IMG/VR virus record: IMGVR_UViG_3300009370_000001
Direction: 5' to 3' (one strand)
DNA length: 64,000 nucleotides
Origin: a virus
Lineage: Duplodnaviria > Caudoviricetes
The translations under genes and the position numbers were made by a program. The notes under the pieces are model-generated. The model saw nothing but the letters and a program-made list of their open reading frames with translations, was not told where the DNA came from and did not search any database. Positions within the stretch are counted from its first letter, which is position 1, and each line of letters opens with the position of its first letter. Shown here piece after piece: positions 1 to 64,000 of this stretch.

Positions 1-92
1 CTTGAAGCAATCCCCCCGCAATAATTGGATGTGGGCCGCCGGCGGTGTTGGAGTAGGAATCTTAAGCACCTATGCAGCCTATAGGCTGTTTA

Positions 93-482
93 ATGAGTGA
101 TAAAGATTTCGATAAATTAGCTGCGATAGAGCAGGCTATTTCCCAAAAATATGGCAAAGAAGCAATTCAAAACCCACGCGCAAATTGGGACGAGACCAAA
201 GAGAAAGAATATCTTGTACAAATGCGAGAGTTATATAAAAAAACAGATAAGAATGAAACCTTCCAAGAGAAAATAGATGTAAATGGCATAAAGGTTTCAA
301 AGAAACTATTTAATAGAGATTCTTTACAACATTGTTCTGTGTGTTCTGCGCTAGCGCGAAAGGTACTGGATGATGTTTGTTTTCTAAAATTTGATTGCTG
401 CCATAAATGCTATGTTAAATATGTAGAAGATAGAGAAGAAAGATGGGAACAAGGTTGGAGACCACAAAAAGGAAATAAATAA
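93..482 (+). CDS. Hypothetical protein with a Cys-rich C-terminal region, possibly Zn-binding
   Basis: ORF 72-482; ATG at 93 is the more plausible start. It contains CxxC...CCxxC and its stop overlaps the next start (TAATG). Confidence 0.6.
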   Translation: MSDKDFDKLAAIEQAISQKYGKEAIQNPRANWDETKEKEYLVQMRELYKKTDKNETFQEKIDVNGIKVSKKLFNRDSLQHCSVCSALARKVLDDVCFLKFDCCHKCYVKYVEDREERWEQGWRPQKGNK

Positions 483-1036
483 TGGCAACAGTTTACGAAA
501 TCGTACAAGGCTTAGCACAAGCCGCCGCTAATGCATATGATGGCGCGTTAGGAGAAGACTACGAGCCTGATAAGCCCGGTATTCTTCGCCGAGAAGAGGG
601 TAATGCCCTCATCGATCAACGAGTGATGGATGGCTTCAATGTGAAGTTTTATGGGAATATGATGTGCCTTAGCTATCAATCAGAAATCCAACTTAAAGAA
701 GTTATCGCCGGCGGCTTTGAGGAAGATATCGATCAGCGCCTCACTGACATTTCAGGATGGCTTAAGAAAGAATACAAAAAGATTACTGGCGATTCGGTCA
801 GCCTGACGGCCGAGGGTGAAGTAGATATCCGCGTGGAAAATTCTTCTCGGGTACGAACCTGGGTAGTGGCGAAGAAGCACTATCGTGTGGGTGGCTTGGA
901 CGAATCTATGAATGATGATAATCGAGGTTCCACCAATCCTGTGGAAGCCAAATGGAAGACCTTTTTAGATCAAGGCGGCTGGAATGGTAAAGGCGGCACG
1001 CGCCCCGATAACGATACGAGGAAGAAAGAATCATGA
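482..1036 (+). CDS. Hypothetical protein, 184 aa
   Basis: Translationally coupled ORF with AGGA upstream; no motif recognised. Confidence 0.65.
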   Translation: MATVYEIVQGLAQAAANAYDGALGEDYEPDKPGILRREEGNALIDQRVMDGFNVKFYGNMMCLSYQSEIQLKEVIAGGFEEDIDQRLTDISGWLKKEYKKITGDSVSLTAEGEVDIRVENSSRVRTWVVAKKHYRVGGLDESMNDDNRGSTNPVEAKWKTFLDQGGWNGKGGTRPDNDTRKKES

Positions 1037-1377
1037 AAATTTCGATTGCACGACTCAAAGAGATTATTATGGAAGAAGTTGCGGGAGCAACCACTGAAGG
1101 TCACGATAAAGATTGGGGTATGGGCAAGGACGAAAAGTCTCGCACCCGACCCGGAGAAGAAGATTATACCGGGCACAAGGGAGACGAGTCTCATACGCAC
1201 CCCGGAGAACTGGATTATGAACATGATGGAGAAGATCTCGAAGGAAAAGCCAACCGCGTTCTCGCAGACTTACATGATGTAATGACGGCCGCAGGCCTTA
1301 ATGTTGATCTAACTGCGGATGTAAGCGATGATGATATCGAAGCCGAAGAAGAAATAGAAATCGTAGATGATGAATGA
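1033..1377 (+). CDS. Acidic hypothetical protein with N-terminal LKEIIMEE tag; candidate head-associated protein
   Basis: ATGA overlap with both neighbours. Internal ~19-aa duplication (RTRPGEEDY / HTHPGELDY) and a very acidic C-terminus. Confidence 0.6.
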   Translation: MKISIARLKEIIMEEVAGATTEGHDKDWGMGKDEKSRTRPGEEDYTGHKGDESHTHPGELDYEHDGEDLEGKANRVLADLHDVMTAAGLNVDLTADVSDDDIEAEEEIEIVDDE

Positions 1378-2960
1378 GTTTTCAATTAGACAAGAAACAG
1401 CAAGTCAACGAGATTCTGAAATGCGGTAAAGACCCAGCTTACTTTCTCACAAACTATGCTCGTATCTCTCACCCAATGCATGGGTTGATTTTATTTGATA
1501 CATATGATTTTCAAGATGCGCTCCTAAATGACTTTAATGATTATCGCTTTAATGTCATCCTTAAAGCACGTCAGCTTGGCATCTCTACAATCACAGCCGG
1601 CTATATCGTATGGATGATGCTATTTCATCGCGATAAGGCCATTTTAGTTATGGCAACCAAGTTCGCCACCGCCGGCAACCTCGTCAAAAAGGTTAAAGGT
1701 ATCATGCGCAATGTACCAGACTGGCTAAAGATTGCAACAATCAGCGTTGACAACCGCACATCTTTCGAGTTGTCCAATGGTTCCTCTATTAAAGCCGCGT
1801 CCACTTCGGGCGATGCCGGTCGTTCCGAAGCACTGTCTCTTTTGGTTCTCGACGAGGCCGCCCACATCGAAGGCTTAGAAGAATTATGGACTGGTCTATA
1901 TCCGACGTTGTCCACAGGTGGGCGTTGTATTGCGTTGTCTACCCCAAATGGTGTGGGAAACTGGTTTCACAAGACCTGTACCGAAGCAGATTCTGGAGTA
2001 AACAATTTTAATTTAACGACGTTACCGTGGGATGTCCACCCAGATCGAGATGAACAATGGTACACTAAAGAAACAAGAAACATGTCCAAGCGCCAGATTG
2101 CACAAGAATTACAATGTAATTTCAACACGTCTGGTGAAACAGTGATTGATCCCGAATGTATGGAATGGCTGCTATCGAATGTTAAAGAGCCCAAACATCG
2201 CACGGGATTTGACCGTAATTTTTGGATTTGGGAAGAATTTGATCCTACCTGTAATTATTTGATGGTGGTGGATGTATCTCGTGGCGATGGCGCCGATTTT
2301 TCTACATTTCATATTGTCAAATTAGAAACCTTAGAAGTCATCGGAGAATATCAAGGAAAACTAACTCCTGATTTATTTGCTAACATGCTTAATCAAGTCG
2401 GCCGAGAGTTTGGAAATGCGATGATGGTAGTAGAAAATAATAATATTGGCTATACAGTACTTGACAAACTTGTAGAATACGGTTATCCTAATATATATTA
2501 TTCTATAAAGTCAACGCATGAATATATTGAGCAACATCAAGCTGAATATAAAACTAACACGATTGCCGGCTTCTCTACTACACAGAAGACCCGACCTTTA
2601 ATAGTTGCAAAATTAGAAGAGTTTATAAGAAATAAACTAATTAAAGTGTATTCATCCCGCACGGTTAATGAAATGAAAACTTTTATTTGGAAAAATGGAA
2701 AGCCTCAAGCTATGAAGAGTTATAATGATGATTTGATTATGGCTTTAGCAATTGCATGTTGGGTGCGTGACACTGCTATTCAAACTAATGCACGTGATTT
2801 AAACTATCAGAAGGCGTTCGTAGATGCAATTATTACGACACGCACTACGATGAACACGACTATTTCGGGCCAACAGGGGTACAAACAAGAGAATGCCCTA
2901 GATAAAAAAACGACAGAGGCGGCAAAACTTTATGAACAATATAAATGGATTATTAAGTGA
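1374..2960 (+). CDS. terL: Terminase large subunit (T4 gp17-like)
   Basis: Walker A region LKARQLGIST, Walker B LLVLDEAAH, coupling motif STPNG, RNase H-like nuclease acidic motifs (VDVSRGDGADFS, NDDLIMALA). Confidence 0.95.
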   Translation: MSFQLDKKQQVNEILKCGKDPAYFLTNYARISHPMHGLILFDTYDFQDALLNDFNDYRFNVILKARQLGISTITAGYIVWMMLFHRDKAILVMATKFATAGNLVKKVKGIMRNVPDWLKIATISVDNRTSFELSNGSSIKAASTSGDAGRSEALSLLVLDEAAHIEGLEELWTGLYPTLSTGGRCIALSTPNGVGNWFHKTCTEADSGVNNFNLTTLPWDVHPDRDEQWYTKETRNMSKRQIAQELQCNFNTSGETVIDPECMEWLLSNVKEPKHRTGFDRNFWIWEEFDPTCNYLMVVDVSRGDGADFSTFHIVKLETLEVIGEYQGKLTPDLFANMLNQVGREFGNAMMVVENNNIGYTVLDKLVEYGYPNIYYSIKSTHEYIEQHQAEYKTNTIAGFSTTQKTRPLIVAKLEEFIRNKLIKVYSSRTVNEMKTFIWKNGKPQAMKSYNDDLIMALAIACWVRDTAIQTNARDLNYQKAFVDAIITTRTTMNTTISGQQGYKQENALDKKTTEAAKLYEQYKWIIK

Positions 2961-2968
2961 GATTATAA

Positions 2969-4939
2969 ATGGCAATTCAAGATAAAAACCCAGCAAACTC
3001 TGAAACGAGCTTATTCAAAGCGTTAACGCGTCTCTTCTCGGGTCCCATTGTTAACTATCGTTCTCAATCGGGACGTCGCATTCGGCGTCAACATTTAGAT
3101 AAATTTTCCTCTCGCTTTAAATCGGCATCGGGGCAACAGTTTAAAAAGACACTTTATAATCCTTTAGATGTTATTGCTACAAATGCGATTCAAAACCAAC
3201 GACGTTCAGAGCGTTATGTAGATTTTGATCAGATGGAATATATGCCTGAAATCGCATCTACGATGGACATCTATGCAGATGAGATGACAACATATTCTGA
3301 ACTGCGCCCGATGCTTAATGTCCGATGTCCTAATGAAGAAATTAGTGCGGTACTGGATGTCTTATTTGATAGCATCCTTAACTTAAAATACAATCTTTTT
3401 GGTTGGGCCCGCACGATGTGTAAATATGGTGATTTTTTCCTGTATGTTGATATCGATGACAAATATGGAGTGACATCTGTTCTACCGCTCCCGGCCCAAG
3501 AAGTTGAAAGACTAGAAGGTAAAGATGCCACCAACCCGAATTATGTGCAGTTTCAGTGGAACTCTGCTGGGATGACCTTTGAAAACTGGCAAGTTGCCCA
3601 TTTCCGCATCTTAGGAAATGATAAGTACATTCCGTATGGAACATCAATTTTGGAGCCAGCACGACGCATTTGGCGCCAGCTAGTGTTGATGGAAGATGCT
3701 ATGATGGCATATCGTGTTATCCGTTCTTCTGAGCGCCGAGTGTTTAAGATTGATGTCGGTTCTATTCCTCCCAATGAAGTCGAACAGTATATGGAAAAAA
3801 TTGTGACCAACCTTAAGCGTCATCAAGTTATTGATCCTGAAAACGGACGTGTGGATTTGCGATACAACCCAATGTCTATCGAAGAAGATTATTTCATCCC
3901 AGTTCGCGCTGGCTCGGTCACAGAGATCAAGAACCTCGCCGGCGGCACCAACACTACCGATATTGATGATATCAAGTATTTGCGTGATAAGCTTTTTTCC
4001 GCACTCAAGATACCTCAATCTTATCTAACGATGGGAGAAGGTGCCGAAGAAGACAAGACTACTCTTGCGCAGAAAGACATTCGTTTTGCAAGAACCATTC
4101 AGAGACTCCAAAGAGTTATTATCGCAGAGCTTACAAAGATTGGTATCATCCATCTGTACACATTAGGCTTCAGAGGCGACGACTTATTAAGCTTCAGCTT
4201 AACTCTCAATAACCCGTCCAAGATTGCAGAACTTCAAGAAATTGAGACCTGGAAGCAGAAGTTCGACATTGCCGCTGCAGCCACAGAAGGTTATTTCTCA
4301 CGGCGCTGGGTGTCCGAACATATCTTTGGTATGAATCATGAAGACTTTGGTCGCAATCAACGCGAAATGTATTATGATCGTAAGCACGACGCCGCTCTTC
4401 AGGCAGTCGCTGAAGCTGCTGCAGCCGAAGGCGCCGGCGGCGGAATGGGAGGCGATCTGGGGGGAGACCTTGGAGGCGATCTCGGAGGCGATCTCGGAGG
4501 AGATCTTGGTGGTGATCTTGGCGGAGGCGAGGAAATGCCCGCAGGTGAAGCCGGCGGTGATGAGGGAGGTGGCGATGATTCAGCGCTCCTAGCCGTCCCA
4601 CCCGGCTCTCGTAACGAGCCTCGTCTGACCCCTGGAGCAAAGGGAAAAGTATATTATCCTAAGAAGGTTGATGGCCGACCAGCAGGAGCCCGGACGCGCT
4701 CTATGGGCGCGAAGTACAATCGAGAAAAAGCTAGCTCGGCTATTCGGAATGTTGTCCCAGGCGCTGAGATCGGTTCCCTCGCAAAGATGGGCAGCTTGGG
4801 AAATGGTATTTATGAAGGACAAGCACCTATTTATAACGCAAGTGAGCTTTCTGAAGAAGAAAAGCTTTTTCACGTAAGCGATTCGATACGGGCGCTCCTT
4901 AAAGGATTAGAAGGATTGGAGAATAATAATGAAGGGTAG
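2969..4939 (+). CDS. Portal protein (T4 gp20-like) with a long disordered C-terminal tail
   Basis: gp20-like motifs YRVIRSSERRVFKIDVG, EDYFIPVR, DDIKYLRDKLFSALKIP; directly after the terminase gene. Confidence 0.92.
   Translation: MAIQDKNPANSETSLFKALTRLFSGPIVNYRSQSGRRIRRQHLDKFSSRFKSASGQQFKKTLYNPLDVIATNAIQNQRRSERYVDFDQMEYMPEIASTMDIYADEMTTYSELRPMLNVRCPNEEISAVLDVLFDSILNLKYNLFGWARTMCKYGDFFLYVDIDDKYGVTSVLPLPAQEVERLEGKDATNPNYVQFQWNSAGMTFENWQVAHFRILGNDKYIPYGTSILEPARRIWRQLVLMEDAMMAYRVIRSSERRVFKIDVGSIPPNEVEQYMEKIVTNLKRHQVIDPENGRVDLRYNPMSIEEDYFIPVRAGSVTEIKNLAGGTNTTDIDDIKYLRDKLFSALKIPQSYLTMGEGAEEDKTTLAQKDIRFARTIQRLQRVIIAELTKIGIIHLYTLGFRGDDLLSFSLTLNNPSKIAELQEIETWKQKFDIAAAATEGYFSRRWVSEHIFGMNHEDFGRNQREMYYDRKHDAALQAVAEAAAAEGAGGGMGGDLGGDLGGDLGGDLGGDLGGDLGGGEEMPAGEAGGDEGGGDDSALLAVPPGSRNEPRLTPGAKGKVYYPKKVDGRPAGARTRSMGAKYNREKASSAIRNVVPGAEIGSLAKMGSLGNGIYEGQAPIYNASELSEEEKLFHVSDSIRALLKGLEGLENNNEG
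4448..4522 (+). repeat. Six tandem GGDL codon-block repeats (12-nt unit) in the portal tail
   Basis: GGMGGDLGGDLGGDLGGDLGGDLGGDLGGG read directly; synonymous variation between units. Confidence 0.9.
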
Positions 4940-5762
4940 ACATAACAAAAAAAGAAATACCGCATTTGTTTATGAGGCGTTGATTCGCGAAGCAACCGCG
5001 GCCATCTTAAAGAAAGACACGATACAGTGTAATAAGATCGTGGACCTTATTAAGAAGCACTTCAAACCAGGAAGTCTTTTGCGACAAGATTTAGAATGCC
5101 ATCGATCTCTTTATGAAAGTTGTGGCTTCGATAAAGAAACGTCAGAAAAGATTCTACGGGAAGCAAAATTAGCTAGCCGTCTTTTGGATTTCACTGGATT
5201 GTTTAAAGAGCAAAGCGCTCTTATAGATGACATAAATAAAGAATTAGACTCGTCTGTTTTCAATGCCTTTGTGCCCAACTATAAAACTTTGGCATCGATA
5301 TCTCAGATTTTTTCGACCAAGACATCGCCTCGCGATCAAGTACTCTTGGAGCAGGAGATTGTTACTAGTATGTGTAGAGAAGGTACGGTCGAGACAGAAG
5401 AAAACGATATTGATAATTTGGTTATTAAAACATTTGTAGAAAAGTTTAATGATAAATACGGCGACGACCTCTTGCAAGAACAAAAAGAACTCTTGACACA
5501 CTATATTTCATCTTTTGCTGACAACGCGCTCGAACTGAAGATTTTTCTTAATGAGGAAATTGGGCGACTTAAAGAATGTTTAAACAAGGCTAAAGACGTT
5601 GACGAAATTAAAAGCGATCCTGAAATGTCTACCAAAACTCATCGAGTGATCGAGCGCTTAGATAAGTTTGCAACAGTCGCTGTTAACGAGGAATTGCTTT
5701 TAACGGTGCTAAAAACTCAAAGCTTAGTAAAGGAAATCTATTCAGATGGCAATAACAGTTAG
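4929..5762 (+). CDS. Hypothetical helical protein in the head module
   Basis: 277-aa ORF coupled to the portal gene; no family recognised. Confidence 0.65.
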   Translation: MKGRHNKKRNTAFVYEALIREATAAILKKDTIQCNKIVDLIKKHFKPGSLLRQDLECHRSLYESCGFDKETSEKILREAKLASRLLDFTGLFKEQSALIDDINKELDSSVFNAFVPNYKTLASISQIFSTKTSPRDQVLLEQEIVTSMCREGTVETEENDIDNLVIKTFVEKFNDKYGDDLLQEQKELLTHYISSFADNALELKIFLNEEIGRLKECLNKAKDVDEIKSDPEMSTKTHRVIERLDKFATVAVNEELLLTVLKTQSLVKEIYSDGNNS

Positions 5763-6285
5763 AATTGGACAGGCGGCAGACGACGCAGTAGTGCGCCTTG
5801 AATTAGATGTGCGTAAGAGTATGAATGGAGATCTGATGATTTTTGATCACGGCGATATCGATATCGTACTTTCTACACGCACCAACAAGATCACTACCTT
5901 CCCCAAAGAAACCTTGAATGATTTAGTTTACGGAGCCCAAAATCGCTTGTTTGCCGAATTACGAAAGAAAGGCCTTGTCGTAGCAGATTCTATTCAAGCC
6001 GGAGGCTTTTATGGATCGGTTGAAGCACTAATGGAAGAAGCATCGTCAGAAAGCTTAAGCACTCCGAAGCTGGCTCTCATTAATATTTCTAACTTTATTG
6101 AAGAAGAGCGCCCCTACTTTGAAACAACAGAAGCAATTATTGGGATGGCTGACGACGAGCTTATCCATCCGGATAAACAAGACTCTACTGAACTTGGAGA
6201 AGTTCCCCAGCACAGTGACCAGGGCTCTATTCGTCCAGGCTTTATTCGCGATCCATACTCGTTGAGCTACCTATATACAATTTAA
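5746..6285 (+). CDS. Hypothetical protein in the head module
   Basis: 179-aa ORF overlapping the upstream gene; no family recognised. Confidence 0.65.
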   Translation: MAITVRIGQAADDAVVRLELDVRKSMNGDLMIFDHGDIDIVLSTRTNKITTFPKETLNDLVYGAQNRLFAELRKKGLVVADSIQAGGFYGSVEALMEEASSESLSTPKLALINISNFIEEERPYFETTEAIIGMADDELIHPDKQDSTELGEVPQHSDQGSIRPGFIRDPYSLSYLYTI

Positions 6286-6834
6286 ATGAAACTCTTATTA
6301 GAACATTGGAATCGGTATCTCCAAGAAGAGGAAGAGGCGCGCCCTCTCTATGGCGACGAAAAAGAAGATGCCCCTGACTCCGAAGAGTCGACCGAAGAAT
6401 TTCAAAAATATGTAGAAGCAGAAAGGAAAAAAACTATGGCGGCATGCGCCGACGTTAGAGAATTTGAGCCCGAGCAACGCTCCAGCCCAGAATTTGCAAC
6501 CGCTTTAGAGAAGTGTAAAAAAGCTAATGAAGAACTAGAAAACAATATTCGAGAAAAATCTCCTTTTAATATTGGTGATAATCCCGACAATGCTCCCGCA
6601 GACCCTACACCCGAAGAGCCTCAACAAAACAAGGGGCGAGACGTACAAAACGTAATGCGGTCAAATCAAGTTAAATTAACCAACGTTGAGAAAGAAGTTG
6701 GTTCGATAGAACAGGATTTGGAAACTATTATACAGAGAGTTCAAGCCTTATTAGGTCGCGTCCGACAGGAACTTACAGAAAGCGATATTCGAGAGATCAT
6801 CAAAGAAGAATACAAGCTTTATCAGGAGCAGTAG
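6286..6834 (+). CDS. Hypothetical protein with terminal tags (MKLLLEHWNRYLQE ... IREIIKEEY); candidate capsid-internal protein
   Basis: 182-aa ORF; amphipathic E-rich motifs at both ends. Confidence 0.6.
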   Translation: MKLLLEHWNRYLQEEEEARPLYGDEKEDAPDSEESTEEFQKYVEAERKKTMAACADVREFEPEQRSSPEFATALEKCKKANEELENNIREKSPFNIGDNPDNAPADPTPEEPQQNKGRDVQNVMRSNQVKLTNVEKEVGSIEQDLETIIQRVQALLGRVRQELTESDIREIIKEEYKLYQEQ

Positions 6835-7139
6835 TGGAATTATTATACTTTATATTGGCATCTTATGGTCTTACCCAGATCTTAGTCTACGGAAAAGTCT
6901 TTGATGCTCTTCGTCCTACGAGAGGATGGCTTGGACAACTGTTCAGGTGCCCCATGTGCATTGGTTTTCATGTAGGGTGGATTTTAATGCTACTTTCTCC
7001 TTACACAGAACTATTTAATTTTGATGTAACACCGGTAAATTATCTTATTTTAGGGTGTCTTTCTTCGGGGACATCTTATATTCTTAATATGATTATCGGA
7101 GATGAAGGAATAAAACATGAACACAAACGCATGGAATAA
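6834..7139 (+). CDS. Small membrane protein (DUF1360-like)
   Basis: GTG start; hydrophobic segments and a CPMCIGFHVG motif typical of DUF1360-like proteins. Confidence 0.55.
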   Translation: MELLYFILASYGLTQILVYGKVFDALRPTRGWLGQLFRCPMCIGFHVGWILMLLSPYTELFNFDVTPVNYLILGCLSSGTSYILNMIIGDEGIKHEHKRME

Positions 7140-7185
7140 TAAGTGGATGCTGCAGCCGGTCAGACGGTGCTGCAAAGGTTCTTAG
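7117..7185 (+). CDS. 22-aa small ORF MNTNAWNNKWMLQPVRRCCKGS, not in the ORF track
   Basis: ATG at 7117 with AGGA 6 nt upstream; TAG at 7183-7185, two bases before the protease ATG. Confidence 0.5.
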   Translation: MNTNAWNNKWMLQPVRRCCKGS

Positions 7186-7187
7186 CT

Positions 7188-7796
7188 ATGGGAAAGAAAT
7201 TACTAAGAGAATATTACGCGCTTTGCGAAGGCGGCGTATGCCAAGATCTGTTAACGGAAGATGAGAAGCGCTTCGTTGCTAGCGGAGGAATGATGCTTTC
7301 GGGCAAACTCCAAGAAGCAGATGTGCAAAACGGCAACGGTCGTATTTACCCTTACCGTGTATTAATGCGAGAAATTGAAACTTACAAAAAACTCGTAAAA
7401 GAAAATCGTGCTCTCGGAGAGCTTGATCATCCAGATGATTCTGTCATCAATTTAAAGAATGCATCGCATATGGTGACTGATGTATGGATGGAAAATAAAA
7501 ATGTGATGGGCAAAGTAAAAGTACTGGACACCCCATCGGGCAATATCTTGCGCGGCCTTGTAAATAGCGGCGCACAGCTTGGTATCTCTTCACGAGGAAT
7601 GGGATCGGTGAGTGAGGCTCAAGGACAAACAATCGTCGAAGACGATTTCCAACTTATCTGTTTTGATTTTGTATCGGAACCCTCAACACCGGGAGCATAT
7701 ATGATGAAAGAGGCCAAAGACTTAAGCACTCCCAATGTCTTTACCAAAGCTGATCGTATCAATCGCTTATTGAACGAGGTATTGACGGATGAGTGA
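7188..7796 (+). CDS. Prohead maturation protease (T4 gp21-like)
   Basis: GELDHP, GISSRGMGS and FDFVSEPST catalytic motifs. ATG 7188 is preferred over GTG 7143. Confidence 0.92.
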   Translation: MGKKLLREYYALCEGGVCQDLLTEDEKRFVASGGMMLSGKLQEADVQNGNGRIYPYRVLMREIETYKKLVKENRALGELDHPDDSVINLKNASHMVTDVWMENKNVMGKVKVLDTPSGNILRGLVNSGAQLGISSRGMGSVSEAQGQTIVEDDFQLICFDFVSEPSTPGAYMMKEAKDLSTPNVFTKADRINRLLNEVLTDE

Positions 7797-8859
7797 GCAA
7801 TGGTCTAGTTATAGTGACCAGCAACAACGCGTTGCAACCTGGAGAACCTTTTTAAACGAAGGTTCTTTTCTGCAACGCTTGCGAAAAAAAAGCGCTCCCG
7901 GCCTGGAAGACATGTCGGATGCCGAACTTCGTGGAGTATTTGCGACCGACCCGGATCCAGCAAACCAGCGTCAAGCAGCATACCTCTATATTAGACGTGC
8001 AAGCAACACTGAAGAGCAACAAAGCCGCACAGAAGAATTAATGGACATTGCCAAGTCTAAAGATCCTACACCCACATCGCGTACTGGGACGACTGCCTTG
8101 GGTGAACCGGTCCCCCCCATCCCAGATGAGCCCTCACGACTTAGCACACGCATGCCCACCACTACTCCGGCACCAGTCGAAGACGAAGAGATGGTCGTTT
8201 GGGCAAAAAAAAGCGCACCTCCACTAAAAAAGGCTCTTGAAAGTGGGGGTTCCAAAGATGTAGCAGAGGCGCGCACTTGGATCGCACGCCGGACGGAGGA
8301 AGAAAAAAACGCTCTGATAAACGCTCTGGCAGATATCGGACACACTTTTGTAGAAGACGATTCCGCAGATGAGAGCCCTGGTTCAGAAGAGACAGATATA
8401 CCGGAACCTCTTCTTAATAGCGACGACCACACTTTAACTGTGATTCATTTTCTTGGATTGGATGACGCACCTTTGGATTCTATTCATTACCCAACAGACG
8501 AAGCCTGGATGAATGCATCGGAGAGGCAGAAGCGAATCTGGTATCGTTATTACGCGGATGTTATACAGGATCGCGGCCAGGATTCGGACGGTGAAGATCC
8601 TTTATATAGATCATTTCACAGCTTTTTCTTGAAGCCCGAGACGGATCTCTTTCTCCCAGAAGCGTTTCGCCAGTGGCTCGCTTGGGAAATTGAGAATCCT
8701 GAAAAAACACCTGAAGTAAAAGCTTGGTGCGGCGAAAAAGAATGCACCCCGGCCGACATTGAGAGCAAACGCGAGTCACTTAAAGAGCTTTATATATTGG
8801 AAGAATCTCAAATGAGACGGTGGCACCAATTAGCAGGAATTAACCCGAGAGTATTATGA
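7789..8859 (+). CDS. Hypothetical protein with terminal tags (WRTFLNEG ... MRRWHQLAGI); candidate head cargo protein
   Basis: 356-aa ORF with a Pro/Thr-rich linker; C-terminal motif resembles the scaffold end RMKRLAGI. Confidence 0.6.
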   Translation: MSEQWSSYSDQQQRVATWRTFLNEGSFLQRLRKKSAPGLEDMSDAELRGVFATDPDPANQRQAAYLYIRRASNTEEQQSRTEELMDIAKSKDPTPTSRTGTTALGEPVPPIPDEPSRLSTRMPTTTPAPVEDEEMVVWAKKSAPPLKKALESGGSKDVAEARTWIARRTEEEKNALINALADIGHTFVEDDSADESPGSEETDIPEPLLNSDDHTLTVIHFLGLDDAPLDSIHYPTDEAWMNASERQKRIWYRYYADVIQDRGQDSDGEDPLYRSFHSFFLKPETDLFLPEAFRQWLAWEIENPEKTPEVKAWCGEKECTPADIESKRESLKELYILEESQMRRWHQLAGINPRVL

Positions 8860-9275
8860 AAAAATCAGACCTTAAACAATTAATCAAGCCACTTGTCAAA
8901 GAGTGTATTCATGAAGTCCTCCTTGAAGAAGGGCTTTTATCCAATGTGGTTTCCGAAGTGGCGAAAGGGCTCCAGACGACCCCGCTTGTGGAAGTGCAGC
9001 AGTCTTCGAATCAGGGACCAACACCATCAGTCGGCATTCAGACGACCGAACAAGACGTGGCGTCACGGGCTCAGTTAAAAGAATATAGAAAAAAGATGAT
9101 GGAAGTTGTAGGAAAAGATGCGTATCAGGGAGTGGACTTATTTGAGAATACAGCCCCACTCTCAAATCACATTCCAGAACAAGGAAGCGCAGACTTAGGA
9201 GATCCCAGTGACGCTGGAGTGGACATTAGCTCTTTAGTAGGAAATTCCTCTAAAATTTGGCAGGCATTAAAGTAG
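8856..9275 (+). CDS. Hypothetical head-module protein
   Basis: 139 aa; N-terminal LKQLIKPLVKECIHEVLLEEG helix. Confidence 0.65.
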   Translation: MKKSDLKQLIKPLVKECIHEVLLEEGLLSNVVSEVAKGLQTTPLVEVQQSSNQGPTPSVGIQTTEQDVASRAQLKEYRKKMMEVVGKDAYQGVDLFENTAPLSNHIPEQGSADLGDPSDAGVDISSLVGNSSKIWQALK

Positions 9276-9279
9276 ACTT

Positions 9280-9522
9280 ATGGCCCGAGCAACCCACATT
9301 AAAGTAACTGCACGCGAGTGTCACGGAAACACCGAGCGCATGATCCGACGTTTTATTAAGAAAGTAAAAAAAGAACGTATTATTGAGAGCGTTAAGGACA
9401 AAAGACACTACAAAAAACCTTCTGTTGCAAAGAAGGAAAAACGCATTCGTGCGGCTCGGCAAAGGATCCGAGACGAACAAAAACGAAAGAGAGCGCAACA
9501 AAGGCGCGCTAGAAATATTTAG
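9280..9522 (+). CDS. rpsU: Phage-encoded 30S ribosomal protein bS21 homologue
   Basis: 80-aa basic protein with the bS21 pattern (IKV...NTERMIRRFIKKVKKERII...RHYKKPSVAKKEK); located in the head module. Confidence 0.8.
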   Translation: MARATHIKVTARECHGNTERMIRRFIKKVKKERIIESVKDKRHYKKPSVAKKEKRIRAARQRIRDEQKRKRAQQRRARNI

Positions 9523-9524
9523 GC

Positions 9525-9532
9525 ACTATTTA
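9525..9532 (+). promoter_or_regulatory. Candidate late promoter core ACTATTTA
   Basis: Intergenic copy ~31 nt before ATG 9564; the same 8-mer precedes many structural genes. Confidence 0.6.
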
Positions 9533-9563
9533 TAGTGTATATTAAAAATTTAGGAGATTTATA

Positions 9564-9995
9564 ATGGCAAATTGGAATCCATCATGGAAAACAGAAGTAG
9601 GTTTAAACCATGTTGGGGCATATCAAGTTAGTGGGCAACCATACGCTTCTGGCAATCTTGACTGTGGAAATGCAAAACAAGTTGAGTTCCCCTATGTAAC
9701 TCGATGGTTTCAGGTTATTAATCGAGAAGCCTTCCCCGTGCGTGTTGGGTTTTCTCAATTGGGAGTTTCTGGGAGTAATTATTTTACTTGCCCGCCCTCT
9801 GCATCGGCTGCCCCAAGTAGTACGGGAGTGCTGGAGGCAAAGGTTTCTGAAGTGTGGCTATATAGCCCGGGCAACCCTACTGCCAAGGCCGATGTTGTGG
9901 CTGGCTTAACTAGTGTTCCGCGCGGAAGAACGACAGTTTCATCTTCCACCGATGGGCTTCTCCCATCATGGAGCGGTTCAGTAGGAGTAGGCTAG
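9564..9995 (+). CDS. Putative virion structural protein
   Basis: AGGAG RBS; beta-rich Gly/Ser/Val composition; follows the candidate late motif. Confidence 0.6.
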   Translation: MANWNPSWKTEVGLNHVGAYQVSGQPYASGNLDCGNAKQVEFPYVTRWFQVINREAFPVRVGFSQLGVSGSNYFTCPPSASAAPSSTGVLEAKVSEVWLYSPGNPTAKADVVAGLTSVPRGRTTVSSSTDGLLPSWSGSVGVG

Positions 9996-9996
9996 A

Positions 9997-10767
9997 ATGG
10001 CCACTTTTGGATGGGCATATATAAACTGCGAAGACTCTGGTTCTGCTAGCACTGGAGGACAAGCTGATGGTCCCACCGGATCAATACAGTTTGTAACCGG
10101 CTCTAACGCGACCAGTGGTTCGGCTAACTTGTTGTGGTATACCGCATCGTATGGCGGCTATAATGCCAATACACTTGTATTAACAGGCGCATTGGTCGTC
10201 ACCGGTGCGATTAGTGCTAGTCACTTTCACATTGAAAACATAGCAGTTATCGATGCCACCGGCTCTACTTATTTTGGTAATAGCTCCGACGATTCGCACG
10301 TTAGAACGGGAAGTCTTTATATTTCGCAGAACACTATTCTTGGAAGCGATTATACAGCCGACCATAAAATCAGTGGCAGTCTTCAAATTTATGGCAGTAG
10401 TTCTGTCTCTGGTCCTGCTCTCGCTATCGAATATTCACAGTCGGCCGGAATTCTCACGGTCCCCGGCTTACGGGTTCAATATACACAAATTACAGAGACT
10501 GCCGGCACTACGGGTTCGCAAGGCGACTATATTATTGGAATCCGCGCCGGCGATGCAAACACTAACTATCGGCTCCCCAGTGCCTCCTTAGCTGGAACGG
10601 GATCCTTGCGTGTCATTAAGGATGAGGTGGCATCGCGCTCAGGAACAAAAATTTATGTTTCCTCTTCGTCGCCCGATACCATTGATGGGCAAGCTAGCTA
10701 TATATTGACTGGCACAATGCCAGCTATTAATTTGTATTCTGACGGACACGATTGGTATATATTCTAG
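9997..10767 (+). CDS. Fibre/decoration-like virion protein, paralogue 1
   Basis: Gly/Ser/Thr-rich; C-terminal module ...LP...VIKDE...TIDG...LYSDGHDWYIF shared with neighbours. Confidence 0.65.
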   Translation: MATFGWAYINCEDSGSASTGGQADGPTGSIQFVTGSNATSGSANLLWYTASYGGYNANTLVLTGALVVTGAISASHFHIENIAVIDATGSTYFGNSSDDSHVRTGSLYISQNTILGSDYTADHKISGSLQIYGSSSVSGPALAIEYSQSAGILTVPGLRVQYTQITETAGTTGSQGDYIIGIRAGDANTNYRLPSASLAGTGSLRVIKDEVASRSGTKIYVSSSSPDTIDGQASYILTGTMPAINLYSDGHDWYIF

Positions 10768-10783
10768 GAGGTAAAAGTATCGT

Positions 10784-11581
10784 ATGGGCTACAATACTTT
10801 ATCAGGTACCGTCCTTGCTCCACTAGAATTTATTCCTGGCGACTTAGTAGTTGGGAATATCCTATCTGGTAATTTAAGCACTTCGGATGGATCCTCTGTT
10901 ATTAATGTTCCGCGGGTAACCAATCCTACCGATAATGCTATTCTCACCAACATAGGAGGAGACGCCAATAGTCTTACGTGTGAAACTAATCTCACTTTTG
11001 ATGGCAGTGAATTAGTAATCACGGGGTATGTGACGGCCAGCATTGGATTGTCTGCCTCTTATTTGGAGGGAGACGGAAGCCGTCTTAGCGGTATTACAGG
11101 CGGCGGCGGCGGTGATGGCATCTTCACGATTATAGATGGCTCTCACGCATATGTCACCAGTAGTCTTAATGTTGGTGGACAGACATCACCCACTCATCAA
11201 CTGGTGGTTAGCGGCACTGTTTCCTCTAGTGTTAATGTGTCTGCTTCAGCATTTTATGGATCGGCAATGATTTTAGCCGGCGGCTTATCCTTGAATCGAG
11301 TATCGGTGAGTGGTCATGTAACAGCTTCTAAAAACGATTATTATCTAGGCGTGGATTCTACCAATACAGCCATAGAAATTCGCCTCTTAAATGCTGCTCT
11401 ATTGGACAGCGGCCAAACTTATGTGGTAAAGGACGAGAGTGGCAACGCTGATAACAACAATATAACGATTAGGACCAGCGGATCCCAGACTATTGATGGA
11501 CAAAATGCAGTAGTTTTGATGTCCCCTCACGCATCAATCTCGATTTATTGTAATGGGTCCGATAAATACTTTATTTATTGA
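10784..11581 (+). CDS. Fibre/decoration-like virion protein, paralogue 2
   Basis: AGGAGG RBS; shared C-terminal module (VVKDE...TIDGQ...YCNGSDKYFIY) and NLTFDG and GDGS motifs. Confidence 0.65.
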   Translation: MGYNTLSGTVLAPLEFIPGDLVVGNILSGNLSTSDGSSVINVPRVTNPTDNAILTNIGGDANSLTCETNLTFDGSELVITGYVTASIGLSASYLEGDGSRLSGITGGGGGDGIFTIIDGSHAYVTSSLNVGGQTSPTHQLVVSGTVSSSVNVSASAFYGSAMILAGGLSLNRVSVSGHVTASKNDYYLGVDSTNTAIEIRLLNAALLDSGQTYVVKDESGNADNNNITIRTSGSQTIDGQNAVVLMSPHASISIYCNGSDKYFIY

Positions 11582-11601
11582 GTTTTTATATACTGGCGCC
11601 A

Positions 11602-11609
11602 ACTAATTA
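11602..11609 (+). promoter_or_regulatory. Candidate late promoter variant ACTAATTA
   Basis: Intergenic; 94 nt before ATG 11704. Confidence 0.5.
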
Positions 11610-11703
11610 ATAGCGAGCCCACATGCAAATGTGGTGCTTGGGGTGCTTGCTGTATAACAAGCATCCTGCCTAAAAAAAACTATAATATGGAGGGTTTTTA
11701 AAA

Positions 11704-13287
11704 ATGGCTTATTTATTTCAATCGGGTAGTATGGAGGCACAGCTTTCGGGCGGTATGGACTTCAACTATTCTAATGTTGAAACTGACAAAATGATGGCGA
11801 TCAATTCTGATGCGACATCTCGCGCCGCAGCAGCAGGTGTATTCGGACTTGGTGCCGATGGATCGGCTGATGGTGCGTTATACTGGAATGGTTCAGAACT
11901 CGTGGTTGCGGCCGCGACGACGGATATTTTTGCGGTAGGCGCCAACGGCGTTAATCTTTCGCAAAGCGGAGATTACTACAGTATTCAAGGTACCAGCGTT
12001 CTTAACGCAACTACTCTTGGTAGCGCAGTCGTCGCTTCGTCTCTGACGAGTCTTGGCACTCAAGGTGAAGCTCTGGATATGGGCGACAACAACATCTCTA
12101 ATGTTGGGGATATCGACTGTGATAGCATCAGTGTTGCTGATGCAGCAAATGGTCTTGATGTTATTTTCGGTGGTGACAGTGGCACTAATAAAATGTCACT
12201 TACTGACAATCTGGCAATTGCGCTTGATGTTACACAAGGTGCGAATTCTTACCTCAAGTTTGTTACAACGGACGGGTCTGAACAAATTACTTTTGGAAAG
12301 AACAGTACATTTAATGGCACAACTATTGCTGATCTCGGTACTGTCACGACTGCCGACATTAACGGTGGTTCTCTCGACGGCGTCACTATCGGTGCCGCTT
12401 CTGCAGGTGCTGGTACTTTTGCCGCTCTTATCGGAACGAGCTTAAGCGTTAGTGATGGCGACATCACAAACGTTGGAGTTCTGGAGGCCGACACTATTCA
12501 ATCCGATGCAGATGCATCGGGTTTGAATATTAACTTTGATGGTAATACTGGCACCAACAAGATTACGATCAATGATGGTTTAGCTACCGGTCTGCTTGTT
12601 GAAGACTCCGGTGGCAATGATTTCATGATCTTTTCTACTGATGGCGATGATAACATTAAATTTAAAAAGGGTACTACATTTAATGGCACGACCATTGCTG
12701 ATCTCGGTACTGTCACGACTGCCACGTCTATTACGTCGACCGACTTAATTGGTACTAACATTGATGGTATTATCGGCGCCGACACTGCTCGCGCTGGTAC
12801 TTTCACCAGTCTTGATTGTACCGATGGCGCATTCGCTGTCGCCAATCTTGACATCGACGGTGCAACTGACATTGGCGCTGCTCTGGTAGACGCTGACTTG
12901 TTCATTGTTGATGATGGTGCTGGTGGAACAAACCGTAAGAGTACTTTGTCTCGACTTAAGACTTACATCGGTGCTGGTAACGAGGCTGTGGAAGTTCACG
13001 GCGTACACGGCAATCAACTTCTGAGTGGTGGCATGAATGTTGCTACAGGAAGTTTCGCTGCAAATCGCACCTGGACTCTGCCGCGTTGCAGTAGCATTTC
13101 CGAAGGTGAGATCTATCGCGTCAAAGTAACGGGCTTGGACGGCAACACGCTGACCGTGGCTGTTAACGCTAATGATTCAATCGATGACTTGGCTGTAGAT
13201 GTTGATCTCGAACTTAACTCAGACAATGGTTCTATCTCGCTTATGTGCGTCGATACTGACTCTGCTGGTAAGTGGAAGATCTTTTAA
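11704..13287 (+). CDS. Fibre/decoration-like virion protein, paralogue 3, with an internal ~123-aa duplication
   Basis: GGAGG RBS; Gly/Asp/Thr-rich; TFNGTTIADLGTVTTA occurs twice; C-terminal module ends in WKIF. Confidence 0.7.
   Translation: MAYLFQSGSMEAQLSGGMDFNYSNVETDKMMAINSDATSRAAAAGVFGLGADGSADGALYWNGSELVVAAATTDIFAVGANGVNLSQSGDYYSIQGTSVLNATTLGSAVVASSLTSLGTQGEALDMGDNNISNVGDIDCDSISVADAANGLDVIFGGDSGTNKMSLTDNLAIALDVTQGANSYLKFVTTDGSEQITFGKNSTFNGTTIADLGTVTTADINGGSLDGVTIGAASAGAGTFAALIGTSLSVSDGDITNVGVLEADTIQSDADASGLNINFDGNTGTNKITINDGLATGLLVEDSGGNDFMIFSTDGDDNIKFKKGTTFNGTTIADLGTVTTATSITSTDLIGTNIDGIIGADTARAGTFTSLDCTDGAFAVANLDIDGATDIGAALVDADLFIVDDGAGGTNRKSTLSRLKTYIGAGNEAVEVHGVHGNQLLSGGMNVATGSFAANRTWTLPRCSSISEGEIYRVKVTGLDGNTLTVAVNANDSIDDLAVDVDLELNSDNGSISLMCVDTDSAGKWKIF
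12306..12723 (+). repeat. 49-bp direct repeat at 12306-12354 and 12675-12723
   Basis: TACATTTAATGGCACRACYATTGCTGATCTCGGTACTGTCACGACTGCC; two mismatches; 369-nt spacing. Confidence 0.9.
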
Positions 13288-13331
13288 TCTCGAACTTGTT
13301 TCAGATGAAGAATTTCATTCTTTAAAATATT

Positions 13332-13366
13332 GGGCGCCCCTCCTTGTGGGGGGCGTCCTCTTTTTT
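13332..13366 (+). terminator. Rho-independent terminator
   Basis: GC-rich stem GGGCGCCCCTC / GGGGGGCGTCC followed by T6. Confidence 0.85.
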
Positions 13367-13370
13367 ATAA

Positions 13371-13378
13371 ACTATTTA
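13371..13378 (+). promoter_or_regulatory. Candidate late promoter core ACTATTTA
   Basis: Immediately after the terminator; 45 nt before ATG 13424. Confidence 0.6.
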
Positions 13379-13423
13379 TAGCAGATAAATAAAATAATAT
13401 TCTATTTACAATGGACCCTTCTT

Positions 13424-14488
13424 ATGGCTTATAATATTACTGCTACTAACGTAAAAGAAACTCAAGATTCTTTATCTCAAAATATGCTCGACAAAGAGTC
13501 GGATCAGGAGATTAGCGGCACCAAAACATTTTTAAATAACATTAGCGCTAAACAGTTTAAACTACTTGATGGAACACCATTAAGACCTACGGCCCTTGAG
13601 ACTATTTCTAACAATACGCCCGGCGCCATTTTAATTTGTAACGGAAATACTACCGCAACTGGCGCGCCCAATCTTACATATAAGAATAGCACTCTCTCAG
13701 GGCAAGAGGCCGCCTTCGAGGTGTTCAATGGGTCTGCTAAGAAATTAACTGAGATCCCCGCCGCGGCCCTTGAAGGAACAGTTCCTGCCGCCACATTACC
13801 CCTCGGTAGTCGAGGAGGACTGTCAGTGCACAATAATCAACTCATCATTGACCCAACGACCCCCTTGTCTATTCGCACCCAAGGTCAAACATTGGCAGAT
13901 CCAGATTTATTATTGATATATGATGTCTCTAAAAATGAACTGCGCAAGACCACATTGCAAGTATTGCATGATGATTACTTACATTCTAAACTCAAGCACC
14001 CTGGGGGCCAAGTTAATAGCTTACAATTTAAGAAGGGGACTGGTTTTGGCGGAAGCGCTGGATTGACTTTTAACCCTACAAAGCAAATCCTAAATGTCGA
14101 TGGTCATTGTGATATGATTTCATTGACGACGACCAATAGCTTAACAGTAGGTGGGTCGCTTCATCAGGACGGCGCGCTACATCAAGCGATAAAAACTATT
14201 AGTGGCGACTATACTGTACAGCAAGACGATTACACGCTGTTAGCGGATGTTTCAAACACTAGTGCGTGTATCACACTACCCGATGCTACTCAAAATGAGG
14301 GAAGAATGATCAACATTAAGGGCATTAACTCGACAAAGTATACCCTTCGGTCTCATAGTTTAATGATTAAAAGCGCCGGCGGCTCAATTGACAGGTTTGA
14401 TAACGTCACTCTTAAAATGAATGGCGCCTCACGCACGCTTCAATCAGATGGAATAAATTGGTGGATTATTGGATCTAGAGGAACTTGA
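13424..14488 (+). CDS. Fibre/decoration-like virion protein, paralogue 4
   Basis: Shared C-terminal module (DDYTLLAD...ITLPDA...NIK...LQSDGINWWII). Confidence 0.65.
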   Translation: MAYNITATNVKETQDSLSQNMLDKESDQEISGTKTFLNNISAKQFKLLDGTPLRPTALETISNNTPGAILICNGNTTATGAPNLTYKNSTLSGQEAAFEVFNGSAKKLTEIPAAALEGTVPAATLPLGSRGGLSVHNNQLIIDPTTPLSIRTQGQTLADPDLLLIYDVSKNELRKTTLQVLHDDYLHSKLKHPGGQVNSLQFKKGTGFGGSAGLTFNPTKQILNVDGHCDMISLTTTNSLTVGGSLHQDGALHQAIKTISGDYTVQQDDYTLLADVSNTSACITLPDATQNEGRMINIKGINSTKYTLRSHSLMIKSAGGSIDRFDNVTLKMNGASRTLQSDGINWWIIGSRGT

Positions 14489-14520
14489 TTTCTAGTTAGT
14501 AAAAATGGAGAACCTAATTA

Positions 14521-16704
14521 ATGGCTTATAACACCTCAAAGGGCCCCCGTGGACTAGGCGATATTCTCAACGAAGAGGATACCGATACTCAAATTGATTT
14601 CGGTAGCGATGAGATTACCTTTAAAACTAATAACATAGGGCGCCTGACGATTGCTAATGCGCATGTATCTTGCTCTGTAAATGTCTCAGGCTCCGCTTTT
14701 TATGGCGATGGCTCCAATCTTACGGGACTGACTCCCGCTGCAATCACGACCTACAATAGCGCCGCAGACAATCGTGTTATCACTTCGGTAAATAGTACTA
14801 CTGTTCAAGGCGAAAGTGGTTTAACATACGACGGCGCCGATTTGGTTATAGTAGGGAATGCGTCTGCCTCTCTTGGTGTCACTGGCTCTGCTCTTTATAC
14901 TGCCACAACCACTATTGATAGCGCACATGTGTCAAGTTCTCTTAATGTCTCCGGAGCCGCTTTTTATGGCGATGGTTCTAATTTGAGTAATTTGCCACCA
15001 TCAGGAATCGTATGGGATGGCTCTACTGCTAATGGTGTTGCGACATATAAAAACGGTGGCGAGGCAACTGTAGAGTCAAATCTAACTTTTGATGGAACAG
15101 ACTTAGGTGTCTCTGACAAGATCGTTCATATAGGCGATACAGATACATTTATTAACTTTACAGAGGATGACATAAACTTTCAAGCCGGCGGCGTCAATTT
15201 TCTAGATCTCACCGAGGACACTCAAAACGAAGCAACTTTTAACGAAGGTGGTGTTGATGTTGACTTTAGGGTTGAGTCGGTTAACGACACACATATGATT
15301 TTTGTTGACGCTGCAAATGATGCTGTTAGTATTGGTGTTTCCACCGATACGCCGGCCGCTGTGTTAGAGATTGCAGGTGACGCTGCTCAGGCGAAACCCA
15401 CACTTACTATTGATCACGCAGAAGATACCAACAATGCTGTTAATATCAACGCAGATTCCATAACAACAGCCAAAGCTTTGCGCATATCTGCTGACGCCTT
15501 AACGACGGGTAACGCTCTTTATATTGACGACGCTTCATCAAACACGGGAACAAGAAAAACCGCGCTCATAATTCAGAATAATGCTGCAGCAATTAACGCC
15601 CAAGCACTAGCAGTTCAGTCAGACGGTGGCACAACAGGAATAAAACTAGACAAGAATTACTCGGATCTCACTGAAGCCTCAATAACCGGCTTGCACATAG
15701 ACTGGGATAAGACCGGCGCTTCCACGTCAGACAACACCATGTATGGTATCCAACTTGACATGGATAACACGACAGCCACCAACGGCAACAACTACATGTA
15801 TGGCTTACACGTCACCCCGACGCTTTCGCACGCTGCTGACGCCGGCGGAGCCTTTCTATACGGTGTGTTTATTAACGCGCAAGGCGGAACAAACGGCAGC
15901 AGCCTTGTCCAAGGGGCAAGAATCGAAGCTGGGGGCGGAGACGTCAACTACGGAATCCAACTTGATGTTGAGGACGGTGGTGTCGATCTTAGAATTGAAA
16001 GTTCAGCCGATAGTGGCGATTACTTCCAGATTCAAACCACTACCCATGGCGCAACCACGATCTCAACAGTTGATGACAATGCTACTGCAGCCCATCTGGT
16101 ATTTGATGTGGATGGAGATATTACTTTAGACCCCGCCGCTGGCACTGTTGATGTCGCCGGCACTCTCACAGCTTCGGTAAACATTTCAGCATCCGCATTC
16201 TATGGTGACGGTGCGAACTTGACAAATGTAGCCACCGACGCTACGGGGTCCGGAGGCGCCGGCGATATTCAATTTTTGAGAAGCACCGATGGAAGCTTTA
16301 TGTCAGATGGAGCTTTATCTTTTAGCACTGGTTCTTCGGGCGCCACGGGAACTGCATTAAGTTGTTCCAACTTGGTAGTAGGATATGGGCTGAAGCTCCC
16401 CTACGCAGTAAAAACTTCAAATTATAGTGTGGCGATTTCTGATAATATCATTTACATGAGCGGTTCACTGACTAACATTACCGCTTCGCTACCAGCTGCA
16501 TCTACGGTCGATGGGAGTGTGTTTTATATTAAAAATATTAGCGCTCACCGTGAAGCAGAAGTGCGTCCCAACGGGAGCGAACTGATTGATAATGCTGCTT
16601 TACAATCTCTCGAAGCCACCGAAGGAATACGAATTCAGGCTCTAGCTGCGGGGGGAGGAGCTTATACTTGGGCCATTATTGGCGTGTCAATGCCGCTTCC
16701 ATAG
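14521..16704 (+). CDS. Long fibre-like virion protein, paralogue 5
   Basis: Three copies of the S(V/L)N(V/I)SxxAFYGDGxNL module, ESNLTFDG motifs, and the shared C-terminal module (SLPAAS...YIKNI...WAII). Confidence 0.7.
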   Translation: MAYNTSKGPRGLGDILNEEDTDTQIDFGSDEITFKTNNIGRLTIANAHVSCSVNVSGSAFYGDGSNLTGLTPAAITTYNSAADNRVITSVNSTTVQGESGLTYDGADLVIVGNASASLGVTGSALYTATTTIDSAHVSSSLNVSGAAFYGDGSNLSNLPPSGIVWDGSTANGVATYKNGGEATVESNLTFDGTDLGVSDKIVHIGDTDTFINFTEDDINFQAGGVNFLDLTEDTQNEATFNEGGVDVDFRVESVNDTHMIFVDAANDAVSIGVSTDTPAAVLEIAGDAAQAKPTLTIDHAEDTNNAVNINADSITTAKALRISADALTTGNALYIDDASSNTGTRKTALIIQNNAAAINAQALAVQSDGGTTGIKLDKNYSDLTEASITGLHIDWDKTGASTSDNTMYGIQLDMDNTTATNGNNYMYGLHVTPTLSHAADAGGAFLYGVFINAQGGTNGSSLVQGARIEAGGGDVNYGIQLDVEDGGVDLRIESSADSGDYFQIQTTTHGATTISTVDDNATAAHLVFDVDGDITLDPAAGTVDVAGTLTASVNISASAFYGDGANLTNVATDATGSGGAGDIQFLRSTDGSFMSDGALSFSTGSSGATGTALSCSNLVVGYGLKLPYAVKTSNYSVAISDNIIYMSGSLTNITASLPAASTVDGSVFYIKNISAHREAEVRPNGSELIDNAALQSLEATEGIRIQALAAGGGAYTWAIIGVSMPLP

Positions 16705-16764
16705 TATATCTAAGTGTTAACAGTGCCTCTCCTATATAAAAAGAGGTGTTTTACGATATAAAAT

Positions 16765-16772
16765 ACTATTTA
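16765..16772 (+). promoter_or_regulatory. Candidate late promoter core ACTATTTA (scaffold-capsid operon)
   Basis: Intergenic; 32 nt before ATG 16805, which has an AGGAG RBS. Confidence 0.6.
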
Positions 16773-16804
16773 TTTTGAATTAGTATCATTTTAGGAGTAT
16801 ATTA

Positions 16805-17983
16805 ATGTCCACTCTTTTGAAAGACGCCATCGTCGACGCTCAAAGCTTGCGTGAAGCAGCTTTAAAAAGCGCGGAAACTACCGTGATTGACAAATACGCA
16901 ACAGAAGTTCGCGAAACCCTGACTAAGTTATTAGAACAGGATGAGATGGAAGATCCACTAGGCGCAGAATTAGAAGCGCCCCCCGCAATGGACCTAGGGG
17001 CCCCCGAAGGTGGTATGGATCCGATGGGCGCCGAAACTGACGCGGGCACTGGAGAACAAGTAGCCGCAAATATTCCCCTTGCCGCGACGGACAACCTTTC
17101 AGAGAACGAAGGCGAAAATTTAGAACGTCTTCCGCGTAGTGGAGAAGACGTCGAGATAGAGATTAACCTTGATGCTCTGCAAGAAGCAGTTCGAACTCTC
17201 CACGATGAACAAGAGATCAACCTCAATGAACAAACACTGGTAGAACTCCTGTCAGAAGACGAAGAGGATCTTGAGGAAGTGCAATCACCCGGTGTCTCGG
17301 CAGCAGCCGAAGCCGAAGCAGACGATGATCAAATGAATAGTCTCCTGAACCCCGGCTCGAAGAAAGAAGATGATGAAAACGTCGATGCCGCAGAGATGTC
17401 AGCCGAAGGCTTAGAAATCACTGATGAATTAATTGAGGATATCGTCGAAAGATTGACGGTAGACATGGGCGCCACCTTAAAAGGTTGGGCCGGCCGCTCC
17501 TCAGAAGATATGAAATATGAATTGGAGAGAGCGCTAGCACATCGTCGCAGCACTGATTTCCAAGATGAATTAGATACTTTAAAGAAGGCTCAAGAAGAGT
17601 TAGTTTTCGAAAATAAACAACTTAACGAGTCCCTTGAACAATATAAGCAAGTAACTGGAGAATTACGACAAGGATTGAATGATGTCAACCTTTCTAATGC
17701 TCGCTTGCTTTACACGAACCGTGTGCTCAGAAATACCTCCTTAAATGAGCGGCAAAAAACAAAGATTGCCGACGCTATTTCGAAAGCTGGTTCAGTAACA
17801 GAAGCCAAGACGATATATCATACGCTTGAAAACGCAACGCCGGCCGCACCACAGCGCGGCCCACAATCGTTGAGTGAAGCCATTACTCGCCGCAGCACTT
17901 CTGTTATTCGTGCTTCTCGTCAAGAGAGCACTCCATCCGATCCCATTGCGGAAAGGATGAAAAGACTAGCAGGCATCAAATGA
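16805..17983 (+). CDS. Prohead scaffolding protein (gp22-like role)
   Basis: Highly acidic with a coiled-coil segment; directly upstream of the major capsid gene; ends RMKRLAGIK. Confidence 0.75.
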   Translation: MSTLLKDAIVDAQSLREAALKSAETTVIDKYATEVRETLTKLLEQDEMEDPLGAELEAPPAMDLGAPEGGMDPMGAETDAGTGEQVAANIPLAATDNLSENEGENLERLPRSGEDVEIEINLDALQEAVRTLHDEQEINLNEQTLVELLSEDEEDLEEVQSPGVSAAAEAEADDDQMNSLLNPGSKKEDDENVDAAEMSAEGLEITDELIEDIVERLTVDMGATLKGWAGRSSEDMKYELERALAHRRSTDFQDELDTLKKAQEELVFENKQLNESLEQYKQVTGELRQGLNDVNLSNARLLYTNRVLRNTSLNERQKTKIADAISKAGSVTEAKTIYHTLENATPAAPQRGPQSLSEAITRRSTSVIRASRQESTPSDPIAERMKRLAGIK

Positions 17984-18021
17984 GATGCCAAAATACAATT
18001 ATATAAGGAGATATTTTAAAA

Positions 18022-19812
18022 ATGGCTGGTATTATTGATAGGTTGACCGAAGGTGTTGTCAACCGTGATATGCGCGCAGAAGGTCACGCTTTGTTATCAA
18101 AGTGGGAGCGCACAGGACTTTTAGAGGGTCTTGATAATGACCGTAAGAAGCAGTCTATGGCTAGGTTACTTGAGAACCAAGCTAAAGAGCTTCTTCGTGA
18201 AAACTCTACGATGTCTGGTGGTGATGTTGAAGGCTTTGCAGCCGTCGCGTTCCCCATCGTCCGTCGTGTTTTTGCAGGACTGATTGCTAACGATCTTGTT
18301 AGTGTTCAGCCGATGAGCTTACCCTCGGGTCTCATCTTCTTCCTGGACTTCGTGTTCTCGCCCAATTTGGGAGACAGTACGGGTCCACAAACCGACCGGT
18401 TTGGTAACCTTGCTGACAAGTCCATTTATGGTACGAATCAGGTTGGTTCACAAATCACTGGCGGTGTCGACTTGGTCAGCACTGATGGTAGTGGCTTCGG
18501 TGGTCCTCGGACCTCTGCCGCGCGCGGTTATGCATATGCATCCCCGAGTGGCTCCGTAACCAACACCACGGCTCAGTACGCAGTACGCGCTCAGTTCAAC
18601 CTTAATGGTAGTGAAACGGACGCAAACAAGAAGTATATCGAGTATGATCCCGATCTTCTTGCGTTGTCTGGAAGTGGCTACAAGGTTAGTGTTTGGGACC
18701 TTACAAAGCAGCTGTTTATCAACCAAGACGCTGATTTCGACAACGTCGCAGCTTTCGAGGTAACAAGCACTGCATTGAACACTGCACTTTCGGGTGTTGT
18801 TGGTGACAGCTACGCGCTGGTACGTCGATTGACACGCGTTGTCACGGCTGCTGATTCCGCTCAATCTGTGGAGAGTGTACGCTTTACTGTCGTTTCTCTC
18901 TCTGCCTCGGTTGGACACATTGCCGAGTCCGGCAACTGGGTAACCCAGGTTCCGATCCGTGACAACTTCAATGCTGCAACCGCTATGGGTGCTGTCGTTG
19001 GTGCTGCGGTTTGGGGACTCGAAGGTAACCCTGAGATCCCCGAGATCGACATCAAGGTGGACAGTACGGCTGTTACCGCGATGACCAAGAAGCTCAAGGC
19101 CAAGTGGACCCCGGAGTTAGGACAAGATCTTAACGCCTACCACAACCTTGATGCTGAGGTTGAGTTGACCAGCATTCTCTCTGAGCAAGTTGCTCTTGAG
19201 ATTGACCGCGAGATCCTTGGTGACCTCGTTGGTGGTGCAACTGCCGGTACTTATTACTGGTCACGTTCACCCGGTTTGTTTGTCGATAAGACGAGTGGCG
19301 TGGAAATTGGAGCAGCTACTAAGGCTCCCGACTTCACCGGTACTGTGAGTGAGTGGTATGAGACCCTCATTGAAACTATCAATGATGTCTCCGCACAGAT
19401 CCATCGCAAGACATTGCGTGGTGGTGCTAACTTCATCGTCTGCGGACCTGAAGTTGCCAACATTCTCGAATTCACGGCTGGTTTCCGTGCCTCTGTTACG
19501 GCAGATGATGAAACCGGTACCGTGGGTGCTGTCAAGACTGGATCTCTTTCCAAGAAGTTTGACGTCATTGTTGACCCATACTTCCTGCGGAACGTGGTTC
19601 TGGTCGGACGTCGTGGTTCCTCTTTCCTTGAAAGCGGATATGTATACGCACCTTATGTGCCGTTACAGACCACACCCACTATCTTTGGCCCTGAAGACTT
19701 CGTGCCCCGCAAGGGCGTGATGACTCGGTACGCCAAGAAGATGGTGCGTCCCGATATGTACGGTCTTGTTATCGTGCGCGGTCTCTTAGGTGAGTCCGGA
19801 TCTGCTACCTAA
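18022..19812 (+). CDS. Major capsid protein (T4 gp23-like)
   Basis: gp23 motifs VQPMSLPSGLIF, KLKAKWTPELGQDLNAYHNLDAEVELTSILSEQVALEIDREIL, YAPYVPL, GVMTRY; AGGAG RBS. Confidence 0.95.
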   Translation: MAGIIDRLTEGVVNRDMRAEGHALLSKWERTGLLEGLDNDRKKQSMARLLENQAKELLRENSTMSGGDVEGFAAVAFPIVRRVFAGLIANDLVSVQPMSLPSGLIFFLDFVFSPNLGDSTGPQTDRFGNLADKSIYGTNQVGSQITGGVDLVSTDGSGFGGPRTSAARGYAYASPSGSVTNTTAQYAVRAQFNLNGSETDANKKYIEYDPDLLALSGSGYKVSVWDLTKQLFINQDADFDNVAAFEVTSTALNTALSGVVGDSYALVRRLTRVVTAADSAQSVESVRFTVVSLSASVGHIAESGNWVTQVPIRDNFNAATAMGAVVGAAVWGLEGNPEIPEIDIKVDSTAVTAMTKKLKAKWTPELGQDLNAYHNLDAEVELTSILSEQVALEIDREILGDLVGGATAGTYYWSRSPGLFVDKTSGVEIGAATKAPDFTGTVSEWYETLIETINDVSAQIHRKTLRGGANFIVCGPEVANILEFTAGFRASVTADDETGTVGAVKTGSLSKKFDVIVDPYFLRNVVLVGRRGSSFLESGYVYAPYVPLQTTPTIFGPEDFVPRKGVMTRYAKKMVRPDMYGLVIVRGLLGESGSAT

Positions 19813-19834
19813 AATTAGCGGATAAATAAAACTT

Positions 19835-19869
19835 AGCCCCTTGGTCGAAAGACCGGGGGGTTTTGTTTT
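19835..19869 (+). terminator. Rho-independent terminator after the capsid gene
   Basis: GCCCCTTGGTC-GAAA-GACCGGGGGGT followed by a T-rich tail. Confidence 0.9.
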
Positions 19870-19875
19870 GCCTAG

Positions 19876-19883
19876 ACTATTTA
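19876..19883 (+). promoter_or_regulatory. Candidate late promoter core ACTATTTA
   Basis: Directly after the terminator; 111 nt before ATG 19995. Confidence 0.6.
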
Positions 19884-19994
19884 GTGTAGGCGTTGTAGGA
19901 GGCGTCTATAGTCTGTGCACAGCGCAGCTATTAGCTAGCAGGTTTATAACTTGCGCAGCACTACATAATTCAATATATAAGGAGGAATTTTGAA

Positions 19995-20441
19995 ATGGCT
20001 GTTTCACAAAATATTGCAAGATTGCGTGCCCTCATGCAGGGACTTGCGGTGACCAATGTTAAAAGCATGGGTTTTCAATTAATGCAACTCGAATCCAAAG
20101 AATCGGTGGATGGAGGACTCGACGATGGGGCTAATACCTCACCACAGGCTCTTTCTTTGACTACTTTACTTTCTCTTGTCACTACGGCAGCAGGCTCCGG
20201 AAGCGTTTCGCTTGCGGCTGGCAACACTACTGGACAAGTTAAGTATGTGGTATTAAAAGAGGTTGGAGGTTCCAAGAGTCTCACCCTTAGCTGTTCGGCA
20301 GGTGTTGGAGGTACGGCATTGACTGCGTCGATAAATCAGGCTCGACAAGCGCTTGGTTTAATTTATGATGGGCAGAACTGGCAAATTTTGCACACTGCGA
20401 CAAGCGGTAGTGGAATCCAGGGCGGAGCCGGCGGAGTTTAG
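19995..20441 (+). CDS. Small virion protein carrying only the shared C-terminal module (paralogue 6); candidate capsid decoration protein
   Basis: AAGGAGG RBS; SLAAG...VVLKE...LIYDGQNWQIL resembles the fibre paralogue C-termini; adjacent to the capsid gene. Confidence 0.55.
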   Translation: MAVSQNIARLRALMQGLAVTNVKSMGFQLMQLESKESVDGGLDDGANTSPQALSLTTLLSLVTTAAGSGSVSLAAGNTTGQVKYVVLKEVGGSKSLTLSCSAGVGGTALTASINQARQALGLIYDGQNWQILHTATSGSGIQGGAGGV

Positions 20442-20477
20442 TTTAAACTTTTATAAGAAACTATCTGTGTCTTTATT

Positions 20478-20510
20478 AAAGCCCCTCAATTTCGGTTGGG
20501 GGGCTTTTCT
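20478..20510 (+). terminator. Rho-independent terminator
   Basis: AAAGCCCCTCAAT-TTCG-GTTGGGGGGCTTTT; UUCG loop. Confidence 0.85.
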
Positions 20511-20594
20511 ATCGAGACCAATAATCAAAAATGTCGATTTCCCAAATTTTTTCCCCGGTAAATTTTTGAGATTTTCGTTTTTATGTTTTAAAAA

Positions 20595-20602
20595 ACTAAT
20601 TA
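20595..20602 (+). promoter_or_regulatory. Candidate late promoter variant ACTAATTA
   Basis: 20 nt before ATG 20623, which has a GGGAG RBS. Confidence 0.5.
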
Positions 20603-20622
20603 GAACAGCGGGAGTTTAATAT

Positions 20623-21894
20623 ATGCCAACCAACCTACAACCACGATCTGAAACAAGTGCTATAGTTTTGACGTCTACAGGAAGTGTAGACCTAGTATCT
20701 GGTTCTTTACCCTTTGGAATCTACACAGGTTCTGCCGATTTCTTAAGTGGTGCAGCCCTTCAGGTAGCTTATACCTATAAGAAGCTCGGCGGAGATGTAA
20801 TAGACATCGAACTGACGCCTTCAAACGTCTATGCGGCGTATGAAGAAGCGGTCTTAGAATATTCGTATATTATTAACCTTCACCAATCTAAAAATGCTCT
20901 ATCCACCTTCCTAGGAAATGCAACAGGCACCTTCGATCACAAGGGAGATCGGAAAAGTGGTCCCTCTAATATCAATTTAAGATATCCAAGATTTACAACT
21001 GGATATTCTCGTCGCGTAGGTGACGGGGCGGCAGCAGCAGGCGGATTTGGGGGCACTGTGCCCGAATATTCGGCCTCCTTCCAACCTCAAACCAAAGTGC
21101 AGGACTATGACCTTCAATCAATCATCCAGAGTGCTTCCGTATCAGGAGTGGATGATGCCGGCACTGGGATTGATTTCCAAAATAAAGTTGATAATAAACG
21201 TGTAATCATCACAAAGGTGTTTTATAAGTCTCCCCGCGCAATGTGGCGTTTTTATGGCTACTACGGTGGGTTTGGCGTTGTTGGCAACATGTCAACTTAT
21301 GGTCAGTTTGCCGATGATTCCACTTTTGAAATTATTCCCACATGGCAGAACAAAATGCAAGCCATTATGTATGAAGATTCGATCTACACTAGAACTTCGC
21401 ATTATTCATACGAAATTATTAATGATCGCTTACGAATTTACCCAGAGCCCACTACGTGGAGCGATTCCCAGCTAGATCGTATTTGGGTAAGGTTCTATGT
21501 TGATATTGTGCCATGGCAGGAGGATGGAGATACTAAAACGGGGATTGAAGGCATTAATAATATGAATACGGTTCCTTTTGACAATATTCCCTATGCCAAT
21601 ATTAATGCTATTGGAAAACAATGGATTAGAAAATATGCATTAGCCCTCTCTAAAGAGATGTTGGGGCAAATTCGTGGAAAATTTACCACTGTGCCCATTC
21701 CGGGAGAAAGCGTGACATTAAACTTTGCGGATTTGTTGTCGCAGGCCAAAGAAGAACAAACAGCACTTAAGGATAAACTTATGGAGATGTTGAAGGAGAT
21801 GGAGTATCCCGCACTGGCTAAGTCGGATCAAGAACTGACTGACGCCGCAACTGAGGTATTAAAGATCACACCTCTTCCAATTTTTGTAGGATAA
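20623..21894 (+). CDS. Neck / head-tail adaptor protein (gp13-like)
   Basis: Position after the capsid gene; motifs LGGDVIDIELT and WIRKYALALSKEMLGQIRGKF...PGESVTLN. Confidence 0.75.
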   Translation: MPTNLQPRSETSAIVLTSTGSVDLVSGSLPFGIYTGSADFLSGAALQVAYTYKKLGGDVIDIELTPSNVYAAYEEAVLEYSYIINLHQSKNALSTFLGNATGTFDHKGDRKSGPSNINLRYPRFTTGYSRRVGDGAAAAGGFGGTVPEYSASFQPQTKVQDYDLQSIIQSASVSGVDDAGTGIDFQNKVDNKRVIITKVFYKSPRAMWRFYGYYGGFGVVGNMSTYGQFADDSTFEIIPTWQNKMQAIMYEDSIYTRTSHYSYEIINDRLRIYPEPTTWSDSQLDRIWVRFYVDIVPWQEDGDTKTGIEGINNMNTVPFDNIPYANINAIGKQWIRKYALALSKEMLGQIRGKFTTVPIPGESVTLNFADLLSQAKEEQTALKDKLMEMLKEMEYPALAKSDQELTDAATEVLKITPLPIFVG

Positions 21895-21901
21895 TTAAAT
21901 A

Positions 21902-22393
21902 ATGGCAGATAATGAATGGGAAAGACCTAAAAATCCTCCTCCTCCTCTTTTCTTGGGGAAGAAAGAGCGCAATTTAGTCAAACAAGTTAATGACGAATTA
22001 ATTGAAAAAGTCATTGGCCAACAGATCTTATATTATCCTATCGATTTAGAGACTACCAACTTTCACGAGCTTTACGGCGAGGCTATCAAAAAGACTTACT
22101 TACCTCCCCTCCGAGTTTATGCATTGGTAGAATTCTCCACCGAAGCTACTGAATATATGAAGAATTTCGGAGTAGACAAGACTTGGGAAATTGCAGTATA
22201 TTTCCATAGACGCCGCTTGACCGAAGATCAAGACTTATATGTGCGGGAAGGCGATTTTGTTCTATATGGCTCCAATTATTATGAAATTTTAAAAATTGAA
22301 GAGGAGCGGAAACTCTTTGGACAGGTTGATCACACCTTCCAGATAAAAGCAACGTGTAAGCGCGCGCGCAAGGGACTATTCGATGCTACCTGA
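21902..22393 (+). CDS. Head closure / neck protein (gp14-like)
   Basis: LYGEA...; EGDFVLY...YYEI motif; order between the gp13-like and gp15-like genes. Confidence 0.7.
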   Translation: MADNEWERPKNPPPPLFLGKKERNLVKQVNDELIEKVIGQQILYYPIDLETTNFHELYGEAIKKTYLPPLRVYALVEFSTEATEYMKNFGVDKTWEIAVYFHRRRLTEDQDLYVREGDFVLYGSNYYEILKIEEERKLFGQVDHTFQIKATCKRARKGLFDAT

Positions 22394-23273
22394 TAATTTT
22401 GATTTTGCAATGCTGCCTACAGGAAGCGTGGGCAATACCACCTTTACCTTAGAAGAGATAGGGATGCTGGCCTCCACTATTGAGAATATAGATTATTCTC
22501 TGGTATCGTGGGTAAAAGAAGACTTGAAACTCAGCACTGTTACCAATGAAGGCTTTAAAGAAGTCCCTGTATTGTGGCAAGTTCCTGAAAGGGCGTATCA
22601 GGTTAAAAATGAAAAATCCTTGCGCGATGACAACGATGCGCTGAAATTACCTCTTATTAGCGTAGAAAGAACAGGGATTGTGAAAAACCCTCAAAATCGG
22701 GGATCGTTTCAAGCTCATTTGTATTCTAATAAGCACAACCAGCGCTCCGGCCGATTTGTTATTGCAAAGCGCATTGTTGAAGACAAGACCCGTAATTATG
22801 CCACCGCGGTCGGCACACGAACCAATGCCGGCGGCACCCTCCAGCGTAATTATCCCCGCATTAATAAGCAAGTAGTAGTACAGTTTTTATCAGTGCCTAT
22901 CCCGGTATATGTGGATCTGGAATATAAGATTATAATTAAAACAGAATATCAGCAACAGATGAACCAATTGGTATCCCCCTTCATTGGGCGAACAGGTCAA
23001 ACCAATGTTTTTGTCATGAGGCGTAATGGACATCTTTACGAAGGCTTTATAGACCAAAACTTTACTCACAATAACACAGTAGCTGATTTAGCTGAAGATG
23101 CTCGCCTCTTTGAAACCGAAATCACTATTAAAGTCTTAGGGTATCTCATTGGGGAAGGCGAAAGCGATGATCGCCCCATTGTGACGATGGAAGAAAACAT
23201 TGTAGAAGTTACATTTCCTAGCGAAGGACCGGTCCCAACCGGCAATCTTAATATCTTTGGTAAGACTTCCTGA
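22383..23273 (+). CDS. Tail terminator / sheath stabiliser (gp15-like)
   Basis: LPLISVERTGI and PVYVDLEYKI pattern; directly upstream of the sheath gene. Confidence 0.65.
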   Translation: MLPDNFDFAMLPTGSVGNTTFTLEEIGMLASTIENIDYSLVSWVKEDLKLSTVTNEGFKEVPVLWQVPERAYQVKNEKSLRDDNDALKLPLISVERTGIVKNPQNRGSFQAHLYSNKHNQRSGRFVIAKRIVEDKTRNYATAVGTRTNAGGTLQRNYPRINKQVVVQFLSVPIPVYVDLEYKIIIKTEYQQQMNQLVSPFIGRTGQTNVFVMRRNGHLYEGFIDQNFTHNNTVADLAEDARLFETEITIKVLGYLIGEGESDDRPIVTMEENIVEVTFPSEGPVPTGNLNIFGKTS

Positions 23274-23324
23274 AGTAAACCCCCATTTTTCTTTGCAGTT
23301 CAGGAGCTTTTTGAGATCCCAAAT

Positions 23325-23332
23325 ACTATTTA
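23325..23332 (+). promoter_or_regulatory. Candidate late promoter core ACTATTTA (sheath)
   Basis: Follows a TCCTGAA/TTCAGGA hairpin with T-tract; 55 nt before ATG 23388. Confidence 0.6.
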
Positions 23333-23387
23333 ATTAATGATTACAGTGGCGTAATTTTAGCCCATTGTCTTAAAAGGAATCACAAAT

Positions 23388-26318
23388 ATGTCAGTAAAAA
23401 ACTTTAAGTTTGTCTCTCCTGGTGTTTTTATCAATGAGATCGACAACTCTTTCATTCCCAAGTCAGCAGAAGAAATTGGACCTGTTGTTATTGGTCGTGC
23501 CTCTAGGGGCCCCGCTATGCAACCTGTTAAGGTCCGCTCTTACTCTGAATTTGTAGAAGTGTTCGGAGATACAGTACCCGGAGGTACCGGCGGCGATGTT
23601 TATCGCGATGGCAACTACCAATCCGCAATGTACGGTACTTATGCCGCTAAAGCTTTTTTGCGTGCCAATGTGGCGCCCCTGACATATGTGCGCCTCTTAG
23701 GTGAGCAACACGCTAATAACACAGGCGCCTCTACCGCGCTCGCTGGTTGGAAAACAACTGAGAGCCCCGGGGCCACTTATGCTGCTAACGGAGGCGCCTA
23801 CGGACTCTGGATCTGGCCGTCTGGCTCTGGTACCATAGTAGGTGGGACAGCCGGACTACAAGGCGTCCTGGCTGCTATTTGGTACGTAGATGATAATGCT
23901 TCAATTGCTTTAAGTGGGACGCTAATGCGCTCCACAGCTACGACTGCTTCTATTGGGCAGGTCATAGCTAACGATACTGCCACCGCCAATTCTTTTACGG
24001 TGGAGATTCGAAACAACGACTTAGCCAGCGAAAAAATTCGCTTTAATCTTGATGATAGTTCCGATCTCTTCATTCGCAAGCGTTTTAACACCAATCCTCA
24101 ACTAGTGGCGGCTGCAGGAACATTTGCACCGGCCTCGTCGAAGAAAAACTATTGGCTTGGTGAGAGTTTCGAACAAGAAATTCGCGATGGTATCCATTCA
24201 AATCCCGCTCTCTTTACAGTGACGAGCGGAAGTTCTCTTACCTCTGCTGCTCTCCATGGATGTATCCTTCCTATAGCATTGAATAGCGCTAACACAACAG
24301 GGCCTCACAATGTTCAGGGGGTTAGTGCAGACTCGGCCCTTGGTAAAGCCGGTTGGTTCATTGGTCAAGACCTTGGAACTCCCGCTTCCTTCCGTCCGGA
24401 TCAGATGCAACAGCTTTTCCGTCTTAAAGACCGCGGACACGGCGAGTGGCTCCAAAAGAACGTTAAGGTTTCTATTGAGAACATTCGTAAGTCCACCTCT
24501 ACGGTAAGTGACTACGGAACATTCAGCGTGGTTCTTCGCGCTCTGTCAGATACCGATAGTAATGTTCAAGTGATGGAACGGTTTGATAACTGTACGCTCG
24601 ATCCCACTTCCCCCAATTTCCTTTCTCGCAAGATTGGAGATCAGTATACATCTTGGGATACCACTAGTCGTCGATTGAAGACTTATGGAGAATATGCAAA
24701 CCAATCTAAGTTCGTGTATGTGGAAATGAATGCGACTGTAGAAGCCGGCGGCACTGACGCCGAATTGCTTCCCTTCGGATATTATGGGCCGCCCCGGTTT
24801 ACGAGCGGAATCTCTGTTAGTTCTTCAGTCGACTTGACTGACCAGAATTTGATGATCTTTAATACCCCAACACTTCTGAGTGGTTCAACACTCTTGTCCA
24901 GCGTTGGTCTCGCCGGACAAGCGCTGGCCCTGACTGCGAGTCTCGGATTCCCCGTTGCACAGACTCGCTTGTCGGCATCTGATGGCGGCTTAGCAGATAA
25001 TACTGATGCCTACTTTGGATTCCAAAGCACGCGTTCGTCGACTAGCACCCGCTGGGATCCGAGCGTGGCCTCAATGCATCGTTTCTGGACTGCAACATCT
25101 GTTGACGATCCAGTAAACAGCACCGCGGTTGCCGGTATTGAATCTTATGCGTATATTTTCACTCTTGATAATGTGCTCTCTTGCAGTTCCGGCGGATACT
25201 ATTATGAATCCGGATCTCGCGCCTCCTCTAAGTCTGTAACGAGTGCCTCCTACGGCGATATCTTAGACCTCGGATACAGCCAATTCACCGCTCCTATTTG
25301 GGGTGGCTTCGATGGCTGGGATATCACAAAGCCCGATCCTCTATATAACACTGGAATGACAGACATTAGCAGTGTAGATGATCGCAATAGCTATGCTTAT
25401 AACACGATTAAGCGCGCTGTTGATACAGTAGCCGACCCTGAGTCTCTTAATATGAATCTCTTGGCCGCACCCGGCGTAACGGTTCCGGGCCTGACTACAC
25501 ATATGGTAAACGTTTGTGAAGAGCGCGCAGATGCGATGTCTCTCATTGACCTGCCTAATGTATACCTCCCTGCTTCTGAAGGATCTTATTCTTCTCGCAG
25601 CACAAAGGCTTCCCGTATCGCCACAACCCCCCAGCAAGCAGCCACAACCCTTCGGAATCGTCGAATTGACTCCAGTTATGGCGCAACTTTCTATCCGTGG
25701 GTCCAGACAGTAGACGACCGAACAGGCCGCATGCTGTGGATTCCGCCTTCCGTCGCAATGATGGGAGTGCTGGCATCTTCACAAGCTTCGTCTGAATTGT
25801 GGTTCGCTCCTGCGGGCTTCAATCGCGGCGGTCTTAGTGATGGCGCAGCAGGTATTCCAGTTACTTCTGTGACTGAGAGACTGACATCTAAAGAGCGCGA
25901 CACTCTTTACGATGCGCGCATTAATCCGATTGCCTCGTTCCCCTCTAGCGGAATTGTGGTGTTTGGGCAGAAGACGCTTCAAGAGCGCCAAAGTGCCTTG
26001 GACCGTATTAATGTACGCCGACTCGTTATCTACTTGAAGAAGCAGATTTCTATTCTCTCCACTCAAATTCTGTTTGAGCAAAACGTACAAGCGACGTGGG
26101 CGAGATTTAAGGGACTTGTCGAGCCCTTCCTGCAGAACGCAGTCGTGAGATTGGGACTTACCGAATATAGACTGGTCCTGGACGAATCTACTACAACCCC
26201 AGATTTGATTGACCAGAATATTATGTATGCCAAGATTATGGTTAAACCTGCACGCTCTATTGAGTTCATTGCGATTGATTTTGTGATTGCCTCGACGGGA
26301 GCATCTTTTGATGACTAA
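23388..26318 (+). CDS. Contractile tail sheath protein (gp18-like)
   Basis: N-terminal SPGVFINEID; C-terminal WFAPAGFNRG, INPIASF, VFGQKTL, DRINVRRL. Confidence 0.93.
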   Translation: MSVKNFKFVSPGVFINEIDNSFIPKSAEEIGPVVIGRASRGPAMQPVKVRSYSEFVEVFGDTVPGGTGGDVYRDGNYQSAMYGTYAAKAFLRANVAPLTYVRLLGEQHANNTGASTALAGWKTTESPGATYAANGGAYGLWIWPSGSGTIVGGTAGLQGVLAAIWYVDDNASIALSGTLMRSTATTASIGQVIANDTATANSFTVEIRNNDLASEKIRFNLDDSSDLFIRKRFNTNPQLVAAAGTFAPASSKKNYWLGESFEQEIRDGIHSNPALFTVTSGSSLTSAALHGCILPIALNSANTTGPHNVQGVSADSALGKAGWFIGQDLGTPASFRPDQMQQLFRLKDRGHGEWLQKNVKVSIENIRKSTSTVSDYGTFSVVLRALSDTDSNVQVMERFDNCTLDPTSPNFLSRKIGDQYTSWDTTSRRLKTYGEYANQSKFVYVEMNATVEAGGTDAELLPFGYYGPPRFTSGISVSSSVDLTDQNLMIFNTPTLLSGSTLLSSVGLAGQALALTASLGFPVAQTRLSASDGGLADNTDAYFGFQSTRSSTSTRWDPSVASMHRFWTATSVDDPVNSTAVAGIESYAYIFTLDNVLSCSSGGYYYESGSRASSKSVTSASYGDILDLGYSQFTAPIWGGFDGWDITKPDPLYNTGMTDISSVDDRNSYAYNTIKRAVDTVADPESLNMNLLAAPGVTVPGLTTHMVNVCEERADAMSLIDLPNVYLPASEGSYSSRSTKASRIATTPQQAATTLRNRRIDSSYGATFYPWVQTVDDRTGRMLWIPPSVAMMGVLASSQASSELWFAPAGFNRGGLSDGAAGIPVTSVTERLTSKERDTLYDARINPIASFPSSGIVVFGQKTLQERQSALDRINVRRLVIYLKKQISILSTQILFEQNVQATWARFKGLVEPFLQNAVVRLGLTEYRLVLDESTTTPDLIDQNIMYAKIMVKPARSIEFIAIDFVIASTGASFDD

Positions 26319-26344
26319 AGATACGGGAGTTTTTCCTTCCGTTG

Positions 26345-26352
26345 ACTATTTA
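26345..26352 (+). promoter_or_regulatory. Candidate late promoter core ACTATTTA (tail tube)
   Basis: 30 nt before ATG 26383, which has an AGGAG RBS. Confidence 0.6.
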
Positions 26353-26382
26353 ATTTTGAAACCTTATAGGAGTACCTAAATC

Positions 26383-26979
26383 ATGCCATTCTGGTCAACC
26401 AATCATTCTAACAACCCCGCGCTAAACGATCCCAAAAGGTCATTTAGATTTGTAGTGCGCTTTAACGGACTTAGCGATAACACGCTTTGGTACGCAAAAA
26501 CCGCTACAAAGCCTTCTTTTCAAATCGCTTCGACAGAGCACAAGTATTTGAATCACACCTTTTATTATCCTGGCGCTGTTACGTGGCAGGATGTATCGGT
26601 AACATTGGTCGACCCAGTCGATCCTGACATGGCAGCATCCTTGACAGACATCGTTCAAGCCGGCGGATATAAAATTCCTACCCCGGGCGACAACAGCACG
26701 ATGACAAAGGCTAGCGCTTCGACGGCGCTGGGTGTTGTGACGGTCGAGCAGATCGATTCTAACGGAGTCGCCCTCGAAACCTGGACGCTTAACAATGCTT
26801 TCATTACTGAAATTAAGTACGGTGACTTAGAATACGGAAAAGATGATTTAACGGTATTGACGGTTACGATGAAGTACGATTGGGCAACTCTGGAAGCCCG
26901 AGGAAAGAGCATTCGCGATAAGACGACAGCCACTGGCGAGAAGAATAAGTTCTGGTCTGTCGGCGGCGGCAACAGCTAA
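26383..26979 (+). CDS. Tail tube protein (gp19-like)
   Basis: DPKRSFRF, YYPGAVTWQDVSVTLVDP, WTLNNAF...GDLEY...YDWA; follows the sheath gene. Confidence 0.85.
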   Translation: MPFWSTNHSNNPALNDPKRSFRFVVRFNGLSDNTLWYAKTATKPSFQIASTEHKYLNHTFYYPGAVTWQDVSVTLVDPVDPDMAASLTDIVQAGGYKIPTPGDNSTMTKASASTALGVVTVEQIDSNGVALETWTLNNAFITEIKYGDLEYGKDDLTVLTVTMKYDWATLEARGKSIRDKTTATGEKNKFWSVGGGNS

Positions 26980-27008
26980 GAATTTTAACAAAGAACAAGA
27001 GGTGAATA

Positions 27009-27869
27009 TTGTCACGCAATAAAGATCGCTTGGGCATGGGTGACACCACCCCAGATAACAGTGGACCCCCACCCCAAGCGTTACAACAAGAAACATCGGG
27101 ATTCTCATTTGTGATCCCAACTGAATATGTAGAACTCCCCTCCCAGGGGCGATTCTATCCTGAAGACCACCCATTGCATGGGCAGGAAAGTATTGAGATT
27201 AAACAAATGACCGCCAAAGAGGAAGATATTTTAACTTCCCGGACACTCCTTAAAAAGGGGGTAGCTCTAGATCGAGTCATTCAGAACTTAATAATGGATA
27301 ATCGGATCAACGCCGATAATGTATTAGTAGGCGACAGAAATGCGATTCTTATTGCTATCCGTTCATCTGCGTATGGAAATATTTATACGACGAAAGTGAC
27401 GTGTCCTGCATGCGAAGCTTCGCAAGATTATTCTTTTGATCTAAACGAGGCGAATGTCTTTGATGGCACCACGGGGGAAACCGATCTGGATATTGTTAAC
27501 CACGGCGATGGGACGTTTGAAACGATCCTTCCCAGTACTCAAGTTACTGCTACTTTTCGACTTTTAATTGGCCGAGATGAAAAGGCCATTTTGAAAGGCG
27601 CCCGCAACAAGCAAAAGAGTTCTTACGAGAAAGCAGTTACAACTCAACTCCGCAATATGATTGTGGCTGTTAATGGTGATGATTCGACCCAGGCCTGTAA
27701 CTATTTGGTGGAAAACATTCCGTCTATAGATGCTCGCCATTTGCGACTCGCTTATAAGATGGTAGCTCCCAATATCGATTTAAACCAAGAGTTTAGCTGT
27801 GGCGAATGTGGCCATGATCAGGAAATGGAGGTTCCGCTGACCGCGGACTTTTTTTGGCCTGACCGATGA
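27009..27869 (+). CDS. Baseplate hub assembly / tail assembly chaperone (gp26-like)
   Basis: TTG start with GAGG; VELPSQG..Y, MTAKEEDIL and two CxxC pairs; ends DFFWPDR over a T7 run. Confidence 0.75.
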   Translation: MSRNKDRLGMGDTTPDNSGPPPQALQQETSGFSFVIPTEYVELPSQGRFYPEDHPLHGQESIEIKQMTAKEEDILTSRTLLKKGVALDRVIQNLIMDNRINADNVLVGDRNAILIAIRSSAYGNIYTTKVTCPACEASQDYSFDLNEANVFDGTTGETDLDIVNHGDGTFETILPSTQVTATFRLLIGRDEKAILKGARNKQKSSYEKAVTTQLRNMIVAVNGDDSTQACNYLVENIPSIDARHLRLAYKMVAPNIDLNQEFSCGECGHDQEMEVPLTADFFWPDR

Positions 27870-27873
27870 ATAT

Positions 27874-28101
27874 GTGGAGAACGTGTATGAGCAGTTCTTC
27901 TTCTTAAAATATTCAGGCGGTTGGTCATTTACGGAAGCTTATAATCTTCCCGTAGGTCTTAGGACGTGGTTCGTAGAACGTCTCGTAAGACAGCTTGAGG
28001 CAGAATCGGACGCAATCGAAAAAGCTTCTCAGGGCGGCAAAGGCTCCAATATCCAGACTTTAACGCCTTTTAACCAGCCCACTGCACCTACGAAGTATTA
28101 A
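27874..28101 (+). CDS. Second tail-assembly-chaperone segment, probably reached by frameshift
   Basis: Frame is open from 27841; GTG start lacks an RBS; EQFFFLKYSGGWSFTEAYNLP; directly precedes the tape measure gene. Confidence 0.65.
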   Translation: MENVYEQFFFLKYSGGWSFTEAYNLPVGLRTWFVERLVRQLEAESDAIEKASQGGKGSNIQTLTPFNQPTAPTKY

Positions 28102-28102
28102 G

Positions 28103-28128
28103 AGACAGGCATGCCCTGTCTTTTTTTT
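28103..28128 (+). terminator. Rho-independent terminator
   Basis: AGACAGG-CATGC-CCTGTCT followed by a T run. Confidence 0.85.
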
Positions 28129-28134
28129 ATGCAA

Positions 28135-28142
28135 ACTATTTA
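28135..28142 (+). promoter_or_regulatory. Candidate late promoter core ACTATTTA (tape measure)
   Basis: 6 nt after the terminator; 31 nt before ATG 28174. Confidence 0.6.
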
Positions 28143-28173
28143 CTGAAGACGCTAGATCCCGGGAACTTAATAT

Positions 28174-30912
28174 ATGGCCGCGCCCACCAAGGAAGAACTA
28201 CGAAGACAACAGGAGGCTGTTGAACTTGCCAGAGAAGAACTTGAGCTTCTTAAAGCAAAGAAAGCCGCCGGCGATGATGTTGAAAGACAACTCCGGGACG
28301 CTCAAGGGGTCCTGACACAGAACCTCGATAAGGTGCGCGCAACTCAAGAGGCGCGCCGAAAGGAATCAACCGCCATCGAGGAACAAATTGATCTCCTTAA
28401 GCAACAGGAAGACCAGATCAGGACCTTGGGGCGAAGCCTTGAAAACAATCAGATGCTGCATGAGAATCAAATCGAACAGCAGCAGAAAATAATCGAGAAA
28501 GCACGCGAACAAATTTCTCTTCAAGACAAAAACACAGAGGCCGGCAAGAAGGCGATTCGCGTCCAGGAGTCGGCCATCAAAAACGCCCAGGAAAGACTAG
28601 AGCTAGCGCAAGAGCAAAACGCGGCCGCCGGTCGAGCCAATGATCTTATCAAGTCGCAACTGGGAGGAACAACCCAGCTAACCAACGCTATGGAGGAATA
28701 TGCGGAAGCCAGCAAAGCTGGACAAGGAAGCATGTATTTGCTGGCGAAAGCTACCGAGAAATCTGCAGGTGCATTTAACTTTATGCTTAGTTCTATTAAG
28801 AGCATGGTAATGGGCGCCCACATTGCCGAAAAGCAATTTGAAAAAACTTTCCAACTTCCTGCAGAATATACCACACGTTTGCATGAGAATTATAAAGCTT
28901 TAAATGAGTATGGCGTATCTGCTGAAGAAGCAGCAACAGCAACCGGAGATCTTGTAACGAATGTGACCGAATTCACAATGGCCAGCGGAACCCAGCAAGA
29001 CTCACTCGTAAAGACCACCGCACTTCTCGCCGAAACCGGCATTGCATCCGCCGATGTGGCAAAGGGTGTTCAAACGTCTATGAAGATGTTTGGACAGTCG
29101 ATTAAAGGCGCAGAAACCACAGCCTTAGAATTAGCTGCTGTTGCACGCGAACTTCAAGTGGTGCCCGGAGAAATGGCTGCGCAGTATGCCGCTATGGGAC
29201 CACAACTGGCCAAATTCGGCCAGGAGGGTATTTCTACATTCAAAGAACTCTCCCGTATCCAAAAGCTGACAGGCATGGAAATGGGCAAAGTCCTGCAAAT
29301 CGCCAACAAATTCGATACGTTCGAAGATGCTGCTACAGCGACTGGAAAGCTCAATGCTGCATTAGGTGGTAACTTTGTTAACGCGATGGATATGATGATG
29401 GACACCGATCCGGCCTCTCGTTTCGAGACCATTCGCGGCGCCATCGAGCAAGCAGGACTTTCGTTTGATACGATGTCTTATTATCAAAAGCAATTTTATA
29501 CTGACGCGTTGGGCTTGTCGGATGTAGGCGATTTAGCTTTAATGTTGAGCGGCCGCACCGATTTAATGACCGACGCCACAAACGCATCTGCCGAGTCCTA
29601 TGAGCAACAAGCGGAAAGGGCGAAATCAGTTCAAAATATCCAAGAACAGCTTCAAAACATTTTGGCAGACAATGCGGATGAATTTTTGAAACTGGCCACT
29701 ATGGCCGCCAAGTTCTTACACTTCCTTAGTGATAATATGTGGATAGTAAAAACGTTTACAGCGGTGTTAGGGGCCCTGAAAGTAATGCAAGTTGCATCTG
29801 CTATAACCACTGGCGCATTGTCAGTAGCCAACTTTCTGATGAAGGAATCTATGAGCAAGTCCAAAAAGGAGGCAATTCAATCAGGAGTTGCCCTAGGTGT
29901 TTTTGCCTTGGCTCTCGGTCTCATCGCCGCCGCAATGTTCATGAAGTCACCCTCTCTTCTGGTTATAGAACTCGTTGCTCTTGCAGGAGCCCTTTGGTTA
30001 ACCTCTAAAATCTTGAGTAAAGCAACCCCCGCAATGACGGCCGCCGGCGCCGGCATGGCCGCTTTTGGAGTTGGTTTGTGGGCGGTTATACCGCCTATCG
30101 CAATTCTTATTGTGTCTGTGGCAATATTGGCCGCTGGAATTGGCTATATGGCCTCCAGTTTTGGCGAAATGTTTAATGCGCTGAGCCCGGAAAAAATGGC
30201 ACTCGTAACCACATTTCTTTTATCATTTGGGTTAGGAGCTATAGGAATGGTAGCTGCAGGCGTCGGACTTATAGCATTTGCGATAGGAATGGGCGCCCTC
30301 GCATTTGCTCTAAAATTTATTGCCACAGATGATTTGACAGCTATTGCCACAATCATGGAATCTATCGGAGAAATTCCTACTGGAGGGATGGGTGATTCCG
30401 CTAGCGGTATTCGCGGTATTGCTACGGCTATTGATGAGATTTCTATAGATAGTTTGAGCGCCCTTGAAAAAACGGCGGCAGCTTTTAGCAGCTTAGGAAG
30501 CGCTGTTAGAGGCGCCCTGGTCCCCCTGCAAAGCTTAATGACTAGCATGTCCGCCCTACAAACAGACAACATTGCCGGCTTATCCACAGCACTACAAGGG
30601 ACTGCAGACGCGATCAGTGATATCCCCGTAATGAAAACAATGGTTTTGACGCTAGGCTTTGGAGCGATGGCTTTAGCTGCCACATCTCTGAAACCGATTG
30701 CCCTAGCCTTTGCTGCGGGAGGAGGCGGCGCCGCCGCTGGTCGCGCTTCGACCGCAGCCGCTCGCCCTGCTACCGGTGCACCCGGCGCAGGCGGAGGAAC
30801 TTCCGCACAAAATATTACAGTTCGTCTTGAATTAGACGGCAAACTTTTGGAAGAGAAAGTAGTTAAGATAATGGGCGATCAGTACAAGCCTATTTTTGCA
30901 GGACAAGGATAA
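28174..30912 (+). CDS. Tape measure protein
   Basis: 912 aa; coiled-coil N-terminus, Ala/Gly-rich helical repeats and hydrophobic stretches; follows the chaperone pair. Confidence 0.85.
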   Translation: MAAPTKEELRRQQEAVELAREELELLKAKKAAGDDVERQLRDAQGVLTQNLDKVRATQEARRKESTAIEEQIDLLKQQEDQIRTLGRSLENNQMLHENQIEQQQKIIEKAREQISLQDKNTEAGKKAIRVQESAIKNAQERLELAQEQNAAAGRANDLIKSQLGGTTQLTNAMEEYAEASKAGQGSMYLLAKATEKSAGAFNFMLSSIKSMVMGAHIAEKQFEKTFQLPAEYTTRLHENYKALNEYGVSAEEAATATGDLVTNVTEFTMASGTQQDSLVKTTALLAETGIASADVAKGVQTSMKMFGQSIKGAETTALELAAVARELQVVPGEMAAQYAAMGPQLAKFGQEGISTFKELSRIQKLTGMEMGKVLQIANKFDTFEDAATATGKLNAALGGNFVNAMDMMMDTDPASRFETIRGAIEQAGLSFDTMSYYQKQFYTDALGLSDVGDLALMLSGRTDLMTDATNASAESYEQQAERAKSVQNIQEQLQNILADNADEFLKLATMAAKFLHFLSDNMWIVKTFTAVLGALKVMQVASAITTGALSVANFLMKESMSKSKKEAIQSGVALGVFALALGLIAAAMFMKSPSLLVIELVALAGALWLTSKILSKATPAMTAAGAGMAAFGVGLWAVIPPIAILIVSVAILAAGIGYMASSFGEMFNALSPEKMALVTTFLLSFGLGAIGMVAAGVGLIAFAIGMGALAFALKFIATDDLTAIATIMESIGEIPTGGMGDSASGIRGIATAIDEISIDSLSALEKTAAAFSSLGSAVRGALVPLQSLMTSMSALQTDNIAGLSTALQGTADAISDIPVMKTMVLTLGFGAMALAATSLKPIALAFAAGGGGAAAGRASTAAARPATGAPGAGGGTSAQNITVRLELDGKLLEEKVVKIMGDQYKPIFAGQG

Positions 30913-30918
30913 TAATTA

Positions 30919-32040
30919 ATGTCTAGTGGCAACAACGATAACAACAACGATAAGCCTATTGGCTCCCACTGGTTTAGCAGTACTAAATTAAAGAGGAATG
31001 GTGGTGGAGTTGATCGCACATTCCCTCCGGACGAACTATATCAAAACAGGAGTGTTTATGGACCCGATGGCTCCGATATGCTCGCCAACAAAGGGTTTGT
31101 CATTGATATTAAACATGTTCCCAGCGGCCGCAGCTTGTTTTTTAAAGCTTTTATTGAAAATTACGTCGAAACTTATTCTCCGGACTGGAACTCAGAAACG
31201 GTTTATGGGCGCATGGATCCCATTTATCAGTTTAAGAACACGACACGTACTATTTCTCTGGCGTTAAAGATCCCTGCTGCCACCCAGAGCGAAGCTTACG
31301 AAAATCTCGCCAAGGTACAAGCGTTGGCACAATTTTTATATCCCACATATTTGGAACGAGGATCTGCTACCACTATCGCCCAATCGCCTCTTTTGAGATT
31401 GGGGGTGATGAACTTGGCCAGAGCCCAGGCCCCAGGCGCCGGCCCAGAAACTTATTCTAACCCTCAAGCATATCATACTTCTAAAGATGGGTTATTGGGG
31501 ATCTTAAAATCGCTTACCATTAATCATAATTTGTCCGGCGAAGCCGGTGTTATCGAGAGAGGTCCCACTGGAGGCAATCTTTTGCCAAAACTTATCGAGA
31601 TTAATTTTGACTTTGATGTGATCCACGAGCACTCATTAGGGTGGGATAGGGAAAACAATTTCCACCAACCTGCATTCCCATATGGGCTTGACTTTGAGGG
31701 CTCTTCCCCTATAAGTAAGGACGCTAACGACGAGCGCACCCTAAACATGACGGTCATGGTCGCGAATTTGGAGGCAGAAGACGACTTAAAGTCCGACTAT
31801 TACATGTCCCCCGATCAACTTACAGCGAACGCCGAAGCACGCTATGCGGCGTTGGTGCCTAGACCCACTATTACACGCATTGAGGGCTCCAATATAGATG
31901 CTGAAGGAGCCCCCAAAATGTACGAATACGAGAGCGACGTGGGAAGAGCAGCGACAGAATTGGCACTGCACACAGGCGAATATGATAAATCTGGATTCGA
32001 CTCTACCACTTTCGATAAATCTTGGGAACCAGGAGAATAA
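30919..32040 (+). CDS. Tail tube initiator / baseplate protein (gp48/54-like)
   Basis: WNSETVYGRMDPIYQFKNTTRTISL tube-initiator-like pattern; position after the tape measure gene. Confidence 0.6.
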   Translation: MSSGNNDNNNDKPIGSHWFSSTKLKRNGGGVDRTFPPDELYQNRSVYGPDGSDMLANKGFVIDIKHVPSGRSLFFKAFIENYVETYSPDWNSETVYGRMDPIYQFKNTTRTISLALKIPAATQSEAYENLAKVQALAQFLYPTYLERGSATTIAQSPLLRLGVMNLARAQAPGAGPETYSNPQAYHTSKDGLLGILKSLTINHNLSGEAGVIERGPTGGNLLPKLIEINFDFDVIHEHSLGWDRENNFHQPAFPYGLDFEGSSPISKDANDERTLNMTVMVANLEAEDDLKSDYYMSPDQLTANAEARYAALVPRPTITRIEGSNIDAEGAPKMYEYESDVGRAATELALHTGEYDKSGFDSTTFDKSWEPGE

Positions 32041-32049
32041 CATTAACCT

Positions 32050-32391
32050 ATGGCATCACGATACTCAAAATACAGAATTATTAATAACGGCTTTAGCGGT
32101 TATGAATTCTTGCGCAAAGAACGCGGGATCAAAAACATCCGCCAATACGAGACCCCCTATATTTATAACCCCACCGCAGCAGAACGCGGCACCCTACAGA
32201 CCACCAATCATATGTGGAAATACGGAGATCGTTTATATCGCTTAGCCGATCAATACTATCAAGATACTCGCTACTGGTGGGTCATTGCACTCTATAATGG
32301 TTATGCCACCGAAGCCGACATTAGGATCGGCAGCACATTAACCATTCCGCTTGATATCGAAGCAGCGCTTAAAGTCATGAGGGCTTACTGA
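32050..32391 (+). CDS. LysM-domain baseplate protein (gp53 / P2 gpX-like)
   Basis: GDRLYRLADQYYQDTRYWWVIALYNG...IGSTLTIP LysM pattern. Confidence 0.8.
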   Translation: MASRYSKYRIINNGFSGYEFLRKERGIKNIRQYETPYIYNPTAAERGTLQTTNHMWKYGDRLYRLADQYYQDTRYWWVIALYNGYATEADIRIGSTLTIPLDIEAALKVMRAY

Positions 32392-32392
32392 A

Positions 32393-35300
32393 ATGGCTGG
32401 CGGAGGAGGCGATTTTTCGGACATCACCGGCGGCCCGGCAACGGAAGACCAGAGCATGAGCGAGTGGGAAAGATGGCAACGCGACAACAGGAATGCGAGC
32501 GCAATAGAAAAAAAGCGCGCCTTCTTACGGATCGAGGGAAATCTGGACGACGATGAAGTCGATCAGGCGCTAGCTGCCGTCGATGCACACATTCGCGCTG
32601 CGACTCTTTATTATGATGAGGTCGAGAAGTGTGTACGGCAAATCAAATTAAATGAAGAAAAAGCTTGTGAATCTTACCAAAAACTTAAAGTTATCTGGGA
32701 TAAGAATTTTACCGATACTGATAATCCACGCGGCCATGATGAAGCCTGGACGTCCGAGGCTGGCGCCTTCAATATTACGCTGGAGGCCGCGGACTCTTCG
32801 GCGCCGTTCACCCGCCATGGCGAAGAGGTGTCGGCGGCAAATAGATTAGCTATTTCTCTAAAAAATAGTTCTGTTGATAGCCAAATGGCGGCACAATTTT
32901 TTGGGGGTGTTTATTTTTATGCTCGTTCAATGGCTGAAAATTCTGCATTTTGTGCAGACTCTCATCGTTCTGGCACGCCGGGCAATATCGCGCGGGGAGA
33001 ACGCCTTAAGTGGCACCATTACGTCACCGGCGAGAGCGACGCTGGTGAGCTTGGACAGAGCGAATATGATTCTGGCACGCTCACCCTCAAAACCGGCCAA
33101 GTGATGCCGAATGCTCTCAAAGAGGAGTATCAAAGAACCGATGTCACCAACGAACAGCGCAAAGGCATTAAAACTCTCATCCAGCACGCTGGAACCTTCC
33201 ACGCACACGCGCATCAAGCTTTTTGGGCTCAACTGGGCGCCCAGGAGGTCGAACAAAGAGAGGGTTCGGCCTGGGAGCGCGCGGTACAGCTTTCTTATTA
33301 CTTTACCTCGGGCGCCGGCGCGCGCGATCAGGTTGCCGCATTTGCCGATGATAGCTATGCCCAAGGACTCTCCCAGGCGCAGGCAACAGATCCCAGCGTC
33401 ACAGTCCCGCGCGGCGCACGATCATGGAAGAATGGCACACTTGCCGAAATGGCTAGTCAGGCAAGGGCTGCCTTGCGGAGGCTCATCGCGGCCGATATTA
33501 ATAGAGCAGCCAACGAAGAACTTCTTAACGATCTTGGGGGACTCCTGGGTCAGTTCTCTCTCTTCGCCAGGAACATAGCCGCGGGCTATGGGTGTTGGTC
33601 GGAGCAATCCCGGATCTTTGCCAATGCTCAGCAAGATTATAACGAGGCGATAGTAGCGCTAGCCGGCGGCGGTCAGGGGCCCCTTGCATATGCCGCGGCT
33701 CTGGTCCGCGGCGACGGATGGGACGGTCTTAATGATTCTCTGATCGACATGCTTGACGATAGCCATAGTGCCTCTACCTATGCTGCGATGGATCGCCAGC
33801 GAACTATTTTTAATGAGCAATGCTTTTTACTTTCTTATATTTCCGATATTGCTGATCACAAAAAACGTCGGGACAGCACTGCGCCGCGTTCTGGCTCCAT
33901 AGCAGCTAGCTGCGGTACCGGCGCGACTCCCGGCAAGGGAGTGCCTTATTTAGGGGAAGCCGGCAACTCTACTTTATTAGTTGATGGAGACTCTTATGGG
34001 TTTCTTAACAAGCTCACGCAGACTGGTGATCAAAAAGTTTTCTTTAATATGAAAAGTGATGTCCTTAATCACTTGCAGCCAATGATTCGGCTGTTTAAAG
34101 TAGCCTACGACAGTGATAACGAAACCACAGAACAAGAGTTTATTTTTAAGTCTTGGGGCGCGCCAAATCTTCAAGAAGTGTTGAAAAGAAAAGAACAACG
34201 CGGCTTTGGAGTGGGAGTAAAAAGCTTTGATTTTTCGTATGAAGGAAATAATCCTTTTGCTGTTAAAAAGAGCATTAAAGCCACTTTAAAGATCTTTGCT
34301 AATAGTATGTCTGAATTATTTGATGTGCACAATGGGATTAGTTATAGTGATTTAGCTCTCAAGACCACACAACCTACTCAGAGCAACAATGATTGCGCGA
34401 CTATTGCTGCTGGAGGTTTTGTCACCGCCATAGGGCAACATTCGGCGCTTGAAGAAGCCAATTTAGATAAATTAAACTTTAGGCTTAAGGCCGTTGTTGG
34501 CTGGGCGCGCCCCTCTGGTCAAGGTCCTTGGAGCACGATGAGCAGTCTCACGAGCGATCCAAATCGTAATAGTAACAACTTACGAGATGCCATTTATCAA
34601 TCTTACACTACTTTAAACTTAACGCCTACCGTTCATAATTTTGAATTTGATGATATGGGGCGTGTCATCTTTACTATTGAATATCTGGCATTTGTAGACG
34701 ATTATTACGATAGCCCGGCATTTAATATTTTTGCCGGCACTGACACAACCATCGAACAAATTATAAGAAATTTACAAATAGAGTTCTATAATCGCAATTG
34801 CAAATCCGAAGAAGCAAGCAACGTTAAAAAAACTCTCGCTGACAGGGCTGCAGCAGAAAAAAGCCAAGCGCTTACTTCTTTAATAGAAAACCTAAAAGGC
34901 AAAAAACGAATTTATTATATAAAACTTCCGTGGTCCGAAGTGGCAGAGTTTAACTCGGCCGGCCCTTTCTACAATTGGAATGCGGGGGAGGGTGCTGGAG
35001 AAGCTTTTCAAATACAAAGCGATAGTGAAAATGATGCTAGCCTAGCGGCCGAAATGGCGACTGCCTTTGACTCTTATAATTTTGCAGATGCGGGAGTCGG
35101 CTCTGAGAGTGAAGAGGCGAATGTTTTTAAGGCATCCCTTCTTGTAGAGAATCCAGAAACAATAAACCTTTCCTTCTTCTATATAAGCGATTTGATCGAT
35201 ACGATTTTAGAATCACTCGAAAAGGAGCTTTCAACGTTGGGCGACCGTCTTTCGGATCGACTGTCAACGGAAGGCTCAGATATTACGCGTTGTCAAGTTA

Positions 35301-36367
35301 CAATGGCAGTTGATAAATATACTCGGGCTTATAAGAATTTTAAAAAATTAAGAATTTTATTAGGCCCGGTGGAGTTTGTGAATCAAGGCGATCAAGGTAC
35401 ACGAGTCTTAGGAGGCGCGAGTGCGATGGTAAACTTCGGTGACATACCTATTTCAGTTCGGTATTTTCTGGAATATCTTGCGGACCAGATGTTGAAAAAA
35501 GAGAGAAGCACGTATACTCTTACGAGTTTTCTTAATGACTTGTTTAACAAGCTCATAAGAGACTTCTTAAACGATGAAACTTGTTTTGATTGGAGTATTA
35601 AACAAAGAGTACGGGTTAATCAAGCAGTTATAACGAGTTATCCGCAACAAGCCGATGGGCTTGATGAAATCGCTGCTAGTATGAAAGCCGCGGGTAAAGC
35701 TCGGATCTCCTTATCGACCTTATCGATGCCCATTTTAAACATCTCCGGCCGCGGCCCAATCTCTTCGCCCGACGTTGCGGACGAAGTCAACTATTTTGTT
35801 TATTTTGCAGGACGTACTGCACCCGCAGAGCGCATGCAAGGAAACAAGCGAGATGATGAAAATGCCGGAATCTTTCACTATCAACTTGGCCGCGGCGAAG
35901 GACTCATTAAAAACATTAAACTCAGTAAAACTGATTCGCGTGGTTTGGCAGAGGTTAGATTCGAACAAGATGGCTATGACGGCTTAAAACAATTGCGTGT
36001 CGTGTACGATACCGAAATCGATTCTTATTCTAATGTTAAAACCTATCCAGGGACTTACATATATGTGGATCCGCGCGGCTTTGCGCCCGATATGAGAGCG
36101 GGAGGAACTGCTACAGAATTTGGCTTGACAGACTTAGGTATTGGCGGTTATTATATGATAGTAAAATCTTCGCATACTTTTGCAGCAGGTCAAGCTGAAT
36201 CTAAAATTTATGCTAAGTGGGTCAATGCCATAGAAAACTCCGCAATTCAAGCTGAAAGAGCTACAGCTACAGGGAACCCGGATGCAGCCACAACAGGGCC
36301 GGCACAATGTCACAGCGCCTTAGCCAATCGAAATGACAATGCCGAGGAAGAGGTGGTGAATCCTTAA
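32393..36367 (+). CDS. Large baseplate hub-like protein with a long N-terminal extension
   Basis: 1324 aa; C-terminal YPGTYIYVDP...LGIGGYYMIVKSSHTF hub-like strand pattern; follows the LysM gene. Confidence 0.55.
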   Translation: MAGGGGDFSDITGGPATEDQSMSEWERWQRDNRNASAIEKKRAFLRIEGNLDDDEVDQALAAVDAHIRAATLYYDEVEKCVRQIKLNEEKACESYQKLKVIWDKNFTDTDNPRGHDEAWTSEAGAFNITLEAADSSAPFTRHGEEVSAANRLAISLKNSSVDSQMAAQFFGGVYFYARSMAENSAFCADSHRSGTPGNIARGERLKWHHYVTGESDAGELGQSEYDSGTLTLKTGQVMPNALKEEYQRTDVTNEQRKGIKTLIQHAGTFHAHAHQAFWAQLGAQEVEQREGSAWERAVQLSYYFTSGAGARDQVAAFADDSYAQGLSQAQATDPSVTVPRGARSWKNGTLAEMASQARAALRRLIAADINRAANEELLNDLGGLLGQFSLFARNIAAGYGCWSEQSRIFANAQQDYNEAIVALAGGGQGPLAYAAALVRGDGWDGLNDSLIDMLDDSHSASTYAAMDRQRTIFNEQCFLLSYISDIADHKKRRDSTAPRSGSIAASCGTGATPGKGVPYLGEAGNSTLLVDGDSYGFLNKLTQTGDQKVFFNMKSDVLNHLQPMIRLFKVAYDSDNETTEQEFIFKSWGAPNLQEVLKRKEQRGFGVGVKSFDFSYEGNNPFAVKKSIKATLKIFANSMSELFDVHNGISYSDLALKTTQPTQSNNDCATIAAGGFVTAIGQHSALEEANLDKLNFRLKAVVGWARPSGQGPWSTMSSLTSDPNRNSNNLRDAIYQSYTTLNLTPTVHNFEFDDMGRVIFTIEYLAFVDDYYDSPAFNIFAGTDTTIEQIIRNLQIEFYNRNCKSEEASNVKKTLADRAAAEKSQALTSLIENLKGKKRIYYIKLPWSEVAEFNSAGPFYNWNAGEGAGEAFQIQSDSENDASLAAEMATAFDSYNFADAGVGSESEEANVFKASLLVENPETINLSFFYISDLIDTILESLEKELSTLGDRLSDRLSTEGSDITRCQVTMAVDKYTRAYKNFKKLRILLGPVEFVNQGDQGTRVLGGASAMVNFGDIPISVRYFLEYLADQMLKKERSTYTLTSFLNDLFNKLIRDFLNDETCFDWSIKQRVRVNQAVITSYPQQADGLDEIAASMKAAGKARISLSTLSMPILNISGRGPISSPDVADEVNYFVYFAGRTAPAERMQGNKRDDENAGIFHYQLGRGEGLIKNIKLSKTDSRGLAEVRFEQDGYDGLKQLRVVYDTEIDSYSNVKTYPGTYIYVDPRGFAPDMRAGGTATEFGLTDLGIGGYYMIVKSSHTFAAGQAESKIYAKWVNAIENSAIQAERATATGNPDAATTGPAQCHSALANRNDNAEEEVVNP

Positions 36368-36376
36368 GGAATAGAA

Positions 36377-37672
36377 ATGAGCAAATACGTTAAAAAAACC
36401 ACCATTCCTTTGAAATCGCTGTTTTATAAGCGAACTAAATATTATAGAAAATCTATTACTGCTCGCACTGAGGGGGCTGTCTCACACAATAATTTAATAA
36501 ACTATCATCTGGCAGAGCTTAATATGTATGGAAAAGTTGATCAACAATATGTTCCGATGATCGTAAGACAAAGCGCTCTCCAGAAATTTAATTCTAAAGT
36601 TTTAGTTAATCCGGATGAAACGCATCAAGCAGTTGATTTTGTGGTCGATCTCTTTGAGCAGATGGCCCAACAATTTGAAAAATGTGCAATGATCGGAAAG
36701 ATCAACCCCAACGATCCATTCCTTTCTAATTTAAAAGTTTATAAAGCCTATACCAATCCTACTATACGATATGACCAATATTTTGGATTAATGGCCAACA
36801 CCTTAAAGACACAGCTTAGAAAACGAGGTATTGTTATTTTAACAATGGATGATTTTATGTCAGCCCTTCTTCAAGTTCTCCCAGACGCAGCGCTGCAGGC
36901 ACCATTCACTCAAGTGGCTTGGACTAAAAGTAAATATTGTCCATCACGCGTTAGCGGCCTCGTTGTTGAAATTGCAGATTTAGGATATAACAACGATCAA
37001 GAGAAGATTGATCTTTTTTATAACAGCCTTAATTGGGACTTTTATGTAAAGACGTGTAATTCTTATGGTTTTATTGTAGATTCGTCGGCGCCTTGGCGCC
37101 TCTTAGCTGACCTGGACTCCAAGATAATGATGGACGCTCAATCACGTGCCGGCCACGCCTCTGGTGTCACAGGAACGCTAGGGTCCATTTTTCGTAGTGT
37201 GCCAGTCGCCTATATAAGCCGTTTTGAAAAAGATCTATATAATCTTTTTCTGGTTGTGCGCTCCCCGCATACGACGACCCCAGCTATCTGTGCTTATAGT
37301 AATGAGCTTTCGCCTCTGGTAACTTACGCACCCTCCTATACGTTTGGAGAGTTTAATTCTCTTAAAAGTGCTGAATATTATATTAAAACATATTGTCAGA
37401 TAAGGTTTTTGGAAGAGGAAAGTCATTTCACCCCAGCAGAACAACTACGGCTCATAGATGACTGTATTGGTGTGATGCGCACAGGGCAAATTAATGTAGC
37501 TATTAAAAATTTTGAGTATGTTCTCAATAAACCATTTGACTATATTGGCTCAGTGAGTTATAATAATAAATATGCAAGAGCAAAAGATGAGTACGAGCGA
37601 AAACACGGCGGAGATTGGCGTGAGACCGAACGCGAGGTCCACCGGATTAAAGCCCGTAGAAATCTTAAATAA
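36377..37672 (+). CDS. Hypothetical protein, 431 aa
   Basis: AAGGA RBS; long ORF; no family recognised. Confidence 0.65.
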   Translation: MSKYVKKTTIPLKSLFYKRTKYYRKSITARTEGAVSHNNLINYHLAELNMYGKVDQQYVPMIVRQSALQKFNSKVLVNPDETHQAVDFVVDLFEQMAQQFEKCAMIGKINPNDPFLSNLKVYKAYTNPTIRYDQYFGLMANTLKTQLRKRGIVILTMDDFMSALLQVLPDAALQAPFTQVAWTKSKYCPSRVSGLVVEIADLGYNNDQEKIDLFYNSLNWDFYVKTCNSYGFIVDSSAPWRLLADLDSKIMMDAQSRAGHASGVTGTLGSIFRSVPVAYISRFEKDLYNLFLVVRSPHTTTPAICAYSNELSPLVTYAPSYTFGEFNSLKSAEYYIKTYCQIRFLEEESHFTPAEQLRLIDDCIGVMRTGQINVAIKNFEYVLNKPFDYIGSVSYNNKYARAKDEYERKHGGDWRETEREVHRIKARRNLK

Positions 37673-37683
37673 ACGAGCAGACG

Positions 37684-38868
37684 GTGATATTTCAGACGTT
37701 AGATGATAAAAGTGAATGTGTAGGTGTTTATTGTGAGGGTAAGCTTTATTATGAAGATTTCCCCACCGAACTCACCCATACATGGAAGTATTCGGGTGGA
37801 CTAGAGAATAGAGATATAGAGTATGCTTCTTTATACTGCGCAGGTCTTTCCTTGGCTGAAGCATGCCCGGCCAAACATCTTGAAGAACTCAAGGCGGCCC
37901 AAAAAAGATTCCGAGCTTATCTAAAATCTTTTGAATTGGCCAAGGTTAATATGCGCGACCATTGTATTTTTGATTTGGTACCCCAAGATTTTCTTAAAAA
38001 GTTTTGCGAGATTAAAAATAAAGTGACAGCTCATGTCATAGAGAACTATTCCAAACCCGAGTGCTATGATCATCTAAAGAATGTATCGGCACTCCTACAC
38101 GATCTTAAGTATCGGCACCTTCATCTAACGAACGAGGGGTGTAAAAAGTTGCACTATTCTTCCTCAAATTCTATGCGAATTAAGAGGCTGCTAAGTGGTC
38201 CTACTCATGTTGATTACAATTTATTCGGAACAGTCACAGGACGCCTTACAACGCGAGCAAATTCGTTTCCTATACTGACCCTTCAAAAGGAATTTAGGAA
38301 GCTTGTAAAACCCCATAACGACTGGCTATTGTCACTTGACTATAACGCTGCCGAGGTACGAACGTTCATTGCGCTAGCCGGCGAAGACCAGCCTCAAGAA
38401 GACGTGCACGAATGGCACATTAAGAATTTAATCCGAGAGGAAATATCTCGGCAAGAAGCAAAGGTAAAGTTTTTTGCGTGGATATATAACAGCGATGCAC
38501 CAGCCAATGAGTTTGAAAGCTATAAGAGAGAAGAGGTGCTCGACAAGTGGTATGACGAAGAATTTGTACACACTCCATTTAAAAGAAAAATAAAGGTTGA
38601 CAAACGCAAAGCTTTGAATTATATTATACAGAGTACCACAGCAGATTTGGTATTAGATCGAGCGGTAGCAATCGATAAATACTTGGAAGATAAAAAATCT
38701 TTTATTGCCTTTGTTGTGCATGATGAAATTGTGATTGATTTAGCTAATGAAGACAGGCATTTAGTACCGGAGATAAAGAAAATGTTCTCGACGAACAAAC
38801 TAGACCAGTTCTTAGTTAATTTAAAATGCGGTAAAGATTATGGCAGCATAGAGGAGTTAAAGTTATGA
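37684..38868 (+). CDS. polA: Minimal family A DNA polymerase (polymerase domain only)
   Basis: GTVTGRLT; motif A LDYNAAEVR; motif B RQEAKVKFFAWIY; motif C VHDEIV; no exonuclease motifs recognised; 394 aa. Confidence 0.8.
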   Translation: MIFQTLDDKSECVGVYCEGKLYYEDFPTELTHTWKYSGGLENRDIEYASLYCAGLSLAEACPAKHLEELKAAQKRFRAYLKSFELAKVNMRDHCIFDLVPQDFLKKFCEIKNKVTAHVIENYSKPECYDHLKNVSALLHDLKYRHLHLTNEGCKKLHYSSSNSMRIKRLLSGPTHVDYNLFGTVTGRLTTRANSFPILTLQKEFRKLVKPHNDWLLSLDYNAAEVRTFIALAGEDQPQEDVHEWHIKNLIREEISRQEAKVKFFAWIYNSDAPANEFESYKREEVLDKWYDEEFVHTPFKRKIKVDKRKALNYIIQSTTADLVLDRAVAIDKYLEDKKSFIAFVVHDEIVIDLANEDRHLVPEIKKMFSTNKLDQFLVNLKCGKDYGSIEELKL

Positions 38869-39716
38869 TTTCAATTATCGGTATCGGGAACGTCGGTTCT
38901 GCTATTGTAGAAAAGTTTGAAGATATTAGCAATTATGAAGTATATGCTTTAAACAATAAAGTTAAAAGAAATACTAAAAATAAATTTAAGCTAAAACATT
39001 TTGAAGACCCAGATCAATATGAGCAGAATGTACCCGATCTCACAGAGTTTTTTAAAAATGTTCGCGAACGAACACAAGTATTTATTACGGGAGCCTCTCT
39101 TAGCTCTAATTATGGACTAGGCATCTTAGAACAAATTAGGCACACTCGAATAGACCTCTTTTATATTCAGCCCGATACGGAGTTGTTGACCGGCGCCCCC
39201 AAAACAAATGAGAAGATTACTTTTGCAGTACTGCAAGAATATGCGCGCTCTGGGTTATTTAATTCGATCACGATTATTTCCAACGCCCTTCTAGAAAAGG
39301 TAATAGGAGAAATACCTATTAAGACCTATTATGATACCCTGAATAACACGATTTTCTCGATGGTCCATTACTTAAATTTCTTTGAGTTTACAGAGCCCGA
39401 GATTGGTGTAGTATCGACCCCGGCCGCCACAAGTCGCATTCGCGCCATAGCTGCGCTGGATGTAGAAAAACTTGAAGAAAAATGGTTTTTTGAGCTTGAC
39501 GCCCCGCGAGAAGTGTGTTATTATATATGTATAAACGACAAAAGATTAGCGAGTGAGGGAGGCCTTCACAAAAAGCTGGTTGATTTGCTCAAGGAAAAAC
39601 CAAAGAATGCTTTCAAAAAGATTTCATATGCCATTTATGAAACCGAGCACGATGATTTTGGGTTCTGCGTTGCCCACACAAACGTAGTACAAGAACAAAA
39701 AACACTTGACTCTTAA
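38865..39716 (+). CDS. Degenerate tubulin/FtsZ-like protein
   Basis: N-terminal IIGIGNVGSAIV Rossmann loop, FITGAS..S at the G-box position, and later segments resembling the FtsZ N-domain. The GGGTGS/TG signature is absent. Confidence 0.5.
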   Translation: MISIIGIGNVGSAIVEKFEDISNYEVYALNNKVKRNTKNKFKLKHFEDPDQYEQNVPDLTEFFKNVRERTQVFITGASLSSNYGLGILEQIRHTRIDLFYIQPDTELLTGAPKTNEKITFAVLQEYARSGLFNSITIISNALLEKVIGEIPIKTYYDTLNNTIFSMVHYLNFFEFTEPEIGVVSTPAATSRIRAIAALDVEKLEEKWFFELDAPREVCYYICINDKRLASEGGLHKKLVDLLKEKPKNAFKKISYAIYETEHDDFGFCVAHTNVVQEQKTLDS

Positions 39717-39734
39717 AGTTGGGTGTGTTATACT
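39706..39734 (+). promoter_or_regulatory. sigma70-type promoter for the SSB gene
   Basis: TTGACT-N17-TATACT with extended TG. Confidence 0.8.
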
Positions 39735-39760
39735 TTATTCACAAAAGGAGAAATTGAATA

Positions 39761-40528
39761 ATGTCAATTGATATGGAGCTTATGCGCCGCAAGCTCGCAA
39801 CTTTGCGCGGTGAAAACAAAGGTGATTCTACTTCTGTTTGGTTTAAACCAGACGAGGGCGACACCGACATTCGGATCATTCCAACTAACGACGGAGATCC
39901 ACTGAAGGAAATGTTCTTTCATTATAACGTAGGAGACCACAGGGGCGGAATCTTGTGTCCTAAGCGTAATTTTAGTGAGGCATGTCCTATCTGCGAATTC
40001 GCTTCTTCGCTTTGGCGAGAAGGAAGCGAGAAAAACGACGAGGAGAGCAAAAAGCTTGCAAAGTCACTCTTTGTGCGCACCCGCTATTTCAGCCCCGTCG
40101 TTGTTCGTGGTCGAGAAGATGAAGGGATTAAGGTATACGGCTACGGTAAGACCGCATACGAACTCCTTCTCGGCTACATCCTTGACCCCGAGTACGGTGA
40201 TGTTACGGACGCGACCGAGGGTACTGATATTACTCTCACGTATACGAAGCCCACTAAGCCGGGAGCATACCCCCAGACGAGCCTGAAAATGCGTCGTAAT
40301 ACCTCAACTTTGCTTGAGGATACCGAGGCCATCCCCGCCCTCCTTGATGGCATGCCCGACTTTGACTCTCTCTTTGAGCGTCTTAGCCCCGAGCAGGTAG
40401 ACGCTATTCTCGATGAACAACTTGCCGGAGACGGATCCGCTGAGTCGCGTTCACGCGAGACTGCCAAGTACAGCACAACCGAAGCTACTGACGTCGACCG
40501 TGCATTTAATGAACTGGTAGCAGGCTAG
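39761..40528 (+). CDS. Single-stranded DNA-binding protein (T4 gp32-like)
   Basis: AGGAG RBS; WFKPDEG...IRIIP, HY...CP...CPICE Zn site, YGYGKT, YGDVTD...GTDITL; acidic tail. Confidence 0.85.
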   Translation: MSIDMELMRRKLATLRGENKGDSTSVWFKPDEGDTDIRIIPTNDGDPLKEMFFHYNVGDHRGGILCPKRNFSEACPICEFASSLWREGSEKNDEESKKLAKSLFVRTRYFSPVVVRGREDEGIKVYGYGKTAYELLLGYILDPEYGDVTDATEGTDITLTYTKPTKPGAYPQTSLKMRRNTSTLLEDTEAIPALLDGMPDFDSLFERLSPEQVDAILDEQLAGDGSAESRSRETAKYSTTEATDVDRAFNELVAG

Positions 40529-40539
40529 GCTCGCCCCGC

Positions 40540-40570
40540 TGGCAGACCGGGGAATGTCTGCCACCTTTTT
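40540..40570 (+). terminator. Terminator hairpin after the SSB gene, also part of a possible pseudoknot
   Basis: TGGCAGAC-CGGGGAAT-GTCTGCCA followed by CCTTTTT. Confidence 0.75.
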
Positions 40571-40688
40571 AATTAGTATCCAGAGTGGTCAAGGATATAA
40601 ATAAAAAGACCACATTTAACCCAAAAGTGCAATTGTTATGGCTATCGCACTTTCCATTAACAGGCCATTGGCCAAAGGAATATATAAA

Positions 40689-41792
40689 ATGGACACAAAC
40701 ACAGCGAATACCGGCGCCAATACCGGTATCCTCGATGTCAACAATCTTAATGGTGTTGATAATCACCCTAATAACCCGCTCGTTCGCGTGGGCTTTAACG
40801 ACCAAGGAACTATCAATCTAGATGACCTAGAGAGAATCATTAAACTTCAGTTCAATGATGCGAAGTTCTCACACTTCGACTGGTTAGATTTAGATGAGAT
40901 CGATCTCAATTCCTCTAACTGGAAGAACATTGGAATCCGGGATGACTTCGACGAGACTACTCGTATTGAGAGTTTCCGAGTTTCTTTCCGCCGACATGGA
41001 TATGACATGTCGGAATTCCCACCATGTATCGATACTGATGGTGATGTAATGGAAGGACGTACCCGCATTAAAGGAGCTATCCTGAACGGGTATCGCTACA
41101 TGCCAGTTGCAGTCTACACTCGTAGTGTCAAGACAGAACGCAACACCGTCACTAACGGACTGCTTGCCAATCAGAAGAAGCCAGTCTTTATGGCCAGCTT
41201 CAACGATTATGTTGGAGCGGGAGTCAACTTGATTGCCAAGGGACAGCTTAAAGCTACGTCTACGGCTGTTGATGACTGGCTCAATCATGAAGTCAAGATT
41301 GGCCAAGTTATTGATAACGGTATCAATGGAATGGTCACTAAGATTCGCAATGCGATCTTGAACCGCGCCTCGACGCGCGCAGGACTTGTCTGGCGCGTAA
41401 CTAAATCTGAGGCTGAGAAGTGGATCAAGACAAATCTTGGTTTGGCTAAGGCTGACTTTGTTCTGATCAACATGGCAGACAACGAGACATATGCGGAGCG
41501 CGCATGGCGACAAATCCGAGATGCCCTCAAAAACGGCCGCGAGCCGGTGAACCTGATCTTCTACACCACAGACGACGACCCTAACGCTGCACGCGCTGGT
41601 CTGAAGAAGTCTATGGAATATGTAGAAAACTTGTACTGCGATTCGTGGGAAGTGGTTATGAGTCAGTTGCCCGAAGGCATCTCTTTGACAATTCCTCCGC
41701 ACCGCCCCTTTGTTTTTAAGGGAGCGCTGCCGCAGCTTGTTCAGCGTCACAACATCAACAGCAGCAACTTGGTTTCGGTCAATAACTACTGA
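40689..41792 (+). CDS. ParB/Srx-like domain protein
   Basis: FRRHGY...PPCIDTDGDVMEGRTRIKGA...MPVAVY resembles the ParB N-terminal motif; AAGGA RBS before ATG 40689. Confidence 0.5.
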   Translation: MDTNTANTGANTGILDVNNLNGVDNHPNNPLVRVGFNDQGTINLDDLERIIKLQFNDAKFSHFDWLDLDEIDLNSSNWKNIGIRDDFDETTRIESFRVSFRRHGYDMSEFPPCIDTDGDVMEGRTRIKGAILNGYRYMPVAVYTRSVKTERNTVTNGLLANQKKPVFMASFNDYVGAGVNLIAKGQLKATSTAVDDWLNHEVKIGQVIDNGINGMVTKIRNAILNRASTRAGLVWRVTKSEAEKWIKTNLGLAKADFVLINMADNETYAERAWRQIRDALKNGREPVNLIFYTTDDDPNAARAGLKKSMEYVENLYCDSWEVVMSQLPEGISLTIPPHRPFVFKGALPQLVQRHNINSSNLVSVNNY

Positions 41793-42904
41793 TGAAGACG
41801 CCATTACGATACCCCGGCGGCAAATCCCGCGCCGTAAATGTAATCTTACCTCTCATCCCAGAAGACTGTGGGGAGCTTTGCTCCCCCTTTCTTGGGGGAG
41901 GATCGATTGAGATTGCAGCGGCCGAACGCGGGATGACTGTTCACGGGTATGATTTGTTTGCTCCCTTGGTATGGTTTTGGGAAGAGATATTAACTCGACC
42001 GGACAAGGTATCGAAACGCGCCCGCACTTATAGTGAAAATGTTGCGAATTACACGCCGCTTGAATACTGGGTAGACCGATGGAATCATTTCGCTGTTACT
42101 GCACCACTGTGTAAGAAAAACTGTCGCGTGCACAATAAAGAGAGCACGGTGTGGTGTAACGATCATGATAAATTGGAGAAATTGATTCGAGGCAATTTAA
42201 TCGGCATTTCGGAAGACACCTTCAGAAAGTGTCAAGCGCATTTAAAATCTATAATGAATACGAAGGGAAAGTCCACTATCGATAAGGCAGCACAACTTTT
42301 CGTAGTCAACAAGGCCGGCCGGTCGGGAGCCACTTTAAGTGGCGGCTATTCCTGGCGCGCCTCTTGGGATCGCTATAACGAATTACAACTACAAAGACTC
42401 TCAGAGTTTAAATTAGCAAACTTTAATGTGGGGCGCGCGGATTTTGACATTTCGATACGCAATCACCCTGCGGCCTTTTTATATCTCGATCCCCCTTATT
42501 ATCTGGAGGAAAAAAAGAATAAACTTTACGGGACAAACGGAAGTCTTCATGAGGGGTTTGATCATATACGACTGTATCAGGCTTTAAAATCAGTTGACAA
42601 CCCCTTCATTATGTCGTATAATCAAAGTAGCTTCATTAGAGCACTTTATGAAGAAATTGGTGCGACGTGCATCAACTTAGAAGATGCTTGGGCATATGGA
42701 ATGAACACTTCCAAAAAGTCTGATGAAATGATTGTAACAAACTTACCGGATGCGCAAATCAGAGCGCAGATAGAAGAAACACTTAACAAAGAAAAAGGAG
42801 AGCAAAATGCCGAGAAAGGCAAAACAAACGAAAGCAGGTCGTGTATCCATGCAGGAACTCATGACCCTAGTAAACAAGAAAGCGGGCCGCAATGTCGCCC
42901 ATGA
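41792..42904 (+). CDS. dam: DNA adenine methyltransferase (D12 class, Dam-like)
   Basis: PLRYPGGKSR, SPFLGGGS (SAM-binding) and YLDPPY (catalytic). Confidence 0.88.
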   Translation: MKTPLRYPGGKSRAVNVILPLIPEDCGELCSPFLGGGSIEIAAAERGMTVHGYDLFAPLVWFWEEILTRPDKVSKRARTYSENVANYTPLEYWVDRWNHFAVTAPLCKKNCRVHNKESTVWCNDHDKLEKLIRGNLIGISEDTFRKCQAHLKSIMNTKGKSTIDKAAQLFVVNKAGRSGATLSGGYSWRASWDRYNELQLQRLSEFKLANFNVGRADFDISIRNHPAAFLYLDPPYYLEEKKNKLYGTNGSLHEGFDHIRLYQALKSVDNPFIMSYNQSSFIRALYEEIGATCINLEDAWAYGMNTSKKSDEMIVTNLPDAQIRAQIEETLNKEKGEQNAEKGKTNESRSCIHAGTHDPSKQESGPQCRP

Positions 42905-43955
42905 TCTAACGGGGGAGAACCCTACCGAAGTCAAGGAATGGATTCCCACAGGATCGCGCTGGCTTGACAGTATTATATGCAAAGGACACATTGGCGGCAT
43001 CCCTGTAGGGAAGGTCACAGAAATTGCAGGACTTACCTCCACAGGTAAATCTTATATGGCTGCGCAGATTGCAGCCAACGCCCAGAAAATGGACAAGCTC
43101 GTCGTATATTTTGATTCCGAGTCAGCCATTGACCCTGCTTTTTTGGAGGCAGCAGGTTGCGACCTAGAGCGCTTAATGTACGTTCAGGCATCGTCTGTCG
43201 AGTTTGTTCTTGAGACAATTGAAGAACTTCTAGGAGCAACCGACGAGAAGCTGCTATTGATTTGGGATTCTCTCGCATTCACTCCCGCAGTGTCGGATGT
43301 CGAAGGCGACTTTAATCCTCAATCCTCCATGGCAATGAAGGCACGCATCCTGGCGAAGGGAATGTCAAAGCTGACACTTCCTATTGCCGACAAGCAAGCA
43401 ACCTTCTTGGTTCTTAATCAGCTTAAGACCAACATTACTAGTGGGCCGATGGCACATATCACAGCCATGACTACTCCCTACATGACACCCGGCGGAAAGG
43501 CAATGCATTATTCTTATTCGCTGCGCATCTGGCTCACCGGACGCAAAGCTAAGAGCGCTTTCGTGATGGACGATAAAGGTTTCCGCATCGGCTCCGAAGT
43601 TAAAGTTCGACTAGAGAAGTCACGCTTTGGAACTCAAGGAAGAAACTGCGCTTTCCGCATTATGTGGGGCACCGATGAGGTTGGTATCCGTGATGAAGAA
43701 AGCTGGTTCGATGCTATTAAGACATCCGAATGTCTAACGTCTAAGGGGGCATGGTACACGCTAACCACACCAGACGGCTATAGCAAAAAGTTCCAGCCTT
43801 CAAAGTGGGCCGAGATCATTAAAACAGATAATGAATTTAGAGAGCAGGTCATCCGTCTAATGGATGAAGAAGTCATTCAACGATTTGATCGCCGCGAAGG
43901 AACCGCCGACGATTTTTACGAACCTTATGAAGAACAGGAGATTTCAAATGAATAA
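42807..43955 (+). CDS. recA: RecA/UvsX recombinase
   Basis: AAGGAG RBS; EIAGLTSTGKS Walker A, YFDSE, IWDS, VLNQL, TPGGKAMHY. Confidence 0.92.
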   Translation: MPRKAKQTKAGRVSMQELMTLVNKKAGRNVAHDLTGENPTEVKEWIPTGSRWLDSIICKGHIGGIPVGKVTEIAGLTSTGKSYMAAQIAANAQKMDKLVVYFDSESAIDPAFLEAAGCDLERLMYVQASSVEFVLETIEELLGATDEKLLLIWDSLAFTPAVSDVEGDFNPQSSMAMKARILAKGMSKLTLPIADKQATFLVLNQLKTNITSGPMAHITAMTTPYMTPGGKAMHYSYSLRIWLTGRKAKSAFVMDDKGFRIGSEVKVRLEKSRFGTQGRNCAFRIMWGTDEVGIRDEESWFDAIKTSECLTSKGAWYTLTTPDGYSKKFQPSKWAEIIKTDNEFREQVIRLMDEEVIQRFDRREGTADDFYEPYEEQEISNE

Positions 43956-44271
43956 GATTATGATAGCAACCATGGCATGGTTGAGTAGCGCTTGCGTAGT
44001 GCATTCGCATCCCCATCCGCCACCCAAAGCGGCACCCCCGGCAGTCCACCGCCCAGCACCACCACCTCCTCGGGCCCACCAACCTCAACCGGTAAAGGTG
44101 AAGGCTTGGGTATGGGTCAAAGGACACCATAATGCACGCGGCGCGTGGGTTCATGGATATTGGGAGTTGCGCACTGTGCCGCGGCATATGATTAATCGCC
44201 ACCCGCACACTTACGTGCGCCATGTCAAAGGCCGCGGCAGACCGGTGCCGCCTGCACGCAGATATCGTTAA
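43948..44271 (+). CDS. Putative lipoprotein with a Pro-rich linker and a WxWxxGxW (YXWGXW-like) repeat
   Basis: AGGAG RBS; short signal peptide ending LSSAC (lipobox-like); WVWVKGHH...WVHGYW. Confidence 0.55.
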   Translation: MNKIMIATMAWLSSACVVHSHPHPPPKAAPPAVHRPAPPPPRAHQPQPVKVKAWVWVKGHHNARGAWVHGYWELRTVPRHMINRHPHTYVRHVKGRGRPVPPARRYR

Positions 44272-44280
44272 AAAAACTAC

Positions 44281-44309
44281 TTGACACCGAGAGCCTTCTA
44301 TGTTATGTT
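44281..44309 (+). promoter_or_regulatory. sigma70-type promoter
   Basis: TTGACA-N17-TATGTT with extended TG. Confidence 0.65.
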
Positions 44310-44334
44310 ATATATAACAGGAGGGCTTTCTTGT

Positions 44335-45315
44335 ATGAAGAGAGTATTGATTATTGATGCGTTAAATGCTTATTTGCGCGCATATATTGTAGACCCCAGC
44401 ATTTCCACTAATGGAGAACCCATTGGGGGGATCAAGGGTTTTATTAAGATCTTGCAACGACATGTGCGCGAGACGAAACCCGATCAGATCGTGATCGTAT
44501 GGGATGGTCCCAACGGCTCGAAGAAGCGCAAGAGCACTGACAAAAACTATAAGGCCGGCCGCAAGCCTATTCGCTTAAATCGGGCTTTCCACAATCTTAC
44601 GGATGATGAAGAATTGCACAACAAGATGTGGCAGCAAAGTCGTGTGATTGAATACTTTAATCAAATGCCTATTGTACAGTTTATGATCCCTGAGATTGAA
44701 GCTGATGATGTGATTGCTTATCTTACACATATGCATTATTACAAGGGATGGCAGAAGATTATTATTTCTAATGATCGTGACTTTATGCAGCTATGCGATG
44801 ATGAAACGGTGTTGCTGCGACCCACCAAGAACGAGCTACTTAACAAGTCACGCATCATTGAACAGACCGGCATTCATCCGACTAACATGGCGTTGGCCCG
44901 AGCCATCGCTGGTGATGCCTCGGACAACCTCCCTGGTATCAAAGGCGCCGGATTGGCGACAGTAGGCAAAAGATTAAACTTTTTGAGCGATAGTAAATCT
45001 TACACCATTGATGAGGTGGTAGAATATTGCGGCAAAAGCAAAGCCAAGCTTAAGTTCTTCACCAACATCGCAGAGAACCAAAGTTTGATCGAACACAACT
45101 ACAAGATGATGCAACTGTATGCTCCGCAGATGTCAGTGCAGTCTAAACAACACGTTCAACACACTATTGAAAACTTTGAGTGCGAATTTAATAAAACTGA
45201 GATTATTGGTATGATGCGCGCCGATGGATTCGGCGAGTTAAATTGGGAAGTTCTTAAGGAAAACTTAAACAAGATCAATAAGGACTGTGTTGACGTCAAC
45301 AAAGAAATATTTTAA
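44335..45315 (+). CDS. 5'-3' exonuclease / flap endonuclease (T4 RNase H-like)
   Basis: LIIDALN, VWDG, YKAGRK, EADDVIA, SNDRDFMQL, GDASDNLPGIKGAG; AGGAGG RBS. Confidence 0.92.
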   Translation: MKRVLIIDALNAYLRAYIVDPSISTNGEPIGGIKGFIKILQRHVRETKPDQIVIVWDGPNGSKKRKSTDKNYKAGRKPIRLNRAFHNLTDDEELHNKMWQQSRVIEYFNQMPIVQFMIPEIEADDVIAYLTHMHYYKGWQKIIISNDRDFMQLCDDETVLLRPTKNELLNKSRIIEQTGIHPTNMALARAIAGDASDNLPGIKGAGLATVGKRLNFLSDSKSYTIDEVVEYCGKSKAKLKFFTNIAENQSLIEHNYKMMQLYAPQMSVQSKQHVQHTIENFECEFNKTEIIGMMRADGFGELNWEVLKENLNKINKDCVDVNKEIF

Positions 45316-45350
45316 AATTGATTTGACTTTAGCGCTCAATCAGTTATACT
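45290..45350 (+). promoter_or_regulatory. Tandem sigma70-type promoters before the helicase gene
   Basis: TTGACG(45290)-N17-TAAAAT and TTGACT(45323)-N16-TATACT. Confidence 0.65.
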
Positions 45351-45376
45351 TATAATACACCATCGAGAGGGAATGA

Positions 45377-46753
45377 ATGCTCACTGAAAATGTGAATTTT
45401 GGAAGGTACGGAAAAGCCTTCCAAGAGGGACTAGTACAACTTATTTTTGAAGACAGGCCGTTTGCGGATCAGATTACTGAAGTCCTCGATACACAGTTTT
45501 TAGAACTTGAATATTTACGCACATTTGTCTCAAAAGTAATAGATTATCGCACTAGATATAGCACCCACCCATCAGTAGAAGCTATGCTGACTATTCTGCG
45601 TACTGAGATGGATGGTGAAGACGAAGTACTCCAGAACCAAGTGCGGGAATATTTTGCACGTATTCATACGCGCGAGATGTCAGATATTGAATATATCAAA
45701 GAGACTTCTCTTGATTTTTGCCGCAAGCAAAACCTTAAAGAAGCCATGATGAAATCGGTAGGGCTCTTGCAGAACTGTTCGTTTGATGAGATCTCTACCG
45801 TTATTAATGATGCCCTTAAGCTTGGTTCGGAAAACAACTTTGGTTATGATTATCTCGCAGATTTTGAGGAGCGCTTTAAACTGAAGCACCGCGCTCCTGT
45901 TACCACTGGTTGGAAAGAGATTGATACCATTACTGGAGGTGGACTAGGCAAAAGCGAGCTAGGCGTCGTTATTGCGCCGACAGGTGCAGGAAAGTCTATG
46001 GCCCTTGTACACTTGGGCTCCCAAGCGATCAAAGAAGGAAAGACTGTTGTTCATTATACTTTAGAACTGCAGGATACTGTTATCGGCACTCGCTATGATA
46101 GCTGTATTACTGGTTATCCTCTTTCTGATATCCGTAATTTTAAAGACGATATCTATGAAGAGATCAAGGAACTCGATGGGGCGTTGATTGTAAAGGAATA
46201 TCCTACTAAATCAGCTACGACCAATACTATACGCTCTCACCTTGCACGACTTATTAAAAGAGATATCAAGCCCGGGCTTATCATTGTAGACTATGCGGAT
46301 CTGCTTAAGCCCGTAACCGTGCGCAAAGAAAAGCGCAACGAACTCGAATCAATTTATGAAGAGCTTCGCGCTCTCGCCACAGAATTCAAATGTCCGATTT
46401 GGACAGCTTCACAGACTAATCGTTCTGGACTTAACGCTGAAGTCATAACGATGGAACAGATTTCCGAAGCCTTTAACAAGTGTTTCGTTGCTGATTTTAT
46501 CTTTTCGATCTCGCGCACTATTGAAGATAAACAAAACAACCAAGGCAAAATCTTTATTGCCAAAAACCGTAATGGACCGGATGGCATTATTTATCCTATT
46601 TTTATGGATACTTCCAATGTCAAGATTCAAATCCTCCCCAAAGCACAGATGCCGACAATGGCCACCGGAGTTGCAACAAGCCCGGTCGCGTTGGGAGTAA
46701 AACAACAACAACAATTGTTGCGAGAAAAATATACAAAATTAAAAAGGAAATAA
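45377..46753 (+). CDS. dnaB: Replicative DNA helicase (DnaB / gp41-like)
   Basis: IAPTGAGKS Walker A, YTLEL, IVDYADLL, WTASQTNR, AKNRNG. Confidence 0.92.
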   Translation: MLTENVNFGRYGKAFQEGLVQLIFEDRPFADQITEVLDTQFLELEYLRTFVSKVIDYRTRYSTHPSVEAMLTILRTEMDGEDEVLQNQVREYFARIHTREMSDIEYIKETSLDFCRKQNLKEAMMKSVGLLQNCSFDEISTVINDALKLGSENNFGYDYLADFEERFKLKHRAPVTTGWKEIDTITGGGLGKSELGVVIAPTGAGKSMALVHLGSQAIKEGKTVVHYTLELQDTVIGTRYDSCITGYPLSDIRNFKDDIYEEIKELDGALIVKEYPTKSATTNTIRSHLARLIKRDIKPGLIIVDYADLLKPVTVRKEKRNELESIYEELRALATEFKCPIWTASQTNRSGLNAEVITMEQISEAFNKCFVADFIFSISRTIEDKQNNQGKIFIAKNRNGPDGIIYPIFMDTSNVKIQILPKAQMPTMATGVATSPVALGVKQQQQLLREKYTKLKRK

Positions 46754-46757
46754 ACAA

Positions 46758-48722
46758 ATGAGAACCGCCGCTAACATCCGCAGATTTAGATTATCCGATG
46801 CATTCCTGGAGCCTTATAAAACTAAAGAGGTTCCATGGGGACCTATTGGTTATGTGACTTATAAACGCACCTATTCTCGCCGGCTCAATGAATTTGATCC
46901 AGAGTCCACAGGCTCTGAGGAGTGGTGGCAGACATGCAAAAGAGTTATTGAAGGAATGTTTGACATGCAGAAGCAGCACGTATTCTTGCTGGGTCTCGAA
47001 TGGAACGATGGCAAAGCCCAGCGTACCGCCAAGGACGCCTATGACCGCCTCTTCAGTCTGAAATGGACACCCCCGGGCCGCGGCTTGTGGATGATGGGTA
47101 CCAAGTTTGTAGAAGAGAAGACTGCCGCAGGACTTTTTAACTGCGCTTTCCGTTCTACTAAAGACCTCTCGCACAAGGGTGGTTATCTCTTTGCGTGGAT
47201 GATGGATGCATTGATGCTTGGAATTGGTGTAGGGTTCGACACCGAAGGAGCCGGTAGCTTGACGGTCCACGAACCGAGCTATACTAATGATAAGCTCGTT
47301 ATTGACGATTCTCGTGAAGGATGGGTGGACTCGGTTCATCTATTGCTGGATGGATTTTTCTTTGGCAGCAAAGTACCGAAGTTTGATTATTCGGCTATTC
47401 GCCCAGAAGGAGCACTCATCGCTGGTTTCGGTGGTACCTCTAGTGGTGCGGCGCCCCTTAAAGAATTACACCAAAGTTTGATTGAACACTATACCGAGCG
47501 GATTGGAGAGCCTATCACATCCGTTGATATTGTAGACACCGAAAACCTCATCGGTCGATGTGTGGTATCGGGCAACGTGCGCCGTTCGGCTGCGCTAGCA
47601 ATGGGGCGTCACGATGACAGATTATACTTGGAGATGAAAAACGATCAAGAAAAACTGTACCACCATCGATGGGGCTCAAACAACTCTTTTAATGCTGTAG
47701 TCGGCATGGACTATAGCTGGCACGCAGAACAAAGTCAGAAGAACGGAGAGCCTGGATATATTTGGCTCGATAATGCTCGTACTCGTGGAAGATTTAAAGA
47801 CGGCGAGCGACTTGATGACATTAACGTTGCCGGCTTTAACCCATGCGTGGAACAACAACTAGAAGATGCAGAGTTGTGTTGCTTGGTCGAGACATTCCCA
47901 GCGATGCATGATAATTTAGAAGACTACTTACGCACATTAAAGATTGCATATTTATACGGAAAGACGATTACTCTTTCAAACACACACTGGCCTGAGACAA
48001 ACGCCAAGATGCTGAAGAACCGCCGTATTGGCTTGTCCCAATCAGGGGTTGTGCAGGCTTTTAACAAACACGGCCGCCGGCAAATGTATGAATGGTGTGA
48101 CCGTGGTTACGAATACGTCAGCGAACTAGATGAAGAATATTCCAACTGGCTGTGTATTCCTAAGTCAATTCGTACCACTTCTATTAAGCCCTCTGGAACA
48201 GTGTCTCTTCTTAATGGATCGACCCCGGGCATTCATTTTCCGGAGAGCGAACATTATATTCGACGCATTCGCTTTTCTCACACCTCTCAAGTCTTAGACA
48301 GACTTAAAGCAGCCGGGTATCATATCGAAGAGGATGCTTACTCTCCCAACACAATGGTTGTGGAGTTTCCCGTGCACGAACCTTATTTTACAAAGAGCAA
48401 AAAAGAGGTTACGATGTGGGAGCAGCTTGAAATCGCAGCCCAATACCAACATTATTGGGCCGACAATTCAGTCTCCGTAACTGTGACCTTTAATGAAGAA
48501 GAGTCCCTGCAGCTTAAGGATGCTCTGGAAATGTATGAAACGCGCTTGAAAGCGGTTTCATTTTTGAAATATAGTGAAACCGGTTATAAGCAAGCCCCTT
48601 ATGAATCGATTACTAAAGAAAAATACGAGAAAATGATTAAGAAAATTAAGCCTCTCCAACGCATGGATACCGAGGGAGGCGCAGGAACCAAGTTTTGTAC
48701 AAATGACACATGTGAAATTTAA
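46758..48722 (+). CDS. nrdJ: Class II (adenosylcobalamin-dependent) monomeric ribonucleotide reductase
   Basis: TPPGRGLW, NCAF, GNVRRSA, NPCVEQ..EDAELCCLVE, TSIKPSGTVS, C-terminal CxxxxC; no beta subunit gene nearby. Confidence 0.88.
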   Translation: MRTAANIRRFRLSDAFLEPYKTKEVPWGPIGYVTYKRTYSRRLNEFDPESTGSEEWWQTCKRVIEGMFDMQKQHVFLLGLEWNDGKAQRTAKDAYDRLFSLKWTPPGRGLWMMGTKFVEEKTAAGLFNCAFRSTKDLSHKGGYLFAWMMDALMLGIGVGFDTEGAGSLTVHEPSYTNDKLVIDDSREGWVDSVHLLLDGFFFGSKVPKFDYSAIRPEGALIAGFGGTSSGAAPLKELHQSLIEHYTERIGEPITSVDIVDTENLIGRCVVSGNVRRSAALAMGRHDDRLYLEMKNDQEKLYHHRWGSNNSFNAVVGMDYSWHAEQSQKNGEPGYIWLDNARTRGRFKDGERLDDINVAGFNPCVEQQLEDAELCCLVETFPAMHDNLEDYLRTLKIAYLYGKTITLSNTHWPETNAKMLKNRRIGLSQSGVVQAFNKHGRRQMYEWCDRGYEYVSELDEEYSNWLCIPKSIRTTSIKPSGTVSLLNGSTPGIHFPESEHYIRRIRFSHTSQVLDRLKAAGYHIEEDAYSPNTMVVEFPVHEPYFTKSKKEVTMWEQLEIAAQYQHYWADNSVSVTVTFNEEESLQLKDALEMYETRLKAVSFLKYSETGYKQAPYESITKEKYEKMIKKIKPLQRMDTEGGAGTKFCTNDTCEI

Positions 48723-48734
48723 AGTGGAGGATAT

Positions 48735-49013
48735 GTGATAAAACCCGTTAATAGATATATTCAGATTACACAGCCTGAATTAGAAACCCAAGCAGAATCT
48801 CAGATTTTGTTACCGGCAGACTTTAAGCCGGAAGAAGAACGCTACAAGGTAGTAACCATTGAATCTTGGGCGCCCGATGTTCGCTTCGCCGATCAACTAG
48901 AAATACAGTGTCGGGCTGTTGTGGACGCTTCAATGATAGAAGAAATAAAGGTGCAAAATGGACGAATTACTGTTGTTCAAGATAATTATGTTATAGCAAT
49001 TTTAACTGAATGA
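48735..49013 (+). CDS. groES: GroES-like co-chaperonin
   Basis: GGAGG RBS and GTG start; IKPVNRYIQI...ILLP...VIAI pattern matches the GroES fold; 92 aa. Confidence 0.65.
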   Translation: MIKPVNRYIQITQPELETQAESQILLPADFKPEEERYKVVTIESWAPDVRFADQLEIQCRAVVDASMIEEIKVQNGRITVVQDNYVIAILTE

Positions 49014-49029
49014 CAGGAAACACACTTAT

Positions 49030-49986
49030 ATGCCCATTGACAAAAACTTTTATAATCAGTCGTCTGCAGCCAATTTGGGGTGGGATCCCTCGTGGTTTAC
49101 TGAAAAATACTACGATGATAAATTGGTTCGAGCCGTTAAAAAATGGCAAAAGGAGCGAGGTCTCACGCCTGATGGCTTAGTGGGTCCAATGACATTTCGT
49201 CGTATTTGGACGGAAAGACAATCAAATATTGATGAGCATAAGCCATCGACGCCAAGCTATTCTAATTATATTGTTTATAATGGAAACTTTATTCCTATTG
49301 ACTGGGATAAGGTAGTATTGTGGTCGGAGAATGGGGGACTGAAGGCAAAGCCAGGGAGCCACTACGATTACAGTGGTCGACCCGGCCGAGCAATTCGCTA
49401 TTTTGTTAATCATTGGGATGTCTGCTTAAATTCTCGCGCCTGCCAACAGGTGCTAGACAATCGAGGAATTTCAGTTCATTTTCTAATTGATAATGACGGG
49501 ACGATTTACCAGACTATTGATATGCAACATGGTTGCTGGCATGCGGGAAGCGAGAGGGCCAACCGGGCGTCGGTGGGGGTAGAGATTTCTAATGCTTATT
49601 ACCCTAAATATCAAGAGTGGTATGTGCGGAATGGCTACGGAGAACGTCCGATGCTCGAAGGGGTAAGATGCCAAGGAGAGGAGTTGGATTCTTTTATGGG
49701 GTTCTACCCAGCCCAAATTAGGGCGCTTAAGCAATTGTGGAAAGCCATTCATCATGGGCTGAACATTCCTTATACTGCGCCCCAGAACCAGTTCAATAAT
49801 ACAGCGAGCAAGTATGTACAGGATGTTAAGTACGGAGATTTTCGTGGCTTTGTAAGTCACTACCACGTTTCTAAGAACAAGATTGATTGTGCAGGCTTAG
49901 ATATCAAGACTATTCTTGAAGAGGTTGAAGAAGAGGAAGCAACTGGATATAATAGTGCCAGCGCCGTGTGTGAAGATCGTTCATGA
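49030..49986 (+). CDS. Endolysin: peptidoglycan-binding domain plus N-acetylmuramoyl-L-alanine amidase
   Basis: AVKKWQKERGLTPDGLVGPMT PG-binding motif; VNHWD, SVHFLIDNDGTIYQ, WHAG, GVEI, H..VS..K.DC amidase_2 motifs. Confidence 0.9.
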   Translation: MPIDKNFYNQSSAANLGWDPSWFTEKYYDDKLVRAVKKWQKERGLTPDGLVGPMTFRRIWTERQSNIDEHKPSTPSYSNYIVYNGNFIPIDWDKVVLWSENGGLKAKPGSHYDYSGRPGRAIRYFVNHWDVCLNSRACQQVLDNRGISVHFLIDNDGTIYQTIDMQHGCWHAGSERANRASVGVEISNAYYPKYQEWYVRNGYGERPMLEGVRCQGEELDSFMGFYPAQIRALKQLWKAIHHGLNIPYTAPQNQFNNTASKYVQDVKYGDFRGFVSHYHVSKNKIDCAGLDIKTILEEVEEEEATGYNSASAVCEDRS

Positions 49987-50857
49987 ATATGAAGAAATAG
50001 TAATTGGGAGTAATTTAACCGCAGTTTTATATGCCTTTAGCAATAAGTTGCCCCTTTTTTTCACTCGTCTGCAACAGCCTTTTCGCTTTGATTATTTAGA
50101 CACGCACCTAGATATCGCTTGTGTGGGAATGGAAAATCGTACTCGCGAGCTTCTTACTCACCATGGCAAGATTAACGTTGGGCTGCCCAAAAAATTGCTT
50201 TGGGAGCGATTGTTGTTTATAATTTCCCTGGCAGGCAGGGCGCCCCTAAGCACTCTTTGTCAGAGCATTAGACATAATGGCGAATCTCTGATTTGTTCTA
50301 ACGAGTACTCAAAAATAGCTGAAGTTAAATTTCAAAAAGCTTATTATTTTGGAGACGATAATTGTTCTGGCTTAGTTAATGAAAAAAGAGTTGCCAATCC
50401 TTCATATATGTGCTATGATTGGATAGCATTCAATCGTGGAGGAAAGCATGAAATCGATCTTATCGAAACCACAGACAGCTTTGTCAAGCAAATCTGGTTT
50501 TATCCTACAGATCGCGTTGATGGCAACTCTCCTATCAAGGATGCTTGCTTAGTTTCCACGCTCACCAAAGAAGAACTACTAGATTTTGATTACTCCCAAA
50601 CGATGGCGAGATTTAAGATGATAGCAGAGATGAGAGACAGAGAAATGAGAGGACCGTTTAATGGCTATTCCCCTGCGGGCAATCCGAAATATTATAATTT
50701 TAGAACTTCTATCATCGGCCGCGAGACAAGCAAGAAATCGGCGCGCCCACGAGCCTCCCTCTCTACGGTTGAGGTTTCAACCATTCAAGAAGAAACTTTG
50801 CTCGAAGATTTACCACAGGCTTGTGTGGGATACGATAGACTTTTAGAGAACTTATGA
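49916..50857 (+). CDS. Hypothetical protein with a degenerate FAD/Rossmann-like N-terminus
   Basis: YEEIVIGSNLTAV resembles a dinucleotide-binding beta-alpha-beta; the true start may be GTG 49970. Confidence 0.5.
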   Translation: MKRLKKRKQLDIIVPAPCVKIVHEYEEIVIGSNLTAVLYAFSNKLPLFFTRLQQPFRFDYLDTHLDIACVGMENRTRELLTHHGKINVGLPKKLLWERLLFIISLAGRAPLSTLCQSIRHNGESLICSNEYSKIAEVKFQKAYYFGDDNCSGLVNEKRVANPSYMCYDWIAFNRGGKHEIDLIETTDSFVKQIWFYPTDRVDGNSPIKDACLVSTLTKEELLDFDYSQTMARFKMIAEMRDREMRGPFNGYSPAGNPKYYNFRTSIIGRETSKKSARPRASLSTVEVSTIQEETLLEDLPQACVGYDRLLENL

Positions 50858-51756
50858 GCGATGGGCGGCACACACATCTAGCCGGTATTATACCGCTAGC
50901 TAACCTGACTACTGATTTTGATCTCCCCACTCCGGAGTGCCTCACGCCTGTGGATCCTGGCTTCACCGCCATCCAAAAAGCAGTGTTTGAATGTGCTGTC
51001 GCAGGATGTCAGACCATATGGATTGTGGCCAACGACGATTTGGCACCTTTAGTAAAGAAAGTGGTTGGAGAGTGGACATATGATCCCGTTTATTACTCGC
51101 GCTCTCACAGCATCTTTCCCAGCGAGCATCGTAAAGAGATCCCTATATATTATGTGCCTATCCACCCCAAAGATCGCGACCGCCGCGATTCTTATGGATG
51201 GTCAGTGCTGCATGGCATTAATTCTGCGTGGAGGGTAGCTAATATTATTTCGCGGTGGGTCGTTCCCGATAAGTATTTTGTCACATTTCCAATGAGTGCG
51301 TATAATGTCTATGCCCTCAGAAATTTCCGGGCAAAAATTTCAGATTTTGAAAATAACTTTTTTTTAACTCACAATGGCAAAACTGTAAAGGATAATGAAC
51401 ACTTGGCGTTTACTATGTTTAGTGAAGACTTCATTCACTGCCGTCGCCATGTGAACAAAACTACGACAAGAGAATACTTAAATCCTGGGCCCGATGAAAA
51501 ATACCCCCAAGAAAAACTACCACTCGCAAAAAGGTGGTCTGCCAGAGGGTTTGACTTCGCTACTATTTTTGAGAAGATTAATGAAAAGAATTCATACAAA
51601 ATGGACATAGATTGGTATTATGACATTTCCAAATGGTCAGAATATCAAGCCTTTATGGGTTCAGAAAATTTCATACAAAAACCATCAAATAGCTTGACAA
51701 AGGCGCATACACATGTTAAATTACCATATAGAGAGGGAGAAATAGATGACGATTAA
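50854..51756 (+). CDS. Nucleotidyltransferase-fold (NTP_transferase-like) protein
   Basis: LAGIIPLA...PECLTPV...AVFECAVAGCQTIWIV resembles the sugar-nucleotidyltransferase N-terminus, but the GxGTR motif is degenerate. Confidence 0.5.
   Translation: MSDGRHTHLAGIIPLANLTTDFDLPTPECLTPVDPGFTAIQKAVFECAVAGCQTIWIVANDDLAPLVKKVVGEWTYDPVYYSRSHSIFPSEHRKEIPIYYVPIHPKDRDRRDSYGWSVLHGINSAWRVANIISRWVVPDKYFVTFPMSAYNVYALRNFRAKISDFENNFFLTHNGKTVKDNEHLAFTMFSEDFIHCRRHVNKTTTREYLNPGPDEKYPQEKLPLAKRWSARGFDFATIFEKINEKNSYKMDIDWYYDISKWSEYQAFMGSENFIQKPSNSLTKAHTHVKLPYREGEIDDD
51694..51722 (+). promoter_or_regulatory. sigma70-type promoter before dnaE
   Basis: TTGACA-N17-TAAATT with extended TG. Confidence 0.6.
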
Positions 51757-54700
51757 ATTCGTGGGGCTTCACGCCCACAGTGTGGCAGGATCTATCTTTG
51801 ATGCAATCGGATACCCCGATGCTCATATGGATTTTGCTTTTGAGAACGGGAGCGATGCGTTAGCGCTCACGGACCATGGAAACATGAACGGACTAGCGGG
51901 ACAGGTTTTGCATGCCAAGAAGATGCAGGCAGAGGGCAAAGACTTTAAACCGATTTTCGGCGTCGAGGCTTACTTCATTCCTTCCATTGAAGAATGGCGA
52001 GAAGAATATGAAGCAGCCATGGCCGACAAGAAACGTGCTCGAAGCGCAAAGAAAGACGCAGCTTCGGGTGCAACAGTAGAAGACGAGACCGATAGCAAGA
52101 AGGTGCAAGGCTTATTGCGCCGACGTCGCCATCTCATTCTATTGGCTCAAAATCAAACCGGACTTAATAATCTCTTTAAGCTGGTTTCTGAAAGCTATAA
52201 GAGCGAGAACTTTTATCGGTATCCGCGCATGGACTACGCACTATTAGAGAAGTATGGTGAAGGCGTTATTGCTGCATCGGCTTGTCTCGGTGGAGTGTAT
52301 GCCGGAAACTACTGGGAGAATGGTATTTATGATGAAGAGGGCAATCGCACCGGCGTAAACCGCGAAGGAGCGCTCGATGATATGCGCGAGACTACCCGTC
52401 GTATGCAAGCAGTCTTTGGAGATCGCTGGTATGGCGAGCTACAGTGGAACAACATTAAAGAACAGCATGAACTTAACCAGCTCATTATTCAGATTTCGGA
52501 AGAGTTTGATATGAAGCTGATTTCCACAGCCGACAGCCACTACCCGAACCAGACCGCATGGAAGGATAGGGAGTTATACAAGCGCCTAGGCTGGCTTGGA
52601 AAAGGAACTCCATCCTGGGGTGAGGGTGCGGAATTCCCCGAGGGTGTAGAAGAGATTGGATACGAACTGTATCCCAAGAATGGCGATCAAATGTGGGAGA
52701 GCTATCAGAACTATTGCAAGAGCAGCGGTTTTGAATATGATGATGCATTAGTGATGAACAGCATCACAGAAACCTACCACATCGCCCACGACCGCATTGA
52801 AAGCTTCTTTCCAGATACAACCGTGCGGCTTCCTGACTTTGTGGTGCCGGCTGGTACAACAGCCACCCAGGCTCTGGTCAACTATGCGCTTGAAGGCTTG
52901 CGTCTTAAGGGATTACAAAACAACAAAGAATATTTAGCGCGCCTGCGCCGCGAACTTGATGTCATTGATGACCGAGGCTTCTCCAAATATTTCTTGACGA
53001 TGAAAGCTATCGCTGATGAGGCCACCAAGCAGATGCTTGCTGGTCCTGGGCGAGGGTCAGCCGCTGGTTCGCTGGTTGCCTACGCACTCGGAATTACACA
53101 GGTCGATCCGATCAAGTATAACCTTCTGTTCTCGCGCTTTCTGCGTTCAGATGCAACCGACTATCCTGATATCGATTATGATGTATCGGACAGTATGGAA
53201 TTGAAAGAGAAGTTAGTTGAGATGTGGGGTGAAGATTGTGTAGCCCCGATCTCCAACTGGAACACTTTGCAGTTGAGATCTCTTATCAAAGACATCTCAA
53301 AGCTTTATGGTATCCCCTTTACAGAGGTTAACAATGTCACTAGTGTGATGATGAGAGAGGCCACACCCGAGGCCAAGAAGAAGCATGGCATCAAAGCCGG
53401 CATCTATGCGCCCACCTGGGAAGAGGTGATGGAGTTTTCCGTCACGCTCCAAGCCTTTCTCCAGAAGTATCCGGAGGTCAAAGCTCGTGTTGAAGGTCTT
53501 GTGGGACAAGTACGCTCCTGCTCTCGACATGCAGGTGGTGTTGTCATCGCTGAAGATCTCGACCGTCACATGCCATTGATTAACTCTGGTGGTGTCCGTC
53601 AATCTCCCTGGAGTGAGGGGCAGAACGTGCGGCATCTAGAACCGATGGGATTCATTAAATTTGATTTGCTCGGACTCTCGACATTAAAGATGATGGAAGG
53701 GTGCATCGAACATATCTTGCGGCGCCATCATGGTGTTGAGGAGCCGACTTTCGATGATATTTTAGACTATTATAATAAGACCATCCATCCCGATGTGATT
53801 GACTTTGATGATCTTGAGGTATATAAGAATATCTTTCACCAAGGCAAGTGGGCAGGCGTCTTTCAGTTCACCGAGCAAGGAGCGCAGAGTTTCTGTACGA
53901 GAGTAAAGCCAACCAACATCATTGATGTTTCGGCTATTACTTCTATCTTTCGTCCAGGTCCGCTGTCGGCTGGTGTTGACGTTGATTACGTTGAAGCCAA
54001 GAACCACCCACAGTATGTATCGTATCTCTCTGATGAGGCTCAAGAAATTACTGAAGAAACTTTTGGCTTTCTTATCTTTCAAGAACAGATTGCGTTGCTA
54101 GCTCATAAATTAGGTGGACTTACTCTTGACGAAGGCAATATGCTGCGCAAGGTGCTGACCAAGAAGGGCACCGGCAAGAACAGTGTCAAGGCTAAGCTGC
54201 ACACCAAGTTTATCAAGGGATGCGCGGCCAAGAAAATTCACCGAGACAAGGCTGAAGATCTCTGGAACAAGTTTGAGTATTTCTCTGGCTATGGTTTCAA
54301 CAAGTCGCACGCAGTTAGTTATAGCATTATCTCTTATCAGTGTGCGTGGCTGTGGAATTATTATCCTTCTGAGTGGATGGCTGCGTTCTTGGACAAAGAG
54401 CCTGAGACCAGAAAAGAAAAGGCAATCAACATCGCCAAGAAATATGGTTTTAAGATTGCACCACTGGATATCAACAAGTCCGGCACAGTATGGGAGATCA
54501 GTGACGATGGTAAGACTCTTATTCAGCCTCTGACTTCTATCAAGGGTCTAGGCATGGCCGCCATCGAACAGATTCTTGACCATCGACCCTTTAAGAACGC
54601 GGAAGATCTCTTGTTCCGAGAAGGTATATCATACAGCAAATTCAACAAGAAAGCTTTGGATGCGCTAGCACGAGGTGGAGCTTTAGATGATATTATCGAT

Positions 54701-55186
54701 GATAGATTCACAGGACGCAAGCATTTTTGGTCTGCATGTGTGGTAGAGCGCCCCAAGAACCTGAAGAAGCTGCTAGAGAACATCGAAACCTATCGACCCG
54801 AAGGCGATTTCAGCGAAGAGGAGATCATTCAGTTTAAAACAGAGCTTACGGGAGTGTTCCCCATTAACCTTGTGATTAAAGCGGAGACAGTCGAGAAGCT
54901 CCAAGAAAAGTTTATCCCACCAATCTCCGAGTTTGATACAGCTTTAGAAGTGTGTTGGTTTATTCCACGCAAAATCATTCCTAAGAAAACAAAAAATGGA
55001 AAACTTTATTGGATTGTGGAAACAATTGATTCGAATAATGAACTCACAAAGATCCGGTGTTGGGGCGTAAAACCCGAGAAAGATACTATCTTTTTGAACA
55101 GACCGTATATGGCCAAATTGCGCTATGATGAACAATGGGGATTTTCTACTTACGCAATTGGGAAGACTTTCAGATTGTTGGGCTAG
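51746..55186 (+). CDS. dnaE: DNA polymerase III alpha subunit (family C)
   Basis: PHP motifs LHAHS, ALTDHGNM, GVEAY; GRGSAAGSLVAYALGITQVDP, PDIDYD, KFDLLGL, GYGFNKSHA. Confidence 0.95.
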   Translation: MTIKFVGLHAHSVAGSIFDAIGYPDAHMDFAFENGSDALALTDHGNMNGLAGQVLHAKKMQAEGKDFKPIFGVEAYFIPSIEEWREEYEAAMADKKRARSAKKDAASGATVEDETDSKKVQGLLRRRRHLILLAQNQTGLNNLFKLVSESYKSENFYRYPRMDYALLEKYGEGVIAASACLGGVYAGNYWENGIYDEEGNRTGVNREGALDDMRETTRRMQAVFGDRWYGELQWNNIKEQHELNQLIIQISEEFDMKLISTADSHYPNQTAWKDRELYKRLGWLGKGTPSWGEGAEFPEGVEEIGYELYPKNGDQMWESYQNYCKSSGFEYDDALVMNSITETYHIAHDRIESFFPDTTVRLPDFVVPAGTTATQALVNYALEGLRLKGLQNNKEYLARLRRELDVIDDRGFSKYFLTMKAIADEATKQMLAGPGRGSAAGSLVAYALGITQVDPIKYNLLFSRFLRSDATDYPDIDYDVSDSMELKEKLVEMWGEDCVAPISNWNTLQLRSLIKDISKLYGIPFTEVNNVTSVMMREATPEAKKKHGIKAGIYAPTWEEVMEFSVTLQAFLQKYPEVKARVEGLVGQVRSCSRHAGGVVIAEDLDRHMPLINSGGVRQSPWSEGQNVRHLEPMGFIKFDLLGLSTLKMMEGCIEHILRRHHGVEEPTFDDILDYYNKTIHPDVIDFDDLEVYKNIFHQGKWAGVFQFTEQGAQSFCTRVKPTNIIDVSAITSIFRPGPLSAGVDVDYVEAKNHPQYVSYLSDEAQEITEETFGFLIFQEQIALLAHKLGGLTLDEGNMLRKVLTKKGTGKNSVKAKLHTKFIKGCAAKKIHRDKAEDLWNKFEYFSGYGFNKSHAVSYSIISYQCAWLWNYYPSEWMAAFLDKEPETRKEKAINIAKKYGFKIAPLDINKSGTVWEISDDGKTLIQPLTSIKGLGMAAIEQILDHRPFKNAEDLLFREGISYSKFNKKALDALARGGALDDIIDDRFTGRKHFWSACVVERPKNLKKLLENIETYRPEGDFSEEEIIQFKTELTGVFPINLVIKAETVEKLQEKFIPPISEFDTALEVCWFIPRKIIPKKTKNGKLYWIVETIDSNNELTKIRCWGVKPEKDTIFLNRPYMAKLRYDEQWGFSTYAIGKTFRLLG

Positions 55187-55194
55187 TTAGTAAT

Positions 55195-55800
55195 ATGAAC
55201 GTCATCAAAAACTTCAGTCCTCTTCTTAAAGACAAAGAGTTTATTGAGGATTTGCCTGTTGTCATTCGCGTGAGAAAGTTTGACGAAGCCGCCGCCAAAG
55301 AATTTTCAGCGGCAGTATCTAAAGCTCAAAATACCGGACAACCCATATTGCCGGTCGTAATTGATAGTTATGGTGGACAAGTATACAGTTTGATGTCGAT
55401 GATTTCAGATATTAGTGCCTCTCGGATCCCGGTGGCTACGATTGTGCAGGGGAAAGCCATGTCGTGCGGAGCTATTCTCTTTAGCTTTGGTGCCCAAGGT
55501 CACCGCTATATGGACCCGGACGCAACAATAATGATTCATGATGTAAGCTCGATGAGTTGGGGCAAAGTAGAAGAGATTAAAGCTTCTGCTGAAGAAACCG
55601 AGAGATTAAATCAAAAGGTTTATAAGATGATGGCCATGAATTGTGGACATCACCAGGATTACTTTCTCGACATTATTCATGAAAAAGGCCATGCCGACTG
55701 GTTTCTAGAAGCAGACGAATGCCTCAAACATAATTTAACTAATCACACTCATGTGCCCGAATTAAGAATCGAAGCACGCGTCAAATTTAAATTTGAGTAG
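55195..55800 (+). CDS. clpP: ClpP-like protease, copy 1 (Ser-His-Asp intact)
   Basis: IDSYGGQV, AMSCG (Ser), MIHD (His), ADWFL (Asp). Confidence 0.85.
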   Translation: MNVIKNFSPLLKDKEFIEDLPVVIRVRKFDEAAAKEFSAAVSKAQNTGQPILPVVIDSYGGQVYSLMSMISDISASRIPVATIVQGKAMSCGAILFSFGAQGHRYMDPDATIMIHDVSSMSWGKVEEIKASAEETERLNQKVYKMMAMNCGHHQDYFLDIIHEKGHADWFLEADECLKHNLTNHTHVPELRIEARVKFKFE

Positions 55801-55809
55801 GAACACCCG

Positions 55810-55817
55810 ACTACTTA
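55810..55817 (+). promoter_or_regulatory. Candidate late promoter variant ACTACTTA
   Basis: Intergenic; upstream of GGAGG and the GTG start at 55836. Confidence 0.45.
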
Positions 55818-55835
55818 TAGACGGAGGTGCTTGAT

Positions 55836-56531
55836 GTGTCCACTAGTCATGTCGAATGGAAGAGGCAGGTTAATACTTTACGCTTTTTATATCGAGAATT
55901 AGAATTAGTCGAAGAGATGATCGAGGAAGCAACCCCGGCTTTTTTACAATACTATCGGGATTTTTGCAAGAGACACCATATTACACCCGAGAATGGACCT
56001 CCCGGGACGGAGCCCGCTCCCGAAAATCCAGAAGAAATTATGGGCGCTCTCGCGCCTATATCCGGCTCTATGACACCTCCTAAAGAATATTTTAATGATG
56101 AATTTGGAAACTGGCACTTAAAAGAAACGCCCCAAAAGCCGGAAGAGGCTGAAGCGCACAAGGTGTTTACCAAGATTTTTAAAAAAATTGCTTACCATCT
56201 ACATCCTGATCGTGCACCACCCACTTTAAGTGCAGCAGAAGAAGAAAGACGCTTGAAAATGTTTAAAAAGACATTAGAAGCTTTAGAAAATAAACAATAT
56301 TTTCGACTGATGATTATCGCTGAAAAGTTCGATATCGAAACTCCAGAGCTAAACGAAGAACAGCAAAAGTGGCTCAAGCACGAAATTGTAACGGCGCGTG
56401 CCAGTCTTGGGAGCCTCCAAGGCACCTATAATTATCACTTTTCTCAATGTAAAACTGACGACCAAAAAGAACAACTAATGAAAAGCTTTGTCTCACAAAA
56501 TTTTGGCATTCAGGTAGAAAAAAACACTTGA
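55836..56531 (+). CDS. J-domain (DnaJ-like) protein
   Basis: FKKIAYHLHPDR HPD motif in helical context; GGAGG RBS. Confidence 0.75.
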   Translation: MSTSHVEWKRQVNTLRFLYRELELVEEMIEEATPAFLQYYRDFCKRHHITPENGPPGTEPAPENPEEIMGALAPISGSMTPPKEYFNDEFGNWHLKETPQKPEEAEAHKVFTKIFKKIAYHLHPDRAPPTLSAAEEERRLKMFKKTLEALENKQYFRLMIIAEKFDIETPELNEEQQKWLKHEIVTARASLGSLQGTYNYHFSQCKTDDQKEQLMKSFVSQNFGIQVEKNT

Positions 56532-56556
56532 CGTACTCAATTGGATCTGTTATATT
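56528..56556 (+). promoter_or_regulatory. sigma70-type promoter
   Basis: TTGACG-N17-TATATT with extended TG. Confidence 0.75.
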
Positions 56557-56580
56557 ATATAAGTAACACAGGAGGTAAGT

Positions 56581-56838
56581 GTGGCCAATTCACACGAAGA
56601 GAAGAAGAGATATGTCAAGGAGTATATTCGCTCCCTGGCAGCAATTGAAGAGGCGATGGAACCCTACAAGGATCAACGCCGCGATCTGCGGGCAGAGTAC
56701 CGCGAGAACAGTTGGTTGAATACCGACGAGATTAGAGCAGCAGTAAAGGCATACCGTCTTTATAAAGGAAAGTTTAACATCGATGAAGTGGTGGAGAATT
56801 TTGAAATGATTAGTGGAGGGTCAAGAGCTAATGAATAA
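56581..56838 (+). CDS. Small helical DNA-binding-like protein (GapR / T4 DsbA-like)
   Basis: AGGAGG RBS and GTG start; coiled-coil helix ...IEEAMEPYKDQRRDLRAEY...IRAAVKAYR. Confidence 0.5.
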   Translation: MANSHEEKKRYVKEYIRSLAAIEEAMEPYKDQRRDLRAEYRENSWLNTDEIRAAVKAYRLYKGKFNIDEVVENFEMISGGSRANE

Positions 56839-57316
56839 AACAGTACAAAAAGTAATGTTCTCTAGTAAAACAGGAGACTGGTCAACCCCTCAAGATTTTT
56901 TTGACAAACTAAATTGGAGATTTGGGCCTTTTGATTTGGACCCTTGCGCCACCCCCCACAATACAAAGTGCGCTAATTTCTATACCCCCACGGAGAACGG
57001 ACTGGAAAAGAGTTGGCAAGGACATACAGTGTTTGTTAACCCCCCTTATGGCCGTGGTATTGAAGCGTGGATTAAGAAGGGCTATGAAGAAGCGCAAGAC
57101 ACCGACACCAAAGTAGTAATGTTGATTCCTGCGCGCACCGATACAAAATATTGGCACGACTATGTAATGAAGGCAGAAATGGTCTTCTTCATTAAAGGGC
57201 GCCTTAAGTTTGGAGACAGTGAAAACAGCGCACCATTTCCTTCAGCGGTCGTAGTCTTTAGCAGGCGCCCTAAAGGATGGGGATGTACACCGGGAATGGG
57301 GGCGCTCACCCGATGA
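56831..57316 (+). CDS. Phage N6-adenine DNA methyltransferase (short Dam family)
   Basis: WSTPQDFF, FDLDPCA, VFVNPPYG, MLIPARTDTKYWHD. Confidence 0.88.
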   Translation: MNKTVQKVMFSSKTGDWSTPQDFFDKLNWRFGPFDLDPCATPHNTKCANFYTPTENGLEKSWQGHTVFVNPPYGRGIEAWIKKGYEEAQDTDTKVVMLIPARTDTKYWHDYVMKAEMVFFIKGRLKFGDSENSAPFPSAVVVFSRRPKGWGCTPGMGALTR

Positions 57317-57606
57317 ATAGAAAGCAGCGCCGCCGCAAGGAAAAGATGAAGAAAAAGTTATCTCCAGAAGAACAAAATCTTTCGGAAAAAATTTCTCTTT
57401 TCAATCAGCTTGCCGAAGAGTGTTTAGCTTGCACTAAGCCGTTTGACAAGCAGGATAAGGCTATGGTACAATCATGGAATGTCGTAGTGCGAGAAGACAA
57501 AGACCCACCCGTCCGTCTTTATTGTCCCGATTGTTGGGAGAGAGCCCAAACTATTGCTAAACAATATTTAGAAGAACACAAGGAGCAAGCAAATGAGAGT
57601 GACTAG
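57313..57606 (+). CDS. Hypothetical protein with two CxxC pairs
   Basis: CLAC...YCPDCW. Confidence 0.6.
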   Translation: MNRKQRRRKEKMKKKLSPEEQNLSEKISLFNQLAEECLACTKPFDKQDKAMVQSWNVVVREDKDPPVRLYCPDCWERAQTIAKQYLEEHKEQANESD

Positions 57607-57958
57607 GTTATCAAAGGGAGCACTTACTAATCTTTTACAGGGTAAAACTTCTGTCCCTACTACATGTGTGGTTAAGTTTTATTCGAATGGGTGTCATTAC
57701 TGCCACAAGCTTAAAGAGTATTACGAGAAAATCGCGGAAGAACATGGAGATTTGCATTTTTTTGCATTCAATATTCAAGATGCAACAGGCATTGAAAATG
57801 AATTGGGCTTCAAAGGAGTGCCGACTATAATTAAAGTTAACACCAATAGTGGCACGCCACAAATTGAGATTATTGATGAGCCTCATACTCCTAATGAGTA
57901 TACTTATTATACGTCTACGGACATTAAAAACTTTATCAACGGAGAACACCCAGAATGA
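57593..57958 (+). CDS. Thioredoxin-like protein
   Basis: VKFYSNGCHYCHKL CxxC, GVPTI cis-Pro motif; AGGAG RBS. Confidence 0.8.
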   Translation: MRVTRLSKGALTNLLQGKTSVPTTCVVKFYSNGCHYCHKLKEYYEKIAEEHGDLHFFAFNIQDATGIENELGFKGVPTIIKVNTNSGTPQIEIIDEPHTPNEYTYYTSTDIKNFINGEHPE

Positions 57959-58383
57959 ATAAATCTATTTACCAAGCTTTATGGTACAACGTAGTAGCAG
58001 AAGCCTCAACAGTGGAGTCGGCCCTCGCCTATCGCATGCGCGCAGAAGAGATAAGCTCTGAAACAGTTCAAGAGTGCAAAGAAATGCTAATGCACTTAGT
58101 TAATTTAAAGGCGGCACGTCACGAAATAGAGACAACATATAAGCCTCAATACCTGGCACCGACGCCGCAAGAGGCAACCAAGGCGCAGACTGACGCTCAA
58201 TGGGAACAATTGATTACCAAGGTAAACAAAATTGAAGCACACCTCGACCCCCGCGCTTCCAAGCGTACAGATCCGCCGACTCACGACGAATTAATGGAGC
58301 GCTCCACTTCTTATCGAGAGAGTCAAGGCGCCATCGCTATGGGAACTGTAGTTGAGGCAAAAGAGGAATTTGATGAAGAATAA
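57955..58383 (+). CDS. Hypothetical protein
   Basis: Coupled ORF with a GGAG RBS. Confidence 0.55.
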   Translation: MNKSIYQALWYNVVAEASTVESALAYRMRAEEISSETVQECKEMLMHLVNLKAARHEIETTYKPQYLAPTPQEATKAQTDAQWEQLITKVNKIEAHLDPRASKRTDPPTHDELMERSTSYRESQGAIAMGTVVEAKEEFDEE

Positions 58384-59401
58384 AGAAGCGCTTTCCTATG
58401 ATGATGTATTGCTTAAACCGCAATATTCTGATATCACGTCACGAACCGAAATTGATTTAAGCAGCGATTTAAAAGACGGATTCATATTACGGACCCCTAT
58501 ATTGGGCGCGCCAATGGATACTATTTCGCAAGCTGCCATGGCGACAGCATTAGGAAGAGAGGGCGCTAGCGCCGTTATTCATCGCTATAACCCTATTGAA
58601 GCTCAAGCACGTTTTGTGCGAATGGCGCGCGACGTAGGAGGGGACATTAACGTTGGCGCCGCGGTAGGGGTAACTGGAGATTATCTTGAACGGGCAGCGA
58701 CAGTAGTAGAACACGGCGCCACCTATTTATGTGTGGACGTTGCACATGGCCACCATTGCTTAATGAAAGGCGCGCTGCATGCACTGAGAGAAAAATTTCC
58801 CGACTTGCATATTATGGCGGGCAACATCGCGACTCTTGAGGGGCTTAATGATTTAGCTGACTGGGGTGCGAGTTCTGTTCGATGTAACATTGGTGGGGGC
58901 TCTATCTGCTCCACGCGCATTCAAACCGGGCATGGCATGCCGGGTCTTCAAACCATTTTTGACTGCGCTCAAACCGACAGGGACGTGGCAATCATTGCCG
59001 ATGGAGGCATTCGCAACTCAGGCGATATTGTTAAAGCACTAGCCGCCGGAGCAGACGCAGTGATGTGTGGCTCTCTCTTAGCCGGCACCACGGAGGCCCC
59101 AGGCCAAGTATTGCGTGATTCCGATGGAAGCGTTTGGAAATCCTATCGAGGAATGGCCAGCAAAGAGGCCCAAACAGAATGGAAAGGAAAGTATGCATCC
59201 TTTGAGGGAGTCGCCACGCGTGTACCCTACCAAGGAAAAGTGGCCGATGTGCTAGCAGACTTAACACGAGGAATACGCTCCGGACTATCTTATAGTGGTG
59301 CAAGATCAATCGAAGAACTTCAGGCTAAAGCAGAGTTTATATTGCAGACTTCATCTGGAGTATCTGAAAGCGGTACTCATATTTTAACGAGGAAATGGTA
59401 A
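58373..59401 (+). CDS. guaB: IMP dehydrogenase / GMP reductase family protein without CBS domains
   Basis: [30 protein letters not shown] catalytic Cys, [17 protein letters not shown]. Confidence 0.88.
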
Positions 59402-59520
59402 TGCCTAATATCTCAAAAGAAGAAGTTAAAGAAATAGCTTTGTCAATGGTGCGCCCTGTTTTCTGGCTCCTGGTTGGGGTCTTAGCATATGCAGGGCTCG
59501 TCCAATGGGTTGGAGGATAA
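59401..59520 (+). CDS. 39-aa single-pass membrane peptide, not in the ORF track
   Basis: [39 protein letters not shown]; TAATG overlap with guaB; GAGG RBS; abuts the next ATG. Confidence 0.55.
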   Translation: MPNISKEEVKEIALSMVRPVFWLLVGVLAYAGLVQWVGG

Positions 59521-59841
59521 ATGGCAATCGATTATGGCAATTTGACAAAGCGTGTGGTCTTCACAGAAAACGATCATCGTCACGCAAAGTTATTGTTGCG
59601 GCTGCAGCAAGACGGATTAACTCAAGCTGCATTCTTTCGTCACCTTATCACTGCCTATATCGAAGGCGACGAGCGCATCGTAGATTATATTGATAATGTA
59701 AAGAATCAATCTAAGGCGCGCAAGGTCAAAACTAAAAGGTTGCGAGAACAAGGAAAACAACTACTGACCGATGCCGGATTTTCCGACCAGCAATTGCACG
59801 ACCTTTTCGACATCATTGCTGAAGAGCATCCAGACCTATAA
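59521..59841 (+). CDS. Hypothetical protein, possibly ribbon-helix-helix-like
   Basis: GGAGG RBS; KRVVFTE...AKLLLRL...LTQAAFFRHLI. Confidence 0.55.
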   Translation: MAIDYGNLTKRVVFTENDHRHAKLLLRLQQDGLTQAAFFRHLITAYIEGDERIVDYIDNVKNQSKARKVKTKRLREQGKQLLTDAGFSDQQLHDLFDIIAEEHPDL

Positions 59842-59875
59842 AAAGTCGTTTTTTTGGACTTTATCTCAACACACA

Positions 59876-59883
59876 ACTATTTA
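59876..59883 (+). promoter_or_regulatory. Candidate late promoter core ACTATTTA
   Basis: After an AAAGTC/GACTTT hairpin; 39 nt before ATG 59923. Confidence 0.55.
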
Positions 59884-59922
59884 TTTTTGAGTTAGCATAT
59901 ATATGCTCAAGGAGAAAACTAA

Positions 59923-60828
59923 ATGGCTCGTAAAAAACTGTTAACAGAAGGCGAGGTTAGGCAATTTATGAAGCTTGCTAACCTTGGACCTTTAAGTGAG
60001 AATTATTTCTCAAATAACCCTCTCGAAGAAGAGGAACTGGAAGATGAGTTAGAAGCTACCGAAGATGAACTCGGTGCTGAAGATCATTTTGCCGACGAAG
60101 AAGCTGACGAATTGGATGCTCTTGGTGACGAAGGCGGTGACGCAGATAATGAAGCGTTACTGGCTCGCGTTGTTCAAGCTGTAGCAGCTGAATTAGGAGT
60201 GGAAGTAGATGTTGAAGGCGCCGACGCTGAAGGGGGTGAAGAACTCGAAGTCGACGCAGAATTAGAAGAGCCCCTCCCCGGTGGCGATGAACTTGAAATG
60301 GGCGCGGAAGAGGAACTAGAACTTCCCGGTGGCCGTGACATGTATCAAGAAACGCAAGGCGCCGATGACCGCGAAGATGAGCACCTTGGAGCCGAAGACG
60401 GCGCCGAGAGCGGCAAGAAGCAAAGCGAGAAGGATCGCCGCAAGGAAATGCGTGGCGCCCGTCGAGCAGCCGGTGAGTCTGGAGACCCTGTAGCCACCCA
60501 AGAAGGCCAAGAAGTCGACGAGGCCATGGCTTCCGGAGGTTCCGGCGGTGCTTTCAAGAGCCAACGTGCGCAGAGTACACGACAACGCCATGGCGGCGGA
60601 CTTGGTCGCGACAAATGCTATGACGCCGATGGAAATCGTGTTGAATGTGACGGTTCTCAGGGTGAAGTTGCTAAGCGCCAAGCTGCAGAAGCGGTTGAAA
60701 TCGACCAAGATGCCATCGTGGCAGAGGTCGCCCGTCGAGTGGCAGAGCGCTTAAGCGCAGCTAAGAAGAATGAAGAGATGGCCGATCAGTTAGCTGAGCG
60801 TATCTTTCAACGCTTGACCGCAAAATAG
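59923..60828 (+). CDS. Very acidic low-complexity protein with N-terminal LLTEGEVRQFMKLANL tag; scaffold- or core-like
   Basis: AAGGAG RBS; Glu/Asp/Gly-rich; amphipathic helices at both ends. Confidence 0.65.
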   Translation: MARKKLLTEGEVRQFMKLANLGPLSENYFSNNPLEEEELEDELEATEDELGAEDHFADEEADELDALGDEGGDADNEALLARVVQAVAAELGVEVDVEGADAEGGEELEVDAELEEPLPGGDELEMGAEEELELPGGRDMYQETQGADDREDEHLGAEDGAESGKKQSEKDRRKEMRGARRAAGESGDPVATQEGQEVDEAMASGGSGGAFKSQRAQSTRQRHGGGLGRDKCYDADGNRVECDGSQGEVAKRQAAEAVEIDQDAIVAEVARRVAERLSAAKKNEEMADQLAERIFQRLTAK

Positions 60829-60831
60829 TAC

Positions 60832-60860
60832 TTGACAAAAACCTTACGAGCAGTTATATT
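60832..60860 (+). promoter_or_regulatory. sigma70-type promoter
   Basis: TTGACA-N17-TATATT; followed by the inverted repeat TAACCACTGAGACC / GGTTTTAGTGGTTA. Confidence 0.7.
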
Positions 60861-60912
60861 AACCACTGAGACCACAAAAGGTTTTAGTGGTTAATTTACT
60901 TAGGAGCACTGT

Positions 60913-61320
60913 GTGGAATGGGCGCTGTTTACATTAATGTTTATCTTCGGGTATATTACTTGTAAGATATTCTATTTTATCAAAGCTACGCGCGCATCCG
61001 TGTTATTGTTGAAAGCGGCGCAGTTAGTATCGTTAGGTCTTCTTGCACGTGCAATGGAAGATTTTTATTACGCTAAAATCTATCGAATGGAAAAGATGAT
61101 CGAGTCCCAAGAGTCTGATCACAATATTAGCGCCTTCTCTTATCGGATGGAAGAAGAGCTAGCTGCCTATAAAAAGAAATCGGTTCAAGGACTTGTTGAG
61201 CTTCATCCCTCTTTTTTTAAAGAAATTGTAGAGTTTGATGATTGGGCGTCTGGAATGGAGTATCTTAAAAAGAATGAAGAAGTAGTTCGCGCATTTTTTA
61301 GTAGGAGAGAAGATGATTAA
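60913..61320 (+). CDS. Hypothetical protein with an N-terminal transmembrane helix
   Basis: AGGAG RBS, GTG start, hydrophobic first ~20 aa. Confidence 0.6.
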   Translation: MEWALFTLMFIFGYITCKIFYFIKATRASVLLLKAAQLVSLGLLARAMEDFYYAKIYRMEKMIESQESDHNISAFSYRMEEELAAYKKKSVQGLVELHPSFFKEIVEFDDWASGMEYLKKNEEVVRAFFSRREDD

Positions 61321-61969
61321 TCGTATTAAAGAAGCTATTGGAGCTTTTGTAACCGAAGAAGAAAAACCGGAAGAAGACGCAGCACGCATCGTAATTGTAG
61401 ATCCTGCCGCTTTGCAGGCTGCAGCCAAGGAAGATGAACCAGCGGCTCATTTGTTAGGGCTTTTCGCTGCCGTAGAAGAAGAAAAAATTGCAGAAGTAAT
61501 CCATGCTCTCTTGGTAGTAGTGGAAAATGAACACAAGAAAGAAAAAGAAGCCCGCATCCCTGTAGATTTTTATCTTTCTACTTATGGCGGATCCGCTGAC
61601 GATATGTTTGCCCTCTATGATATAATGCGGCTTGTACGTGATGACATCACTATTCGGACGGTAGGAGTAGGGAAGGTTATGTCCGCGGGAGTACTCCTTC
61701 TGGCGGCCGGCACAAAAGGACAACGAAGTATCGCTAAGAACTGTCGTATTATGATTCATTCCGTAATCGGAGGCAACCAAGGCGACCTTCATAATATGTT
61801 GAATGAGATGGAGGCTATTGAACAACTACAACAAATGTTCATAGATTGTTTAGTAACGGAAACAAAAATGACAAAAACTAGGTTGAAAAAAATGCTAGAT
61901 CGTAAAGTTAATGTCTATTTATCAGCAGAAGAAGCAGTCGAATTGGGTATTGCTGACGTCATTATTTAA
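61313..61969 (+). CDS. clpP: ClpP-like protease, copy 2 (Asp position occupied by Asn)
   Basis: LSTYGGSA, VMSAG (Ser), MIHS (His), KVNVYLSAEEAVELGIAD. Confidence 0.85.
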   Translation: MINRIKEAIGAFVTEEEKPEEDAARIVIVDPAALQAAAKEDEPAAHLLGLFAAVEEEKIAEVIHALLVVVENEHKKEKEARIPVDFYLSTYGGSADDMFALYDIMRLVRDDITIRTVGVGKVMSAGVLLLAAGTKGQRSIAKNCRIMIHSVIGGNQGDLHNMLNEMEAIEQLQQMFIDCLVTETKMTKTRLKKMLDRKVNVYLSAEEAVELGIADVII

Positions 61970-61982
61970 GGAAACATACATT

Positions 61983-63644
61983 ATGGATTTGCGCGAGATC
62001 TTAAGAGAAGAATACGAAAAGAATATAAAAGAGCTTATGGATCCCAGTGCACTTTTGAAATTAATTGAAGAAGCAATGGAAACGTCGTTTCAACTGGATG
62101 AAAAAGCCGAAGCTGCAGCCGGCGTTTCCTTTGACCCCCAACAGATGTTGCTTCGAATGATTCCAGATATCGCAGTATCCGAAATTGGGTGGTCGGACGT
62201 GCGCTCTGTAGAGGATGAAGCAGGACACGCCGAAGTAGTATCAGGACCACAGCGTAAGCTGCTGGAAGATTATCTTGCGAATATCGCCGGCGGCAGCTTT
62301 GAAGAGCGGATCGCCTCTATCTCTAGCTTTTATGAGAGAGGATCGGCAGAGTTGCAGGAAGGAACTAATGACCGTATTCAACTTATTACTAATGCAATCT
62401 CTTATTTGGTATTCTACAAAACTCTAACGAAGATTGTTACCAACTTTAATGCCTCCTCTGCTGGCTTCAGCTTCGAATCCTTTTTAGCAACGTTGGTAAG
62501 CGGTGAGCAAGTGCCGGCCAATACCGGCACAATTGCCGATTACATTGACCGGTCAACAGGTAAAGATATTCCCGTGAGCTTAAAGCTCTACAAAGAAGGA
62601 CAATTGGAAGTGGGAGGAAGCTATACCGATCTTGTCAATGACCTTGTTGATCCCACTAAGTGGCCGGGATTCCCAAGCAAGATGCGCTATGTTGTATGCA
62701 CCAAAAACCTTCAAGGCGAAGGTCTAGAGCAACAGGGACAGATTAACGTTTATCAATGGGATTTTACACTCGACAACGTAATGGATATTCTTGCTATCAC
62801 TAAAGACTCATCCAGCAAGAACATTATGCTTCCCCGCCAAGTGGTGTCGGCCCTCTTAGCGGGGCAACAGAGTGGCACAGATGTGGAACTCCCCGAGCGT
62901 TCTCCTGCACCTACCGCTGACGATCTTGGAAGGCTCTTCGTCGATTACCTTATAACTAATTTAGAGGAGATTGAGTATATTGAAAATGCTGCCGAGGTAG
63001 GGAAGGAAATAGGTGATGCTCTCAACTGGGCCCAAGACGATGAACTTTTTAATAAGAATAAAACACGAGGAGTGGGTGGTCTTAATGCAGCTTACGTAAA
63101 AAATTGGGTGACGAAGAATATTACTAATGAAAAAGCCATTCGAGACCAGATCAAAAACGCCATTGTTAATGCGAACGTAGCTGTGGTAGCTTCTCAAAAA
63201 GCTAGTGCTCGGAAAGACGCGCGTAATATGGAAATCCAACGAATGCGAGAAGCAGGTGAGTTTTTAAATCCCGAAGAATCAGCGATTGAATATAAAAAGC
63301 TGGGCCCACGCCAAAAAGCCATGGCGCTCAAGAATTCATATGGAGTATTGCAGACCGGACACTTTGCGCTTAACAACACCCAGTCTTTGATGTCCGAGCA
63401 GCCGGTCAATGCAGAAGCCCTAGGCTCTATTAAGGTGGGTACCAAATATGTAGCCGAAGCGCTCAACCAAGTGCGAGACATTCTTAATGAAGAAGTATAC
63501 GAAATCTTTGAATCATTAAAGATCTTGTCTGACAGCTTAAACTCGTTCTTTGCAAATGGGCTGAAAGATGACACCCTGGCCAAGACCTCCATTGATAATG
63601 CCGAGAACATTCAAACAAAAGAAATCTTACAGCCCGATGAATAA
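61983..63644 (+). CDS. Hypothetical 553-aa protein with N-terminal LREILREEY tag
   Basis: ATG 61983 after AAGGA; contains AGFSFESFLA...IADY...VSLKLY, weakly reminiscent of a PD-(D/E)xK nuclease core. Confidence 0.6.
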   Translation: MDLREILREEYEKNIKELMDPSALLKLIEEAMETSFQLDEKAEAAAGVSFDPQQMLLRMIPDIAVSEIGWSDVRSVEDEAGHAEVVSGPQRKLLEDYLANIAGGSFEERIASISSFYERGSAELQEGTNDRIQLITNAISYLVFYKTLTKIVTNFNASSAGFSFESFLATLVSGEQVPANTGTIADYIDRSTGKDIPVSLKLYKEGQLEVGGSYTDLVNDLVDPTKWPGFPSKMRYVVCTKNLQGEGLEQQGQINVYQWDFTLDNVMDILAITKDSSSKNIMLPRQVVSALLAGQQSGTDVELPERSPAPTADDLGRLFVDYLITNLEEIEYIENAAEVGKEIGDALNWAQDDELFNKNKTRGVGGLNAAYVKNWVTKNITNEKAIRDQIKNAIVNANVAVVASQKASARKDARNMEIQRMREAGEFLNPEESAIEYKKLGPRQKAMALKNSYGVLQTGHFALNNTQSLMSEQPVNAEALGSIKVGTKYVAEALNQVRDILNEEVYEIFESLKILSDSLNSFFANGLKDDTLAKTSIDNAENIQTKEILQPDE

Positions 63645-63649
63645 AAAGC

Positions 63650-63678
63650 TTGACATCGCATACGTAGGCGGTTATAAT
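63650..63678 (+). promoter_or_regulatory. Consensus sigma70 promoter for groEL
   Basis: TTGACA-N17-TATAAT, exact consensus. Confidence 0.85.
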
Positions 63679-63700
63679 ATAAATAAAGCAGAGGTGCACA

Positions 63701-64000
63701 TTGAGCAGAGCTTATGATAGCCAGCGAGAATTACAACAGAAGATTATGAATGGCGTTAATACGCTAGCAGATAACGTGGCGTCGACGCTGGGGCCGCGCG
63801 GAAGAAATGTCCTTTTACAAGAAAAAGGTCAGATGCCTTTTATTACGAAAGACGGAGTAACAGTGGCTCATTTTGTAGCACTGGACGATCCATTCGAAAA
63901 TGCCGCAGCCCAAGTTATCAAACAGGCTGCAATTCAAACTAACACAGATGCGGGGGATGGTACCACCACAGCTACCGTTCTGGCTCGCGCAATTTTACGA
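63701..64000 (+). CDS. groEL: GroEL chaperonin, 5' part truncated by the window end; not in the ORF track
   Basis: GAGG RBS and TTG start; translates to ...LADNVASTLGPRGRNV...ITKDGVTVA...AGDGTTTATVLARAIL. Confidence 0.93.
   Translation, partial: MSRAYDSQRELQQKIMNGVNTLADNVASTLGPRGRNVLLQEKGQMPFITKDGVTVAHFVALDDPFENAAAQVIKQAAIQTNTDAGDGTTTATVLARAILR

Follow-up and report, generated by a model that had tools for sequence, protein, structure and literature searches.

Short terminal peptides as candidate removable prohead address labels in an uncultured marine T4-like phage

Why should otherwise unrelated phage proteins, some of them encoded far from the head genes, carry similar short helical peptides at their ends? 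The original prediction for the window analyzed here (the whole 64,000-nucleotide stretch of viral DNA) was that such peptides form a single family of glutamate-terminated amphipathic tags that load proteins into the prohead and are then cleaved. A general head-loading tag is an idea already established for T4 (PMC9026906, PMC3012670). All ten strings on which the prediction rested were found at the genes named, and they do not form one family. Profiles built and compared across 80+ related head modules (about 80 related phages) split them into five kinds, and the portable modules number at least three. The first kind is a portable 14-residue leader, MKLLLENWRxFLxE, found on gene 6286 with a half-copy in gene 7789; the second is another portable leader, MKITKSQLKQIIKEE, found on gene 1033, in similar form on gene 8856, and as a C-terminal copy on gene 6286. 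As a third kind, the scaffolding protein and unrelated proteins such as 7789 have a C-terminal tail in common, R[WM]xx[LI]AGI. The fourth comprises propeptide or cut sites of the capsid protein and protease that are homologous to those of T4, and the fifth comprises conserved ends specific to single protein families (59923 and 61983). The T4 cut motif, [LI]-x-E, closes or borders nearly all portable modules. We give a probability of roughly 60% to the reading that the short terminal peptides are removable prohead address labels, built from three portable modules and subject to gp21-type cleavage. Most likely, they would dock their carriers into the young capsid until the head protease cuts the end-peptides off.

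The window contains the head-assembly module of a T4-like marine phage whose complete genome is 203 kb; all coordinates below are on the + strand. As proposed, a gp21-type protease and a gp23-type capsid protein are encoded. The prohead protease (7188 to 7796) belongs to the S77/gp21 family (Pfam Peptidase_S77, PF03420, 3e-30; PHROG 207, 5e-54) and is 32% identical to T4 gp21 (E value, 1e-26), with its LLNE site aligned with LAE of T4. The predicted protease tag KKLLREY is present, but it lies at residues 3 to 9, since the true start is an internal methionine (Met16, MGKKLLREY); residues 6 to 9 of T4 gp21 are LLIE. The C terminus contains RLLNEVLTDE (7764 to 7793), and both protease ends are conserved among relatives. 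The major capsid protein (MCP; Pfam Gp23, 1e-71, matching from residue 70) begins with a propeptide of about 60 amino acids (18022 to 18201). Its residues 1 to 60 are nearly invariant in a logo of 36 MCPs and include invariant RLTE10, LLE35, LLE51, and LLRE60, which are predicted cleavage sites, and its block LLSKWERTGLLEGL parallels LLNKWKPLLEGEGL of T4 gp23. The MCP and protease strings, originally counted among the portable tags, are instead homologues of T4 propeptide sites and would be the counterparts of those of gp23 and gp21.

Genes 6286 and 7789 occupy two variable slots (A and B) within this otherwise conserved head module, where, across 80 relatives, end-peptides are kept and bodies change. 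The type-1 leader MKLLLEHWNRYLQEE (6286 to 6330) begins the slot-A protein encoded at 6286 to 6834. A profile seeded only from relatives matched it with an iE of 3.8e-7 and also matched seven other proteins of the same genome. Of 76 relatives, 34 have nothing in slot A; in the others it holds genes for proteins of 69 to 316 amino acids in seven unrelated body clusters (defined by BLASTP at 1e-3), nearly all with a type-1 leader. When 60 slot proteins were aligned, mean column identity was 8% and the leader was the only consensus. Among 36 leader sequences, 30 have L, V, or I at position 12 and 23 have E at position 14; the absence of this glutamate from about a third of type-1 leaders counts against their being cleavable labels. 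Protein 6286 also bears a copy of the type-2 core, IREIIKEE, near its C terminus (6787 to 6810).

The slot-B protein (7789 to 8859) starts with an extended leader, MSEQWSSY...WRTFLNE (7789 to 7860), whose last seven residues are the second half of the type-1 leader and which alone matches the type-1 profile weakly (iE, 1.3). In relatives, slot B encodes proteins of 140 to 914 amino acids in 15 body clusters, mostly with MSxWSSF...WRxFLxE starts, and 26 of 45 slot-B proteins end in the C-terminal tail. In protein 7789, that tail consists of an ILEE cut-type site followed by SQMRRWHQLAGINPRVL (8794 to 8856). The relative-seeded tail profile has only two matches in the genome, namely 7789 (iE, 0.005) and the scaffolding protein (1e-6). 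The latter (16805 to 17983), assigned by position and composition, occupies the gp22 position directly upstream of the MCP gene and ends in IAERMKRLAGIK (17945 to 17980). In an alignment of 31 scaffold sequences, where columns are otherwise about 40% identical, R384, M385, L388, A389, and G390 never vary. Besides 74 scaffolds, at least six other body clusters, 7789 included, carry the tail, which is specific to the C terminus: 99 of 101 matches end within five residues of it, versus one for the reversed motif. The "LAGI" strings, previously taken for E-terminated tags, are a C-terminal tail without a terminal E. They suggest that the scaffolding protein's own C terminus is reused on unrelated proteins in the form hxE-(3 to 8 residues)-R[WM]xx[LI]AGIx. 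Upstream hxE was found in 29 of 39 tails (11.5 expected); among 51 variants of the tail on the scaffold itself, only 19 have [LIVMF]-x-E ahead of it, which counts against reading that position as a cut site.

The type-2 leader is carried in the window by a 114-amino-acid acidic protein encoded directly upstream of the large terminase gene (1033 to 1377; leader MKISIARLKEIIMEE, 1033 to 1077). Orthologues keep the leader and the last seven residues around bodies of 53 to 121 amino acids. Of 124 type-2 motif matches, 81 fall inside the first 25 residues, mostly from residue 8, and in the leader IIxEE stands at residues 11 to 15. The leader is found on 74 open reading frames (ORFs) that form 39 body clusters, and the core is C-terminal 11 times in 2,041 ORFs, including the slot-B proteins of L026 and L061. 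The small protein encoded at 8856 to 9275 is universal in the head modules and has a type-2-like end: its N terminus, MKKSDLKQLIKPLVKECIHEVLLEEG (8856 to 8933), is nearly invariant and has three hhxE sites, and the first 40 or so residues are almost unchanged in 60 orthologues that are 47 to 84% identical overall. Slot-A, slot-B, and type-2 proteins alike combine variable bodies with conserved termini, the pattern that the original prediction proposed to look for.

How these peptides might act can be sketched by analogy. The leaders would bind the assembling scaffold core, with the T4 capsid targeting sequence (CTS) as the model, and the C-terminal tail would dock on the inner face of the capsid shell, as do the scaffold C termini of 80alpha and P22. 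The gp21-type serine protease would then cleave after the glutamate of [LI]-x-E, so that the body is freed and the label lost. We infer the binding partners, packaging, and cleavage of the tagged proteins; since a literature search found no virion proteomics, N-terminomics, or expression reports for this uncultured group or its cultured relatives, packaging and cleavage rest on analogy. The strongest rival, which we nevertheless consider unlikely, is that the end-peptides are only protease-removable propeptides (for latency, quality control, or preferred cutting) without address information, and that their carriers enter the prohead otherwise or never. The near-universal [LI]-x-E at the modules fits this view, as does the finding that the targeting and processing determinants of the T4 CTS are separable (PMC9026906). 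Yet a cut site needs about three residues, whereas unrelated bodies share 14 to 16 conserved residues at a constant distance from the start, and the tail residues R, W/M, L, A, G, and I, which match the scaffold end exactly, come after the cut site; a simple cleavage signal would lead one to expect neither.

A promoter-like motif, ACTATTTA, links the leader genes with structural genes. The window has 11 copies where 2.2 would be expected, and 10 lie on the + strand. The motif precedes the scaffold, sheath, tube, and fiber-like genes, gene 59923, and, elsewhere, leader genes. One copy lies 40 nucleotides upstream of the scaffold gene (16765 to 16772), and a copy at about this distance is present in 25 of 27 relatives (background, 2.9%). 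It bears on a second rival, in which the leaders are general amphipathic helices that serve membrane contact, oligomerization, or recognition by a ClpP-like protease and only happen to occur in the head module. We regard this as improbable, somewhat more so than the propeptide view. The peptides are indeed amphipathic, a ClpP-like gene lies within the window, and many leader genes are outside the head module. Against this, dozens of relatives have leader genes in slots reserved for them between the genes for the portal, protease, and scaffold; sites of the same kind occur in protein 8856, the protease, and the MCP propeptide; the promoter-like motif is shared with structural genes; and the ClpP-like operon has another promoter type.

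The same motif separates the two distal genes that the original prediction had drawn into the head system. Gene 59923 (59923 to 60828), for an acidic protein of 301 amino acids (pI 4.2), has ACTATTTA 47 nucleotides upstream (59876 to 59883), as in the scaffold arrangement, and the motif is kept 5' of all four orthologues despite diverged flanks. The protein has 436 or more homologues; in a logo from 99 N termini, the end MARKKLLTEGEVRQFMKLANLGPLSENYF (59923 to 60009) is nearly invariant, the C-terminal end LAERIFQRLTAK is conserved, and the acidic middle is variable. A profile search of the genome placed it outside the tail family, and its conserved ends are its own; it is a candidate late-type protein and may be a core component. 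For 61983, no link to the head was found. LREILREE does lie at the true start of this gene, within the E-tag-like N terminus MDLREILREEY (61983 to 62015) of a conserved 553-amino-acid protein (61983 to 63644) without a family or function match in Pfam or PHROG. Its orthologues are about 52% identical over their full length, have the N-terminal end xxILQEEY, and always lie behind the ClpP-like gene, in an operon behind TTGACA-N17-TATATT, a sigma70-type promoter, and not behind ACTATTTA. Gene 61983 is probably unrelated to head-loading labels.

A third alternative places the conservation in the DNA, with the gene starts serving as recombination junctions or translation-initiation elements for gene swapping and the peptide as a by-product. 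Gene gain and loss precisely at the slots would suit it, but the nucleotides vary where the peptide does not. Leucine at position 3 of the type-1 leader is encoded by all of CTC, TTG, TTA, CTG, CTT, and CTA, and synonymous changes occur at further positions without altering the peptide; the six codons indicate selection on the leader peptide. The 20 nucleotides upstream of the type-1 leader are without conservation, and the tail, at the opposite end of the protein, is equally conserved. We consider this explanation very improbable.

Tags were predicted to be commoner than in shuffled proteins, and this was borne out. Among 227 + strand ORFs of the complete 203-kb genome, [LIVMF][LIVM]xE occurs 67 times in the first 35 residues, versus 32.7 in shuffles that keep local composition (ratio, 2.07; z, 6.2). 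In the same region of the same ORFs, no excess is seen when D, K, R, Q, S, or T takes the place of the final E, and a weak one when N does (ratio, 1.52; z, 2.7); protein interiors have no hhxE enrichment (ratio, 0.91). After removal of obvious leader paralogues, the excess persists (52 versus 29.9; z, 4.3). The same N-terminal test gave ratios of 0.66 for lambda, which has no excess, 1.30 for T4, where it is mild, and 1.62 for Flavobacterium phage immuto. The whole proteome of this phage is acidic and helix-prone; for this reason, and given the mild T4 excess, part of the genome-wide excess could be generic. That the strings resemble each other merely by chance, as Glu- and Leu-rich helical ends, is a reading to which the 61983 and 59923 helices and RLTEG, which belong to no portable family, lend something, and which we dismiss as hardly credible because the local-composition shuffles and the residue, interior, and lambda controls reject it for the whole class and within-genome profile matches reach 1e-6 to 1e-9.

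If the peptides are removable address labels, what would they deliver? The proposal that the cargo consists of injected effectors is not indicated for the window, whose tagged proteins are acidic, lack recognizable domains, and resemble core proteins more. The injected internal proteins of T4 are basic, and because the window's tagged proteins are acidic, they may be expelled core proteins rather than delivered cargo. The T4 capsid targeting sequence is the textbook case of phage head loading, confined to a handful of T4 proteins and used to package foreign ones. Its logic appears to be enlarged here, with several interchangeable peptides, tagging at both ends, variable slots, and a reused scaffold tail. 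More tentatively, and with less confidence than in the labels themselves, we propose a three-signal, protease-gated addressing code in an abundant marine T4-like clade (about 600 contigs in IMG/VR), in which two interchangeable N-terminal leaders and a tail copied from the capsid-docking end of the scaffold, each bounded by a cut motif, would load a large, fast-changing set of otherwise unknown proteins into the capsid, and the head-module slots would serve as its cargo bay; no T4-type phage would before have had its own cargo use the scaffold-capsid contact, as the tail does in this reading. If confirmed, the labels would show which unknown ocean-phage genes encode virion-delivered or core proteins, supply sequence rules for predicting packaged proteins from genomes alone, and yield new short tags with which cargo could be loaded into T4-type capsids. 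The idea can be tested at the bench because two cultured phages carry the scaffold tail, immuto (SRWQKLAGIIK) and Microcystis phage Mel-JY01 (ERMKKLAGIVK), and immuto also encodes a protein with the type-2-like leader MKKSQLRQIIKE.

Three known systems invite comparison. In the giant phages phiKZ, 201phi2-1, and SPN3US, as predicted here, many head proteins, among them inner-body and ejection proteins with propeptides, are cut after Glu by a gp21-related protease at multiple, redundant propeptide sites (PMC5694885, PMC7411985, PMC9026906). Processing in those phages, proven by mass spectrometry whereas ours is predicted, relies on another short motif, and a portable leader common to their proteins has not been described. 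The scaffolding protein of Staphylococcus phage 80alpha and CpmB of SaPI1 share a C-terminal helix-and-hook (RIIK) (Dearborn et al. 2017, PMC5644958). As in our phage, the last 10 to 20 residues of the scaffold recur at the C terminus of a nonscaffold protein, in the form of a short helix and a basic or hydrophobic extreme end; slot-B and immuto variants end in ...LAGIIK. Here, however, the carriers are the phage's own variable proteins and not a satellite size redirector, the tail usually lies behind a protease cut motif, the capsid is of gp23 type, and docking on the MCP is putative.

T4 is the closest parallel. Its gp21 cuts after L/I-x-E, proteins are directed to the core by propeptides 10 to 19 residues long, and both termini of gp21 and Alt undergo processing (PMC9026906, PMC3012670). 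The T4 sequences that we fetched have hhxE near the ends of the prohead proteins, and IPII and IPIII begin with MKTYQEFIAE. Both systems place a short N-terminal peptide that starts with MK, has hydrophobic or aromatic residues, and finishes in [LI]-x-E on fast-evolving proteins that are not otherwise related; in both, the gene for a gp21-family protease lies between those for the portal and the scaffold, some tagged genes belong to the head module and others are distant from it, and some proteins, like Alt, have signals at both ends. The leaders have no sequence homology with the T4 CTS (MKTYQEFIAE or MKTFKEF...), and the resemblance is confined to the layout (MK, hydrophobic, E, aromatic, [IL]xE). 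In contrast to T4, the leaders here are longer (14 to 16 amino acids), come in at least two interchangeable types, and are joined by a C-terminal tail; the family is far larger than the three or four members in T4; and variable slots lie inside the head module and encode bodies that are mostly acidic.

The phage genome, a complete IMG/VR record of 203,204 bp, has direct terminal repeats; the window covers its bases 116192 to 180191, and nearly all genes lie on the plus strand. A T4-type head module occupies the left end of the window, where the large terminase gene (1374-2960) and the portal gene (2969-4939) are followed by two conserved unknowns (4929 and 5746; genes are named by start position), 6286, the small hydrophobic protein gene 6834, an S77/gp21 protease ORF (7143-7796; Pfam, 3e-30; 32% identity to T4 gp21, E 1e-26), 7789, 8856, the bS21-like gene 9280, a block of fibre-like paralogues, the scaffold gene (16805-17983), and the gene for a gp23-type major capsid protein (MCP) (18022-19812; Pfam, 1e-71). 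The matching head-gene order in T4 is 20-67-68-21-22-23. No near cultured phage was found, the best being Flavobacterium phage vB_FspM_immuto (immuto; MCP identity, 45%), Microcystis phage Mel-JY01, and Rhodothermus RM378, and a blastn comparison of the scaffold-MCP region with deposited phages gave zero matches. Metagenomes are rich in this phage group: of at least 598 pattern-matching IMG/VR stretches, at least 596 have a gene related to that of the protease and at least 585 one related to that of the MCP. Gene 9280 (9280-9522, plus strand) encodes a basic 80-aa protein kept in 59 related head modules; its weak bS21 match (PHROG 21469; E 4.5e-4) and the RpsU/S21 annotation of the Mel-JY01 gene in the same position point to a ribosomal-protein gene inside the head module. 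Between the protease block and the scaffold and MCP genes lie five fibre-like genes in a row (9564-16704, plus strand; 143 to 727 aa), several of which start with MAY(N/L) and have similar aromatic C termini (HDWYIF, DKYFIY, GKWKIF, INWWIIG, and YTWAIIG); these alike ends suggest a paralogue array.

The original prediction, that unrelated proteins of this phage carry short Glu-terminated tags, quoted strings that were all found in the sequence. Among the 227 plus-strand ORFs of the genome, the first 35 residues contain 67 copies of the pattern [LIVMF][LIVM]xE, compared with 32.7 when sequences are shuffled with the own composition of each terminus preserved (z 6.2), and the excess persists without the obvious leader paralogues (52 versus 29.9; z 4.3). 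With D, K, R, Q, S, or T in place of E the pattern is flat, with N it shows a weak rise (ratio, 1.52; z 2.7), and in protein interiors the ratio of the Glu pattern is 0.91. When ORFs were called in the same way in four phages, hhxE (two hydrophobic residues, any residue, Glu) had an N-terminal ratio of 2.07 in this phage, compared with 1.62 for immuto, 1.30 for T4, and 0.66 for lambda, and hhxD was flat in all four. From the shuffle excess, the residue and interior controls, and the cross-phage ratios, the tags are commoner than in shuffled proteins. The feature is real, and our analysis reads it as an enlarged, multisignal capsid-addressing system of the T4 type, with putative packaging and cleavage. 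The tags are not the one family first proposed; the strings split into two N-terminal leaders, a C-terminal tail, T4-homologous sites, and single-family ends.

The type-1 leader, MK[LV][LI][LM]ENW[RD]x[FY]LxE, begins eight proteins of the genome, including 6286, and a profile seeded from other phages alone matches these eight at iE 2e-9 to 2e-5. The type-2 leader, MK[IV][TS]K[SQ]xLKQIIKEE[LI], has a core that nearly always begins at residue 8; among 2041 ORFs it gave 124 matches, 81 of them inside the first 25 residues, a region that makes up 10% of the total residue count. It is carried by 1033, the near-invariant N terminus of 8856 is related to it, and its core is copied at the C terminus of 6286 and at 10 other C termini. 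Genes with the type-2 leader (74 ORFs in 39 body clusters) are concentrated in two regions, the terminase side, which includes 1033, and the interval from 6834 to the protease. Leu at position 3 of the type-1 leader is encoded by all six codons, and the preceding 20 nt show no conservation, so selection acts on the peptide rather than on a DNA cassette. In 1033 (1033-1377, plus strand), a small acidic protein, and its orthologues in L002, L003, L006, L008, and L011, the 20-residue leader is retained, as are the final 7 residues (IEIVDDE), which overlap the start of the terminase gene, while the middle is swapped or shortened, to a total length of as little as 53 aa.

The C-terminal tail, R[WM]xx[LI]AGI plus 1 to 6 residues, has no terminal Glu. 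It gave 101 matches, 99 of which end within 5 residues of the stop, and the reversed motif gave 1; 74 scaffolds have it, as do proteins of six or more unrelated body clusters. In this genome the tail profile matches only the scaffold (1e-6) and 7789 (0.005), the latter ending ILEE-SQMRRWHQLAGINPRVL. Of 39 nonscaffold variants, 29 have an [LIVMF]-x-E site in the 12 residues preceding the tail (11.5 expected; 29 was reached in 0 of 500 shuffles). A complex prediction for the full MCP with the last 60 scaffold residues gave no verdict (score, 0.00) and carries no weight in either direction on binding. VRQFMKLANL, the helix at the N terminus of 59923, was considered as a copy of the scaffold tail and rejected, as it gave no match to the tail profile, and the idea that "MAGII" at the MCP start echoes "LAGIK" of the scaffold was dropped; 56% of MCPs begin with MSSI.

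Variable bodies between constant ends, as expected of a modular tag, were borne out for type-2 genes and for two variable gene positions in related head modules. Across 80 such modules, 4929, 5746, 6834, the protease, 8856, and 9280 have orthologues in 59 to 80 loci, while 6286 has zero homologues and 7789 has one: these two genes are occupants of variable slots. The 5746 and 6834 orthologues flank slot A, which 34 of 76 loci leave empty and the others fill with one gene of 69 to 316 aa, the 30 bodies falling into 7 BLAST clusters with the type-1 leader on nearly all. Slot B, between the protease and 8856, holds proteins of 140 to 914 aa in 15 clusters, most of which start with either a type-2-like leader or MSxWSSF...WRxFLxE, an extended leader that closes with the latter half of type 1; the tail ends 26 of 45 slot-B proteins, and leader and tail occur together on 11 of 40 unique ones. 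Against the whole type-1 leader, WRTFLNEG of 7789 gave just a weak half match (iE 1.3), and its membership among the leaders comes from the slot-B family pattern. When 60 slot proteins were aligned jointly, mean column identity was 8% and the leader was the sole consensus; a Pfam search of these 60 slot A/B proteins returned zero domains, and PHROG and Pfam searches found nothing for 1033, 6286, 7789, 8856, or 59923.

Other quoted strings belong to conserved proteins. The first 60 MCP residues are nearly invariant in 37 sequences (RLTE10, LLE35, LLE51, and LLRE60) and include a block paralleling LLNKWKPLLEGEGL of T4 gp23, and RLTEG is therefore part of the capsid propeptide. The true start of the protease is Met16 (M[AGS]K[VK]LLREY), and its C terminus reads RINRLLNEVLxxE in all relatives; the counterparts of these two ends in T4 gp21 are LLIE9 and the C-terminal LAE, discussed as processing or targeting sites (PMC9026906). 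The 59923 family (at least 436 proteins) combines a near-invariant 29-residue N terminus and a conserved C terminus with a variable acidic middle. The 61983 protein is conserved over its whole length (~52% identity) and always lies behind a ClpP-like gene; an atlas search with it returned only unnamed viral clusters and a restriction-enzyme lead at chance level. The ClpP-family protease gene (61313-61969, plus strand; Pfam, 1.7e-31) and 61983 (61983-63644, plus strand; 553 aa) are syntenic in eight relatives, with the small membrane-like gene 60913 and a sigma70-type promoter ahead, and form a second protease system, apart from the head protease.

The T4 late promoter TATAAATA has just two coding-strand sites and hence is not in use here. 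An empirically found motif, ACTATTTA, has 11 sites in the window (2.2 expected), 10 of them on the plus strand (305, 7010, 9525, 13371, 16765, 19876, 23325, 26345, 28135, and 59876). At a distance of 25 to 65 nt it precedes the scaffold, sheath, tube, fibre-like, and 19995 genes, and it is also located ahead of 59923 and, elsewhere in the genome, of the leader genes 18256 (type 1), 106766 (type 2), and 183447. Of 27 relatives, 25 have it ~40 nt ahead of the scaffold gene (background, 2.9%), and each of the four orthologues of 59923 is preceded by it, although their flanks have diverged. ACTATTTA is likely a late-type promoter element, unlike T4 TATAAATA. The 60913-ClpP-61983 operon is instead preceded by TTGACA-N17-TATATT.

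In the cultured relatives, proteins in the scaffold position end with SRWQKLAGIIK (immuto) and ILNE...ERMKKLAGIVK (Mel-JY01). The immuto gene (L179, 1225-2466; record, 125582-126823), annotated as a "DNA polymerase phi-like protein," immediately precedes the MCP gene, and its product is 33% identical over ~105 residues to the C-terminal part of our scaffold (E 9e-8); it is almost certainly a misannotated scaffolding protein. The type-1 profile has zero matches in immuto and Mel-JY01, and the type-2 profile has one weak match in each, that of immuto being at an exact N terminus. A 252-aa immuto protein (record, 113144-113902) begins with MKKSQLRQIIKE, and a small ORF after the immuto protease contains KWQAKFLKE. 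The papers searched on the cultured relatives report no virion proteomics.

In T4, gp21 cleaves after L/I-x-E, internal proteins are directed to the scaffold core by propeptides of 10 to 19 residues that are later cleaved off, both ends of Alt and probably of gp21 are trimmed, and the capsid targeting sequence (CTS) has already been proposed as a general loading route for varied proteins in T4-like phages (PMC9026906, PMC3012670). A further 54-aa ORF of the T4 record (~19108-19130, minus strand; L086/L175), additional to ipI, ipII, and ipIII, begins with the CTS-like MKTFKEFIKE. The tagged proteins of the window are acidic (pI 4.2 to 5.0) with several internal [LI]-x-E sites; they are nearer to T4 core proteins such as gp67 than to the basic injected internal proteins, so the "injected effectors" envisaged in the original prediction are not indicated for these proteins. 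Because the whole proteome is acidic, charge fails to separate injected from expelled proteins. By analogy with T4 CTS and gp21 biology and with a staphylococcal-type precedent described below, the leaders would dock on the core, the tail would dock on the shell, and the protease would release the bodies. The T4 sequences MKTYQEFIAE, gp24 ...ELLRE, gp22 ...QLIAE, and gp67 NFLIEGEE have a leader-like layout with zero homology to the leaders described here, and the closest precedent for the tail is the common helix-and-hook by which the 80alpha scaffold and SaPI1 CpmB bind capsid protein (PMC5644958).
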